Program-made: the position numbers and the translations under genes
Source: Moniliella sp. 'wahieum'
Taxonomy: Eukaryota
Direction: 5' to 3'
Length of the DNA stretch: 64,000 nt
Assembly (NCBI GenBank): GCA_003971905.1
Contig: RSEE01000012.1
Location: forward strand, 434,001 to 498,000
Notes under the pieces: generated by a model
Seen by the model: the letters and a program-made list of their open reading frames with translations, nothing else
Told to the model about the DNA's origin: nothing
Database searches by the model: none
In this document: piece by piece, positions 1 through 64,000 of the stretch
Layout of the letters: every line of letters starts with the position of its first letter
Position numbering within the stretch: position 1 is the stretch's first letter

Positions 1-891
1 GGCAATTTGATGGAACAGCTCGCCGCCGCGGGCCAGTTCGAGAACCAAAAAGTAGTACTCATCCGACTCGCTAAACTCAAGGAGGCGGACGATATTGTCG
101 TGATCGAGACCACGCATGATCTGCACTTCCTTGAGAATGTTGGCGCGCTGTGAAGAGAAAAAGTAAAAAAAAGGTTAGTTCCATCGAAGGAAGACAGAAA
201 GACGGAAGAAAGAGACAACTAGTACACACTTCGGTTGCCTTGTTCTTCTTGCGGAACTTGGGATTGAGGCGGTCAGCGTTGAGCGGGTTGAGCTCATACT
301 TGCGAACCACCTTGATAGCGCACTCCATGCCCGTCTCACGATGAGCCGCTTTGTAGACATTGCTAAACGCTCCGTCTCCCATCTTATCGAGCAACACATA
401 GCGCTCAGTTAAACCCTTATAGTCGGGCATGCCGGCTTGGGACTTGGCCACACGCTCCTGGCGCTCCTGCTCCACCAGTTTCTCAGCCACATCGCGGTGC
501 CGGTTACGGTGCTGTGTGTCGTGGGTAGGTGTGGAGGCGTACGCAGGAAGAGGAGACATGGCGTCCCCTTGGATGACAGGCGATGGGTTGAGCAGCAGGG
601 CCTGATCGATTGAGGGCTGCGAGCCGCGGACGGCGGTCGTAGAAAGAGAGAGGTCAGGCTCGAGGTGCGGGGCCAGAGCAGGGGAGGCCGGTAGCGGCTT
701 GGCCACCTCGACGTAATCGAGGCCGGCGTCGTGCTTTGAGGGGACGACGACGGTAGGCTGGGGAGGGGTCAGCACGATGAGCGTCGAGACGAGGGTGGGG
801 CAGGCGGAATGAGGCGTACAGAAGCGGGGTAGGAGGGGTCTGCGGCTTTGCCGTGACGGATGAAGTTGCGGAACTGCTCGAGCATGGGCAT
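1..891 (-). CDS. CAMK-group MAPK-activated protein kinase (Rck2/Srk1-like), 5' part; runs off the left edge of the window
   Basis: Starts MPMLEQFRNFIRHGK (ATG at 891). Kinase subdomains I-II: KMGDGAFSNVYKA...AIKVVRKYEL, then ILKEVQIM. GT-AG introns at about 758-819 and about 148-229. Confidence 0.85.
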
Positions 892-2644
892 GGTGGGGAG
901 TGGTGCGCACACCGGGAAGGGATGGTGGTGGTGGTGGGAGCAGAGCGGCGGGGAGAAGCGGCGGCGACGATAGGCCTGGCTCAGCTCTTGGACGTGATGG
1001 GCTGCGGCAGCTGCGGAACTGACGGGCACTGGTGCGGGCTGGATGTTCCGATGACGTCGGCGTCTCAGATGAGCCGTCGCCCGTGGAACACGACGTGGCC
1101 ATTGGCCATGGGCGATTAATCGAGTGGCAGGTGGCCAGTGGCATGTGGCCCATCCAGCCGTATTGAAACTTCAGCTTGAACATTGAACATCGAAGGGCTG
1201 AATCGCGGCGCTCGCACTGGACCAGCGCCAGCACAGCGGCCAGCCTCCATGCAGCACGTATCTCTCTCATTTGGGCCGCCCGATGCACGAGGCCCGTCCC
1301 CAAGCCAAACAGACGCCCACACCGCCCGCAGCGACATATCACCCTTCGTGCTTCACGCGCACGCACCCCCGCAAGCCCCGTGCCTAGCAGCTGTCTTGAT
1401 GCAATGCTCGATGCCCACCTCCCTGCATCTGCATCTGCAGGCTGCCTCGATCACACGCCGATCATCGATTCCACCCTTGAGCTTCCTCATGCATCGCATG
1501 CTTCCGCGACGTCATCGACGTCATCTACGGCACCTACGTCATCGACGCCGCGCCGTGTCTATGCGCTCCACACTCGGACGAATCGGGGCGAAATACAGAA
1601 GAGATAGCCACCAGCACGAGCCTAGCAGGCCGTAGCCTGCCGTAGCAGCTCATCGCAGCACCTTGCGCGTTGGGCCGCCAACCCCGGCCACCCACCCTGG
1701 TCCCCGCGCAACACGAATCGCTGGCAGCCCACGGGAGGTAACCAATCCCAAAGCCTCTTCTGCGTCATTTTGACGTATCTCGGCCAGAAAAATTAAGCAG
1801 CTGCTAGTACATGATCATAGTAATGCTGTTGGATTCCCTTTTTGGCCCACGTTGAACAAACATGATAGTACACTTTTGAGACACTTCGAATTCAACATTC
1901 AACGTATTCAACCGTGAAGCTTGGCTTGCCCCCGGTCCAACCTCCGACAGGAGAGTCCGCCACAACACAAGTGTAGGTCTATTGATTTTCAAGATAATGT
2001 GTGTGGATGCTGTCATCTCTACTTTCCATATCGGAGGGTGGAAAGAAAAGTGCCAACAACCCTACTGCTCCCCGACCTGCACGTGACGGGTAGGGGGGCT
2101 GGCTACTCCAAAGATCGGGCATATGACAGAGTCGCGTCGACGCGTCCCTCCCATACCTTAAAAGGGGAGCGGTGGTGCAAAGAGTAACCGTGGCACAAGG
2201 CGGAGTGGTGGAGCAAGGAGGAGATATGGAGAGCAATTGAGGGGGGGAGGGGGGGACAAGGGGGGACAAGAAGTGGAGGGGAACAAAGGGTCGGTGGAAC
2301 CAGGGAAGGGTTGGGGCAAGGATGATCGGTGAACCAGAGGTGGTGGACTCGACCCACGTAATGTGATACGACGACCCTGGGCCCTGCCAGGGGGCTCTCA
2401 CACAGGTTGACGGGGTACAATCCCTTAGGTGAAGGACGACTCACGGTGGTTTCGGGTTTGGGCTATTTGGTGGCGTGAATCATCAGTTGACCGGAAACCG
2501 TGAGGAGTTGGACAAAAGAAAGGCGGGAAGGGACGAGAATGGAAGGTGGGATAAAAGATCCCCACTGATAGAGAGGATGCTGACTGTTGGTTGACCCCTT
2601 TTTGGTAACCCCCTTCTGTCTAATCCCCATCGCACTGGCATAGA

Positions 2645-2936
2645 TGTTGACAGAGCGAAGCAGACGAAGCTGCTATTCGTAGAGTGCGGCGTGGGAGCAC
2701 TCGCGATCCTATGGAAGAGCTGCAAAGGGGCCTTCAGACAGGCGTGAAGACAAAGGGGTGAACCACAAGTCTTCAAGCAACATCTGAAGGAAAGGAGACA
2801 GGAGAGAGAAAAGGGAAATGGAGTGAGCAGGGCGTGCGCGGCCTGCGAGCGGAACTCTTTCGACCGGCTAAGCGAGAGCGTCACCCACATCCACTGAGGG
2901 TGGGCGAAGAGGAAGCCTCGCACTACCCCCCCAACA
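2645..2936 (-). mobile_element. Solo-LTR-like dispersed repeat, copy A (inverted relative to the other copies)
   Basis: Bounded by TGTTG (2645) and CAACA (2936). Its reverse complement aligns by eye with 25985-26232 and 51899-52165 (e.g. ...ccttcagatgttgcttgaagacttgtgg...). No target-site duplication seen. Confidence 0.7.
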
Positions 2937-4904
2937 GAAGCAAGCGGAGGCTGCGAAGGAACTAAGAATGTATCATCCGGTAGCACTTCCTCGTTATTAC
3001 TATAACCGTTTCTTCGCAGGTCTTGTGTCGGCACCGAAGTACTAATAGGGTGGACGCCGACAGAAGGGACCACGGCCAGGGAAGGCCCCGGTCGCCCCCC
3101 AGTAGAGAAGGAAAGAAGTGAGACCCCAAAGATCCGCCCTCTCGGGACTTCGGGGCAACCGGTGGGATCCTCGGTTGTCGTTGCGCACGGCTGCACAGGC
3201 CAACAAAAGTGATCCGATAGCAGTGGGCGGGGTCAACATCTTCTTGTTGGGAAGATCTGGCATAGTCGTTGCATGCAAATGAGACGCCGGTGATCGTTCT
3301 GGACATATGAGAGCAAAACCGTTGTAGTTCTATTATAAAAACAATCGAAGGGATGCTCGCCCAGCTTCAAATCCCTCGCTTGAAGCTCAAGTGTAGGGGA
3401 ACGAACTTGCCCACCCTGCCCCCAACTTGACGGGCAACTTGGGCGGTTCCCCCTACTCTATTATTCCAAAAAAGTTTTCACGGTTGACTTCGGTTGCAAT
3501 GTCTCTCATCAAGATACGAGAACTGGAAGACGAGGTCGAGGAGAAAGAAGCAACTAAGAGAAGAAGTTGTGCCTGAACTGGATTGATCAATTGGCGATAT
3601 CAGGAGAGGAAGACGCCACTGGACCGTGGGGGTTAACAAGGACCGTTGGTTACAAACAGGGACTAACAGTGAAACAACAATTACACAGGGAAAACGGGGG
3701 ACAGGGATTACAGCGGGGACGGTCGCCGGTCCTCAGTCCTCAGCTGAGATCGAATCTGACCGCATAACCAATCTGCGGTCGGGGTTAAGAAGGCGAAGAG
3801 AGCGCGTACACTACATCGGCCTTGCTAGCCCGTCATCGCCTGTAACACCTCCGGCTTGGGTTTCCTTCCAGGTTTGAATAATTAAGTCCCATATATAGGT
3901 TGGCATACAAGGCCATTATATCGGCCGCGTTGTTGTCGATTGCGTCCACAAGGGGTCAAAGCAATGCAGAGCAACAGTATACTACATTCATAATATTCGG
4001 CACAGGGAAGAATCAATACGCATTCGGTAACAGGGGCCGATGAGATGGAGTATAAAAAAAGAGGGTCCTCGCGAGTTGATCACAACGCAAATGGTAATAT
4101 TGTCCGGATCAATGTCCATGCCCGTATACACATCGTAGGGAGGCAGTTAGAGCGAGCAAAACATAAAATCTCGTAAAAAGAAAGTGGTCTACATGCCACG
4201 CCACTCATCGAGGTCGGGGGAGCCCTGCTGGGTAATAGAGGTCGAGGGATAGTAATGACGAGTAGTAATCGTGGTGCCGTTTTCGTCATACGTCTGGTGG
4301 ATCTGGCCATGTCGAAGCAAATGTGGAGCGCAACTTCCTGGGCGGCTTCTCTAAGTAATACAATGGATGGAGGTGGTGGGCGTTGAATTCTGACCCGAGA
4401 TGGCAGGTACGTCCCCAGCCAACCGTACTATGACGTCTGGGTCTGTGACCCCTCAGTCACATCGACACAAGCTGTGGTTAGTAGTAGTGGACTGTACTGT
4501 ACTCGTGTACTTAAAAAAGCGCGCTTTTCATTATTAGACACACTGTTCTGTTTCCTGCATACACTTTCGATCTGGACCACACTCAGTAAGCCCATACACT
4601 TGCAACAAAACCAGCAGGATAACTATGCCTTCACCGCCATTGTCTTTCGAAACCCCAGCTTCCCACTAATAGTTGCATCTTGAAGGTGCCAGTGCCGGTA
4701 ACCCACGATGTCTTCAGACCGGGGCGAAAGGGAGACGTTCGATCTACCCATTATGCCCCCCAGAACGTCACCATGGTGCGCTGCGGTAGATTGATTGGGG
4801 ACTAGCAGCCAGAAGCCAATGGCACGGCATCGTCTGCCTTGGCCCAACGGACCACCCTACCGCGGCGCTGGCGCTGCATGGAAGCGGGGTGTACATGAGA
4901 AAGT

Positions 4905-6151
4905 CTAGAGCTCAGCGCGCCAACTCGCTGCAATGATGGCGATGCCCAGCACAAACACCAAAATCGCCACATCGTCCAGCAATGACGAAACGAGAGACCA
5001 GTACTGGGCACCAGTTTGCAGCATCAGCTGGACGGCCGGGATGGGGATCTGTGACGCCAATGTCCGTACCACCCCCCGTTGCTGGCTTGCCCCGCAGCGC
5101 CCACATCCGACCCGATTGCAGTACAATCTCCAGCGTGACAAAAAGGGTAAACAAGGGCTAACAACAAAATGGGTCAACTCAACGCCTGGTACAAAGACGA
5201 ATGGCCACGCGAGATGAGGGGAGGAGGGGAGGGAGGAGGGGAGGGAGGAGGGGGAGGGGGCACGTACAAATTGCTGGAGGGGCATGTGAGCACCCAAATT
5301 GAACGCGGGCAAGTCGGCCGCATCTGGCGGCGCAACGGCCAATCGCCCCCAGGCGTTCAAGATGGACCGAGGCGGGTGGGTAAATTGTTGGCTGGTCTGG
5401 ACCTGCGCCGGGACCAATGAGCAGTAAATGCCGTTCCAAATGTAAACAGCGCAAAAACAAAGATTGCCACCAAATGAACCCAACTCAGTAGGTGGTCAAA
5501 CAGGTTTTGCGCGCGAACGGCTGCCGTGCCTGCCCCGGCACCAGCACCCATCGATTGCATGTGAGCGACCAACGATGCGAACGGGTCGTCTCCCGCGCCC
5601 AACCCCGCACCAGCCCCAAGACCAGGGCCCGCCCAGCATCCGAGCCGAACGGGTGGAAACGGCGGGAAGGGCGACTCGCTGCGGCTCCCCGACCTGTTGG
5701 CCCCAGGGCCTGCACCTGCTCCTCCCTCGGCTCCCATCTGAGCTTGCAACGCGCGCATGAACTGCTGCAACGGATCGTCCGGCGACGGCTCAACGCGTGG
5801 GTAAGTGAGCGCATCCGCTTCTGAAGCGGTGGGCTTGTCGGAAGATGACGTGCCGAGGCTCCCTCCGGGTGGCGGGTGAGAGGGCGGGGACGGCGGCTCG
5901 GTGGAGGAGCTCGGCAGCTCTTCGCCCTTGGTTCAGAGGACTTGAGTGAGGGGCCAGGGGAGGGCATAGAGCGAGGCCTCGTCGCCCCCACGGCCGGCCC
6001 TGGGTGATGCGTGCGAGACGGTCCAGTTCCGCGGGCGAGGATCTTGGCCTTGCGCGCCTCCCGCCGAGCCCGCGCTGCGTCGGCAGGCGAAGGGAAGACG
6101 AGGGCGTGCGGTTGCTGGCGCTGGCTCAGCGGCAGAAGTGGGCTCGTCCAT
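4905..6151 (-). CDS. GET2: GET complex membrane receptor Get2/CAML-like protein
   Basis: N-terminal basic motif ARARREARKAKILARGT(D)RLARIT, low-complexity linker, and C-terminal hydrophobic helices (WVHLVAIFVFALFTFG; LLDDVAILVFVLGIAIIAASW). Several frameshifts and a probable intron near 5140-5270. Confidence 0.7.
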
Positions 6152-6577
6152 GGCGGTGGCGGTGAGGTGGAGGTGACACAAGCGCGGAAGAAGGAGGTGG
6201 GGGGGGCGCTAAAGTAAGGAACCTGGGGAAGCAGCCGGACGTACTGAAACCTGGCCATCCATCCGTTCTGCTTACTGCCCCCCGAGGAGCAAACCTACGT
6301 GGAGCCAGTCGAACCATGAACATTTCATCCACCGTACGCATCGATCGATTCAATCCGTCGACGAAGGCAAGCATGGGCCAGCCAGTGGTCACGTGCACAG
6401 TGGTCGCATCAAGCATCAAGCTTCAAGCTTTCAGGGAGGACGCCAGTGCTGCTGCTGCCCCATCGTCGGCGGAATCTGCTGGGGGTTCCGCTGGTGCACG
6501 GCCAGGCCAATGGGCTGCAGCTGGCGGTTGCACCATTGGGCTGCCCACTCGCCCCCTTTCGCTAGGCCTTGGTGAGC

Positions 6578-7985
6578 ATGAGCACCCCCCACAGCCCCCC
6601 GCGCCAGCCGCCGAGGCGGCACCGCCTCCACTTCTCCGCCCGCGCCCCAGCTGGACCAGGCTGTGTCCGAGCTCGTCTCGGGCTTTTCGTCCTGGTGGGG
6701 CGGCGTATCGAAGAAACTTGCTCGGCCGTCGAGACGGCTCGGAGCAACTTGCAGCAGGGCAGCCAGACCTTCCTGGCGGCTGCCAAAGACGAGATCAGCC
6801 GCTTTGAGGCGAGTCTCGAGGAGGCGCCAACGCAAGGCGCGCGAGGAATCTGCTGCTGCTCCCGACGATGCTGACGTGGATGCCGCTGCCGCTGCGCTCC
6901 CCCGCCTCCGGCTCTTCCGCCGCTCCCCCGCCCTGCGGACAAGGGAAGGACAAGGGCAAAGGCCGCGAGGTCTCGCTCGATGAACTTTCAGCCCTCGAGG
7001 GTCCTGAAGGCGCTGCCCGCGCCCAAGCAGCTAGTCTCGGCACTTCGTCGCCGGCGCTCGTGTTTGATGCCGACGGCGACGTTATCTCAGGTGGCGTCGG
7101 CCTACCGCACAAGAGGCCCAGCTAGAGCAGGGATGGAGCAAGGCCTGGAACAAGGATTGGCCCGCGCCCAAGCGCTGGTCAGCAACGTGACCAAGCAGCT
7201 GGGCGACGATCCGCGTGTACAGAGTTTGTCTGCTTCCCTCACCCACTGGGCCAGCCAAGCGGGGGAGCAGCTCAAGCAGCGCACCGCCACCGCCAATGCG
7301 GACCCAGATGCTCCCACACCCGCCCCGGGCGCGGGCAGCTCCTCCGATTTGCTGGCCAGCCTGTCGCGCTCGATTCAGACCAGTCTCCCCACTTGGATTG
7401 GGAGCGAGCAGAGCCAGCGCTGGCCCACAAGGCATGGAGCGTGGCGAAGAGTTCACCAAGGGGTGACGCAGGGTGTGCGCGATTTGGCTGGCGAACTGGT
7501 CCAAGTGACGCCCTTGGACGGAAATAAGGCCAACCCCAGCGCGCTGTCTGCCTCTGCTCTCGCAGCCCCTGGTCTGATATTTGACCCGTCCCGGCGCCTA
7601 CGCCGCCCCGGCAGCCACCCCACCAAATCGCCCCCATTGCCCCTCTCAAGAGCGCAATGAAACACCCGACCAAGACGTTGACCCCTGATCGGCCGCTGCC
7701 CCTACGTCCAGCCTGGCGCCAGCGACTCCCTCTGGGCTCCTACGTCGGGTGTCGACCCTGCTAAGGCTGCGCCCACTGCGGCCTTGGCCTCCTTCCCGGC
7801 CCCGAACCCAAATCGGACGGGTCGGGATGGGGGTTGAGCGATGACGAGGAGGGCTTGCCTGTTTCGGTTGCCCCCGCCGCTTCCGCTTCCGCTTCTGCTT
7901 CTGCTTCCGTCCGTTTCTCACCAGGCCTTGCCAAGCGCCGTGCGTGCCAGTGACAGACGAGGATTCTGACTCGGACTGGGAATGA
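6578..7985 (+). CDS. Hypothetical protein resembling fungal BSD/Dos2-type proteins
   Basis: Coding-like pieces across frames: ELVSGFSSWWGGVSKK, DKGKGRE, LLASLSRSIQTSLP, and an acidic C-terminus EDSDSDWE* (stop 7983-7985). The BSD core itself is not evident. Confidence 0.45.
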
Positions 7986-8316
7986 GGACGATTGACTTGT
8001 GTCGCGAGGCACGTCGCAGACTAGCCCCGCGAGGTGATTCAACGTATAGCCAAACATACTTCTGACATACGAATCTATTGCTGGAACTTGAGATGCAATG
8101 GGTCAAAACCGAGAGGGTCCAGTAAGAAAGCAGCGGGGAGCAGGGAAATGCCAAACATATTGAACAAGCGGCTCACAGGGACAAGGGGACAAGGGGCAAG
8201 GCGGGGGTGAGGGGGGTTGGGGGTTGGGGGGTTGGGGGGCAGGAGCAACAAGGGAGAGATGGGCAACAAGATCCGAGAGGGAAAGCTAAAACAAGCAATC
8301 TAAGACACAGGCGTCC

Positions 8317-9699
8317 TCACTCGCTCTCCAATCCCAACCGCCCACGATGGCAGTCGCAACGGTCATTGGGGTGCGGGTGCAACTGGGCAAAGTAGCTAAC
8401 CACCGCTGGGTCTTGGAAGGCCGAGGGCAAGCCAGAGATGCGCGGCACAAACCTCCCTAACGGCGCAGCATACGCAAAGAAACGAGGCACAGTTCAAATC
8501 GTTTTCCTCCCGCTCCCGTGTGGCCTGCGCTGCTCATCCTCAATCGCCGTCTTGTGCTCGGTAGCAGCGTTCATATCCTTGTTCTCGATCGCCTTGGTCA
8601 CTTCAGCCCAAAGCCGCCGCGACTCGTTCGTCGCCTGCTCTGCCTCGGGTCGCACTGACTTGGGCGCGATCGTAGCGTTGGCGGCGGAGAAGAGGACGCT
8701 TTGCTGACCAGTGATGGTATTCTTGTAGTCCATCTTGGAGGACCACTTGCCCGTCACCTCGCCCACCGTCTGGCCGTTGCGCTTCACCTTACCCTCGATG
8801 GCATTGTAGGTACCGGTAAAGTAGCCCTTGGTCTTGAATTCAACTGTGCACGCCATCTTGGTTGCTGCACACTCAATCAACGACGTATCGCCTAGCTCGA
8901 GCACCATGCTACCAAACAGGATGCCGCGGGCATACATGTTGGGCATCCCAATCACGTACTCTCCATCCTCCGGCCGCTCAACAACACCACCCGGCTGTCG
9001 CCGCCCATGAGGGTGGCGGCACTGTTACCCAAAAACTTGCTCTTGGGTTGCAGTTCGCCATAATCAGCACCTTGTGTTCAGGCGCACAATAAAAGTAGCG
9101 CTGATAGGGGGGTGGTGCGAAACTGGAAGGGAAAACCAGGCCAGAACCACCGCACCGCAGAGTGAAGCGCAAACACAGTCAGTCAGTTACTCAGTCGGTC
9201 AATGCAAAAATGGCAACGCACCTTGCTCGGCAATGTAGTATCCGTGCGAGCCATCGGGGTAGGTGTAGGAGCACTCGAAAAACTCGCCAATACGGGTTGT
9301 AACTGTCAGAGCACAACGAGTCAGTGCGCCGCTTGGATTCAGGTGGCGAGGTACAGGCGTCACGTACGGTTTTTTCACGCCCTTGGGCTTGATGTGCCAG
9401 CCGGCGAGATAGTAGCGCATCACGGCCACAAACCGATCCACAGGGTCCTCGAGCGCCGCAGCGCCAAAGATCAGATCGGGATGCGACATAAAGTCAGTAA
9501 TGCGCTCCAGCATCGAACGCGGCTCGAGCAAACGTCGGCAGCGTCACGCGCGACAGGTCCATCCCGATCCGCAGCTGGCCAATCAAGCTGAGGAGGATGC
9601 TGCCATTCTCCTCGTCGAGTTCTTCCATGTCATCTGCATTGTCCTGCCCATTTGGTGTGATGCTGACTTGGAGGTTCCGAGCAAGCTGGAGAGCACCAT
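8317..9699 (-). CDS. Oxysterol-binding protein homolog (Osh6/Osh7-like short ORP)
   Basis: SILLSLIGQLRIGMDLSRVTLPTF, LEPRSMLERITDF, PKGVKKPY, YIAEQ, MYARGILFG, ESRRLWAEVTKAI, KTAIEDEQR. Introns near 9300-9365 and 9124-9222. Both ends approximate. Confidence 0.9.
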
Positions 9700-11408
9700 A
9701 ACAGCCAGGAGAACACGAGGACAAGCACCGAAAGCGAGACGGGGGGGGGCGGTGGTGGCCGTCAACGAGCTGGCGTCCACCCATTGGCCAGACCAGGCCA
9801 ACCCTTGCGTACGCGCCCGCCGAAAGAGCGCAACCCTAGCGTCACTGGCGCCGCGCACGGCCCCGTGCGGTGTCCGCCAGATAATGGTCACCGGTCCGCG
9901 TCCAGCCAGCACTGAGTTTGCGCCAACTCGTCTCGACGCGTGACGCAACCGCGCACGGTGGCGCCTGCTGGGCCTCCAACGGCAACAGCACGGCTGTCTG
10001 GCTCCCTCGCCGCCTGCCCCCCCTCCCGGGCCTCTCGATGATGTCTGTCTCTCTTCGAGCATCCCGCCGCCAGACGCGGTTGAGGAAGAAGGACAGGCAA
10101 GTGGGGGGGAAAGCAGCAGTATGGAAGATTGCTGGGATTACCACACACAAGGGCAAAAAGACCCACCACGTCTCATTGAAACAGAGAGCAGCACACAGGC
10201 CCCCGCAAACCGTGAACGGCAGTACAGCAAGGATAGTGCCGCGCATGAGGAACGCTGCGGTTCTGTTAGCTCTGGGGTGGCCCCAGCCGAAGCAAGAGAG
10301 TAATGTTCGAAGCGTGGGGCGCAAGACCATATCGGGAGGCGCTCCGAAGCAAAAAAACGGGAGAGACTTGTCTCCGTCGTCGCTATATCCACGTTTGGTC
10401 AGCGCTACTCAAACGCAGGCCGGCATCGGCCTCTAATGTCGGGGACGATGAGGTGGGTTAGCCATGAGTCAGATTCACGCTGAAACAGCAGCAATTAAAA
10501 AAGCCGTCTTCGGGCCTATATGAGATCTGAGATCTACTTGAGATCATGTGATGAGAGTGTGGAAATAGGGCCGGTATTGAGATACACTGGTGTGGTATAA
10601 TCAAGGCTGAGGTTTTCTGTTGGAGATTTACCGAGGGACTGCACCAAGAAGAAGACAAGGGCAAACAGATCCCCAGCAGAGCTGGAGCCACACATGCCCT
10701 CTCTGTCTCACAGTAGTAGATCCACAAAAGGAAAAGCCAAAAAAGAAGCAGCCAAGTGCGGCAGCACATATATCCAGCAGCCAGCATGTCATCCACTATG
10801 CCCAGCACCCAACTTCCCTAGTCCAGATGGGTCCACCACCCCAAGCTCCCTGGAACAGCAGCGCTAGTATACGTTCGTACGAGACCAGCAGGTGCTTCTG
10901 TCCACCAGGCTTTTGCCATGCGATGGTGTTTACAAATGTCTGTTTTCAAATGAAGTGTGGCGCAGCAGCGTCACCGTGACGGGGTGTGAGGCTGGTGATC
11001 GAACGCTAGTGAGACGCGGCCGACCCCCACAAAATCAGCGGATGCGCGCCCCCACGAGGCCTTCTCCTGTTAGTTGGTGCTCAGGCCGAACCATGCCTCT
11101 CCCTGCCATCTCGCCAGCGCATGAGGCCTCAGGACAATGCGACTCAAACGGTATTTAACGGCATTGCTCCTGCAGCGGGGATCACAAACGCTGCTCCGTT
11201 GCCCCGCCCCCGCATCCATTCGCCCCCTTCCTTTGCCCGCCGTCCCGCTGTTGGCTGTCGGCACGGGATGAGCCGGGCTGGGTGGATCCCCGCCAGACGG
11301 GCGGGGAGCATGGTGGACACCGTGTCCAGCGGTATGCAACCAACCGCTCAATGTTATCATTTCGGGAGGCTCCGACCCTGCGTTACGCACCGACCTGGGC
11401 CTACGCGA

Positions 11409-12220
11409 ATGGGCACGGGCCATGGATTCAACAATGAGTGTCTGGAAGCACCGTGGGCATTGCAACAAGCAACTTAGAGGTGATGGGCGTTTGGCGCGTC
11501 GAAGAAAAGGTTTCGAGAAAAGGTCGAAGAAAAGGTCGAAGAAAAGGTCGAAGAAAAGTCGAAGAAAAGGTCGAAAAAAGGAACTTCGCCAAATCAATGC
11601 CCAATGGGATCGATGGCTGGGAAGTTGTGTCGAGTCTGTCTTTGGTGGGAACCATCTCCGGGTTTGGCGGCAATGCGGACCCCAACAACTGTGCACGGAA
11701 GCTTTGTTCTCGCTGTGTCCCAAGAGAAGAGTTTGCCCTACAAACACATTATTGAGCCGGACGGGTACAACATTGGAAGAAACCTCTTTGTCATTGCCGC
11801 CGAACGCGGCGGGTGGTTGAAGGGTGGTACTGGACAGCCACTACCGAATGGGTGGACGGTCTTTTGCCTCCCGGAAACGAAGGTGAGCTTTGCCTTTCCC
11901 ATTTACTCACAGCAGACGCCATATACTGACTTCATGACTCGTGTCAGGATGAACCATGGCTTCGCTCAAGATGGGCGTAAGCTATTCTTACTGTGCGACG
12001 TATGTGTTTTCTCTCTTGCCTTTTCTTGCTGGTGGACCTGGGGCTTACCTCGTATATGTGCTCTTCGGCAGGAATGCGTCCTGGTTCGTGGTCCAAGTAT
12101 ACGCTTTGGCTCTCCCAACTTACCATATCCTTCATCCGAAGCGCAACGTCCTACTCACGTTACCGACAGGCTGCCTCAGATATTCTCGGCCGAATCCCTT
12201 TCTTGTGATTATTGCTGACG
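11409..12220 (+). CDS. Hypothetical protein with VEEK tandem repeats
   Basis: Overlapping ORF pieces, a 12-bp repeat that preserves frame, and donor-like GTGAGC (11883) and GTAAGC (11977). No recognisable domain; start uncertain. Confidence 0.3.
11498..11580 (+). repeat. Tandem repeat (GTCGAAGAAAAG)n, about 6-7 imperfect copies
   Basis: Read directly from the sequence. Confidence 0.9.
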
Positions 12221-12961
12221 CATTCACGACTGCCACGACTCGCCCCTCCATTCTCAATTGAGTCTCATCGCTCATGCTTGTCTTTGACGCAGCACTGCGT
12301 GTTAGTGGTGTTGGTAGTTTAAACCCTGCTGCACCTGGGCTTTTCTCCCTCCCCCCCCCCCCCGAGGATCACGTTGTTTGTCAAAGGAAGGACAAATATT
12401 TTCACGTCATTGAACGCTTGCTCTATATAAGAATCCCCCAATTTCAAGATTGAGTTCAGTTATCGAGCTTCCTACCATCCCAGGCTCCTCACGACTAGAA
12501 GACTGGAAGCCATTAAGATTGAGCCTCAGTGTAGAAGGTGTGGTAGTCGTCCGGGAGTGAGTTCGGTTGGGTTGCTTGTGGTGTGTTGGAGACATTTTCT
12601 TAGGTCTGGACGCGTCCAATGTACGCCACGGCCCATTCTGATGTAATTGCAATGAAAATTGAAGCATAGTAATGCGGCTTAGCGGTTGCGCCTAAATGGG
12701 CACGAGGGCGTGGAGGTCCTGTGGTGCCTTGGCTGGCTGGTCTCGCGGGTAGGCTGGCGCAGGCACACAACGACAGCCCAGGCATGTGCCAGTGTTTGCT
12801 GCATCCACCCCAGCTGAGGTCCTGCGTCCGCCCGCCGCCAGCAGCCGGTTGGTTGGGCCAAGTTGAGAAGGATGGGGGGCGGAGCCGCTGGGCGCAGCTG
12901 ACCTCCCCAACCCTCTGTCTCTTTAACCACCACCCGTGCTCTCTTTGTCTTCAACACCACC

Positions 12962-13832
12962 ATGTCAATCCCACCCTCCTGGAAGGACCTGAGCAAGGCC
13001 ACGAACGACCTGCTCGGCAAGGACTACCCCCTGGGCCACACGTCGCTCGACGTCAAGTCGGTTGCCCCCAACGGCGTCACTTTCCATGTCCAGGGTGCAC
13101 GCAACAACCAGACGGCTGACATTTGGCCGACCTGGAGATCAAGGTGGCCAACAAGGCCAAGGGCCTGAGCTCGACGACGGTCTGGACGACCACCAACCAG
13201 ATCCGTCAGACGGTGGAGGCCGACAACTACCTTGCCAAGGGCTTCAAGGTCGACTTTGTCTCCACTTTCAACCCCGAAAAGGGCACCAAGTCGGGTGTGA
13301 TCAACACCGTCTTCAAGCAGTCTAATGTTCACACGCGCACCACGCTTGACCTTTCCAAGGGCCCCTCGTCGCCCACGACTCGGTGGCTGGCCGCGACGGC
13401 TTTGTGGCTGGGTACTCGGCCTTGGTCAACTTGCAGACCAAGCAGGTGGCCAACTACGAACTGGCTGCTGGCTACTACGCACGTGACTACTCGATCACGC
13501 TGCAGGGCACCAAGCGTCTCAACAACTTTATTGCCTCGTACTACCACCGCCTCAACGCGGACCTTGAGACGGGCGCGCGCGTCCACTTTGACGCCAGCAA
13601 GCCAGCCAAGGAGACCAAGCTCGAACTCGGCAGCAAGGTCTACCTCGACAATGCTGCCTTTGTCAAGGCCAAGATCAACAGCGATGGTATCCTTGGTCTC
13701 GGCTACACCCAGGCTCTCCGCCCTGGCGTCAAGTCGTCGCTCGGTCTGGCGCTCGACACCAAGGCCTTCTCGGCGACGGAGGCTGTCACCCCGGCCCACA
13801 AGGTCGGCGCTGCCCTCTTCTTCGAGGCTTAA
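12962..13832 (+). CDS. POR1: Mitochondrial outer-membrane porin (VDAC)
   Basis: MSIPPSWKDLSKATNDLLGKDYP...LDNAAFVKAKINSDGILGLGYTQALRPGVK...AHKVGAALFFEA*. Two apparent frameshifts. Confidence 0.95.
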
Positions 13833-14215
13833 GTGTCTTCCATTGCCCGCTAAACGTTAACAGTCTATCATGCTAATGCTGATCGTACCATCTGCCGCAC
13901 CCATGCCTTGTGTCGTTTAATGATGTTTGCTTCGGTAGTAGGGCTCAGCCTGAGCGCTCATTGACTGAGCTTCTTCGCTCGGCGGCTTTGGCATTTTGGC
14001 GGTTCATCGTGGCTGGCGGCTGACGTGGAACACAGAGGCGGGAAGGTATTGCAGGTATATTAGGTCAGCGTCTGGGGGCGCGTGCACCACGAGGCGATTG
14101 GAACGAGGGCATGGGGTCAGTGTGATGCGGCTGCTGCCTGTGCCTGGCAGTGGGGCGGAGGAGCTAGCTGGAATACGCACACCCACCCACACGCACCACC
14201 ACCACTGCGTCCGTC

Positions 14216-15423
14216 ATGGCCGACAAGCTGGACCAGCTGCTGGCGCATCTGCCCGTCGTCCCGGTACCCACGCATAGCAACGGGCGTGTGGGCTACCACG
14301 TGTTTGGCAATGCGTACTTTGACCCCAACCAGTTCCACCGCGAGGCTTTCTTCCTCTCGCTTTCGCTGCTCTACCTTGCCGTCTACTTCGTCGTCGTGCT
14401 CAGCAAAACAAGGGGGTTGCTACGCGCTGGGCCAAGGTCGTTGTCCCGGCTCTGAAAAATGAGTTCTCGTATGTGCCCACCAAAACGCCATACGGGCCGG
14501 GTGCCCTGGTCTGGAACGGCGTTGGCGCTGCCACGCTCTACGCCTCGGGCCGGCGCAACGTTGAGCGTCTCCAGGCTGAACTGGAGTTTTATCCATACCA
14601 TGACCTGATGCTCCTATTTTCCCAGCTGCCGTTGGCCCAGATGGGCCAGAAGACGCAAGAGTTCCACTCGCGGCTACGAGTGGTGCTCACGCTGCCTCCG
14701 ACGGCCGATAATGTACTGGGTGTGTTTGGCGTGGTGAACAAGTCTCACCTCCGTACCACCCGGGCTGGGCGGTACGACCTGACGTTTGCCAAGCTTCTCG
14801 ATGGAGAAAAGGCGTCTACGAGTCGGGGACTGGACAACCAATGGGCCATTCTTTCTGAAACGGGCGAGTTGACCGACTCGTTCCTGGGCGTGCCTGGTGA
14901 GCGGGGCCAAAGTGTGAGGGACAAGATTGGGATCCAACAAGTGCTCAACAGTCCGGCTGCTCAGCAGCTCGTTGAAAGTTTGGTCGTTACCGACCAGCCG
15001 AGAAGCAAGCCGACCAAGGGGCCCCTTCTTCCCGAAGACCGCCCACGGCAGATTGTGCTTACCCTCAAACTGCCGGGGTCCACTGCGGAGGCCAAGGCTC
15101 AACTTCCGTTCCTTGAGCTCGCGCTTAACTTGGCTGATGCAGTCGGTGTGGCGATCTCGGGGGCGGTCACGTCGCCGTTGCGCTTGCGGCCCGAACTGCT
15201 GACCAAACTGCGCAAGACGCGGCATGAGGTGGATGCCCAGTTGGAAGAGGAGGCGACGCGGGAAGAGCGTGAGGCAGAGGAGGAAGCGCTCAAGGAGGCC
15301 AAGGCCAAGGCGGAAGCGGAGCGTTTCAAGAACATGTCTCCAGCGGAGCAAGCCAAGCGTAAGGAGGTGGAGCGCAAGCGCGCCCTGCGCAAGGGACAAA
15401 AGACCATGCGGGCTCGCGGATAG
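14216..15423 (+). CDS. CCDC47/DUF1682-family ER protein (PAT complex subunit)
   Basis: N-terminal TM, LYASGRRNVE motif, and C-terminal coiled coil KLRKTR...MSPAEQAKRKEVERKRALRK. One frameshift near 14400-14450. Confidence 0.8.
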
Positions 15424-16084
15424 CCGTTTATGGCCAGTTTCTTGTGAAGAGTTGCTTTGTTTCTACTCTTGTCGGGACTGTGGCCACAATAATGGCCTTG
15501 GATGCAAGTTCAGTCGGAAAATTATCCTGTACGGCTCGTAAACATACACTATCTTGCTTCTGTCTGAGAGAGCTGCTCTGCCCCTGTGGGTAGGTGGGAG
15601 TGAGTTGTGAGCGAAAGGGGGCATTTTAAAAACAGAAGTGGAGCCGCGATTATTGTTTTTCCCGCCACGTTCGGTGGCGGCCCAATAGACTGCCCAGGAG
15701 AACAACCATGCAAGAGCGATAGTGTAGTGCCATGGATCGCTGCACCAGCCACCTTCTACATCTCAGATCAAAGATCATTTTGCCTCAGGATGCAGCCTTT
15801 CTGGTTGGATGCATGTTGGTGGGGGGGGCGACTGAACATTTTTTTGCGCCACAGCATGCATATGTCAAGTCAGTGTGGCCCGCTTTCGCTACCGTGATTC
15901 ATGTGCTGGCCCGCGGAGGATGTGTCCGAAATGTTGAGCAGAGCAGACCGGACCTAGGGTGTTTCCTCAGTCTATACTTCCAGCTCCAAACGGTCATCAG
16001 CAGGTAGTTAAACGGGAATGAGAGAGAAAAGTCGTGCAGTAAAGTGGTGAGGAGCGGAGTGGGCGGGGTCGGGGATTGGGAGAT

Positions 16085-16693
16085 TTATGCTTGGCCAGGT
16101 ACAGTATCCGGACTGTCAACAGAGCAGGCAAGTCAGTACGCCATCTCTATTACTGTGGCCAGTAGAGGAAGATACGCACATGATAGGAGCAACTTGCTTA
16201 TTTTGGCCGGCAAACATGCGTTGCATGAGGACACCCATGCCCTCCATCACGCCAAGAAGAATGCCGCACATAATACCGGACCCGAGCATCATCTTGGGGC
16301 CACTACGTACTGCAAGGGCCGCGCCAGTCATGAAGCCGGCAATCACACCATTCTTCATGTCTTCCGTCTGGCGCACACTGCGCACAATGCAGTCGGACGT
16401 TCCGAACACGGCACCCCACATCCCGAAAGCACCGCCCAATGCGGGCCCCCGTTGCTTGATCGCAGCGAGAGCAGCTGGCAAGCGTTCGCCCTGTTGGTGC
16501 AAAGAGTCAGCACAACCGTTTTCCAATGCGCGCGCAGGAAGGGGAGGGGAGGGGCACGTACACGAGGGCTATTGCGGCTACCCTTGATGCCGTGCCAGAG
16601 CGAGCCACCAATGGCGCCCATGGCAAACGCGGCACCGGTGTCGTTGAGGATTACCCAGGGGCAGGGGTCGCGCGTGTGGTCGGCGGCAACCAT
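16085..16693 (-). CDS. TIM17: Mitochondrial inner-membrane translocase subunit Tim17
   Basis: ADHTRDPCPWVILNDTGAAFAMGAIGG...GERL...RGPALGGAFGMWG...EDMKNGVIAGFMTG. Two GT-AG introns; the last exon reads PDTVPGQA*. Confidence 0.95.
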
Positions 16694-17063
16694 TGGTCGT
16701 GACGCTACGAAGCACTGGAGGCAGGGAAGGCGGCGCGGCGCCAAGTCGAGAAGATTGGCCCGGGGCAGGCGGCCGCCACAGCCCCCCGCATGAAGCATGA
16801 CGTAAGGTTCCGGCTCGACGCAGTGGGCGGAATGCAGCAGAAGAAGCTGCGCAGAGCAGCAGAGGCGCGGGGGCAGTGTGGCTGCATATCACCTCTCGGC
16901 CTGCGACCCCCAGGCCTGGGCAGGCCGCGCTCGTGTCTTCCTTTGCGAGTCACACAGTCCGTTCGCTCTCTTCAAGTTGGGCGGCGCACAAAGCAAGCCG
17001 CGTCCCCCCTCGCGCCCACCCACATCCACAGCCGATCGCCCGCTCCCCACCACCATCTCCAGC

Positions 17064-18855
17064 ATGTCTGAAGCCGCTGCTGCTGCCCCGGCCCTGCACC
17101 TCGACCCCGTCACGGGCGAGAAAGTGAGCAAGAGCGAGCTCAAGCGCCGCCAGAAGGCGCCAGGCTGCCGAGAAGAAGGCGGCCAAGGCTGCTGCCGCGC
17201 CCGCTGCCGCCGCAAGCCCAAGTCGGCCGCCGATGAGGAAGGCGAGCTGAGCCCGCAGCAGTACTACGAGCACCGCTCGCGTACCATCAAGGCTCTTCGT
17301 CAAAGCAAAGCGCCCAACCCGTACCCTCACAAGTTCCATGTGAGCACATCGCTGGGTGCGTTCATCGACAAGTACGGCCCCACCACCGAGCCCGGTGCTA
17401 AGCTGGACGAGAAGGTGTCGATTGCGGGTCGCATTCACACGGTGCGTGCCCAGGGTGCCAAGTTGCACTTTTACGACCTCCACTCGGAGGGCCAAAAGGT
17501 CCAGATTATGGCCTCCGCCTCGGACCATATTGGCAAGGAGGGCACCCCCGAGGGCTACGCTGAGATCCATGGGCTCCTCCGCCGCGGTGACATTGTTGGT
17601 GTCGAGGGCTACCCGGGCAAGACCAAGAAGGGCGAGTTGTCCATCTTCCCTACCTCCATCACCCTCCTCTCGCCCAACCTGCACCGTCTCCCCGGGAAGG
17701 CATTTACCACCGCCGAGGGTGAGGTCAAGGGGGGCTGACCAACCCCGAGACGCGGTACCGCAAGCGCTACTTGGACTTGATGATCAACCCCAACGTGCGC
17801 GAGATCTTTATCAAGCGCGCCAAGATCATCAACTACGTTCGTCGCTTCTTTGAGAACCTGGGTTTCCTCGAGGTGGAGACGCCGATGATGAACATGGTCG
17901 CAGGAGGTGCGACGGCCAAACCGTTCATTACCCATCACAATGACCTCGGCATGGACCTGTTCATGCGCATTGCGCCCGAATTGTACCTCAAGGAGCTCGT
18001 GGTGGGTGGACTGGACCGCGTGTTTGAAATTGGCAAGGTGTTCCGCAACGAGTCGATTGACCAGACGCACAACCCCGAGTTTACTAGCTGTGAGTTTTAC
18101 ATGGCGTATGCAGACATGTACGACCTGATGGATATTACCGAGAAGATGATCTCGGGACTGGTCAAGTATGTGACAGGGGTACCAAGGTCACCTACCACCC
18201 CGAGGGCAAGGACAAGGCCGATGGCCCGGTGTACGAGATTGACTTTGCCACGCCGTGGAAGCGGTTCGATATGATCAAGGAGCTCGAAGCGCAGCTCAAG
18301 GTTACCTTCCCGCCTGCCGACCAGCTTCACACCGAGGCCACGCGGAAGTGGCTCGACGATTTGGCGGTCAAGCACGGGGTGGAGTGCAGCGCGCCGCGCA
18401 CGTCGGCCCGGCTGGTGGACAAGTTTGTGGGCGAGTACATTGAGCCGCAGTGCATCAACCCTTCTTTCATGGGTCACCCGGAGGTGATGAGCCCGCTGGC
18501 CAAGTACCACCGCTCCATCCCGGGGCTGTCGGAGCGGTTCGAGCTGTTTGTGGCGACTAAAGAGATTGCCAATGCCTATACTGAGCTCAACGATCCCTTT
18601 GACCAGCGGGAGCGGTTCGAGGAGCAGTCGCGCCAGGCCGCCGCCGGCGACGACGAGGCGCAAGGAATCGACGAGGTGTTTGTCGATGCGCTGGAACACG
18701 GCCTGCCGCCCACCGCCGGTTGGGGGTTGGGCATTGACCGATTGACCATGTTCCTCACCGACTCGAACCGGATCGCCGAGGTGCTGGCTTTCCCGGCGAT
18801 GAAGCCCGAGCAGACACAGACTGCCTCCGTGGTGCCCACACAGCCCACGGCATGA
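17064..18855 (+). CDS. KRS1: Cytosolic lysyl-tRNA synthetase (class II)
   Basis: [73 protein letters not shown]. About 3 frameshifts. Confidence 0.97.
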
Positions 18856-19955
18856 GCGCTAAGCCCTGGACACGCGCCAATGTATGGCATACATTGCTGT
18901 TTTTCAGTATGCTAATGTCGAAGGACGGTGGGGGAACAATTTTGAGGGATGCAGGACAAGATAGCTGATGCAGTCCATGTGAGGGTACGGGTAAGAGTGT
19001 GCACGAAGTGAATGTGGCCGTTGTGAATGTGGCCGTTGTCGACGCGATCGCTGGTAAGCCATCCGTGATGCTGGCTGGTTGCCAAGATCAGATAAGTAGG
19101 GGCCGTGACGCGTGAGCGAGAGTTGGTTGGGACCGCCTTGGCGCCTTGGCGTGCCTAACCCACCCTTGTCAAGCTCGGTGCCCGCCCGCATCGCTACCCG
19201 AAAAGGCGGTGAGGTATGCCCATCCTCCTTGAGCCGAAGCAGATCCACTCCTTCCTTGGCAGGTCTCTCCTCCTCCTCACTAGACTTGCCATCTCCTCGT
19301 GTGCCCCGCCCCGCCTGCCGAAACCACTTCTCTCTGTTGATAAAAAAATTGACGACCCCTTGGAAGTAGGCACTTGCTGCTCCAACAACATCTCCTCACA
19401 GTGCTTAGGAGGCAGTCAGATTCACTCACCCATCGCCATCAAACTGTTCCTTGATGCTCCAATTTAGGCCCAGACGACCGCATCGCCTACCAGTCCGCCG
19501 ACCTTCACAGGCAACACCTCAGGAGTCCACGCCTCCTCCTCTGGTTGAGGTTTGGATCATCCTTCTTGTTCTCTCTCCAGTCCCCAGTTTCCCTCTTGCA
19601 TCGTCATTCGACTTTGGCTCCGCGTCGTCCATCGAAGTTTCCATCCGCCCGCGGCGCTGGTCGAGCCTACAATCGGCGCCACTCCCTCCAGGACGTGCTG
19701 CGACCTCTTTCTCGCATGCTGCTATCTGTCAGCCAGTCGAGCGCATCTACAATTGCGGCCACAGTTGGTCACGCGACCACAGCGCAACAAATCGAGCCGT
19801 TCCCATCCCGCTCTGGCGGAGCAATCGAAGGCTGGGATTGAAATTGCAGTTCCTGGCCAGGCGGCGCTGGGCCCCCGCTTCAGCCAAGCACGTGTTGCGC
19901 CTACTTGGCCACACTTTTGATCGCCACCACCTCTTTCCTGGTGGCATCCAAACCG

Positions 19956-21721
19956 ATGACGACCACCTTTACTTTCGACCTACCCACCCCCACCTCTCTG
20001 GCCATCTCTGACGCGTATGCGCCTGCCGCCACATCCTCCGATGCGCCTGCCATCGTCGCCACCTTGGCCGATGCAACTGCTGCGCGTTCTCGCATGGCCA
20101 CCGTCTTGGTCGCCAACTCGTCCGCCAGCACAGGCACCCGCCAGTGGCTTCGCGCAGTTCAGGCGGTTGATGACTACCTTCCCTATGCAGTAAGTGTATG
20201 GGCGTTTTCAAGCCAGACTCGCGTTGTTCCACGTGCTCCTACGCCCTTTGGCTGGTCCATGTCCGTGGCTGAGCCCGAAAAAGATGGACTGCGCGACCGT
20301 CTGCGTGCGGCGGCGGTGCCATCGCGGACAAGGGAGGAGGCGGCAGCTGCCTGCTTTGGCGATGCAGGTTTTGATTTGCGCGCTGCTGTTTTGAGCCAGG
20401 CGCTAGCTTCGGCCAACCTTGCCTGCGCGGCCACCACCGCCTCGGAGCGGGACGCTACCCTTCCTTCCTCTGCCGGCCAGGGACTGGATGATCGGCTGCG
20501 ATGGGCCGTTGATGCACAATGCCGTGCAGCCGGGGCGTTGGCATGGGTGGCTCAGACTTCGTTTGAGGTGCGTGCGGCGGATGTCATCCCGCCTGCAGTC
20601 CAACCAGCCGGAGCAGATGCGTTGGCCAAGCTGCTTCTGGCTCAAGCGCAAGGTCTTGCAATTCGCAAGTTGCTTGCCCCCATTGCGGCGGTATCCAACC
20701 CTCAAATGGAAGCTCGTACCCTCACTCGTTCTCGGGACGAGCGCGGCAAGCTCCTCAAGCACAGTCCTAGCCATCGCATCTCCTCCACTGCGGCTTGGAT
20801 CCAATCGCCTCTTCCTCTCCCCTCGAGCCATCCGGCGCCAGCATTACTGGCCAAGCTCTACCTCCATGTAGCAGGGCTGTATGAGGGAGCCCAAGGTCTG
20901 CTCAAGACTTGTACGCATTGTCCTTCCTCCGCCTCACCGCGCCGGCCCACCGCCCTGCCACACCCAGCGAGGAAGGAACCAAAAAATCTCGCTTCCTCTC
21001 CAAACTAGGAAGGAAGGAGCGGTCCGACGAGTCACCAGGCTCGGCATCCCGTCGTTCGGCCCCTCATTCAAGCCATCAGCTGGACTCGTTACTGGCGTAT
21101 ACGTCGAGTGCCTGGGCCATCTCCCAAGCGGCCGGTCTACGTTGGCTTGCTGTGGATGCAGGGGAGGATGGGCGGGTGGGCGAGGCCCTTGCGTTCCTCC
21201 GCTTAGCCAGCAGTACGTTGGAGCCAGTGCTGCTCGATGGGAGCAGATTTTCGCTTCGACTTGGTCGAGGGGGGCGGGAAAGCGAGGGGAAAGACCGGCA
21301 CCATGCTCTCCTGGAAGACGACGTGAGCTCAGATGGTCAACTGGCTCGAACCGCGCAAGCGGCCAAGGACGAAGCTGGAGCAATCGACTACTGCACGGGC
21401 ATCTATACCCGTATCAACGACACTGTCCGTCCCTCTTTTCTTCCCTACTCGGGAACGCAGACTGATACTGATCCTACCGTTCGCTTTCCTCCCCAGGTTT
21501 CGTTTCAACCGATTGCTGCGCTGGATACAGTGCAGGCCAAGGTCCCCCACGGCCGACCTGCCATTGCGGCCAAACGCTTCGTACTGCCCGATCCCTCATT
21601 GTCGCTGTCTTCCTTGCCGGACACGACCGGCGCCACGGCTCCTTTGGACAAACAACTCGACGCGGTCACCCTGGACGAGGCGCCGAGGCCAACATATGCT
21701 GGCGCGGGAGCCTATTTTTAG
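19956..21721 (+). CDS. palC: pH-response protein PalC/Rim23 (BRO1-like domain)
   Basis: N-terminal FTFDLPT, SHPAPALLAKLYL, GEDGRVGEALAFL, YTRINDTV...FQPI, and the C-terminal aromatic motif YAGAGAYF*. Confidence 0.8.
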
Positions 21722-21739
21722 TCTTCTGTCAATTCATTT

Positions 21740-22175
21740 CATTCCATTCCATTCCATTCTCTCCTTGCTTGGGCGGTTGGGCGTATGGCCATATGCCATT
21801 GGACGTTAGACATTTCCTGCCGTAAAGGCTTTTAGACAGCTTCATTCGCCGACTACGGTATGCCCATGTGCGTGCACAACGGTGCAAGGAAATAGCTGAG
21901 AGGAGAAAGGATCAATGACAAGGATGTGGACTGCGAAAAGAACAGGACACACGCCTGCGGAAGGTGGGTGTTGGGGGCGTAGGCGCTAAAGGGGATTACG
22001 CGGTTACTTGTATACCTCCTCATCGTAATCTCAACGTACATGACATGCATGGCGCCCACTTGGCGGATGGCACTACCAGCTATAATAAGCGACACACACA
22101 CACGAAGAGAGAGGCCGGTGGATGGGTTGGGAGGATTGGTAAGGCTGCCTTATACACCTTGTCCTTAGGTCTCAT
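21740..22175 (-). CDS. Candidate small multi-exon hypothetical gene
   Basis: ATG at 22175 and three short intron-like segments (GTGTAT..TAG, GTACGT..TAG, GTGTGT..CAG) that splice into an open frame of about 80 aa. No homology recognised. Confidence 0.25.
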
Positions 22176-22289
22176 TTGGAGGACGTGAGGAAGCAACGGG
22201 CGGGCTCGGAGGTAGAGGGAGGGCGCGGGATCCTTTTGGTGTCTGTGGGCTTGTGGCCCAAAGGACACTGGTCAGAGACAGCACGAATG

Positions 22290-23625
22290 AAGCGCTGAGC
22301 TCAGGCTGAGCTGCGGAGGCGTTGAGGCTGCTGAGGCCGGCTGAGATTCAGCTATCGACATTTTGGATTTGCGAGTGCTTGGTCGGCTGTCAGGCGGTCG
22401 CACTGTCGCGCACCGTGTGAGCGCCGTGTGCGGTGTGACTGTGGTGACTTCCCAGTCTACCCGTATGCCCGCGTCCCTGTCTGCTCTACAGCAGCTGACC
22501 AGTTGCTACGGACTAATTGCCCGCTGTCTGCCTGCTCGCAACACGGCAGTGCTGACGATGTGAAACAAGGCAAGCTTTGGTGTGCATGCCTGGGCTTAGG
22601 CGGAGCGCAGGGAGGCAGAAGCTTGCAGGACACCGGCGGACAGACATGATGCATGATGTCACATGTCATCCAGGGCCAAGCACTGCAGGCACCTCGGGGC
22701 ACTCCCCCCAACAAAGCCACCGCAACCCACATGCGTCAGTGGCGTCCGCCACACTAGCCGAGTCACTGGAGTCACTAGTCACTAGTCACTAGTCATGCAA
22801 GTCATGCATCATGCATCATGCATCATGATGCGCCTGCTGCGCCGCACAGTCGGCCGAACTCCGCAACCAATTCCGCTGCGCTGCACAAGCGCGAAAGGCG
22901 CTCAGGAGCTCAGGAGCTCAGGCCCTGTCCTGCCGAGCCACACGCCTGTCACAGGCTGCCGGTCGCCGGCGTGCATGTCAACAGTGGCGCAGGCACGAGG
23001 CACGACTCTCGTTGGTGGTCACCACGTCACCTGCCGCAGTGAGAGAGTACGAAGGCCTGTACGGCAACCCGGCAAGACGCTGTTTGGGTCGGGGCGCGAG
23101 GCGCATCCCGCCAATGTTGGGATTCTCAGCCTGCCAAGCATGTCAGTAAGGTGACTCGGATGGCCTGTGGCCGAGTGACTAGTGACTCTAGTGACTAGTG
23201 ACTAGTGACTAAGCCAATGTAGCCTTGAAGCTTGAAGCTTGAAGCTTGAAACTTGAAGCTTGAGAGCCGGGGGCCTGAGGCCCAGACCCTGAGGTCGCTG
23301 TGCCCTGCTGTGCCCGTGCTGAGATCTGAGATCTGAGGGCGGCTGAGATGCTAGAGGCCCCATGTCCGCGGGATTGCTTGCCCTTGTTGGCTCGGCCTCA
23401 GCCGGAGCCGCACTGTCGCCGGATGCTTTGTTTGCCTCAGGAGAGGCCATGTTCAAGCTTCAAGACTGGCAGTATGCCTTCACGCCTCAAGCCTCACGCC
23501 TGACCTCAGGGCCTCAGGTCCCACGCCTCAGCAGTGCCCCAGCGCCTCAGCGCGGATAAAGCGATAAAGCTGCGGGGAGGCAGCGTCACACACACGTGGC
23601 CCCTCCAATTGATCGATGATCGATG
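22290..23625. promoter_or_regulatory. Dense island of TGA/TCA + palindrome heptamer arrays upstream of the metacaspase gene
   Basis: (TCACTAG)3 22772-22792, (TCATGCA)3 22802-22822, (TGACTAG)n 23176-23210, (TGAAGCT)~5 23226-23263, (TGAGATC)2 near 23320, and TGATCGA near 23610. A regulatory role is inferred from position only. Confidence 0.5.
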
Positions 23626-23715
23626 ATCCCGGCAGTACTCGCCCCCTTCACCTCCTCCCCTCCTCCTCCACCACCCCCACCACCATTACCCTTGCAGCCG
23701 TCTCTCCCCTCCCCC

Positions 23716-25315
23716 ATGTCCTTTCCCGAGCCCTTCGGTGGGTTGACCCCCCCATCGTCCGTACAGCTCGCACAGCCTCGCGCAAACCCAAGGCCCCGTT
23801 CCCAGGCGTCCACCAGGTATGTCGCGCCTCCCTGGCCCCTAGAGACACTCCCCCAGCCGCGTTGCTAATTCTTTCAGCAGAATCATGTCCATGCCTCAGC
23901 CGTTTTACAATGGCCGTGCATATTACGAACCTATAACTCCTTTTGACGTTCCGAGTCCCCGCCACACACTCGTATACCCAGGAGCGAGTGATCCCACCCT
24001 CCAGGCCAAGCCCAGGAGAGGCTACCCCCCTCAGCCAGCGCAACGCCCTCATTCTTGGTATGGAGGCCCTCCCGCCAATACCGGCTATCCCCCACTTGCT
24101 CCCGGCATGCCGCCGGCCCCGCACCTATGGCCATGCCCATCCACACCCCCACGAAAGTGGGGCCGGGTAGAAGGACCCTTGGGCCCACCTCATTACCGCA
24201 AGATGAACGTGCGCTTTGACCGTCCCCCGGAGGTACGATGGAAAACGGATGCGATACGAGTATAGCACGATGACAGGCCGACGTAAAGCGTTACTGATTG
24301 GCATCAACTATGTCGGCTCCAACCGAGCTGAAGGGCTGTTGGAACGATGTGGCCAAAATCCGCAAATTTATTATGCAAGCGGGCGGGTTTGCTGCCAAGA
24401 ACATGGTCATTCTCACCGACCAAAACGCAGACCCACGAGCCCGTCCAACCCGGCCAACATGACAGCGGCCATGCACTGGCTTGTCAAGGATGCCCAACCG
24501 GGCGACTCTCTCTTCTTCCACTATTCTGGCCATGGCACCCAAGCAAAGGCAACTCAAGGAGATGAACGTGAGTCATGTTCCTTTGTGATATTGCGATCCC
24601 TGTCCTGTCGTACTAATCCTAGCCTTTCCCCATCACACAGCGGATGGCCTGAACGAGTGTATTGTTCCCTCGGATTATATTAAGAATGGCCTGATGGAGG
24701 ATGATGAGTTGCATGCCCTCATGGTGCGCCCTCTGCCTGTGGGATGCCGCTTGACCGCGTTGTTCGATTCGTGTCACAGTGGCACGGTGCTGGACTTGCC
24801 TTATTTACTCGGCTTCAGCAAGGTTTCGGAGCCGACAGTGGCGGCTAACGTGGGATATGGCTTGGAACAGGCCATCCGTGCGTACACCCACGGTAACATC
24901 ATGGACGCTGCCAAGGGCGTTGTGGCGACAATGACCAAGCGCAAGCCGAGCAGCGAGCGCGGGAGATTACCATTCGCACCCGTTCATCAGGCGCAGACGT
25001 GATCATGTTCTCGGGGTGCAAGGACAGCGAAACCAGCGCCGACACGGTGGAGGCGAAGAAGGCTACGGGTGCCTTGAGCTACGCTTGGATTGCTGTGTTT
25101 GAACGATGGCCCATATCACTTACCTCCAACTCCTCAATGCACTGCGCGATGAGCTCGTTGAGCGGTTCCACCAGAAACCACAGGTACGTCTTTTGGGCAA
25201 TTCAAATTATATGCATTCCTCAGCGTATCTAACCTTTTCTGTTCCCCAATTTTTGTACGGAATTTTAGCTCTCCACCTCGCATCATATGACTTTGAACAC
25301 ATGTTCACCATTTAA
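23716..25315 (+). CDS. MCA1: Type I metacaspase
   Basis: Pro-rich prodomain, TGRRKALLIGINY, catalytic His in FHYSGHG and Cys in DSCHSGT, SGCKDSETSAD, QKPQ. Introns at 23817-23879, about 24568-24640 and 25184-25268. Confidence 0.92.
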
Positions 25316-25984
25316 CAGTTGTTTTGCACCTGTCTTGCTCATTCTGATACCTACATGTGTAGGCCCACTTCCTGTTTCGTTCCGAGGCGCGTGCCGTCGG
25401 CCGCATAATTTGGGCCTCTCCCTCATCATTGTGTATCTATCCACATCTGTTCCGACTTTGTACTAATGTCTAATAATGCTGTGAGGATTTGATAGCCCTC
25501 CATTATCCCCCATTACTGAAAAGCACATACAGAGAGAAAGGAAGTCCATCAGGCTGATATTTTCAACACATGTTGAAGTAATTGGCACTTATGATGGATC
25601 GGTAGTATCCAGGATGGGTTCACGGGGCGCCGGGTTTCACCTCTCCCAGCTTCTGGATTTCAAGCTGGTACCTCCTCGGTTGGGGTTGTGGACGGCAGTA
25701 TGCGCATCAATATCTCAATGCTGTATAGTATAGACACCTTCCCTTCGTTCACTATGATACATGCACCCTACAACTTTCTAGGGCAGTCCGCTGGGGCTGG
25801 GCACTGATGCTGCATTGGCGCCCTTGAAGTTCTTAATGAACGATAATGTAGGGTATCCCTACTGCCACTAGACGTATTCAGGCTTAAAGTGCGCATGAGA
25901 GTATAGGGCAAAATGTATACTCGTGTACCTGCGTGACTTGCCGTGTGGTCCCTACTGTACGTAGTGTCCTGAGTGACTATATCA

Positions 25985-26232
25985 TGTTAGGGTACTGCTA
26001 GGGTTCTCCTGCGCGGCCCTCAATGGATCGGTGACGCTCGCCTAGTCGAGCGGAAGCGTCCGCTCGCAGCCGCGACGCCCTGTCGCTTCATCTCCCTTCT
26101 CTCTCTCCTTTCTCCTTCCCTTCAGACGTTTGCTTGAAGACTTGTGGCTCACCACTTTGCCTTCACGCCTTGTCTGAAGGCTGCTTTGCAGCTGATCCAT
26201 AGGATCGCGAGTGCTCTCAAGTCGCACTCTAG
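25985..26232 (+). mobile_element. LTR-like dispersed repeat, copy B
   Basis: Begins TGTTAGGGTACTGCTAGGGTTCTC and is nearly identical by eye to 51899-52150 through ...gtcgcactctag. Right terminus unclear. Confidence 0.75.
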
Positions 26233-28240
26233 CATATCAGAGCCCGAGGCTGAATAAATGCAAGAAAATACTGATGCATTGTGTACTCCTATCTCCCCTC
26301 TCTCCTCCGGTTCGATCATTTAGTGCATCAAGCTCCAAGCTACTTCAAGAGGTATCCTGGTTATCCAACACATCCTTCCTCAAAATGCGTCTCCTCGAAC
26401 TATCTCTAGCAGAAGGTGACCGGAACTGCTTGTCACGGGGGGCGACGACTGAGCCGCCTTGCACAGCCACCTCCAATTCCTTGTCGTCACTACCGCTTCT
26501 CGGCTTCTTTCCCCTTCCTTCTTTTAAGCACTCCACTTGTAGAAGAAACACCTTTCGATCAGCTCGCTCGCCCTACTCCCTTGCCCATGGGAGCTCCCCG
26601 CTTTCCCGTCGAGCCCTTAGGCCTTGCACACGCAACCTCTGCTCGCAGACAGCTACTCAGGCTCTGCTCGACGTACAGCAAAGCATCACTCACAACCCTC
26701 CTGCGTTCACGCCAGTGTGCCTTGGACTTTGGATCTGAAACGCGTTCAGTCCTCCGTGAGTTTTTCTCCGATGAGCAGGGAGGGTCTCCGCCTGGGAAGC
26801 CAGCCACCCCGTCACACTGCTCATGATATGATCTCTCGGTGTCATGTGATACTGAGAGTCTCCCGGCGATATATGCGTCCTATATTAGACGTACGCTAGC
26901 AACACCTTTCTGAACGTGAACAGGTAAACGAAGAGAGGAAGAGTCCGATGGATATGCTGTGCGTCGGGCACCTTGGTTGCGACGTTCATCTCAGGGAAAT
27001 GGCGGTGGAGACGTGGAAGGGGACAGACCATTGCGGCGCTTGCCCCCTTTTGGAGATAGGGTTTAGTATATATAGTACACTTGCGTGCGCAACGACGGCA
27101 TATATTGCATACGTACCCACAACAGGAGTTAAGGTAGTTACAGTCATTCACAGGCGTTTTGTGGGTGTGTGCACACAGTATCTTGTTGTTTCATCCCACC
27201 TCTTTTGATGTCTCATTCGCGCATGCAAACAGGAGTATGTTACACTGATCATTTATTGTACATTGCTTTAGACATCTTGTGGTGTTAATAGTACTGCAGT
27301 ACTGGTAGAATATGCTCTCGTGCATATACTCGAGGCGTGTGGCGCGTGTGTGGACCTCGAAGACTTGTGTTTGACACTATAGTCAAATTCCGTAAAAGCG
27401 AGCCATTGCGGATTGGCCAGAAGTTTGTCAACGCAGTCGGCGCAATCTGAGCAACAGGAGATATACATTGGGCGGATGTGTGGCGCCCGGAAGCAAAGGG
27501 TTTAGATGCTAGAGAGCGGGAGAGTGTAGTAGTACATATAGTACCACAGCAATGTCCTCCTCGTTGCTACTACTATCGGATTTTCCGGCTGACTGGTCTG
27601 TCGCAGGTCGTACGGAAAAGTAGGAACCCTCTCAAGATGGGAAGAAGAGAACCAAGCATCATGCGTGCGTGATGGATGAGCGCGTGACTGCTTTTAGCTT
27701 GGCTGCGTTTCTGCTGTGCCTGGGGATGCGATACCCGGGCATAGCCTGCCACGCATGTCCCCATAGGGGCCCCGTGCTGGGTGGGTGCGGCGCAGTTTTC
27801 CCAGCAGCCACCGGCAGGCTCTTATAATGCATGGCAGGCCAGCACAGCGCCCCCATGCGGCGACCCAGCACAGCGCCCAACAACTACTTAGTTGGCCTCT
27901 TCCCTTTCCCCTTCGCCCAGCTTCCCCGGCCCTGCCCACTCCGCCCACGCCTCTGGCCCCGTGCCCCCCCCGACTGTCCGTCGTCAGTAACTAGTAACAC
28001 CCCGCACCCCCCGAATTTAGCTGCTGCGCCAACAACTGCCCTCGAAGCTTGTGAACAGAAGGCGCAGTGTGTCGCCGCCCCCTCATGACACCCCCGTTTT
28101 CATCCCTCTCAGCTTGCATCGGGAGGCCGCATGCCGAAGCCTATAAAACATCTTCGTCTGGAACGCTTCCCTCACAACTTACCCCTCTCACGCCCCTCTG
28201 CTCCCCTCCCGAACTCATCACCTCTTCGTTGCTGGCAACT

Positions 28241-29038
28241 ATGGTCGCGGTCAAGTTCTTTTTCTCCCTCGTCGTCCTCGTAGCCCTGTTCCAGGTCGTG
28301 GCGGCTGTGAGCCCATTGTTATCTCCTGGTGAGACACGAATGGCCAAGCGCAAGATCCACATCCACCGGGCCAAACGTATGGAAAGCCAGCCCGAGCAGC
28401 GCAATGTCACCAATGCCGCTCGCTCTCAGGTCAGCAAAAAGGAGCCGCGTAGCAGCAAGGCCTGGTCGGACCGTGTGCTGGAAAAGCGCTACACTGTGTA
28501 CAAGGGTGGCCAAGGCACCTGGTACTCCGGTGGAAACCTTGTATGTCTGCTGATTCCCTTTTTCCTTCATCCCCCTTTCTGAAGTGAACGCACAACGCCC
28601 GGCAGCACATCAAATACTGACACGAGGTTGAAAAGGACAACCCTGCCTGTGGCGGCAGCACCCCCACCGACTCTTCCAGTATTGTGCCGTGCCTGCCAAC
28701 TCTCCTGCCAAGTGCTGGGATTGGATCCGGTACGTTTTTTGCTCTCTGCTTACACGTTCTCATTCATTTCCTGATGTGCTTCTCTTTTTTTGGCTTTCAA
28801 CCTTGTCAGAATTCACTACAACGGAAACGTCGCCGTCGCCCAGGTTGTGGACGAATGTGCTAGTTGCGAAGGGTCCAATGATGTTGATATGACCAAGAGT
28901 ACGACGTTTTTCTCCCTTTGCATCATATGGCTTTGCTAACCCCCTTTTGTTGTGCAGGTGTCTTTTCCCAACTCGCCAACCTGGATGTTGGTGTTGCTGG
29001 AAGACATTCATTGGCGCAATCTCAACAACGACAACTAA
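28241..29038 (+). CDS. Secreted RlpA/DPBB (expansin/loosenin-like) protein
   Basis: Signal peptide MVAVKFFFSLVVLVALFQVVAA, then GQGTWY...PACG...IVAV...C...VVDECASC...DVDMTKGVFSQLANLDVGV. Three GT-AG introns. Confidence 0.85.
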
Positions 29039-30554
29039 GTCCAGGTGACAAAGAGCCTCCTGCTGTGCAGGAAGGCTTATTGTTTGACGGAAGTCCAAGT
29101 TCCATTTTTTTTTCGGTTTCACCCAGGTTCCACAGGTGCCCTCCAGGTCCCCTCCATCAGGTCCCCTCCTCGCACTGTTACTCAAAAGCTTTACCATACC
29201 ATCATCCACATCCTCCCACCCATTTTCACCTCTAGCTGTTTCTGCTGAGCAGTTTCTATGCTAGGATGGGCCATCGACACGCTACCGCATTTTCTTATTC
29301 GGCAGACCTCATTCGGGCTTTTTGTGCTCACCTTTTCGCACCATGATTTTCTCATATGCGTGTCCCATTTCCTTCATCACGCCCACTTTCCTCGCTACTG
29401 TATCCCATTCTGCAAGTGTGGCACTTTCTGCCCCTCGTGTTTGCTCTCGGCTTGGTGGCTTGTGCCAATGCTTCCTTCAGTTCTACGAGAGGGTGAATAG
29501 AATTGAACTGAAGACACCGGTTCTCTTTGATAACACCCTCAGTTATAGCCTACGCCATCTTCCGGTTTTGAAGTGCCGGCAGTGTGTTACTAAATAAGCT
29601 ATCCCTAACCTTATTGCACCTTCGTTCGGGATTAGGAAGAAGTGGTGGTCTTCACACCTTTTTCAACTGTAATATCTGTCGAACTATGGGTGTCTCGTGT
29701 GTTGTGGCCAAGGTCCCTTCAGTCCCTCATCTCAGGCTTATAAGATCTCCGATGTTTTCTTGCTTCTGGTATTTTCTTTGCTTTGCAGCTCCACATATAG
29801 GTTGCATGGCGACTGGCTGCTCGATGTCCCTGTAGGTGCCGTTGGATGGCATATAGACGATCTCCACCGTCATCCCAAGTGTGCATCACCCGCGGGGGCT
29901 ATCAAGACTCGAGGCCACGTCAGTATGACGACTGAGGAGGGGAAGACATTTGTTATACTCCGTCAGTGTACTCAATCTGAGCCCGCTACATTCTTGGTTG
30001 TGTACTACAGAAAGATTCGGCACCCGATTGGATGAAATCAATCGGGGAAATCGCTATCACGGTGTTCGGTGCGTGGGACTGTTGCTAAGAGCCAACTCTT
30101 CATGATCGACTTGTGTTCCCCTTGCCAAACTGGGGAAGCTGCTGATATACTTATGACACGCTGATACGCCATCTAAATACAGGATGCAAGATGGGCGCCA
30201 CACACACAACCCTAACAAAGCCTTTTTATTGCGCCGCAGGGGCACAAGGGCGGTCATCTCTATCACAACCCTATTTGGGCATATCAGGCCTGCCTGGCAT
30301 CCTCTTTTGGCTTAGGCCCCGGTAAGCAAGGTGTGCTCAATCTGCGCATCGTCCAGAGAGGTACGTTTGGGCTCCTGGTAAGGGCACGGATACTGCCTGG
30401 CGGATCGCCGGCGGCCTTGATACTCATGGACATCTGACGGGCGACCACGCTCCCGTTGGACAGTGTTAATCGTGGATGGATTATTGCCGCATGTGCCCTG
30501 TCGGCTGCTGTGGGGCTATGAACTAACCTGATCATTCGTCCCAGTCATTCCAAG

Positions 30555-30932
30555 ATGGTCAACGTCCCTAAGACTCGCCGCACCTACTGCAAGGGCAAGG
30601 ACTGCAAGAAGCACACGTGAGTATCGCCTGTTTAACTCACGACCATTTGCTCAATACTAATTTCTCTGATCGCCCAGCCCCCACAAGGTAACCCAGTACA
30701 AGACTGGCAAGGCTTCGCTCTACGCCCAGGGTAAGCGGCGTTACGACCGGAAGCAGAAGGGTTACGGTGGTCAGACCAAGCCCGTCTTCCACAAGAAGGC
30801 CAAGACGACCAAGAAGGTTGTGCTGCGCCTCGAGTGCTCGGCGTGCAAGTACCGCTCGCACGTGGCCCAAGCGCTGCAAGCACTTCGAGCTTGGTGGTGA
30901 CAAGAAGCAGAAGGGCGCTGCCCTCGTTCTAA
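30555..30932 (+). CDS. RPL42: 60S ribosomal protein eL42 (L44/L36a)
   Basis: [74 protein letters not shown]...[13 protein letters not shown]. Intron 30617-30677. Confidence 0.97.
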
Positions 30933-31715
30933 GCGCGTTGCAGTCAACGACGCCGCATTCGTTCTTTTCCTTCAGGACTGTTCGTGTTGTCGTGGCGGCT
31001 TGGCGCCAACGCTGGCTTTTTATCTGGTTACTTCACCCTGGCCGCAGTAGCATCATCGCTGTCACCTTCGCCTGAGGTGAGCCACCTATGCCGCAGCTCA
31101 CTGCTGCAGTATGACCATCCTAAAATCTTCGCATTTCGCATCCCCCACACACTACAGCGACCTCACCACCATTCGCTCTTTGGCATCTTATAGCTCTTAT
31201 TGGCTCGGATGTCGGGCTCGGATGCCGGCAGCATGGAAGGCAATTGCAGCATTGGGAGGTGGCGCTAAGGTAGCACCAAGGTGGTGGGTGCTATCGCTAG
31301 GAGTTGCTGTGATTCTGGGTGGGACAGTTCTTCAGCCGGACATCCTAGGTCATGCTTGTACCCCGAGCCTTCTCGTCCGAGGTGGTTTGCTCGGTGTGCC
31401 GAGTCTTCGGAAGTACAGGGATGGGCGCCAAACCGTCGTTCAGAATGATAGATTCCTAAATTGCCAGGACTTTTCATAGCGAGCCACGAAGATCGGCTGT
31501 GGGTGTGTCACGGTTGCTTCAAGCCAACCATGGACAGAATTTGTTTAACCAACTTTTATACCCAGTCCCAACCCTCTATTGTGCGCCTGAAAATCGCTGA
31601 TTCTGGGGCCATTGTCACATGTCATGAATACACGCGGGGAAGCACAAACAATCGGTATCCCCTACTAACTGCCCATAGCAGATGTTTACCCTTTCCAAAA
31701 TGGCGATCAGCCAAT

Positions 31716-32149
31716 TTAGATAAGGAGGCGCTCGATCTGAGAACGAGAGATATTAGACAAGAGGTTGAGAGAGAACAGAAAAGACGTACAGCAAGTTTAA
31801 TAGTTTGAATCTGGCTCTGCAGTTCGCGAGCCTCGTTGGTGGTGACCGAGGCAGCAATGACAGGACGAGAGACGTTGCAGGCGCGGCCAAGCGCCGTCTT
31901 AGAGGGAACAAAGACATAGGGCACGTTCTTGTCCTCACACAGAAGCGGAAGCGAGAGCACAATTTCGATGGGTTCCGTGTCGGCAGCCATGACAATGAAC
32001 TCGCAGATACCGCGGTTCAGCGTCTTGGTTGCCTCGTTGGCACCCTTCTTGAGCTGCTTGTAGTGCGACGCCTGCTGCACCAGGTCAAGGATCTGGTTGG
32101 TCAAGGTCGCATCGGCGAGGGGGAAGGCCTTGGGACTGATAGCAGACAT
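31716..32149 (-). CDS. SNU13: U4/U6 and box C/D snoRNP protein Snu13 (15.5K, L7Ae family)
   Basis: [41 protein letters not shown]...[18 protein letters not shown]. Intron 31737-31789, then IERLLI*. Confidence 0.97.
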
Positions 32150-32409
32150 AATGGGTGGTAATGGGCGAAACAAATTAGGGATGGAAACTGCCAGGGACCT
32201 CACGGCCGGGGATCACGGGTCGAGACAGCGGCGAAAAGGCAGCTGTGATGGCGGTGGTGGGGTTGGATATGAGGTCCAAACGTTGAAGCGGTCTTCATAC
32301 GCAATGGGTTGAAAAAAGTATTGCAAGGGCGGAATTTACTTGGGCGGAATCTAGGATCGCGTGTGGGCAGCAGCTGCTGAGATTTGAGACGAGGGCAGAG
32401 CACAATTGA

Positions 32410-32890
32410 TGTCGATGATCGATGATCATTTAACCGGTAACTAGGTAACTCGGCAATTGGTAACCGGTAACTAGTAACTAGCAAAACAGGTATTCCCATG
32501 CGATGTCACACGACCGGCCACATTGCCTCTGGGTGGCCCAGCCTCAGCACACAGTACCAGTACCAGTCGCCGTTTCTCGTTGTTGATCGTTCCGTGTGAG
32601 CGCGTGGGATCTGAGAGCCTAAGGGTGCTCTTGAGATGCTCAGGCGCTCAGGCATCTCAATCAGCGCCCAGTTGCTCCGTCTGAGCGTACTGAGTACTGA
32701 CTTCGAATATTGAGGTCGGAGAGGAGCTCGGAATAACTCAATGCAACCCGTGGAAGATGGCGCTGGGCGTACGGTTTCGAGTTAAATTCTGTAGTGTAGG
32801 ACCACGCCATCACGCGACGGAGATAAGTCCAGCTCGTCCTCGGAGCCGGCCAGTCGATGATCGATGATCGATGATCGATGATCGATGATT
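32410..32890. promoter_or_regulatory. SNU13/GGT divergent spacer with heptamer arrays
   Basis: TAACCGG/TAACTAG units 32431-32481, TGAGTAC 32687-32700, and (TGATCGA)4 32854-32888. Confidence 0.5.
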
Positions 32891-33057
32891 AGGACCTCAC
32901 GCCTCAGGCTGCCGTGGGGCGCCACAGAATCGATAACAGGCGATACTCGATAGTACGGCCGCCCGCGGCAGCACGCGAGTGGGCGTGTGGGCAGGCAAGC
33001 GCCCACGCTCCTCCTTCCGAACACTCATCCCTTGTCTTTACCGCCACCTTCACGCCC

Positions 33058-35194
33058 ATGAACGCTTACGACACCAGCGAACGCTTGCCGCTCTTGTCCG
33101 ATGCCGAGAAGGATGAGACCAAACTCGCCCCCTTATCGGGCCCCGTGCTCTCCAACCGGCGGCGCGACAGGCGGTGGCGATGGCGGATCCTGCCTGCCCT
33201 CTGCATTGCCCTGGGCGTTGCGGCACTTTGCTGGGTCGCCCTCTGCCCCCAAATCCCGACGCTATCCGCATTGACACCCATGTCGCCCAAGCTGGATGGA
33301 GGAAATCGTACCCGCCGCCACCGCGAGGGCCGGACCTACGACGCTTTCACCGCCTTTGGGCAGCACGGCGCGGTAGCCACCGAAAACGAAATCTGCAGTG
33401 ATATGGGTGTGGATGGTGCGTCGATCTTTCGTGGCTCATGTGTTAGGATCGCAAGTTGACTCCCGTGTCGTTGCAGTGTTGCGAAAGGGCGGAAATGCGT
33501 TGGACGCCGCGATCACTGCCACACTCTGTGGGGGACGACCAACATGTTTAGTAGCGGCATCGGTGGCGGTGGCTTTCTGAACATCCGCGCCCCGAGATCG
33601 TGTTCGTTGCTTGAGCGGCGCCAAGGCCTGACCGATTGTGCGGACCACATGACGATCGATTTCCGTGAGACTGCTCCAGCGGCTAGTAATGCGACCATGT
33701 TTGACGAGGACAACGACCCTGAGCTCTCCTCCCTCCGCAATACTGCCCAACACGCTGTTGGACCAGAACACAAATACGACAAATTGTTCGCGAGCTCGAC
33801 TTCGCTCAAATCCAAGATTGGTGGCCTGGCTGTTGCCGTTCCGGGTGAGGTGCGTGGCTTGGAGGAGGCTTGGCGGAGATGGGGGTCACACAAACCTCAC
33901 CTGGGTTGGGAGGAGCTCATCATGCCCGTGGCCCAACTAGCAAAGAAAGGGTGGACAGTGCCCCCGCTCTTGGAGCAGCGGGTGCGGATGTACGAAAACT
34001 TGACCAACCTTTTCACCGCTCGACCCGAGTGGGGGGCGATCTTTACCAACAATGGCTCTCTCAAGCGCCGGTGATCGGATTTCTCGTCCTGCGTACGGTT
34101 CGTCATTGGCCAAGATCGCCAAAGGTGGCAGTAGTGCATTTTTATGGCGATATGGCGCGTAGCATGGTGGACGAGGTCCAGCAGCGAGGGGGGATCCTCT
34201 CTATGAAGGACTTGGCTGACTACAAGGTCGGAGTTGCCCCCGATTCAGGGGACATGGGGGACAGGAGAGTGTGGACCACCCCGGCACCTTCCAGCGGTCC
34301 GGTCTTGCTCTCCATGCTGCGTATCCTGGGTTGTGGGGGAAAGAGCTGGCTACCACCCCATCTTGGATTTCCCCTCTCTCTGCCCATCGCCTGGTTGAGA
34401 CGCTCAAGACTGGTTTTGGCCAACGAACTCACTTGGCCGACCCTGCGTTCCTCAACTCGACTAACCGGGCAAAGATCGACACAATTGCCAATGATGCTGC
34501 CGAGTCTGCACGACTTCATGGCAGACTTAGTGACAACCATACTTGGGATACAAGGACGCCCGAGGGTCTCAGCTTTTACGAACCCATCTTTGACATTTCG
34601 GAGAATCATGGGACAATGAGCTTAAGTGTCATGGACGAAGCAGGCATGGCGGTTGTCGTCACCTCAACGGTCAATCTCCCCTTCGGATCACAAGTGCTCG
34701 ATGCCAAGACGGGAATTATAATGGGCGATGAGATGGACGACTTTTCCGCCCAAGGCCAACCCATGGATTTGGTCTGTGGCCTTCGCCGTTCAACTATCCG
34801 GCCCGGGCAAACGCCCATTGAGCAGCATGGCGCCGACCATTGTGGAGCAGGCTAATGGAACGGCGATACTTGCCGTTGGTGGTTCGGGGGGCTCGCGCAT
34901 CTTCCCTGCCGTACTTCAAACGATGCTGAATCTCGACTGGGGGTTGGATTGTCCAACTCAATCGAAGCACCCCGTTTGCATCACCAACTTCTGCCCCACA
35001 CTATTGAGGCTGAGTCGACGTTCCCAACCAGTCTGCTTGCCAGTCTTGCTAAGAAGGGCCACGAGCACGAGATAATCAGCATCAACGAAGGCTGGGCGGT
35101 TGTGCAAGCAGTTCAGCACACGACGAATAACCTGCAGCCTCGGTTCATCGCGGCGAGCGACAGCCGCAAAGCTGGTGTGGCCACGGCGTACTGA
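33058..35194 (+). CDS. Gamma-glutamyltranspeptidase, type II membrane protein (Ecm38-like)
   Basis: N-terminal [47 protein letters not shown], nucleophile region [41 protein letters not shown]. Confidence 0.93.
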
Positions 35195-35310
35195 TGGCTG
35201 CGAGGATCCTACGGCTGCAGCTACTCCTTCCCCCATTGTGACGGTCTTGCCCATTCATGCTTGAATGCCCATCAATATCAATTCTGACGAACCCGGATAT
35301 GGGACACTCA

Positions 35311-36818
35311 TTATAATGATGTCAGAGCAACGCTTAGATTTGGCCAAATAGACCCTTCGATGACGCCCTCGTCAGCTGGGTCCCGTTTCCTGCCTTCCTC
35401 TGCGGGGGGCGGCGGGTTGTCGCCCTCCAGAACACGGAGGTAGAGCTGGCGTGCAACGCTGCTGTTGTCCTCATCTCGCAGTTGAAGATGCGCCTGGGGG
35501 TTCATTGGGTCACCCTTGGCAAAGAGGGAGCCCGAATAGACTCGGGTGTCGGGACGCATCGATAAGCGACGAAGCTCACGGTGCAGATACTCGGTCACCA
35601 GCTCGAGCTGCTGGGGGAAACAAGCTCGGGGTAGTCGACGGCCAAGCTGATAGCCTCCGAAGCAGCCTCGGTTGGGATCTCAAACTGACCGGGGATAACA
35701 CGGCCCGAGTAGAGGGTGGTGTTACCAACAGGCATGATGGGCAGGTACGGGTCGCGCTTGCCGGCTTGGATTGCTTTGTTCCGTTCCTCCTGGGACTTGA
35801 CTTCAGCTTCCGGCGAGCCTTTTCCAGCTCCTCCTGGTCGACCTCCGGTTTCTCTGAATCGACGTCTGAGATCTTGGCCCGCACACCACCCACAGCATCG
35901 AACCCACGAGCAAACCCACCGGCACCCACACTACACGCCCACAAGCCGACGCAAATTTGGGGTCGGGCTGCACCACACCATAGAGCCCAGCCTTTTGACT
36001 GGAGATTGTGCCAGGGCCTCATCCAAACGCAAACACCAGACCACGGTGTTGCTGATGAGGTCTTCATGAACTTGCGCACCAGCCGCTCCCGCTTGATATG
36101 GTACTCGGTTTGCATCCTCCGCTCCGAGTCCAGGAAAAAGTGGTTAGTAAGCTCTTGCGCATACAGAGTAGCGCCAGCCGGCTTGGGCAAATGCGCAAGC
36201 GAACGTGGACCATCCATACATGGATCGCCGTAATGGCCCACCATGTTTGGAACGTCCGCGGCAAGCCACAGACTGAGGGACAAGAAAAGGGAACAGGAGG
36301 TCAGTTGGCTGATGACCTGGGGCCGAATGGTGCACACATACCTCCATACCAAAACCAGGCCTGATGCTCGTGAATATCAGCGCACGCGTCATAGATCTTG
36401 TTGGTGGCATATGAAGCACGGTAGGAAGGCAAGGCTGTACCCACCACACGGGCAAGCTTGGTAGCGACCCAGACGGTGAGCGGGTGGTGTTGCCTGCGCA
36501 GGGGGGTGACCGCGGCTTTGCGGGCGTGTTGGATGTGCTCCACCGCGTTCTGGGCATCCACTTTGGCATTGTCTGGCAGGGTGTCCTCGGCGTGTTGGAT
36601 GGCGCGCGCCTCGCGCACTGTCATCCGGGGGTCCGCGGGACGGGTGCTGGCTGGGAAGGCTTGGGGGCCGTGCTGGTGCTTGCGGCCTTGGACGGCCGGG
36701 CCCGGGGCGGCTTGGCGACATACGGGGACGGACGTGGCGAGGGTGCGCGCGCAAGAGGAAGGGGCGTCCGCGCGGCGGCGCCGCGGGACAGCTGAGCGGT
36801 CCGGAGCACAGCCAGCAT
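35311..36818 (-). CDS. CBP3: Cytochrome b assembly/translation factor Cbp3 (UQCC1 family)
   Basis: Presequence-like MLAVLRTAQLSRGAAART; TFQTWWAITAIHVWMVHVRLR; YAQELTNHFFLDSERRM; EYLHRELRRL. 3' end approximate. Confidence 0.8.
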
Positions 36819-37169
36819 GGCGGGGGGATGGGTGTGGGTGTGGACAGGGAGGGGGCAGCGTTGGGCGAGCAGGGAGCAGAAGAAACGGGGGCGGAATGGA
36901 AGCTTGCGGCTTGAGCTTGAAGCCGGAGGGGCGGCGCCGCTTGGATAGTGAACATTGCAGCGCCTGCGGTGGCCGGTGTTCCGCCCCTGCGCTGGCGCCA
37001 TCTGCCCAGGAGGGGAACCATTTGAACATTGCAGCTGCCGTTTCGCCTGAGCCACACCGGGCCCTTGCTAAACGCCGCCTGCGTGGCGGAAACGCGGGCA
37101 GCAGCGGCAGTGCGTGTGCCCCACGCAGCTCCGGCTGCCCCACCACCTCCGCTCTGCCGCCCCCCCGCC

Positions 37170-38052
37170 ATGTCGTCCTGGTGGCCCGCATCCAAGGCGG
37201 CCGACCCAACAACACAATCGAGGTCGACGATGCCAGCGCCTGGTCCAACCCCTTCACCAAGGTCGCTTCCAACCAGTCCGTCGTCTCCAGCAACCAGAGC
37301 CAGAGCGGCGCCTCGTCCTGGGCCAATCCCTTCCGTAGCAAGTCGCGCGACACTGCGAACACTGCGACGGCGGAGGCGGATACCCGTTTTCGGCTGCCTC
37401 GGGAAATGCCGTAGGCGGTGGGTCGGGGTCCCGATGGATCAATGTCGACAGCGAAAACCTGAGCTTTGCTCGCAACGAGCTGACAGGCGAAAACTCCGAG
37501 TTCAAGAAGTGGGGCTTTGACCTGACGCGACAGCAGAGGATCATGGGCTTCCTTGGTTGGTAAGTCATTTGAAGTTGGTTCTACCCAGTGTTTCTTGTCT
37601 ACTCGGTGCCTCGCTAACATCTTCCTCGACAGCGTGGCATCCGGCTTTGTCATTTCCCTTCTCGGCACCATCCTGCTCATCGTGGGCAGCCACGCTGCAT
37701 TTGCCATCCTCTACTCGATTGGTGTAGTCATCTCGTTGGTCGGGACTGGTTTCCTTATTGGCGTATGTGCTCCTTTCCCTAACCCCCGTCCAGAGGTCTA
37801 CTGACATGGATCGTGTTTTGTTGTTAGTTTGCTCGCCAACTCAAACTCATGTTCAAGCCAGTGCGCATCATTGCTACAGGATTGATGATTGCGGCCTTTG
37901 TCATGGTCTGGATTTCAGCCTTTGTGATTCACATCTCTTTCCTCGCGCTGATCTTCTGTATCCTCCTCTATGTGTTCTATCTGTGGTATGCCCTTTCCTA
38001 CATCCCTGGTGCTCACAGTTTCCTCAAGGGCATTTTTTCGCGGGTCATTTGA
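37170..38052 (+). CDS. Got1/Sft2-family vesicle transport membrane protein
   Basis: FDLTRQQRIMGF, FAILYSIGVVISLVGTGFLIG, QLKLMFKPVRII, LWYALSYIPGA. Two introns. Confidence 0.88.
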
Positions 38053-38413
38053 TCCCATCGGTCGGTGCTAGACAAGAGATACGGGTCATGGAGGGCGCGC
38101 CTGCCCATCTCGGCACGAACAATCAGACGATCTTCCCTCCTGATCATGATAGGTCAAACTTCAGCTACTGATCTTCACATCGGAGTTGCCCAGTTGACCT
38201 GTGAGTGATCATGATCATGGCTGCTTGTCCCGAGCGCTTATTTGCGATGGGAGGGACAATGCCTGTGCGAGCAGCACTCTCAACTGTTGTCATTTTCTGT
38301 CTTTATGATACGCGCGACTGAAGAAGCGCAAGTACAAGAATTGTCAAGCGGGGTCCATCATGATTCAGTGACGAAAGGGAGAAGTGTAGGGAAAAGGAAG
38401 TAGATAGAAATAT

Positions 38414-41400
38414 TCAGTAGTTCGCATTGAACTTGCGGGCATTGTAGTCCTGCACAACCACAGAGAGTTTCTTAAGAACCAGGCGCGGGTGCTGGCCTCA
38501 GGGATGGTGAGGTACGGCCCTTCGCGGGGCCCCGTGCGGAGCAATAAGGAGATGCCCTTGTCCTCGAGGGAGATGGAGCTGAGTTCACTCAAGGGTACAT
38601 CCCAAGCGACCCGCAGCTCGATTGTTTGAACATAGACTACGAAAAGGTCAGCGGATCTGTTGCATCGTAAAGCGAAGAAAAGGACGTACCGATCCGGTTG
38701 GTCGTCAAGATGATCGCAGCGTCACCCTCGTGGCCACCCACGTCGATCCAGGCGACGTATTGTTCTTTGAGGAATGTGCCATGATCCGCGTTTTTGAGCC
38801 ACATCTGGCCCAGTGCGTCCGCTCGTTGTACGGCCTTACAATGCCATCAGCAGCAACGTAGCGCGGCAAACGAACTCGGTCGATTGTGTTCTGATCAAAG
38901 ACCTGGGTTGTGTTGCGCACACCCTCGGTAAAGTTGGACGCCAGGTCAAACACCCCCACTGCCGGCTTGGTAATCGCACCGACCAATCCTTTGCCCACAC
39001 CCCGAAGGAAACCTCCGGCACCACCCTGCTCAGCACCCTCTAGGGGACGAAGAGCCAAGCCTTCAAAGCCTGATGCGACCGATGTGAGGAGCGAATTGGC
39101 CCCCTGGCAAACCCGTAGAGAGCATGCTTGGGCTTGTTGCGGAACTGGACATACGGCGGCGGTCTTGAAATTCCTTGTCCATCGTTGCCGCGGCCAAGCC
39201 TTTGCCAATTGATCCCGTAACTTTGGACATTGAGTCTGTCACGCCAAAGACTGTTTTCTGACGAAGGAGGACGCCCCGCGGACAATGCCCAGACCCAGTT
39301 CCTTATTGCCGTGCATGATAAGACCTTGGTACGGCTCGTAAAACTGTCAGCGACACCTGATGAGACATTGTTGAACAGCCCCCCGGGTTCCCCAAAAAGT
39401 CGGCCGAGCCAAGAACACGGTAGAGCTGATAGAGGAATTCTTGCGTATAGTGGTACCGAATGCGCTCCGACAGCACTGCTCGCGAGAGACGAACGTTCTC
39501 GATCACGAGGGCGTTGAGGCGGACCGGTGCCTCGTTGACGTTGCCTAGCGCCATGGTCAGCGCATTGATGAGAAGATCATGGGGTTGCGCGAGCTGACGC
39601 GGTCGTCCGCATTGACCCGCTCTGTCCGCATGAACGAGAGGTTAAGAGCCACGGGTTGGAGGTGCAAGATCTCATAGTACACATCATCGTTGTTGTGCAA
39701 CAGGTCGAGGGCTCTGGAATCGTCGTCGGATTCTCAATAAAGTCTGTGTCGTCCGAGTCGGCCTTGCGCGTGGTGAACTTGAAAAATTCGTACAGGGCGT
39801 ACAAGAAATCCTCGTCCAACTCAATCGTGAGCTCCTGCAGAAGCACAGAAGCGTACTTAACGTGCATCACACCGTGCGACTCGCCCTTCATTTTGATCGC
39901 CGACATTTGTAGCGTGGGGTGCACCTCTAGGTCCTTCCCCACCTTGGGAATCACTGAGGGATAGAGGACGATAGGGAAGAGACCGCCGAATAGCTGGTTG
40001 TCAATCTGAATCCACTTGCATGTTAAGTTAGCGCCACCGTCACTTCTGACTCGGTGTAGTGCAGTTCGAGCCACGGAACGACGTATACATCAATTCTTGT
40101 GCGTTGCGGTTGATAGCGACATACCAATCCCCTCTAATCAATATTGAAAGAGGAGAGGATCTTGGTGTCCACATCAACCGACTCGAACCCAGGGTCGCGG
40201 ACGCTCCCGAGCGAGTCCGTCCGGGTCAGAACCGACAATTGCCTTGTTAGCTTGTAGTTGCTGGTCTCCTCCGAGTAGTTGGAAAGTATAAGTGTTTGGG
40301 TCGGGCCGTCGGCCCGGACGTCAAGTGAAATAGCACCTGCGTGCCGTTCTTGATTGCCTGGAATGCGGAAAGGTACCAGTGTGCCAATCTCCATAATGTT
40401 CACATTGCGGTCCCGATCGCCCACCATCAACTTGATGACCTTGTCCGACATGGCCGGGTAATCCCACGTATACTTCATCTTCGATCGGGGTTGCAGCACT
40501 AGCGGGCTCCAACAACCTCGTCATGCAAAACTTCGCCGCTGGAAGAACGGGACTCACTCGCTTGAGCAAAGACCACAGGATAGTCACTCTCATTGCGCAT
40601 GAGTGCCGGCCACGGCCCATCATCTAGCCGCAAAGAGATGAAGATGGTCGGCCCCTCTAAGAGGACATCCACTTTGATCAGGTGTTGATGTTCACCAGCC
40701 CGTGCGATGCGCAAGAAGACAGTACCGATGTCTTCGATACTGCACGGCGCCGTCCACTTATTATTGAGACCGGATAGGCCAGCGTGATTTGCTTGGTCGC
40801 ACCCACTCGCAGGCATTGTAGCGGAGACCTTTGGCGGGGCTGGATCTGGATGAAGTCCGCCGCGCCTGCCTCGCGTAGGTTGATGGGTACACCTAAGTGA
40901 TTGCTGATCAAAAAGCGAGGCATGAGTTTGACCACCTTTGACAACTTGAACTTGCCCAAACCATCCTCAATGGCCAAGCCAGCGTAAAACTCCTCGTTTT
41001 TCCGAGACGACGGGATGACCACCTCTGTCTGGGAACCCACCGCCTCAAACGTGAGGACGCGACCACTGCGAATCGCCCACTTTCAAAAAATGCGGTTGCG
41101 ACGGTCGTTGTTTGGCTGAGAGAAGAGGAAGGGGTCCGGCTTGAGAGATTGGGTAGATCCCTCCTGTTGCCCAGCCAGTAAACGAGCCACGCCCATCCAC
41201 GACTTGGACTTGAGCTGGAATGGCTGCCCTGTCTGGTTGATGAAGATATAGGGGGAGTAGATCTGAACCTTGAAGGCACCGCCCGATTCGGGATGATGCA
41301 CAAAGTGCATCCTCAACTCAAGCTTGAGCCCATCAATGTCGGTAAGACTGAGGACCTTTTCGATGGGGAAGTCATCCGGGTTGTCGGTTGAGATGATGGC

Positions 41401-44400
41401 GAAGTCGCTGGGAGAAAACACAGGAGATTGAATGTCGATACTTAGAAGGAGCAAGTGGGTCAGCTCGACCACATGGATGGGAGAGATCCCACCCTTCCGC
41501 AAGTAGCTTGACCAGTTTTGGTTTAGGTTCTTGTCAAAGATGCGGTACTGCACATCATACGGCAGCAGGTTCTCGATCTCAACCGGAGCTCGCAGTTAAG
41601 GCTGAGGTGAGGGTAGATCCTGCTGCGAGGATCTTGACGATTGTAGAGCGTGTAGCATTGGAACCGGAATGGCGCCTCGCCATCGTCTTCGCTGACACAT
41701 GCAATCACCCTCGATGACTTGGAGACGAGGTCGCGCCACCCGACAATATCCTCTGACCACTTGTAATCAAAGCCAGGGTCGGGTCGAATTCGAATCTGAT
41801 TGTAGTAGGCCGCTTCAATCGGGACGGGGCAAGTTTCCGATGGGGCCATCTTGTACGGCTCACTGTTGGGGTTGCCATTGTCATCGACGATCATCATCTC
41901 GACTGGACCAAAGTCAGGTTCTCAATATTGAATGTGGAGCGGAAGGTGATGATCTTGACATTGTCTTGCAACCGCACCTCGTATGCCAGTTGGTGACCCA
42001 CTTTGTCCAACTTGGGCGTAGATTGAGGACAAAGACGCCTTCATGGTCGACCGCGATGTGCTTTACTCGATCCCAAGGCATATCGTCAATGTGTAATGAA
42101 CAAGTTGTCTGCTGGGATGTCGTAGACTGACGAGGAAAAATAGTTAGTCTTCAAGAACAGGAGACACGGTGAGCGTACCTCGCGCATAGTCTTCCAATCG
42201 TCGAAGCGCCAAGGAACGGAAGATCCGTCAGCCAAGTGAGTAGGGGTGGGCTTGACCCGCTTGTCATGGTGCTCAGCCCAAACACTGATGCGGTACCCAG
42301 TGCGATTGACGATTTTGAATGGTGCGGCATTTCGAGACGCCTTGACTCGTTGGTTTTCGTCCGAGTAAACTCCGATCGCCAAGGAGATAGTGTCAATGAA
42401 AGTGGAACTGACGTTCACCTCCAGACGACGGTTGGACGAAATGGTCTTAGAGACGTTCTGGTCTGCCCCGATCGCGTCGCTCGTGATGCCGAATTCGAAG
42501 TTCCATGGATCGATAAGCGGCTCCCAATGAGAGCGTGACAAGTTATAATAGTTGATACGAAGTGGAACGGCGGCCGAAACGCGAAGGTCGCTGCTCCAGT
42601 CTTGAATATTAACTGTGGTCTCGGTCACGTTGAGATCCAAGACGGGGAGACCATGCAGGTCCCCAATAACTACTACTTGCAAGCCACTGAAGACGACAGT
42701 AAGCACTTCCTTGGAAACAAGAAGATGAGGGGGGTAAGTTCGTCGCTCTGCCCCCCACTGCTAGTGCGTCTGACCACCGCACCATCCATGCCGTTGTCTG
42801 CATCCTCGCTTGAACGGCGGGCGTCGGGCAAGTTTTGCTGGTTTGGCTCGGAGTGGTCCTTGCTGGTTGAGGCGGACTTGTCAGGCGACTGGTTGGAGAG
42901 CTTGATGGCCTCGTTCACGACCGAACTGATCAGGCGTACGTCACGTAGGGCAATGCGCAGCACCAGCGGGTCCACCTGCACATCGATGCTGGTCATTTGC
43001 TTCATCTCACTGCTCCCGCTATCCATTGACAGCGTCATGTTGAAGTTGTCCAGCAAGCGTACTGTGTCCTTTGGGGCGGTCATCCGACACATGAACATGC
43101 CAAACTGGTCGACTGTCAAAGCCAAGACCACTTGGTGCGAGATGAGCACTTGCTTGATCGAGAGCACGATTGCCTCGCTGTCGGACTTCTCTGGGTTGGC
43201 GAGCAGGATAATCGTAGGGGCCACCAAGTTGACCCGGTAGGCAAATGAAGGTTCTACCACATCGACAGCGTTGGGTTCTCCCGAGGACTTTGGGGGAGGG
43301 GGGGGGGGTAATGCCTGTTGAGGGCATAGGCGAGTCAGGCGAGTTTGCAGGTTGTTCTTGCTCCCCTTCACTCGAGAAAGGAGAGGTCCAAAAGTTGAGC
43401 AAGGCGAACATGGGGTCGAGAGCAAAGATGATCTTGGGCGAATCAATGGTTACCAAAAACAGCCCACCTCCCTCACTAAACGCAGAATAGGACAGCATGA
43501 ACTGGTACCCATCATGCTTGACTGCAGGAACAATCTCGCGGAACTTGGTTTCTTTGTGCACCCGTGTATCCCGTACCGTGAGAGATTTGAGAGCCAACTC
43601 TGCTTCCATTGACTGGTCGTTCATCCTCTTGAGTTTGAGTTCATGTCGTTCAAGGCAAACCGAGCCAGACTGGCGTTAGAAACCGCATCCTGCTCTTGGG
43701 AGACCCATTGTAAATCTCAAGTTGGATCGCATGAGCAGCGAAAGAAGGTCTAACGTGGTATGCGCGTGCTTGGACCGCTTGTCCGACCCGGAATGGCTTC
43801 ATTCTTCTCTCCATCGGTAACCGATGGTGGTGTGGGGGAAGCGGCTCGGGGCGAACTAGAAGCGACAACCATTGGGGGCACAGTGGAGGGAGCGTGATCA
43901 TCTTGGACGGCGCGCGCTGAGCGAAGGCGCGGGATACTGCGCGACAGTTCGATAAGGAAACAATACTGCTCTTCCGTCAGGCGCATGGAGACATCCGACA
44001 GGGTGGCTTGGACCTGGGTGTCAGGATGATCCTCGTCAAACACACTCGATGTCCTGGTCTGGATCATGTCGATGGCCAAGTTGACGTCACTGATCATTTG
44101 CAGTCGCTCTCCTTGTCATTTTCATGGAAAATCCGAGACACTAGACGAACGTGGCGTACCCCCGCCGTGATTTTGGTGATGAGCCCCTCCCCCTCCTTGA
44201 CAGCATTTTTGTGGGGTTCGCCGTAGCACCAAAAAAGGCGTTGTGTGCATAAATCTCGCCCAAGTTGGCAATCATTACATCCTTTTGGTCGGAAGAGCGG
44301 GGGAGCACAACAATGGGAGTCTTGATGATCACGTCGTAATGCATCTTGCTTGCCTTATTAACACTTCGGCTTCCTGGTTTGTCGTCGCCGGAGCACGAGT

Positions 44401-47400
44401 AGCCTGCTGTTCGCGAACAATCCGGCTTTCATTTCAGCAAACTCGCTGAAAAATTGAAAGAGATCTTGGAGCGGCTCTTCAGCACTGTAAAACGAAGAGA
44501 GCCTGTGCGAAGCCAAATGGACGAGTCGTAACCCGGATAGACATCGGCGTCGAGAGGATCAAACGTCTCGTAGGCCAAGTCAGCCAACTCATCCCCTTCA
44601 ATCGCGAGCACCTTAGCAAACTCAGGATGCCGTAGTTGCGTATTTGGTTGTCCACCAATGAAAGAGACCCTAGACGTGCTGCCACCCGCATCGTCGTCCC
44701 GCGCATCAGCACGGCCACATCTGCCGTCGAGAAGGCGATTGTGGCTAGTAGGTCTCCTTCGTGATTGAGTCGCACAATGACACCATTAAGTTTGACTCGT
44801 ACCTTCATCTTGGACACGCGTTCCGAACTCTGCACAGACGATGGCTCATCAGACGGGACCTTGGCAATGGCGTCATCCTCCTGGGTGGGTCTAAATTGCC
44901 GCGCTTGTGAAAGTCTAGTGTACAGTGTGAGTGTCTGAAATATAAAAATGGGGGGAAGAGAACACAGTCACGATCCACTGATAGAATGTCAAGATACTCT
45001 CGCGTCCACATGAAGTTGAGTGTCGATAGCTCGATGTTCACGGACTGGTCGATACCCTCAAACTGGCTTTGGAAAGCTGGGTGGTCAGCCGAAACCGAAT
45101 TGTAGGTGACTGCGACCAAGTCCTTCTCCGACTTTGCTCCTTGACGCTTCCTGATCTCCCAGAAGCTGAGAGGTCATCAACCAACGGAACATGCCATGGG
45201 GACGAGGAATGATCTTGTCCTCCAAGTCCACAGAACGAAGGCGAACATCCACGTTTAGGTTGTAAGGATAAACAGATACACCAACATGGAAACCCTCAAA
45301 TACGGCATTGACCAAAACCTTGTCGGGAAGGGAGGCATCGGGATCGCTCTGGGAAATCTGCCCCAATAAACGGTCGACTTGGAAACTGAGTTCGAATGAT
45401 TTCTGGTCAGCATTAATCCGATCGGACTTGTCGTCCTCAGCATCCTCAAAGTTGTCATCTCCCTCGTCTGGGTTGCCTTCATCATTGTCTTGATCTACCA
45501 AGTATTCCTCGTCATTGTCACGCTGAGCGCGAAGATGTCGAACCTGTTCCACTCTTCTTTCAGCTTCTTCCGCGAACCGTAGGTTGCGATGCTGACGGGG
45601 TCGCAGGAGTGGCTGAAGATGTATCGGCACCTTTAGAACGAGGCATGATGATGCTGATAAACTGATGAGTGTCTTGTACTTGCGATCGGAGAAGTTGACC
45701 TGCAAAGTCGGGAGGTGGCCCGTCACTTTAAATTTGGTCAAGTTGGGCGCTTTGGGAAGAATGCAGTTGTGGATAGTGAAGTTGAGGTTGATCCTCTCAA
45801 TCAGGTGAGTCTTTCGGATATCAGGCGTGCCTCCTCCAGCCTCATGTGTGACAAGACTGTGAAGACAGGCTTCCAGATCGGTTCCCAGAAGGAGCTGGGC
45901 ATCGTCGAGTTTGACGATAAAACGATCGTACATCAAATCCTCTAAGCGCGATAGTCATCCGCAGTGTACTGTTGGTTCTGTTTGGCACGCACATCAGCCA
46001 AGGCCTGCTTGTCAGCAAAAATGCTCTTGACGCTAATTCGACCCGCATCAAGCACCATGTGTTGTCCATGGAGAGTCGTGACATCCTCGGGCATAATGAT
46101 AATGGGAGCTTTGACGTCCACGTTCATGTCGACTGTTTTGTGGTTGTCCAAGGCGTTCTCCAGCCCAGCCCGGGTCTGCTTGCGAATTCCCTCGATTGTA
46201 TTGCTAGCGGCATCAATCAAAGCCCCGATAAGCTCTAGCTCCGACTCGGCGGGCTCAAAGAATGCCGACACGGCCTCGACGTAGCCGCGATGATAAATGA
46301 TCTCCGTAGAGCCCACGCGGAGGGTGAGGCCATGGTCCGCACGCTCGTCCAATGGCTTGTACTCATACTTGACAAAAAAGAAAGGATCGCCTTTTGTCGT
46401 ACTTGGCGCATCCCTGAGACAATTGGATCGGATTGGAGGAGCGGTGGGGGGTTGGGAACTGCTTGGGGCTCGCTTACCAACTCGAGATAGTCATCCGCCT
46501 TGACACGCACGATCTCAGGGTAAACCGAATTAGGGGTAGTCCCATCAAGGATCTTCATATCGCCAAGCGAAATGGTAGTGTCGAGGTTATCCACCCGCTT
46601 GGTCAACTCGGCCTGGAGTCCCGAAAACAGGACACTGACCACATCCGTACCCTTTTGCTGGCTCCGGAGAGTAAATGAACCGCGCGGTGAAGCAGAGTGG
46701 TGACATGCAACTTGATCGCATCTCGAGGCAAATCCAACAAGACCATGTCGTCATTCTTGGCGGTATCGTCCCAATCAATTGCATCATATAGCTCTTTGCG
46801 CTGCTCATCGTTGAGCTGAATGGCAGTGTCAGGAGTCTGCTGGTTTTGTGTTGGATCCGCCGCCCCAAAGCCAGCCCATCCACCCCCTGCTGCGGTTTGG
46901 CTTCTTGTTCCTTCGTCTCTACCTGACCCTGGGAAGCGGCATGTTCTTGCTCGCGGTGCAACTCGCGGCGGGCAATGGAACGGTAAAAGCGAATGTCCTG
47001 GTAATCCAACTTGCGCTCGAGGGCATCAAGCTGTTGGACCACTTCATTAGTCTGGGCTCCGGTGTTTGTGCCTGCTCAGGGCGCGAAGTAGTTCTTTTTC
47101 CTTGAACAAGCGAACATAGGTCTTGCGGTCATCTCGACGCTGCTTAAGGTAGTCCCAGTCCAGCGGTAATGGCGTTGATGCACCTCATCCAACACGGCGC
47201 GGATGGCGAACTGAAATTGGGGCCTTCGAATGTCTCTTCCAAGCTGAGCAGGAGTGGGGCGGAAACGGCGGTAACGGGCTTGGCGGGTGTAGTAATGAAA
47301 TAGATCGATGACCGAGATCATATCGCGGTACTGCTCGTCGTCCAGAGCGAAGCCCAAATCTTCAAACAGCAGTTGCACATCCAATTTAGGAATCTCGTTG

Positions 47401-48275
47401 GTGAGTGTGTTGCGCATGATCAATCGCCCAATCCCTGAGACAGGCTTCAGGATGAATTGGTGTGAAGGGAGATGGTCTGCGCGTGCAATTAGCTCCTGGA
47501 AGCTGTCATAGGCCAAGACGGGAGTGGAGAGGTCCCCCGCCTGCTCTTTGCCGATAAATTCGCTGTCAGTGTCCCGTAAAAGGACAAACTGTCGAGACGA
47601 GCAACCTTGTGAATGCCATTGGCACTGTTCTGAATAAAGGTCGGCTTCCAATTCTCGTCGGTCGAAACAGCCGAGAACTCGGAAAGCGTGATTCCAGCGC
47701 TGAAGGGGTGGAGGGGGTTGGAAAGGAGTCCTCATACCGGATATGGATATTGCGGACCGTGATCTGAAGATTGTCCAAGATTTTAGTCACGAGGGATTGG
47801 GTGAAAGACTCTTGTTGAGCGTCGCTCCCCATCTGGTCTCGGCCAATGAGCTCAGCGCTGGCCAACTTGCTCTGTTTGACTGCCTGAATGCGCTCATCTT
47901 CCTCGGCCTCGTCAACGTCCACGCTGGCTGATCGGGGCCGGGCAAGAACAAACACGTTGTCAATCAGCACGCGTACAGGCTTGCCCTTGAGGTTGGACCA
48001 GGGGATACTGAGGGTGAGCTCGCCGAGAAAGCCTTCCTGAACATCAATCGGCAGATGGAACTTGTCGAGTGCTGATTTCTTGAGCTTGAGTCTACGACAC
48101 AGTTAAGGCAGGATGCCTCGTCAGAAGGAATGGCATACAATGCAAGCGCGGTAACGTACCCTCGGAGTTTGACATCGCCGCTCCAAATGCCAACGTTGAG
48201 CTGGTCGGTGTTGAGGTTGTCAACGTAAGCCGAGAGGACGCTGTTGAGGACAGTTGCGACGACGCCCTCAAGCAT
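38414..48275 (-). CDS. VPS13: Bridge-like lipid transfer protein Vps13
   Basis: Chorein N-terminus [21 protein letters not shown]...[67 protein letters not shown]. About 9.9 kb with many indels and a few introns. Confidence 0.96.
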
Positions 48276-48419
48276 GGCTGGCAAAAGCCGTGCGTATCAA
48301 AGGATGAGTGGGGGGGTTCAGCAGCGTAGGCGCAGCGGTGTTTCACAGGCGGTAGCGGGGGAGAGCGGGGAGAGGGGGGAGAGGGGGGCGAGGTGGTGGG
48401 GTGGGGGTGGTGGGCTGAA

Positions 48420-49060
48420 AGCTGAGATGCGCCGCCCATGCCGATTGCCAGCTCCGATGGCTGACGGGCCTGACATGTGACATGTGACGATGACGCCTGA
48501 TGCGTGATGCATGACGCATGACGCCCCTGACCAGCCTCTGCTCCGAGCCTGAGCCTGATCTGAGGCAGGAGGCTGAGATCTGAGTCTGGGAGTGCGACCA
48601 GTGCGACCAGGCCCGCGCACCCTCAGCTTGACGCCTGACGATGAGCGAGCCCAGCCCAGGCCAAAGCTGCATGCAGGGCTGACGTCACGCGTCACCATCA
48701 CGCGGCACTGCGCTGCTGCCGGCCGAGGGCGGCCAGGGGCGACGGGCAACCCTGTTGGCAGAAGGACATCGATAGGGTTAGGCCTGGTGGGATGCGGGGG
48801 GGGAGGTACGCGTGAGCCACACCCACTGTGGGCCATCACGCTCATGCGTCATGGGTCAGGCACATGTCAGCATGTCACATGTCCGTGCCATGCTGCGCAC
48901 GTCACATGATGATCACCAGCGCGTCGCGCAGAGTTGCAGGAAATGTCCAATTGAAATCGCGGAACTCGAAGGGCCACCCTGGCCACCGTCAACACCACTC
49001 GTCACCGCGTCACTAGTAACTAGTAACTAGTAACCAGTACCTGCTTCCGGCCGGTCACCG
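48420..49060. promoter_or_regulatory. VPS13 upstream spacer with heptamer arrays
   Basis: (TGACATG)2 at 48471, further TGA-spaced units to about 48590, TCACATG near 48875, and TAACTAG units 49013-49033. Confidence 0.45.
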
Positions 49061-49273
49061 TGATCGGTCACCGCCCAGGCGCGTCGCGCCCTGTCGCGTC
49101 CCGCCCTGCCCTCTGGCTACCAGCGGTGCACCACACCATACTACTAGTATACTAGCCGCAGCCACTCGCGTTTCGAGGAAGACTGACGCCGTGCAGAGAG
49201 CGCAATCCTGCACGCTCTCGCATACCGCGTAAGGCACCTTCCCGTCCCCCACCGCCACCACCACCCGTCCAGT

Positions 49274-50900
49274 ATGCGGCGGGAGGCAGACGATGCTTCT
49301 CGGCACACTTCACCGTCGTCTACGCAGGTCTCCGCGGGCAGCACATGTTCTTTCCCCCCCCTGGCTACCCCTGCACTGCTTCCGCCGCCCCGCACCAACG
49401 CGCCCCCGGTAGTAACGGCAGCCACCGGCGGCTCGAGCCTCGCCGCCAGTGGCGCGTTCGCATCGCTCACATCGCCCTCACGTTCCCCCGACTCGGACCA
49501 CACAGGCTTCCTCACTCCCGACACGTCCGAACACCACTTGGTGCCCTGACACAAGCGCCAGCTTCACTGCCCCAACTCTGTCTTTGGTCCTATTCTTGGT
49601 TGCAAGTCTGTATCCCCTGGAGACGCGTCCCCCCAACCAAAACATATTCTCGCTTACGAACGTCATCAAGCTTGACTCGTACGTCGCTCTCTCTCTCTCT
49701 CCTCATACACGTTTCTTGCTGACCCCATTTCACGCGTCGGCAGGTCCGCTTCACAATCATCCAGGCCCCCAAGGCTCCGGCGCCTTTCCAAACATCTGTT
49801 CCCGCGCTTTCGGCCGGCCCAGGCGGTCCGGTTACAGTCTCCCAGGAGAGAGAAACGGCACCAAATGCGCCTCGGGCTTCTACCCCTGTCCAGGAGGATA
49901 TTCCCAAACTAATCAGCACCTCACTCAAGTCCCTGGTATCCAAGGAAACGCGCTTTTTGTCGCGTTCCCACTCTTCGCATGTTCCGCTGTTAGCGGCTGA
50001 TCAGTCTTCCGCTTGGACTCATTCGCATCTGCCTACACTGCCTACGCATCTTAACGCCTTGTGCCTTTCCCAGCCTCGACACGCTCTTAGCATATCACGA
50101 GGCACGGCCAGGGAGTGACACCAAGAATACCTGGAAGGAGGAACCGCCATCATCCGCACGCCTTGCCGTGCATACTAAACAGGATCAATTCCCACCCTCT
50201 AACCCTCCTAAAGGCCCCAGTCAGCGAGCAATACGGACGTGGATGCATGTGCAGTTCTCCGGACCGCTTCTTCAACGCCGACACCGGACAAGTACCGCCT
50301 GGTACCACGCCCATCACGAAAGAAGATGGCGCGTGTCCTCTCCGCTCCAGCTTGTTCGTACTGCCTGGCAAGCCTCCATCCTATTTGCTACCAAGGGCTA
50401 CTTCTGGCACTCTGGACCGCGCTATGGCCTTGCAGACGTGTTTGGCGAGGAGACACCGTCAGGAGGCGATTCGGAACTGGACGCTCGAGTTCAAGCTGCC
50501 GCGCATGACCAATTGGCAAGAGTACCTTACGGGTTTCTGCATGCACTTGGTAGTTCACCCCTGTGGTGCGGTGCTCAGCTCAGAAGCGGAAACCCCAGCT
50601 CTGCAGGGCCGTTGGAGGCAAGTGGCCATCGGAAGAGGAACAGGGCGGATCGGTCGCGTGTGCCTCTGCGAACAGGGCCGAGCAGCAGCACATCCAAGCG
50701 CGGCCGTCCCAAGTCTCTCCGCGAATCCCAACCGGGTCCAATGACCAAGGCAAAGAAAAGGAGTGTGATGCACACTTGGGGTGCCCACAGTAGCACCAGC
50801 TTGGGTGCGTTGCCAGAGCCACGCGGGCCATCTCCTTTCCGTTAGTCCACACCTGGGTACAAAGGACCAAGACAGGGACCGCGATGCTGCAGTGGCCCTA
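49274..50900 (+). CDS. Hypothetical protein with an AT-hook-like motif
   Basis: Ser/Pro-rich N-terminus, intron GTACGT..GCTGAC..CAG at 49679-49743, and KRGRPK near 50695-50712 followed by a basic KAKKR. Frameshifted. Confidence 0.4.
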
Positions 50901-51898
50901 CTTGGGCTGGGACTTGGGCTGGGTCGTGTGTGAGTCAATGTCAAAGCATCCGTGCGTGCCATTCAAAATATGCTGGGAGTTGTTGGTCGTTGGTCGGCTT
51001 CAATATTCAGTAGGCCTCCAGGCCTCACCCTCACATGTGACTGTCACAGATCCTCACGCCGCAGGAGCGCCAGGAGGGGTGCGGGGTAAAATAACACTCA
51101 GTACTCAGTCGGCCGGTCAGGTGACCGGTGTGACCGGTGACCGCCGGAACCGGTAACGCACTTGTGAACTCATCAATGTGATCGATGATTATCACATCCC
51201 TCATGCCATGCAGGACAGGTGTAGGTTGTGATGGATGATCGATTCGATGATGCAGGTGCAGGATGCATGATCAGTGATGCAAACAGTGCGTCGTGTGATG
51301 CATGACATCATGCAGTTGGTCGAGTGGGGAGGTCATCACGCATGACGTCAGCGCGCCGCGAGTACACCCGCGGAAATGAAGGCAGATGTTGGCAGCGTTG
51401 AATATTTGAATGGATTTCGGCAAGATCTAACATGCGGGTGACGCGTACGCGCGTAACGAAAGCTGGCTGCGAAGATGGTTTCTAGTACGACTGGTCCCAT
51501 ACTATGTGAGGGATCAAGTACCGCCGCGAGTGCACCATCCCACCCTCATATCCGCGAATACTCTGCTAGCGTACACGGCATCTCTCTCGCCTCTTCTCTC
51601 TGCACCTGCTGGCTGATGTGGGGAGTCAATACGGTCAGTTACATGTGTATTAAGATCTCTATGATCGCTCTTTTCGCATCCTGTACCCTAAGGTAACCCC
51701 GGTATCGACCACCAAAGGTCATGCATCACTTCCAAGGCTGACTCTTTAACACTGTTTCGTATCTTTCTTCCCGGCATCTATGACGCGAAGAACTCCGAAA
51801 AATAAGACCCACATTTTATGATATCTATCCTCAGGCCGTCGTCTCAGAGAAGGCCTCACTGGGTCCCTCACTCTACTTCTACCTACAGGAGAAGAGTT

Positions 51899-52165
51899 TG
51901 TTGAGGGTACTGCTAGGGTTCTCTCCTGCGCGGCCCTCAATGGATCAGACGCTCGCCTAGCCGAGCGGAAGCGTTCCGCTCGCAGGCCGCGCACGCCCTG
52001 CTTCGCTCCATCTCCCTTCTCTCTCTCCTTTCTCCTTCCCTTCAGACGTTGCTTGAAGACTTGTGGCTCACCACTTTGCCTTCACGACTTGTCTGAAGGC
52101 TGCTTTGCAGCTGATCCATGGATTGCGAGTGCTCCCAAGTCGCACTCTAGTAGAGTTTGACAACA
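51899..52165 (+). mobile_element. LTR-like dispersed repeat, copy C
   Basis: TGTTG...CAACA ends. Adjacent CCCACTCCCC (52166-52175) is a polypurine tract on the minus strand. Confidence 0.75.
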
Positions 52166-52348
52166 CCCACTCCCCAATGTTGAAACACTCTTGCCGTCAG
52201 GCACAGCAATGGCACAGCTTTTACTGTAGTCGTGTGTAGTCGATAGCTTCTTGGGGATTGAAGCGAGTTCTAATTGTGTTCCAGTGGCCCCCACCACTAA
52301 TCCACAAGCAGCGCCTCATCCTCCCCGCAGAGCGCCTGAGCCCGAGCC

Positions 52349-52630
52349 TGTTGCAGAGTATAGTGCCAATATGCTTTTCCTCTGCACTCCATCCAATTGA
52401 TAGGCCCCCGGTGACGCTCTTCTCGCTCAGCTGCGAATTCGGCCTGCGCGCAGGCTACGCTGCGCTCCTCCGCCCCCAAGTTGTTCAGTGCACCGACTTG
52501 TCTCTTAACAACTCTTTCTTGTCTCCTTCCCTTCAGATTGCTTGAAGGATTTGGGTGGCTAAGCATCTTGCCTTCTCGCACGCTGATCTCTCGTGCTGCC
52601 CGTGGCGTTCTCTAGCCGCACTCTACAGAG
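52349..52630 (+). mobile_element. Diverged LTR-like repeat, copy D
   Basis: Starts TGTTG and shares ggtgacgctc, tctccttcccttcaga..ttgcttgaag..gtggct and gcactcta with copies A-C. May extend to CAACA at 52846. Confidence 0.5.
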
Positions 52631-53040
52631 TCAGATCCATTATCGTGGTCTAGCCACCTCTAACCGAGTCAGGTCCATGATGCATGATTCGTGGTCTAGC
52701 CGCAGTATATTTTGACTGTGTGTGATTCACGATCGACACATTTCACAATTGGAACGAGAGCTTCGCCTCTCAGCATCCTGTTTTAATTGTACTGCGGACT
52801 ACGCCGCCCGCAGTTAAATTACTAAACGCAATATCGATCCTCAACATTGGCAGTGGTGTGCGGGCGCCCACAATATACTCGTTCAGAGCATCATTGAGAA
52901 CCCTTCTCGCTCACTCTCGAACAACGCCGATGTTATAGCGGGTATGAAGAGTCCTTTTCTACTCTCCACTGCACCCTTTTCCGCACCTTGCAACCCAACT
53001 GGCACCCTCACACACACACTGCCCGGCACCCACATATACT

Positions 53041-54020
53041 ATGAACAACAACCTCACTCAAGGCGGCCGCCCTGTCGAAGAGGGACTCAGCTCTTCCCGC
53101 ATACGACTCTGACGGGTTTGCTAGCGACCCAGACTTGAAGCTCACGTCGTCAGACACGTGGTCAGTCGACTTCGAGCAGGACAAGCGTTGGCCCGATCAC
53201 TCTCACACTGCTATTTCGCGCCCCTGGCCTCAGCCGAAGACACGAGTCAGCCGGCAGCCGCACCGCCTGACCGACCTGTCCCCCACGGGCTCGATCGGGC
53301 CGTCCTCCCTCCCGGTACACTTTCATCTTGGATCAGGCCCTGAATTCAGCCGCGCTGCCATTGCTTGGGTGTGTTACCCTTCTTTCCCTCCACTCCAATC
53401 AATCGTGATGTCTAATATTAACCACAAAACACACAGAACCCAATCCCTGGAGGACGGCGTACCGAGGTCTTGTACCGCTGGGTGTACGGCCCAGCGTTTC
53501 CCGTTCTCGCATTTTCATGGATGGCTCGGTAATGCCTTGTTTAATGTCCAGCGTCTCTCTGTCACCCGCCACGGACGCTGGGTCGTCACCTCCACCTCGA
53601 CCGGGGAAACAGTCTTAACGATCGAACGCAAGGCCATTCCTCCCCTTCGACTGCAGGTGACGGTCAACAGTGGATATTTGTCCCGCCCTTCCGGACCGGA
53701 AGGAGGGAGAACGCTCATCGCCATCATGTGGGACAACATGAGGCTCCACAGTATGGCTGCCAACGCACACCCTTTGTTGGTTGGACTGTGACGTCCAACA
53801 CAAACAAGGTGATTGCTGACTTTTCAGAGGCCTTGCAACACGAATTCAACGTGACAGGTATGTCCCACATCTTAACGCGTCCAAAGTGATGTCAGAGTGA
53901 TTTCTGCAGGGCTTTTTGGTTGCAGAGTCGCGGAGTGCATTGTGACTTGTGACTCGCTGGCCTGCTACTCGCGCGTCACGCGACAGCTGATGAAGAGGTC
54001 ACAAGGGCGCCGCAGGTCTC
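53041..54020 (+). CDS. Hypothetical protein, possibly LURP-one/Tubby-C-like
   Basis: ORF pieces with beta-rich segments (GNALFNVQR...STGETVLTIERK) and intron-like segments at about 53369-53436 and from 53858. Family call is weak. Confidence 0.3.
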
Positions 54021-54559
54021 TGTAAACAAAATAAGCGATTACTGTGCGCGGATACATGATCCTGATGCACATTTCGGGGAATGCGTGCATACTGACGAGT
54101 CATCTTGAATCTCCCCAGTCGCACCCCATTCCGACCAGATGGTAACTGCCTGTATGGGCTTCATATTTCGCGAGATTGAGATCGTGCTGCGAGGGTCCCA
54201 GAATCTCGGCGTGGTCGACTTGGCGCGTAAAGGCATCGCAATGAGCAGTAGTAAGTGACGCGTATTATCACACGCACAAACGGGAAAATCTCAGATCTCA
54301 GATTTCACACGATCTCACGAAGGATATATATCTTTTTTTGATCACCTTCGATTGTGGTCGCTACTTGTATAGAATGCCGCAGAAAGAGCGCGGCGGACCA
54401 CGAGGTATGTCACCGCCATACTGTCACCAGTGGTGCCCTCCTGAATGAACGCGTGAATACACGTATGTGTGAACCACCAAGATAGCAAGGGCAGTAGCGA
54501 TGCTAATACCAGTCACCACTATCCGATTCTTTCTCCCACTCCCTCACTATCGCTACTAT

Positions 54560-57500
54560 CCACATAACAGTAGAAGTGCGGTGTTCTTTGTAGCTCTCCT
54601 GCCCCATGACACCTGGGCATCATAAGAAGGGTGAGCTTCTTAGTTGAAAGAGAGAAAAGTTATATTGATGGAACGGGACTGGAGTGGGGGGGTGTATATA
54701 TGGTACAAAAAAGCTGTTAGCGGATACGCCGACCAAGACCCCCAGATACGGCACGCCAGAAGGCGCGGGCAACCCTGATGCCCCCGCGATCGAAGTGCGG
54801 GTAAGAGCTCGACTGCAATGTAGAGCACTGCATAGCAGAGGGGGAAGTTGATGAGCATAGCGGCCCAGTAAGGAATGCCAGCCTCCAGCATCTTGAGCGT
54901 TGTCACTGCGCCCACAGTCCAGAAGACGGTGCCGTGGAGAAGGTACAGGGAGAAGGCGTTGCGCCCAAAGATGGTCCATGCACGCAACGTGAACAACACT
55001 CGCACGAATTTGCTTAAGTCGCAAAGAAGGAAGAATGACATGACCCAAATGCCGTCTTGGATGGGGGTGTGTAATAAGGCCTTGCCACATGAGCCCAATA
55101 GTTGGGCACACCAAACTGGAAGTTGGCCTTGACCTCAAATTCACTGTCGCGGGCGTTGAAGTACGCTGTTGAGTGAGCCAAGTGATGATGGCCCCAAGGC
55201 AGAAGAGTGCCCAGCAAAGGGCTCGTACGTCATGCGGAATTTGCCAAATACCTTAAACCCTTTGGCCGAGAGCTGGCGGTATTTGAGACGGTTATCCAGA
55301 TCGGCAACCATAAGCCCAGCAATGAAGAAATAATCGTACCGGTTTGACCACCACTCGATCGTAATGCAAGCCATGTAGTAACTGTACGCTTCAGGAATTC
55401 TTGATCTCACGTGCAATAAGGGCGCATATGTAAACCGTCCATGACGACTGGATGATAACTGGAACGGTCCAGAGAATACCTGTAGCGTAATGGCGCGTGA
55501 GAGGAGTGATGCTGGGAGGTTGCATCCACCAAAGACAAATAGTCGTTGATAAACTCTCCCAGAGAGAAAAGTCTTCGTAATGACCAACCACTGAGCGTGC
55601 GCGCAGGCAAACGAGCAACCCAGTAAAACGCGCCCTGGAAAGAGATGAGCTGTTGAATGGATGTTCAGAAACCGCGCAACCACGGAAAAATACGTACAAC
55701 TTCAATAAGGAAGTAGTTTATAAGGAGGGCCGCTGATATTGTTGTTGCGAGGCGAGGGACCCGAGTGAGGACTGTTGAGCCAAGTCTTGCAAGTTACCAC
55801 GGACCAGGTACCGATTTGCGATTACACGAGCAGCAAGAACGAAAAAAGTGCCCACATTCAGCTCACCGTTGCAGATAACCGGGCCAATGGTTCGACGTAT
55901 CCAAAGCTCAACGTGTAGTGATAAGGAACATGGGGAGGGTGAATCCGTAATAGTAATCATGTCCAATGGTGGATAGACACCAGCAAGCACGCAAAGCCGC
56001 GGAGACCATCTAGGTATTCAACCCGCCGCACCTGATCCCGTAGCACCTCCCTCGCCCTTGTGGACAAAGACCTTGTACTTGATCCGTTCCCAAAATGTCT
56101 CCTGTTTGCCCTGCTCATCAGTCAGACCGGTTTTGTCGGGGTTCTGAGACTTGGCAAGGGGACCCTTCATTTCGACTCTGCTCTCCCTCGGTGCAGGTTT
56201 CCATTCAACAATTGGAGTAGTCCAGCTGACCGGCATCATGGACCCGTCCTCAAGCAGCATCTGCGGGTGAGGATGGAAAGAGACCAAGTCGGGAAGACCT
56301 GGAGGGGCACCCAACCCATCTTCACCCGACAAAACCGAGTTGTTGTACAGCGATGTCTCCGAGGTGATGGTCGAATACGTTTCCGTAAAGGGAAGATTAG
56401 CACTACCGCCAACATTGCTTTTCGGAGTAGCCAAATTGGGCACACTTCGTTGAGGATGAAGCAATGGGTCACCATACCAGAGGGAGTGCGTGAAGGAGTT
56501 TGGATGCCGTTTTGGATACGAAGCCCCAATTCAGTTACAGAAGCGCTGGCGAGGCTTGGGGCAGAAGAAGAAAACCCCTTGGTGGAACCGAACCGACGGT
56601 GCACGGTATCCGGCGGCCAAGGTGTCTGCCAAACTCAAGTTGGTACCCTTAGCAGCAGATGTTGATAAAGGGGTCGTCAACCATCAATAACACCTTATCG
56701 TCATCATGAACGTCTGAATCGCTGTCTTCTTCGCCATCATCAATGATAAGGTCCGGGTTGTCCCATGCGGTCATAGCTCTTCAAACACCTTCTTGTCCGT
56801 TAGTTCGGCCAAATGTACTGATTCTGAAGGCGGTAACTCCAACAAGGACGTCATAGAAGGTACTGCTTCTTCAAACGGCTGATGACCATCACGGTTGTAC
56901 TCCTCATAAACAGACGCTTTTTGGTCCGAACCCGAGCTAGCCGACGTATCAAGGCATGAATGAACAGGATAGTAAAGATGCTCGTTGAGATAGCAAAGCC
57001 AATCCATGAATAGGGGCGGACGTGGTAGTGTGAATGCCACATGGGCTGATTTTGGGTCATGATCATGTCAAATGGCGTCGAGTTGCGTAGGGTCATGTCT
57101 TCCGTCGAACAAACCTGAGCTCCGCCAGCCGCATCACACTGTTGATTGAACTGCTCCCAACGAGCAGAATGGAAAGAGTTGAAGAGAGGCGAGCATAGCG
57201 GATCTGGGCAAGTGGCGCCTTATGCTTGGGGGGTCCACGGGACCCAGTGGGAGACCCATTGGACCAATGCTTGTAGCTGAATGGTCCAGGGAGGACAGGG
57301 ATGTCGACTTTCTGTGATCTGGGCCGGACCACAGCGGTCAAAGACGAGTTGGTCCCATCATTTGACCAATCATCACAGTTGGAAGCCAATCCATTCGATA
57401 CTCGTGCCAGTCATGAATCCTCTGCCCAGAACTGATGCTGGACTGGTTAAAAAACGACGGGATTGGAGGGGTTTTCTTTGGAAGAGTAGGACATGGACAG

Positions 57501-58060
57501 TGTGGCATCAGAAGCGTTGTCGTTGCTGAAGAGAGTCTGAATGATGGAAGACTCGTTGTACGCAATCGCAATGTCAAATTCGGTCCCGGCTTTGTGAAGG
57601 ATGGGCGTAATAACCATTGTACGGAAGGAACCGTACAGGATGTCACGGCGGCGTGTTTGAAACTGGCTCCCGTACACGATTCGATGCTTCTGGTCGGCAG
57701 GCTGAACGAGCATGTTCATGCTACTTTGATTGAGGAAGGTATTGTCGTACGATACAGCGGCGCCACAATGCAGAAAAGTCATTCTCCCATTCGTTGGTCC
57801 TCTGACTGTTAATCCAGGGTTGCTGTCCGGTTCCAGCATAACCAGGATCATCCCTCCCGAAGCGGTCGGCGGATCTTTCGGGATAGAACACCACCTGGTC
57901 CGCTGCATCGGTCTCGTTGAAGTAGGTGATGATGGCATCGGTATATATATCGGGTGTTGGGGTCCTTGTATCCGCACGCACACTGCTGAGCCCATGCACT
58001 GGAGGACAAAGCGGCGATGATGGACCCAGTAAGGATTAGTTTCGTCGGCTTGAGCCACAT
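54560..58060 (-). CDS. GH16-like domain + TM helix + acyltransferase-3 (AT3) fusion protein
   Basis: Signal peptide MWLKPTKLILTGSIIAALSSSAWA, CACGY, RRRDILYGSFR, WHEYRMDWLP, KHWSNG..GPP; TM at about 56947-57015; AT3 motifs RVEYLDGLRGFACLLVSIHH (from 56028), FFVL, LWTVP, GRNAFSLYLLHG. 3' end approximate. Confidence 0.82.
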
Positions 58061-58496
58061 CCCGGAATCGCGGGGTAGTCTGGTGAGGCGGATGTGGGGT
58101 CAATAATACTGGCGCAACAGGGAGATGGCATAAACCGCCACAGGCCCAATCACCCCGGAGAGGCTGTGTGGCCGACCACAGGCTGATTTACGCAAGCTTA
58201 TGTGGGTACCCGAAAAGAGAGGAAGTGAGAGGGACGTACGGGTTATTCTGTTTGTTCTCAAAAGGAGAGATATGTGGTGGTGGGGAGGTGGTGGAACACA
58301 GGAGGAAAGGGCGGCGTGGAGGTTCAAGAAGGCGTGAAGGTTGGGGAAGGTGGAAAGGGAGATGATGAATGCCGTTTTCTCGGTTATATGTGCCCGCGCA
58401 CATAAGTATAGGTTCTTTCTACTGGGTCACTGGCAGTAACATCGAGACACTATTTCTGCGGTACGTCAGTGGTACGTCTCCCGCATCTCTCGTCCG

Positions 58497-58545
58497 TCAC
58501 GTGTCACATGTCACGCGTCACAGCTGTCACATGTCACATGTCACA
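58497..58545. repeat. TCA + palindromic spacer array upstream of the GH16-AT3 gene
   Basis: TCA-CGTG, TCA-CATG, TCA-CGCG, TCA-CAGCTG, TCA-CATG, TCA-CATG in tandem. Confidence 0.85.
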
Positions 58546-61255
58546 GTCCAGTCCGGAACCTGGACAAAGGCCGAGATCTGAGATGACCGAGACCTGGAGG
58601 TTCACTTCATCGCATCCATCATGTGTCACAAGTACAGTTCGGCGGCGCCCTTTCGCTGGTTGTGAACGATGTGATGAGAACCCGATGGACGTGAACGTCA
58701 TTGGTCGCTCGTTTAACCACGGAACAGCTCGTGTGTGCACACACGCGTGCACAAAAAACATATAATAGTAAGCTATACCAAGCAATTACTACTGGCTGTG
58801 GCCCGCTGCGGCGCTAGGGTCGGCCTAGAAAGATCACACGTGCACCATGCATAAGGACTAAGATGCACAGGACGGCCTTAGTCTTAAGGTACTGCAGAAG
58901 GTGCAGCATACTGCAAAATGCGTATAATGGCTGAGGTACATAAGGCGTGGCTGTGGCTGTAAGGCCTAAGGCCGAAGGCCAGGGTCGATAACGCATCAAC
59001 AGTCACTTACTAACTATTAGCATTAGTAGTGACTAGTGCCTAGTGACTATAGTATACCTACTACTACCACTGTGGTTTACACGTTTATTTTTTTGACATG
59101 TTTCCAACATCAGCTTCATTAATCCTCTCGGGTGTGTACCGCATCTATAGTAACTATATTTGATGGAGGAGACGGGATGTGCCAGGGAGTGTCTGTGGGA
59201 GCCCTCAGCGCGCGCCCGATGAGGCTGAGATATCTAAAAGAGTGCTTGCCCATCTCGATCGTAGCGTCCCCCCGACCCCAATATAAGCCCCAAGCACGTT
59301 TGCCTGTCGAGATGAGGCATAATTTTGAGCGATGGCTTCCATCGCCTGTACAGGTATGTGTTGACCAAAATGTTCACCAAAATAGAGTAGTGAGATTCTA
59401 ATGGTTAAACGTTAAACATTAAAATGCATAGCAATGAGATGCATGCTAAAATGTGCTAATGATGCTAAGATCATTAATTGATCGATGAATGTTTTCTCAG
59501 CTTCTCCCAGGATCTCAGATCTCAGCAAAGAAACGCTGAGGCTCAGCTTTGAAATTTGAGTTGAGACGTTGAGGGTTACCGGTTACGGGTTAACATCGAG
59601 GCTCAGCGCGCTCAGCGAGCGCTCAGCCGCTCAGAAAATGCCCGGATGCTCACACGAACCACTGCGAAGCCGCCGATCAGGTCCACCAGGGATGATCGAT
59701 GATCGATGTCCATATTCGGGCCGGGTGTATCGAACGTGTATCTGCGAAAAGTGGAGTATGAACACGATGCATGATATCCGATGCATGACTGTTCGATAAT
59801 CGATGAGATCATCGATTATGAGGATGTGAGATGATCGATGAGTGGGATGTGAGATCGATGATTTTTTGACAGCCATAGCATTGCATGACGCATCATGCAT
59901 CATGCATCATGCAATGCATCCTAATGCACGCCTCGATGACCTTGCCGACGGAACAGCATTGATAAATGTCGTCCTAAACAAACTGACACTACTGTCTTTT
60001 TGTCCCCACGTTGCAAATATATAAATGTCTGAGGTGGAGAACATTTTCAGGACTTGTACTTAGTAGAGGAATAATAGATCCGTGGTGTGCTCCGTACGTG
60101 TTGATGTTGGATGGGACACAGCCTGCGGGCCAGTCCGTCTCGAGGCATGTGTGGTCCTTGGAGGAGTCATGCAATAATCACCCCAAAATAGTGATGTGCT
60201 GGTTGCGGTCCATAAGCACTTACGTGAATATGTCAGAGCCGTTAACTTCTCTCGTTAACACCACTGTGCCTACAAGGACTTAGATCTCACGACAGAACAA
60301 AAACCAAAAAAAAGGTATCTCATACAGACCTCATTGCTGTGTGGGTCTGTGACGTGGTTAGTTTCTTGGGCTATGGAACTCCTACATAGCACTACTAGAT
60401 CTGAAGGGGGAAACAGCCATCATGATGGGCTAGGACGTTCGGACTGGCCACACTCAAGAAAAGCCACACCTAAAAATACATTTCTATCCGGGGTCCATTT
60501 TATATACGTCAACTAGCAATAAGAAACAAACATTTTGTCAAGTGTGGTTACCATGAACGTTGTGAGGCACATGCGGGAATGATTCAGGATGGTTTTCCTT
60601 CGAAACACCCTTTCTGCAGAGCCTGGCATTATAGGTCACAATGTCTTTCGTCCTTTTTTATTGCCCCTGAGTTTTCCAATACGATATGTCTTCTCTGCGG
60701 GACCGCCATCACTTCCACTCTTCCGCACTTTGGTGGTGGTCGTGCGTAAAAAGCTCGTTGGTGTATAGATCTTATTTCAAGCACTCGGGCCATGCTGCTT
60801 GCGACCAGTTTTAGTTACGACTTCTTTTTTCAATCATCTTTTGTTGCTGTCTCCATTACTATAGCCAGCTACACCATTTCGTTTTTCTTTTTATCGAGTC
60901 CATTTATCGCTCACCACTGCGTATAGCAATTCGGCTCTCATTCTCATCGCCCTGCACAAAAGTGAGTTAATATATGGGGATGCCGCAATTTGTTGGAGGA
61001 ACGGCATTGTATATAGATGCGCGATCCTAGCATGAGAAACATAATATTATGTTGGCTTCATGACGGGGTAACCGATAACATATATGGAAAACAGAAGACG
61101 TTTAGGCGGACCAGAAGATTCCTTTTCATTTAAGAGCCTGGGAAGGCGTATGACACCAGTTTGGCCGTGGAACCAACAGAGAAAAAATGCGGCGGGGAGG
61201 GGGGGGGATGATGACGTGAGAGGTGGTAAGTTGACCTCACAACTGGGTCAGTGAC

Positions 61256-63198
61256 TTATTGTGGAGAAGAGGTCATCTTAGAAAGAAACCGAAGTAATAT
61301 TAATAGTACCGTTCCGGAGTGTATGTTGACGCTAGTAGGTTTCGGGAGTCGTTGGCTCAGGATCTGGAGCCAAGTGACGTTCGGACCGCTTCTCCTCCTC
61401 ATGCATTTATATCTTCTCCAATCTCTCCATGTCTTAACAGCCAAGGCAGAGATCTCCCCTTTGACTAGAGCATGACGTGACGTGAAGCCAGGAGGACAAC
61501 CACGTGCGACTGTTCCAGGCTTTGCAATCGGGTCGTGGTACATCAGGTCAACTTGTTCCAGACTGAGACCTTGTGTCTCTCGAACAAAGAAGAAGACCAG
61601 CAGTGCGTGACAATATTCCAAGCAGCAAAGATGAAGCCATACGCTGATGAAAAGAGGTGGATTAGTATATATGGGACGCAAACAGTCAAAACCAGACCAA
61701 ACGAGCCAAATATATAGTAGTCTAAGAAAAGATCGAAAAAAGAGAACATACCGTAGCCAATGTTACCCGTAATGGGCTGGGTGAAGAATGCAAGGGCAAG
61801 TTCCAGGCCCAGTTAGTGGCCGTTGACAGGGCAGCTTGCTTGGCCACGAGTGCGTGAACCGAAATTCTCGCCGCACCAGATCCATACGGCAGGAGACCAA
61901 GTGCATGCAAGGCATAGGACAAAAAGCAGCCAGCCACAGTCATCAGGTCGCCAATGCTCTTGGAGACGTGGGGTTTACCCATCACACCGCTCTCGTTACC
62001 CGCGACACCAGCAATGGCGAAGACGAAAGCCACAGGGAACATGCAATCGCGCCCCCACGCTTCCACCATCCAGAGACCGGGGGCAGTACAGACAAAGTTT
62101 GACAGCACCAAGGATAATTGGGTTGCGTATGAGTCCTTGAGGCCGGCGTTGGCAAACACCTGATTGCCGTAAAAGAAGAAGTCTGGACGGAACATTGTGT
62201 CAGTGGCTGATTTGGCAATGACATGCTGAGGAAAGTCTTATGAACGTACAGTTTCCGCAGCAGAGTTGCTGCCCCTCTGGAGGGCCATGCCCATGCATGT
62301 CCGAGCAAGTCGAGTTCTCCAATTTGAAGCAGTCCACCCAGGTCTTCGGAGACGTTGGAAGCCTTTTCCTCCTCGATATTCCGAATGAGGTCATTGTATT
62401 CGCATTCAACGTGAGGATCGTGATCCTCAACCGTCACACCGTGCATAACAGCAATTGTTTTCTTCGCTTCGTCGTAACAGCCCTTTTGTGCGCTAATGGT
62501 GGGAGACTCGGGGGTCAGCAACGCTAGAGCACCCTGGAGAAGAGCAAATACGAAGCCGATTGCAGCCAAAACTCGCCACGACGCCGAATCGTGTTGCCCG
62601 CATGTCGAGTCCCAATAGCAATGGCGTATGCCAGCAAAATACCGAGGGTAATTGCAAACTGGAAAAAACCTCCCATCATGCCGCGGATTTGCCGGGGCAT
62701 GAGCTCGGACTGGTATACGGGTGCAAGGGCTGAAGACATGCCAATGCCGTAGCCTGACACCAATCGACCAATTCCGAATTGAACCCAAAGCTGACGGAGG
62801 CTACTTTAATGATGCAGCCAAAGATGATCCAGAGAGCCGAGATCTGGACACTGTACTTAGTGCCTAAGCGATGTTGCCATATGTTGCCAGTAAGAGCGCC
62901 GATACCACAACCATCGACATAAATCCCGTTATCAAGCCCTGGAGCCAAGGAGACCAGGCTTTCTGGTACTTCCCATCAGGATAGGTGGCAGCGCCTGTGG
63001 CAAGCGGCGCTGAAAATCTTCCATGGGGTACATACCTGCCATAATACCGGTTTCATGCCAAACTGTCTTCATCCATACATCAAAAAGATCATCAGTAGGA
63101 TGTTTTGCTGTGCTGGCGCACAAAAATGCAGCAGAAAAGAGTTTTACTGCGTCCGTTAAGTCCGGCACCATAGTCACCAGGGTGACCAGGTGGACCAT
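61256..63198 (-). CDS. MFS sugar porter (hexose transporter-like), heavily frameshifted
   Basis: GYGIGMSSALAPVYQSELMPRQIRG, FQFAITLGILLAY, SWR, PESP, QQL, FFFYG, STATNWAWN, FFVRETQGLSLEQVD. Ends approximate. Pseudogene status cannot be separated from sequence error. Confidence 0.85.
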
Positions 63199-64000
63199 GA
63201 TGCCGACAGAAGTGCCCCCGATCTCATGGTGAATCAGACAGTTGACAGCAAAAATGGGAAGGCGATTAGAGGAGAGTGAAGGCCTCAAAAGAGGAGCTTT
63301 TTTCGTAGGGTTTCGTTATAGTGGTGAGAGAAGGCGGAAAGATGTTGCGGATGGGGTAAGAAGGATGGTTCGGCCCCGGCGGTTTCCATTTATACACTCC
63401 AATGATTTGTATACAAGAGAGAGAATATTGACTAACCATATCAGTCCATATGATTGGAACTGTCGAGCCTAATGTATGCGGCCATATCCTTGGCAGTCAT
63501 TTGCGGGTCTCTATAGGTTCTATTAGTCACTCACTAGGTCAGGAACAGCCTCGTCACAAACAGCAGTGTTTTGGGTGGGGAGATGCAAGCTGCACCAGAC
63601 CGCAACACTGCGGCAACTGTGCTGCACCCCGGAAAATCATACGGAGCCCCACTATGCTCCGGGTTGGAGACCCAATCCCATCTTCGCCTCTGTCTCCATG
63701 TGTATGTGCCACATGCTGCACTGTACCTGTGTCCCGGTTCCAACACACAGTGGGTTGCATCAGTCTTGTCTCGCTCCACGAGCTCACTATTGTAACTCCC
63801 GCGAGCTACTCTTGTACCCCCCTCCAGCAACCAGCAACGGCTCTTCGGCAGCCTTCTGCAGCACATTGCAAGGTGCGGGGAGCTGCATTATGGTGCCACC
63901 CCCCCGAAAAGGTCTTCGGTTGACGAGTCAATATTCAATGAACTAAATTGGTGCTCCCCAGGCCTGCTGCTGCATATATATAGGCGCATAGCCCTGCTAC

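Follow-up and report, generated by a model that had tools for sequence, protein, structure and literature searches.

Palindromic-spacer heptamers between genes of Moniliella sp. 'wahieum' as probable excision footprints of a CMC-type transposon

Tandem heptamers in the spacers of the window

The window, a 64,000-nucleotide stretch of contig RSEE01000012.1 from the smut-lineage fungus Moniliella sp. 'wahieum', carries genes that include a metacaspase, a divergent L7Ae/gamma-glutamyltranspeptidase pair and VPS13, and between genes it holds 7-bp units in which a three-base anchor is followed by a self-complementary 4-base spacer. The Pfam-matched genes show frame changes, pointing to many 1-bp indels in the assembly. 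The 251-bp repeat at 25984–26234, a solo LTR whose duplications are 5 bp long, was ruled out as the agent of the units. Single units lie at 10521–10530 (GATC, copied from the right flank), 19106–19115 (CGCG, copied from the left flank), 31615–31624 (CATG) and 52678–52687 (TGCA). Further units occur at 27988–27997 (TAA-anchored, CTAG), 54291–54300 (GATC) and 63928–63937 (ATAT, beyond the range of the first-pass annotation). A TCA array with AGCT spacers at 6409–6425 parses as a (+1,−1) product followed by (+2,−2), in the notation of the product matrix described below, and the minor product (+2,0), the full 7-bp duplication with two inverted bases, lies at 1512–1523 and again at 1899–1910.

Upstream of the metacaspase gene a TGCA and a CATG unit occupy 22647–22668. 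The mixed array at 22770–22827 stems from one ag-TCA-tg target and comprises three CTAG units, a (+2,0) product that displays the entire 7-bp duplication and three TGCA units. Beyond it lie a CTAG array including a (0,+2) product (23174–23211), an AGCT array of 5.7 copies with one mutated unit (23224–23263) and a cluster at 23320–23626 with a GATC array (23320), AGCT (23453), (−1,+2) (23506), (+1,0) (23557) and a TCGA array (23610). The divergent L7Ae/gamma-glutamyltranspeptidase spacer holds a cluster at 32416–32888 (TCGA, a TAA-anchored CCGG/CTAG mixed array, (+2,−1), (−1,+2), GTAC and a five-unit TCGA array), and another lies upstream of VPS13 at 48471–49033 (a CATG array, (+1,−1), CGCG and a TCA/TAA-anchored CTAG array). 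The region 51098–51409 contains a GTAC unit, (+3,−1) with CCGG at 51122 and (+2,−1) at 51399; a complex TCA array with CATG, CGCG and CAGCTG spacers spans 58497–58545. The cluster at 58960–59909 comprises TAA-GGCC, TAA-ACGT, GATC, AATT, TTA-CCGG, a (+2,0) product, TCGA and a TGCA array; the (+2,0) product, at 59603, has a 6-base spacer and had been taken for a 'GCGC-type' spacer near 59600.

The first-pass annotation had described the units as TGA or TCA, sometimes TAA, followed by a palindromic 4-mer, and the examples it listed were located where it had placed them or a few bases away. The proposed enrichment is real, both in the window, where it was scored against local dinucleotide shuffles, and on other contigs. 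In the 64-kb window the spacer is palindromic in 32 of 61 TGA-N4-TGA and 23 of 46 TCA-N4-TCA sites, 55 sites in all compared with 2.0±1.5 (maximum 7) in 30 shuffles, and TAA-anchored palindromic sites number 9 against 0.17. Forty fixed-position 10-kb stretches of other contigs (400 kb) gave 280 palindromic spacers out of 510, and all 16 palindromes are represented in the 664 kb examined. The effect is restricted to a gap of four bases (335/617 palindromic, compared with 49/191 at gap 2 and 78/327 at gap 3, both about the one-in-four chance level) and to direct orientation: the 335/617 direct TGA..TGA sites contrast with 34/148 for TGA..TCA and 36/222 for TCA..TGA, each opposed arrangement counted on both strands. 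An inverted-duplication model, which predicts TGA..TCA, was rejected, such sites being about one-tenth as frequent as direct ones. The anchor as annotated is too narrow: it is T-N-A, in which almost any base can take the middle position (133 TGA/TCA to 37 TAA/TTA, against a background of 17,768 to 6,185). Extrapolation gives about 36,000 loci genome-wide.

The annotation compared the units with putative intergenic heptamers of the ATTCACG/ATTCGTG type in Ustilago maydis. The sole match in a lookup for such words was a primer containing them, and a literature search that took in few subscription papers returned no account of the present repeat pattern or of the Ustilago heptamers. In two distant fungal loci (36% identity, 33.7 kb) the spacer was palindromic at one of five TGA-N4-TGA sites, a number too small to speak for relatives.

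The reported absence of arrays from coding exons holds in the window, where none of 65 sites falls within the 7,698 bp of Pfam-matched coding sequence. Between genes the loci are strongly clustered, with a variance twice the mean. On a gene-orientation map drawn from a rough annotation, divergent spacers contain 15 loci among 848 TNA and convergent spacers 4 among 852 (p=0.011); in tandem spacers 12 loci fall in the 5' half and 11 in the 3' half. The clustering and the excess in divergent spacers speak for the annotation's suggestion of a selected code, read through its symmetry or shape by a general factor of promoters or chromatin. We consider such a code very unlikely as the origin of the units: the halves of tandem spacers are even on that rough annotation and, as described below, spacers are dictated by their flanks, off-period and non-palindromic products are also enriched, and units are private to individual LTR copies. 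Open-chromatin targeting combined with purging from exons would yield an identical map.

Flank-derived spacers and the spectrum of products

The spacer is not a free code but is copied from the two bases adjoining the target site. In paralogous copies, an empty site abTNAcd corresponds to abTNA-cdd'c'-TNAcd or abTNA-b'a'ab-TNAcd. Among 30 copies of one LTR family there are 14 filled sites, representing eight distinct site/product combinations; the commonest partner allele at these sites is a single TNA, and the flank matches the prediction in 13 of the 14. At one LTR target both outcomes occur, a single copy carrying the left-end product and two more the right-end product. The empty alleles are not palindromic, the units are private to single copies of the repeat, and in a segmental duplicate one TGA faces a three-unit array. 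Pairwise comparison with no preselection of products returned 58 insertion calls, 23 of them of at least 5 nt; 12 of these 23 were of 7 nt, and seven of the 12 fit exactly.

The annotation's further claim, that every junction is an odd palindrome, fails. Of 166 isolated dimers, 99 have just one flank that agrees with the spacer over at least two bases, and in 18 triples the two palindromes differ. The modes of the flank match are (2,0) and (0,2), 31 of the 166 dimers match neither flank, and both outer flanks are as predicted in 12 of 23 mixed arrays. In the array at 58497–58545, where the spacer had been said to change and stay palindromic, the CATG units fit the flank-derived model, whereas the CGCG and CAGCTG units have no exact parse, the CAGCTG spacer near 58520 being left unparsed.

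Expansion of CNG repeats is an example of slippage favoured by hairpins, and ordinary slippage favoured by the folding of self-complementary 7-mers could be invoked here, given 61 same-spacer triples and arrays of up to seven copies. A duplication by slippage requires a combined left and right flank match of at least 4, found in 62 of the 166 isolated dimers, and only T-N-A units are enriched. Because the empty alleles are asymmetric and non-palindromic, slippage is refuted as the origin of the units, an account to which we assign slightly less probability even than to the symmetry code; it is not refuted as an extender, and may well lengthen arrays after the first dimer.

The product spectrum was scored on asymmetric TGA targets against a flank-shuffled background. 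The main products are (+2,−2), with 116 against 25 shuffled, and (−2,+2), with 127 against 25, where seven control trimers gave at most 17 in the ±2 cells of the matrix. Minor products are (+2,−1) and (−1,+2) (22 against 0.3 and 16 against 0.8), (+1,0) and (0,+1) (19 against 0.5 and 15 against 0.3), (+2,0) and (0,+2) (14 against 0.7 and 12 against 0.3), (+1,+1) (7 against 0.3) and (+3,−2) (9 against 0.7). The (+1,−1) class shrinks to 18 against 7 and 11 against 8, two other bases being pooled, when cases that also fit the main class are set aside. Plain duplication (0,0), at 38, lies inside the control-trimer range of 7–89. The products share a single fixed 7-bp geometry, and the whole 7-bp duplication is visible in (+2,0) and (0,+2). 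A hAT-type odd tip and 5- and 9-bp geometries were rejected, all lying at background; odd-centred palindromes number 9 and 12 of 451, the control level. The minor products, which contain one to three inverted bases, agree with a 7-bp duplication whose hairpins are opened and whose ends are then joined.

Without any transposon, the same main product could come from template switching or from snap-back synthesis where a strand is nicked or a fork has stalled. The polymerase would copy TNAcd, fold back over two to three bases and re-prime seven bases upstream on the T, which offers one base of microhomology; the scarcity of resident elements and the failure to find an active transposase fit such a scheme. 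We nevertheless regard it as improbable. It explains neither the single gap-4 geometry nor two-ended products such as (+1,+1), nor the TNA specificity of (+2,0) and (+1,0), which draw on no microhomology, nor a resident element that duplicates the same class of 7-mer. The annotation's alternative proposal, a mutational footprint that builds inverted micro-duplications at TCA/TGA, was right in kind, but the evidence points away from its generic template switch. The chance that the units arise from assembly or sequencing error is negligible: the many 1-bp indels, seen as frame changes and as one-base gaps between element copies, speak for such error, whereas the 7-base gains are structured, flank-dependent and exon-avoiding, unlike a base-calling error pattern, are common to related repeat copies and match resident duplications.

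A resident CTCACTG-ended element and the proposed mechanism

The genome contains an inverted-repeat element of 4.85 kb that retains EnSpm-like transposase remnants and has the ends CTCACTG..CAGTGAG. It is present at seven loci, few beside the roughly 36,000 scar loci extrapolated. Four of the five two-ended copies (G000:C35, C34, C23 and C29) are flanked by exact 7-bp nnTNAnn duplications; the fifth, on C11, has nnTNAnn on both sides without duplication, and the single ends on C149 and C66 likewise adjoin nnTNAnn, a sequence expected by chance at 0.036 per site. The copies differ by 14–47 substitutions per 4.85 kb and by 8–24 one-base gaps. A profile of Tnp2 relatives matches all five copies (E about 3e-9 to 8e-9), with CxxC and HxxxH visible. 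The copies yielded no complete DDE core: no N-terminal catalytic domain could be recognized, and an LTR fragment occupies this region. A search with the remnant protein returned only six already known loci and no full-length autonomous copy. The element is read as a non-autonomous derivative and, from its fragmentary protein remnants, may be filed as CMC-like though not canonical EnSpm. At its targets the inner flank base is A or T in 14 of 16 half-sites, which are not independent, compared with 42% for scars (p=2e-4), so that other sources may have contributed to the scars, or even produced most of them, beside the resident family. No locus displayed an element-to-scar pair, a search of the metagenome collection with the end motif gave no exact match, and de novo scans of sampled loci for inverted-repeat elements with nnTNAnn duplications gave none that convinced.

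Because there is one fixed 7-bp geometry and an element with matching 7-bp duplications, we favour excision through hairpins: the units are very probably footprints of a CMC-type cut-and-paste transposon that leaves blunt hairpins on its flanks in the manner of RAG, and arrays would result from repeated hits. The likeliest agent, an attribution we hold with appreciably less assurance, is the CTCACTG-ended family or its relatives, which would be mobilized in trans by a transposase from elsewhere. Insertion at ab-TNA-cd would duplicate those seven bases, as is observed for the resident copies. As the inverted bases are even-centred, excision presumably seals each flank as a blunt-tipped hairpin, as in RAG and Transib. 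A host nuclease would open the hairpin mostly two bases past the tip, and end joining would retain the 4-base overhang of one end and discard that of the other; the product of this step is observed, the enzymes being supposed. The net result would be a +7 insertion, a self-complementary 4-mer flanked by two TNA. Each scar would thus offer two fresh targets, and repeat hits, probably with slippage, would build the arrays; where a single target took both a left and a right hit, two different spacers would result. Both steps are partly observed. The observed depletion in exons would reflect purging of the +7 frameshift, so that scars accumulate between genes.

The same scar mechanism in another group that duplicates 7 bp, hAT7 or Kyakuja (KDZ), is about as improbable as template switching. 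Both are reported with 7-bp duplications in basidiomycetes in PMC12730594, and the differing target bias of the resident family would allow for a second source, whereas the odd-centred, Ac/Ds-style form expected of hAT7 is at background. No match to hAT, KDZ or MULE families was found in the genome, a weak result: the hAT search gave no matches with two candidates scored, the KDZ search gave no candidates, and the positive controls were silent in both.

Two host-fixed Tnp2-like genes, at about 513260–516870 of G000:C34 (covering most of the profile) and on G000:C17, had no inverted ends found around them; the assembly shows frame breaks in both. It is conceivable, though unlikely, that one of these end-less genes encodes a domesticated, RAG-like enzyme which sustains the movement of a few non-autonomous elements through open chromatin, a standing promoter mutator whose scars would supply new palindromic factor sites; this would provide genomic evidence for EnSpm-type cutting via blunt flank hairpins.

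If excision through hairpins is the correct reading, tandem repeats can start from transposon repair rather than slippage, and the genome preserves the traces of hairpins opened and ends joined tens of thousands of times, in which a basidiomycete repair spectrum is readable without experiment. It would also reveal an EnSpm-like lineage that duplicates 7 bp centred on TNA and, by implication, cuts as RAG and Transib do, which bears on the chemistry common to the clade that gave rise to RAG, and would show that few surviving copies can mask a very large past transposition load. Motif finders would call these palindromes promoter elements.

Comparison with known systems

Tc1/mariner footprints consist of the duplication, element end bases and the duplication, the filler being constant and derived from the element ends. 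The scars likewise have direct repeats flanking a short palindromic filler, but theirs spans all 16 palindromes and follows the flank, which rules out a Tc1-type footprint. Slippage microsatellites share the head-to-tail 7-mer arrays; the first dimer here, however, comprises five copied and two inverted bases rather than seven contiguous duplicated ones.

PMC5499845 documents flank hairpins in hAT, MULE, Transib and RAG; the literature search, which took in few subscription papers, found no flank-hairpin or footprint data for EnSpm. Ac/Ds also leaves hairpin-derived palindromic footprints, of which one or two predominate in a fungus, and hAT7 shares the 7-bp duplication (PMC12730594), but hAT palindromes, whose centre is the complement of the neighbouring base, are odd-centred according to PMC5873905, and the scars are even-centred. 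Closer are V(D)J P nucleotides and RAG1/Transib excision, which share even-centred inverted bases, 1–3 nt long, copied from the flank (PMC5499845 and PMC2175297). PMC2175297 describes Artemis hairpin opening as mainly +2, also +1 and +3; here, too, +2 opening dominates, +1 and +3 are minor and the other end is trimmed. Unlike in V(D)J, RAG and Transib, the flanks of the scars are a 7-bp target duplication and the products are genome-fixed at very many sites; unlike in Transib, the candidate enzyme is Tnp2-like and seen as remnants only.

With the EnSpm/CACTA (CMCT) clade and fungal CNIRT6 and CNEST, as described in PMC12730594 and PMC12810828, the resident element shares Tnp2-like remnants in which C(2)C and H(3-4)H motifs occur, subterminal short repeats, non-autonomous copies and inverted ends with CACTG, the sequence with which CNIRT6 ends start. 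It differs in its ends, CT..AG in place of the CA..TG of most CMCT members, and in its 7-bp duplication with central TNA, compared with 2–5 bp in the clade, 3 bp for CNIRT6 and 2 bp for CNEST in the same sources.

Distribution of the heptamer pattern

The pattern comprises 7-bp units in which two TNA triplets enclose a self-complementary 4-mer. In the window, which spans G000:C12:434001-498000, 55 TGA/TCA pairs surround a palindromic spacer, compared with 2.0±1.5 in dinucleotide shuffles, and in 400 kb sampled from other contigs at fixed positions 280 of 510 spacers are palindromic, bearing out the enrichment proposed in the first-pass annotation both locally and in this wider sample. The grammar described there holds in its 4-base gap and direct orientation, the only arrangement displaying the effect, although the anchor is T-N-A rather than a fixed TGA/TCA. 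A 600 kb sample contained 308 loci (shuffles 1–4), which extrapolates to ∼36,000 in the 69.5 Mb, 223-contig assembly, a figure derived from large contigs alone.

The first-pass annotation noticed no arrays inside coding exons, and none of 65 window sites lies within Pfam-matched coding sequence. Gene spans in the window (19.5 kb) contain one site, versus 55 in upstream stretches picked by eye that total 6.3 kb. When 600 kb were binned in fifths by coding-likeness, site numbers fell from 158 in the least to 7 in the most coding-like bin. On a rough gene map, loci per kb were 0.02 in gene blocks and 0.17, 0.38 and 0.63 in convergent, tandem and divergent spacers, respectively, with no difference between the halves of tandem spacers.

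Pfam searches of 61 window ORFs identified a porin, CCDC47, a class II tRNA synthetase, a metacaspase, L7Ae, γ-glutamyltranspeptidase, VPS13 and a sugar transporter. As the nearest named relatives of the CCDC47 protein are from Tilletiaria (50%) and Ustilaginales (42–47%), the host is, judged by this sequence, a smut-lineage basidiomycete. Several of the matched genes are broken over more than one frame; the frequent frame changes in conserved genes at 23890-25320, 33460-34855 and 38705-48300 are consistent with assembly indel errors, and breaks in the transposase frames discussed below may in part be errors. The window also contains 251-bp solo LTRs with TGT..GCA/GTA ends and 5-bp duplications (25984-26234, 51899-52150 and 2670-2930), which are abundant in the genome (535 candidates), another LTR-like repeat (26431-26819), and ∼7 copies of a 12-bp tandem repeat within overlapping long frames (11498-11581) that falls outside the heptamer rule. 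The transporter at 61333-63233 is ∼75% like a sugar-transporter region that forms a near-perfect inverted duplication at another sampled locus (L047:1-3443 and 5847-9288).

Product spectrum and empty alleles

The spacer is copied from its flank. Among 166 isolated dimers (two TNAs around one palindromic spacer), the spacer matched the left flank alone in 51, the right alone in 48, both in 36 and neither in 31, the modal match being exactly two bases. Plain slippage would require four matching bases, which are present in just 62 of the 166. Products were tabulated for the target abTNAcd as the number of inverted (+) or trimmed (−) bases in the left and right copies, symmetric targets being excluded. 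The main products are (+2,−2) and (−2,+2), with 116 and 127 examples, respectively. The minor classes (+2,−1), (+1,0), (+2,0), (+1,+1) and (+3,−2), with their mirrors, exceed flank-shuffled values by ∼5- to 70-fold, while (+1,−1) lies below its matrix figure (18 vs 7 and 11 vs 8). The odd-centred product of hAT type occurred at background level only. The 31 dimers matching neither flank and the CAGCTG unit do not fit this scheme and count against it.

Before-and-after alleles were provided by an LTR family (30 copies, 16.9 kb, ∼80% identical), in which the pattern occupies 14 sites that hold just one TNA in the commonest partner allele; the 14 represent 8 distinct site/product combinations, some common by descent. 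One target carries both a left-end and a right-end product. Unbiased insertion calls (n=58) included 23 of at least 5 nt, of which 12 were 7 nt, and 7 of these 12 fitted exactly. Younger LTR families hold fewer scars, with none in 4.9 kb of matches (some redundant) and one in 6.9 kb at ∼86% identity. A segmental duplicate encoding a Tnp2-like gene and an ATPase-like frame (G000:C17 ∼556000-559300 and G000:C62 278711-286554; 85–93%) has acquired several +7 gains in its C17 member and shows one TGA expanded to three units. The C62 copy has stops; the new scars were observed on the C17 side. In 23 mixed arrays, whose units have two different spacers (for example, window 22770-22827), the outer flanks predicted by left and right strikes on one target were both present in 12, one in 9 and neither in 2.

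A resident element as candidate agent

Searches of the genome for KDZ, hAT and MULE families gave no matches, the controls for the first two being silent as well. A Tnp2 search returned two loci, on C17 (over the cut-off) and C34 (under it); inverted ends were looked for around both and not detected. An end-motif pattern search gave 412 matches (control 238), and among the 100 matches listed there was one facing pair, defining a 4,849-bp element on C11 (L145:1742-6590) with 78-bp inverted ends. The excess over control is far larger than the ends of this family could supply, and in the other 19 sampled stretches no match is an element end. Homology searches from the C11 element added four full copies (97–98%), one partial copy and one telomere-side end.

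Exact 7-bp duplications with a central TGA/TCA flank the copies on C35, C34, C23 and C29, and single ends on C149 and C66 likewise adjoin nnTNAnn. Three of the four duplications (C34, C35 and C29) share a 7-mer or its complement, with differing outer flanks. The C149 end (L173:380-779) runs straight into telomere-like TAACCC repeats close to where the contig begins. The C11 copy, which is not independent because it was found via the end-motif pattern, has nnTNAnn on both sides, but as unlike words; it may have arisen by recombination between two insertions or may mark a rearrangement junction.

A profile combining 28 relatives of Tnp2 with four frames from the genome itself matched all five element copies, in which C(2)C and H(3-4)H motifs are visible; it did not detect the N-terminal catalytic domain in them. 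Genome searches found no autonomous copy or active enzyme. A near full-length Tnp2-like gene without detected inverted ends lies on the minus strand of G000:C34 (∼513260-516870; L118:3259-6872) and covers profile positions 30-871, although its score is circular because the gene was in the alignment. Located between housekeeping genes, 8 kb from a resident element, it is a candidate domesticated transposase.

Against the footprint reading and this agent, there are 7 residents versus scars in the tens of thousands, no active enzyme was found, A/T bias is stronger in resident than in scar targets, and no occupied/scar pair was seen at one locus. These points lower confidence in the attribution to this element family more than in the footprint reading.

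Proposed mechanism and known systems

From the observed target geometry, product spectrum, empty alleles, resident duplications and exon depletion, we propose that the units are footprints of transposon excision through blunt flank hairpins, which would be opened at +2, with one overhang retained before end joining. Flank hairpins are reported for hAT, MULE, Transib and RAG (PMC5499845). Opening at +2 would leave a 4-base overhang on each end, with the T of TNA as the first base of the other strand; if one overhang is kept and its partner lost, the result is exactly the main product. The identical sequence could also arise by opening at +3 followed by pairing on the T. For each of the 17 hairpins tested, +2 was the main position of opening by Artemis, with additional opening at +1 in 11 and +3 in 3 (PMC2175297). 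Scars would then be re-targeted by further strikes and purged from exons.

The proposed scar process resembles RAG/Transib excision and its P nucleotides, while Ac/Ds footprints have an odd centre (PMC5873905). Its protein marks the element as CMC-like, yet it has neither the CA..TG ends nor the 2–5 bp duplications given for the CMC clade in PMC12730594; duplications of 3 bp (CNIRT6) and 2 bp (CNEST) are described in PMC12810828. The portion of PMC8195511 consulted contains nothing about footprints, that of PMC2219887 shows a primer containing words like the Ustilago heptamers of the first-pass annotation, and the literature searched yielded no published account of this pattern. Excision footprints are already well known; what is new here is their scale, the building of arrays and a 7-bp EnSpm-like lineage.
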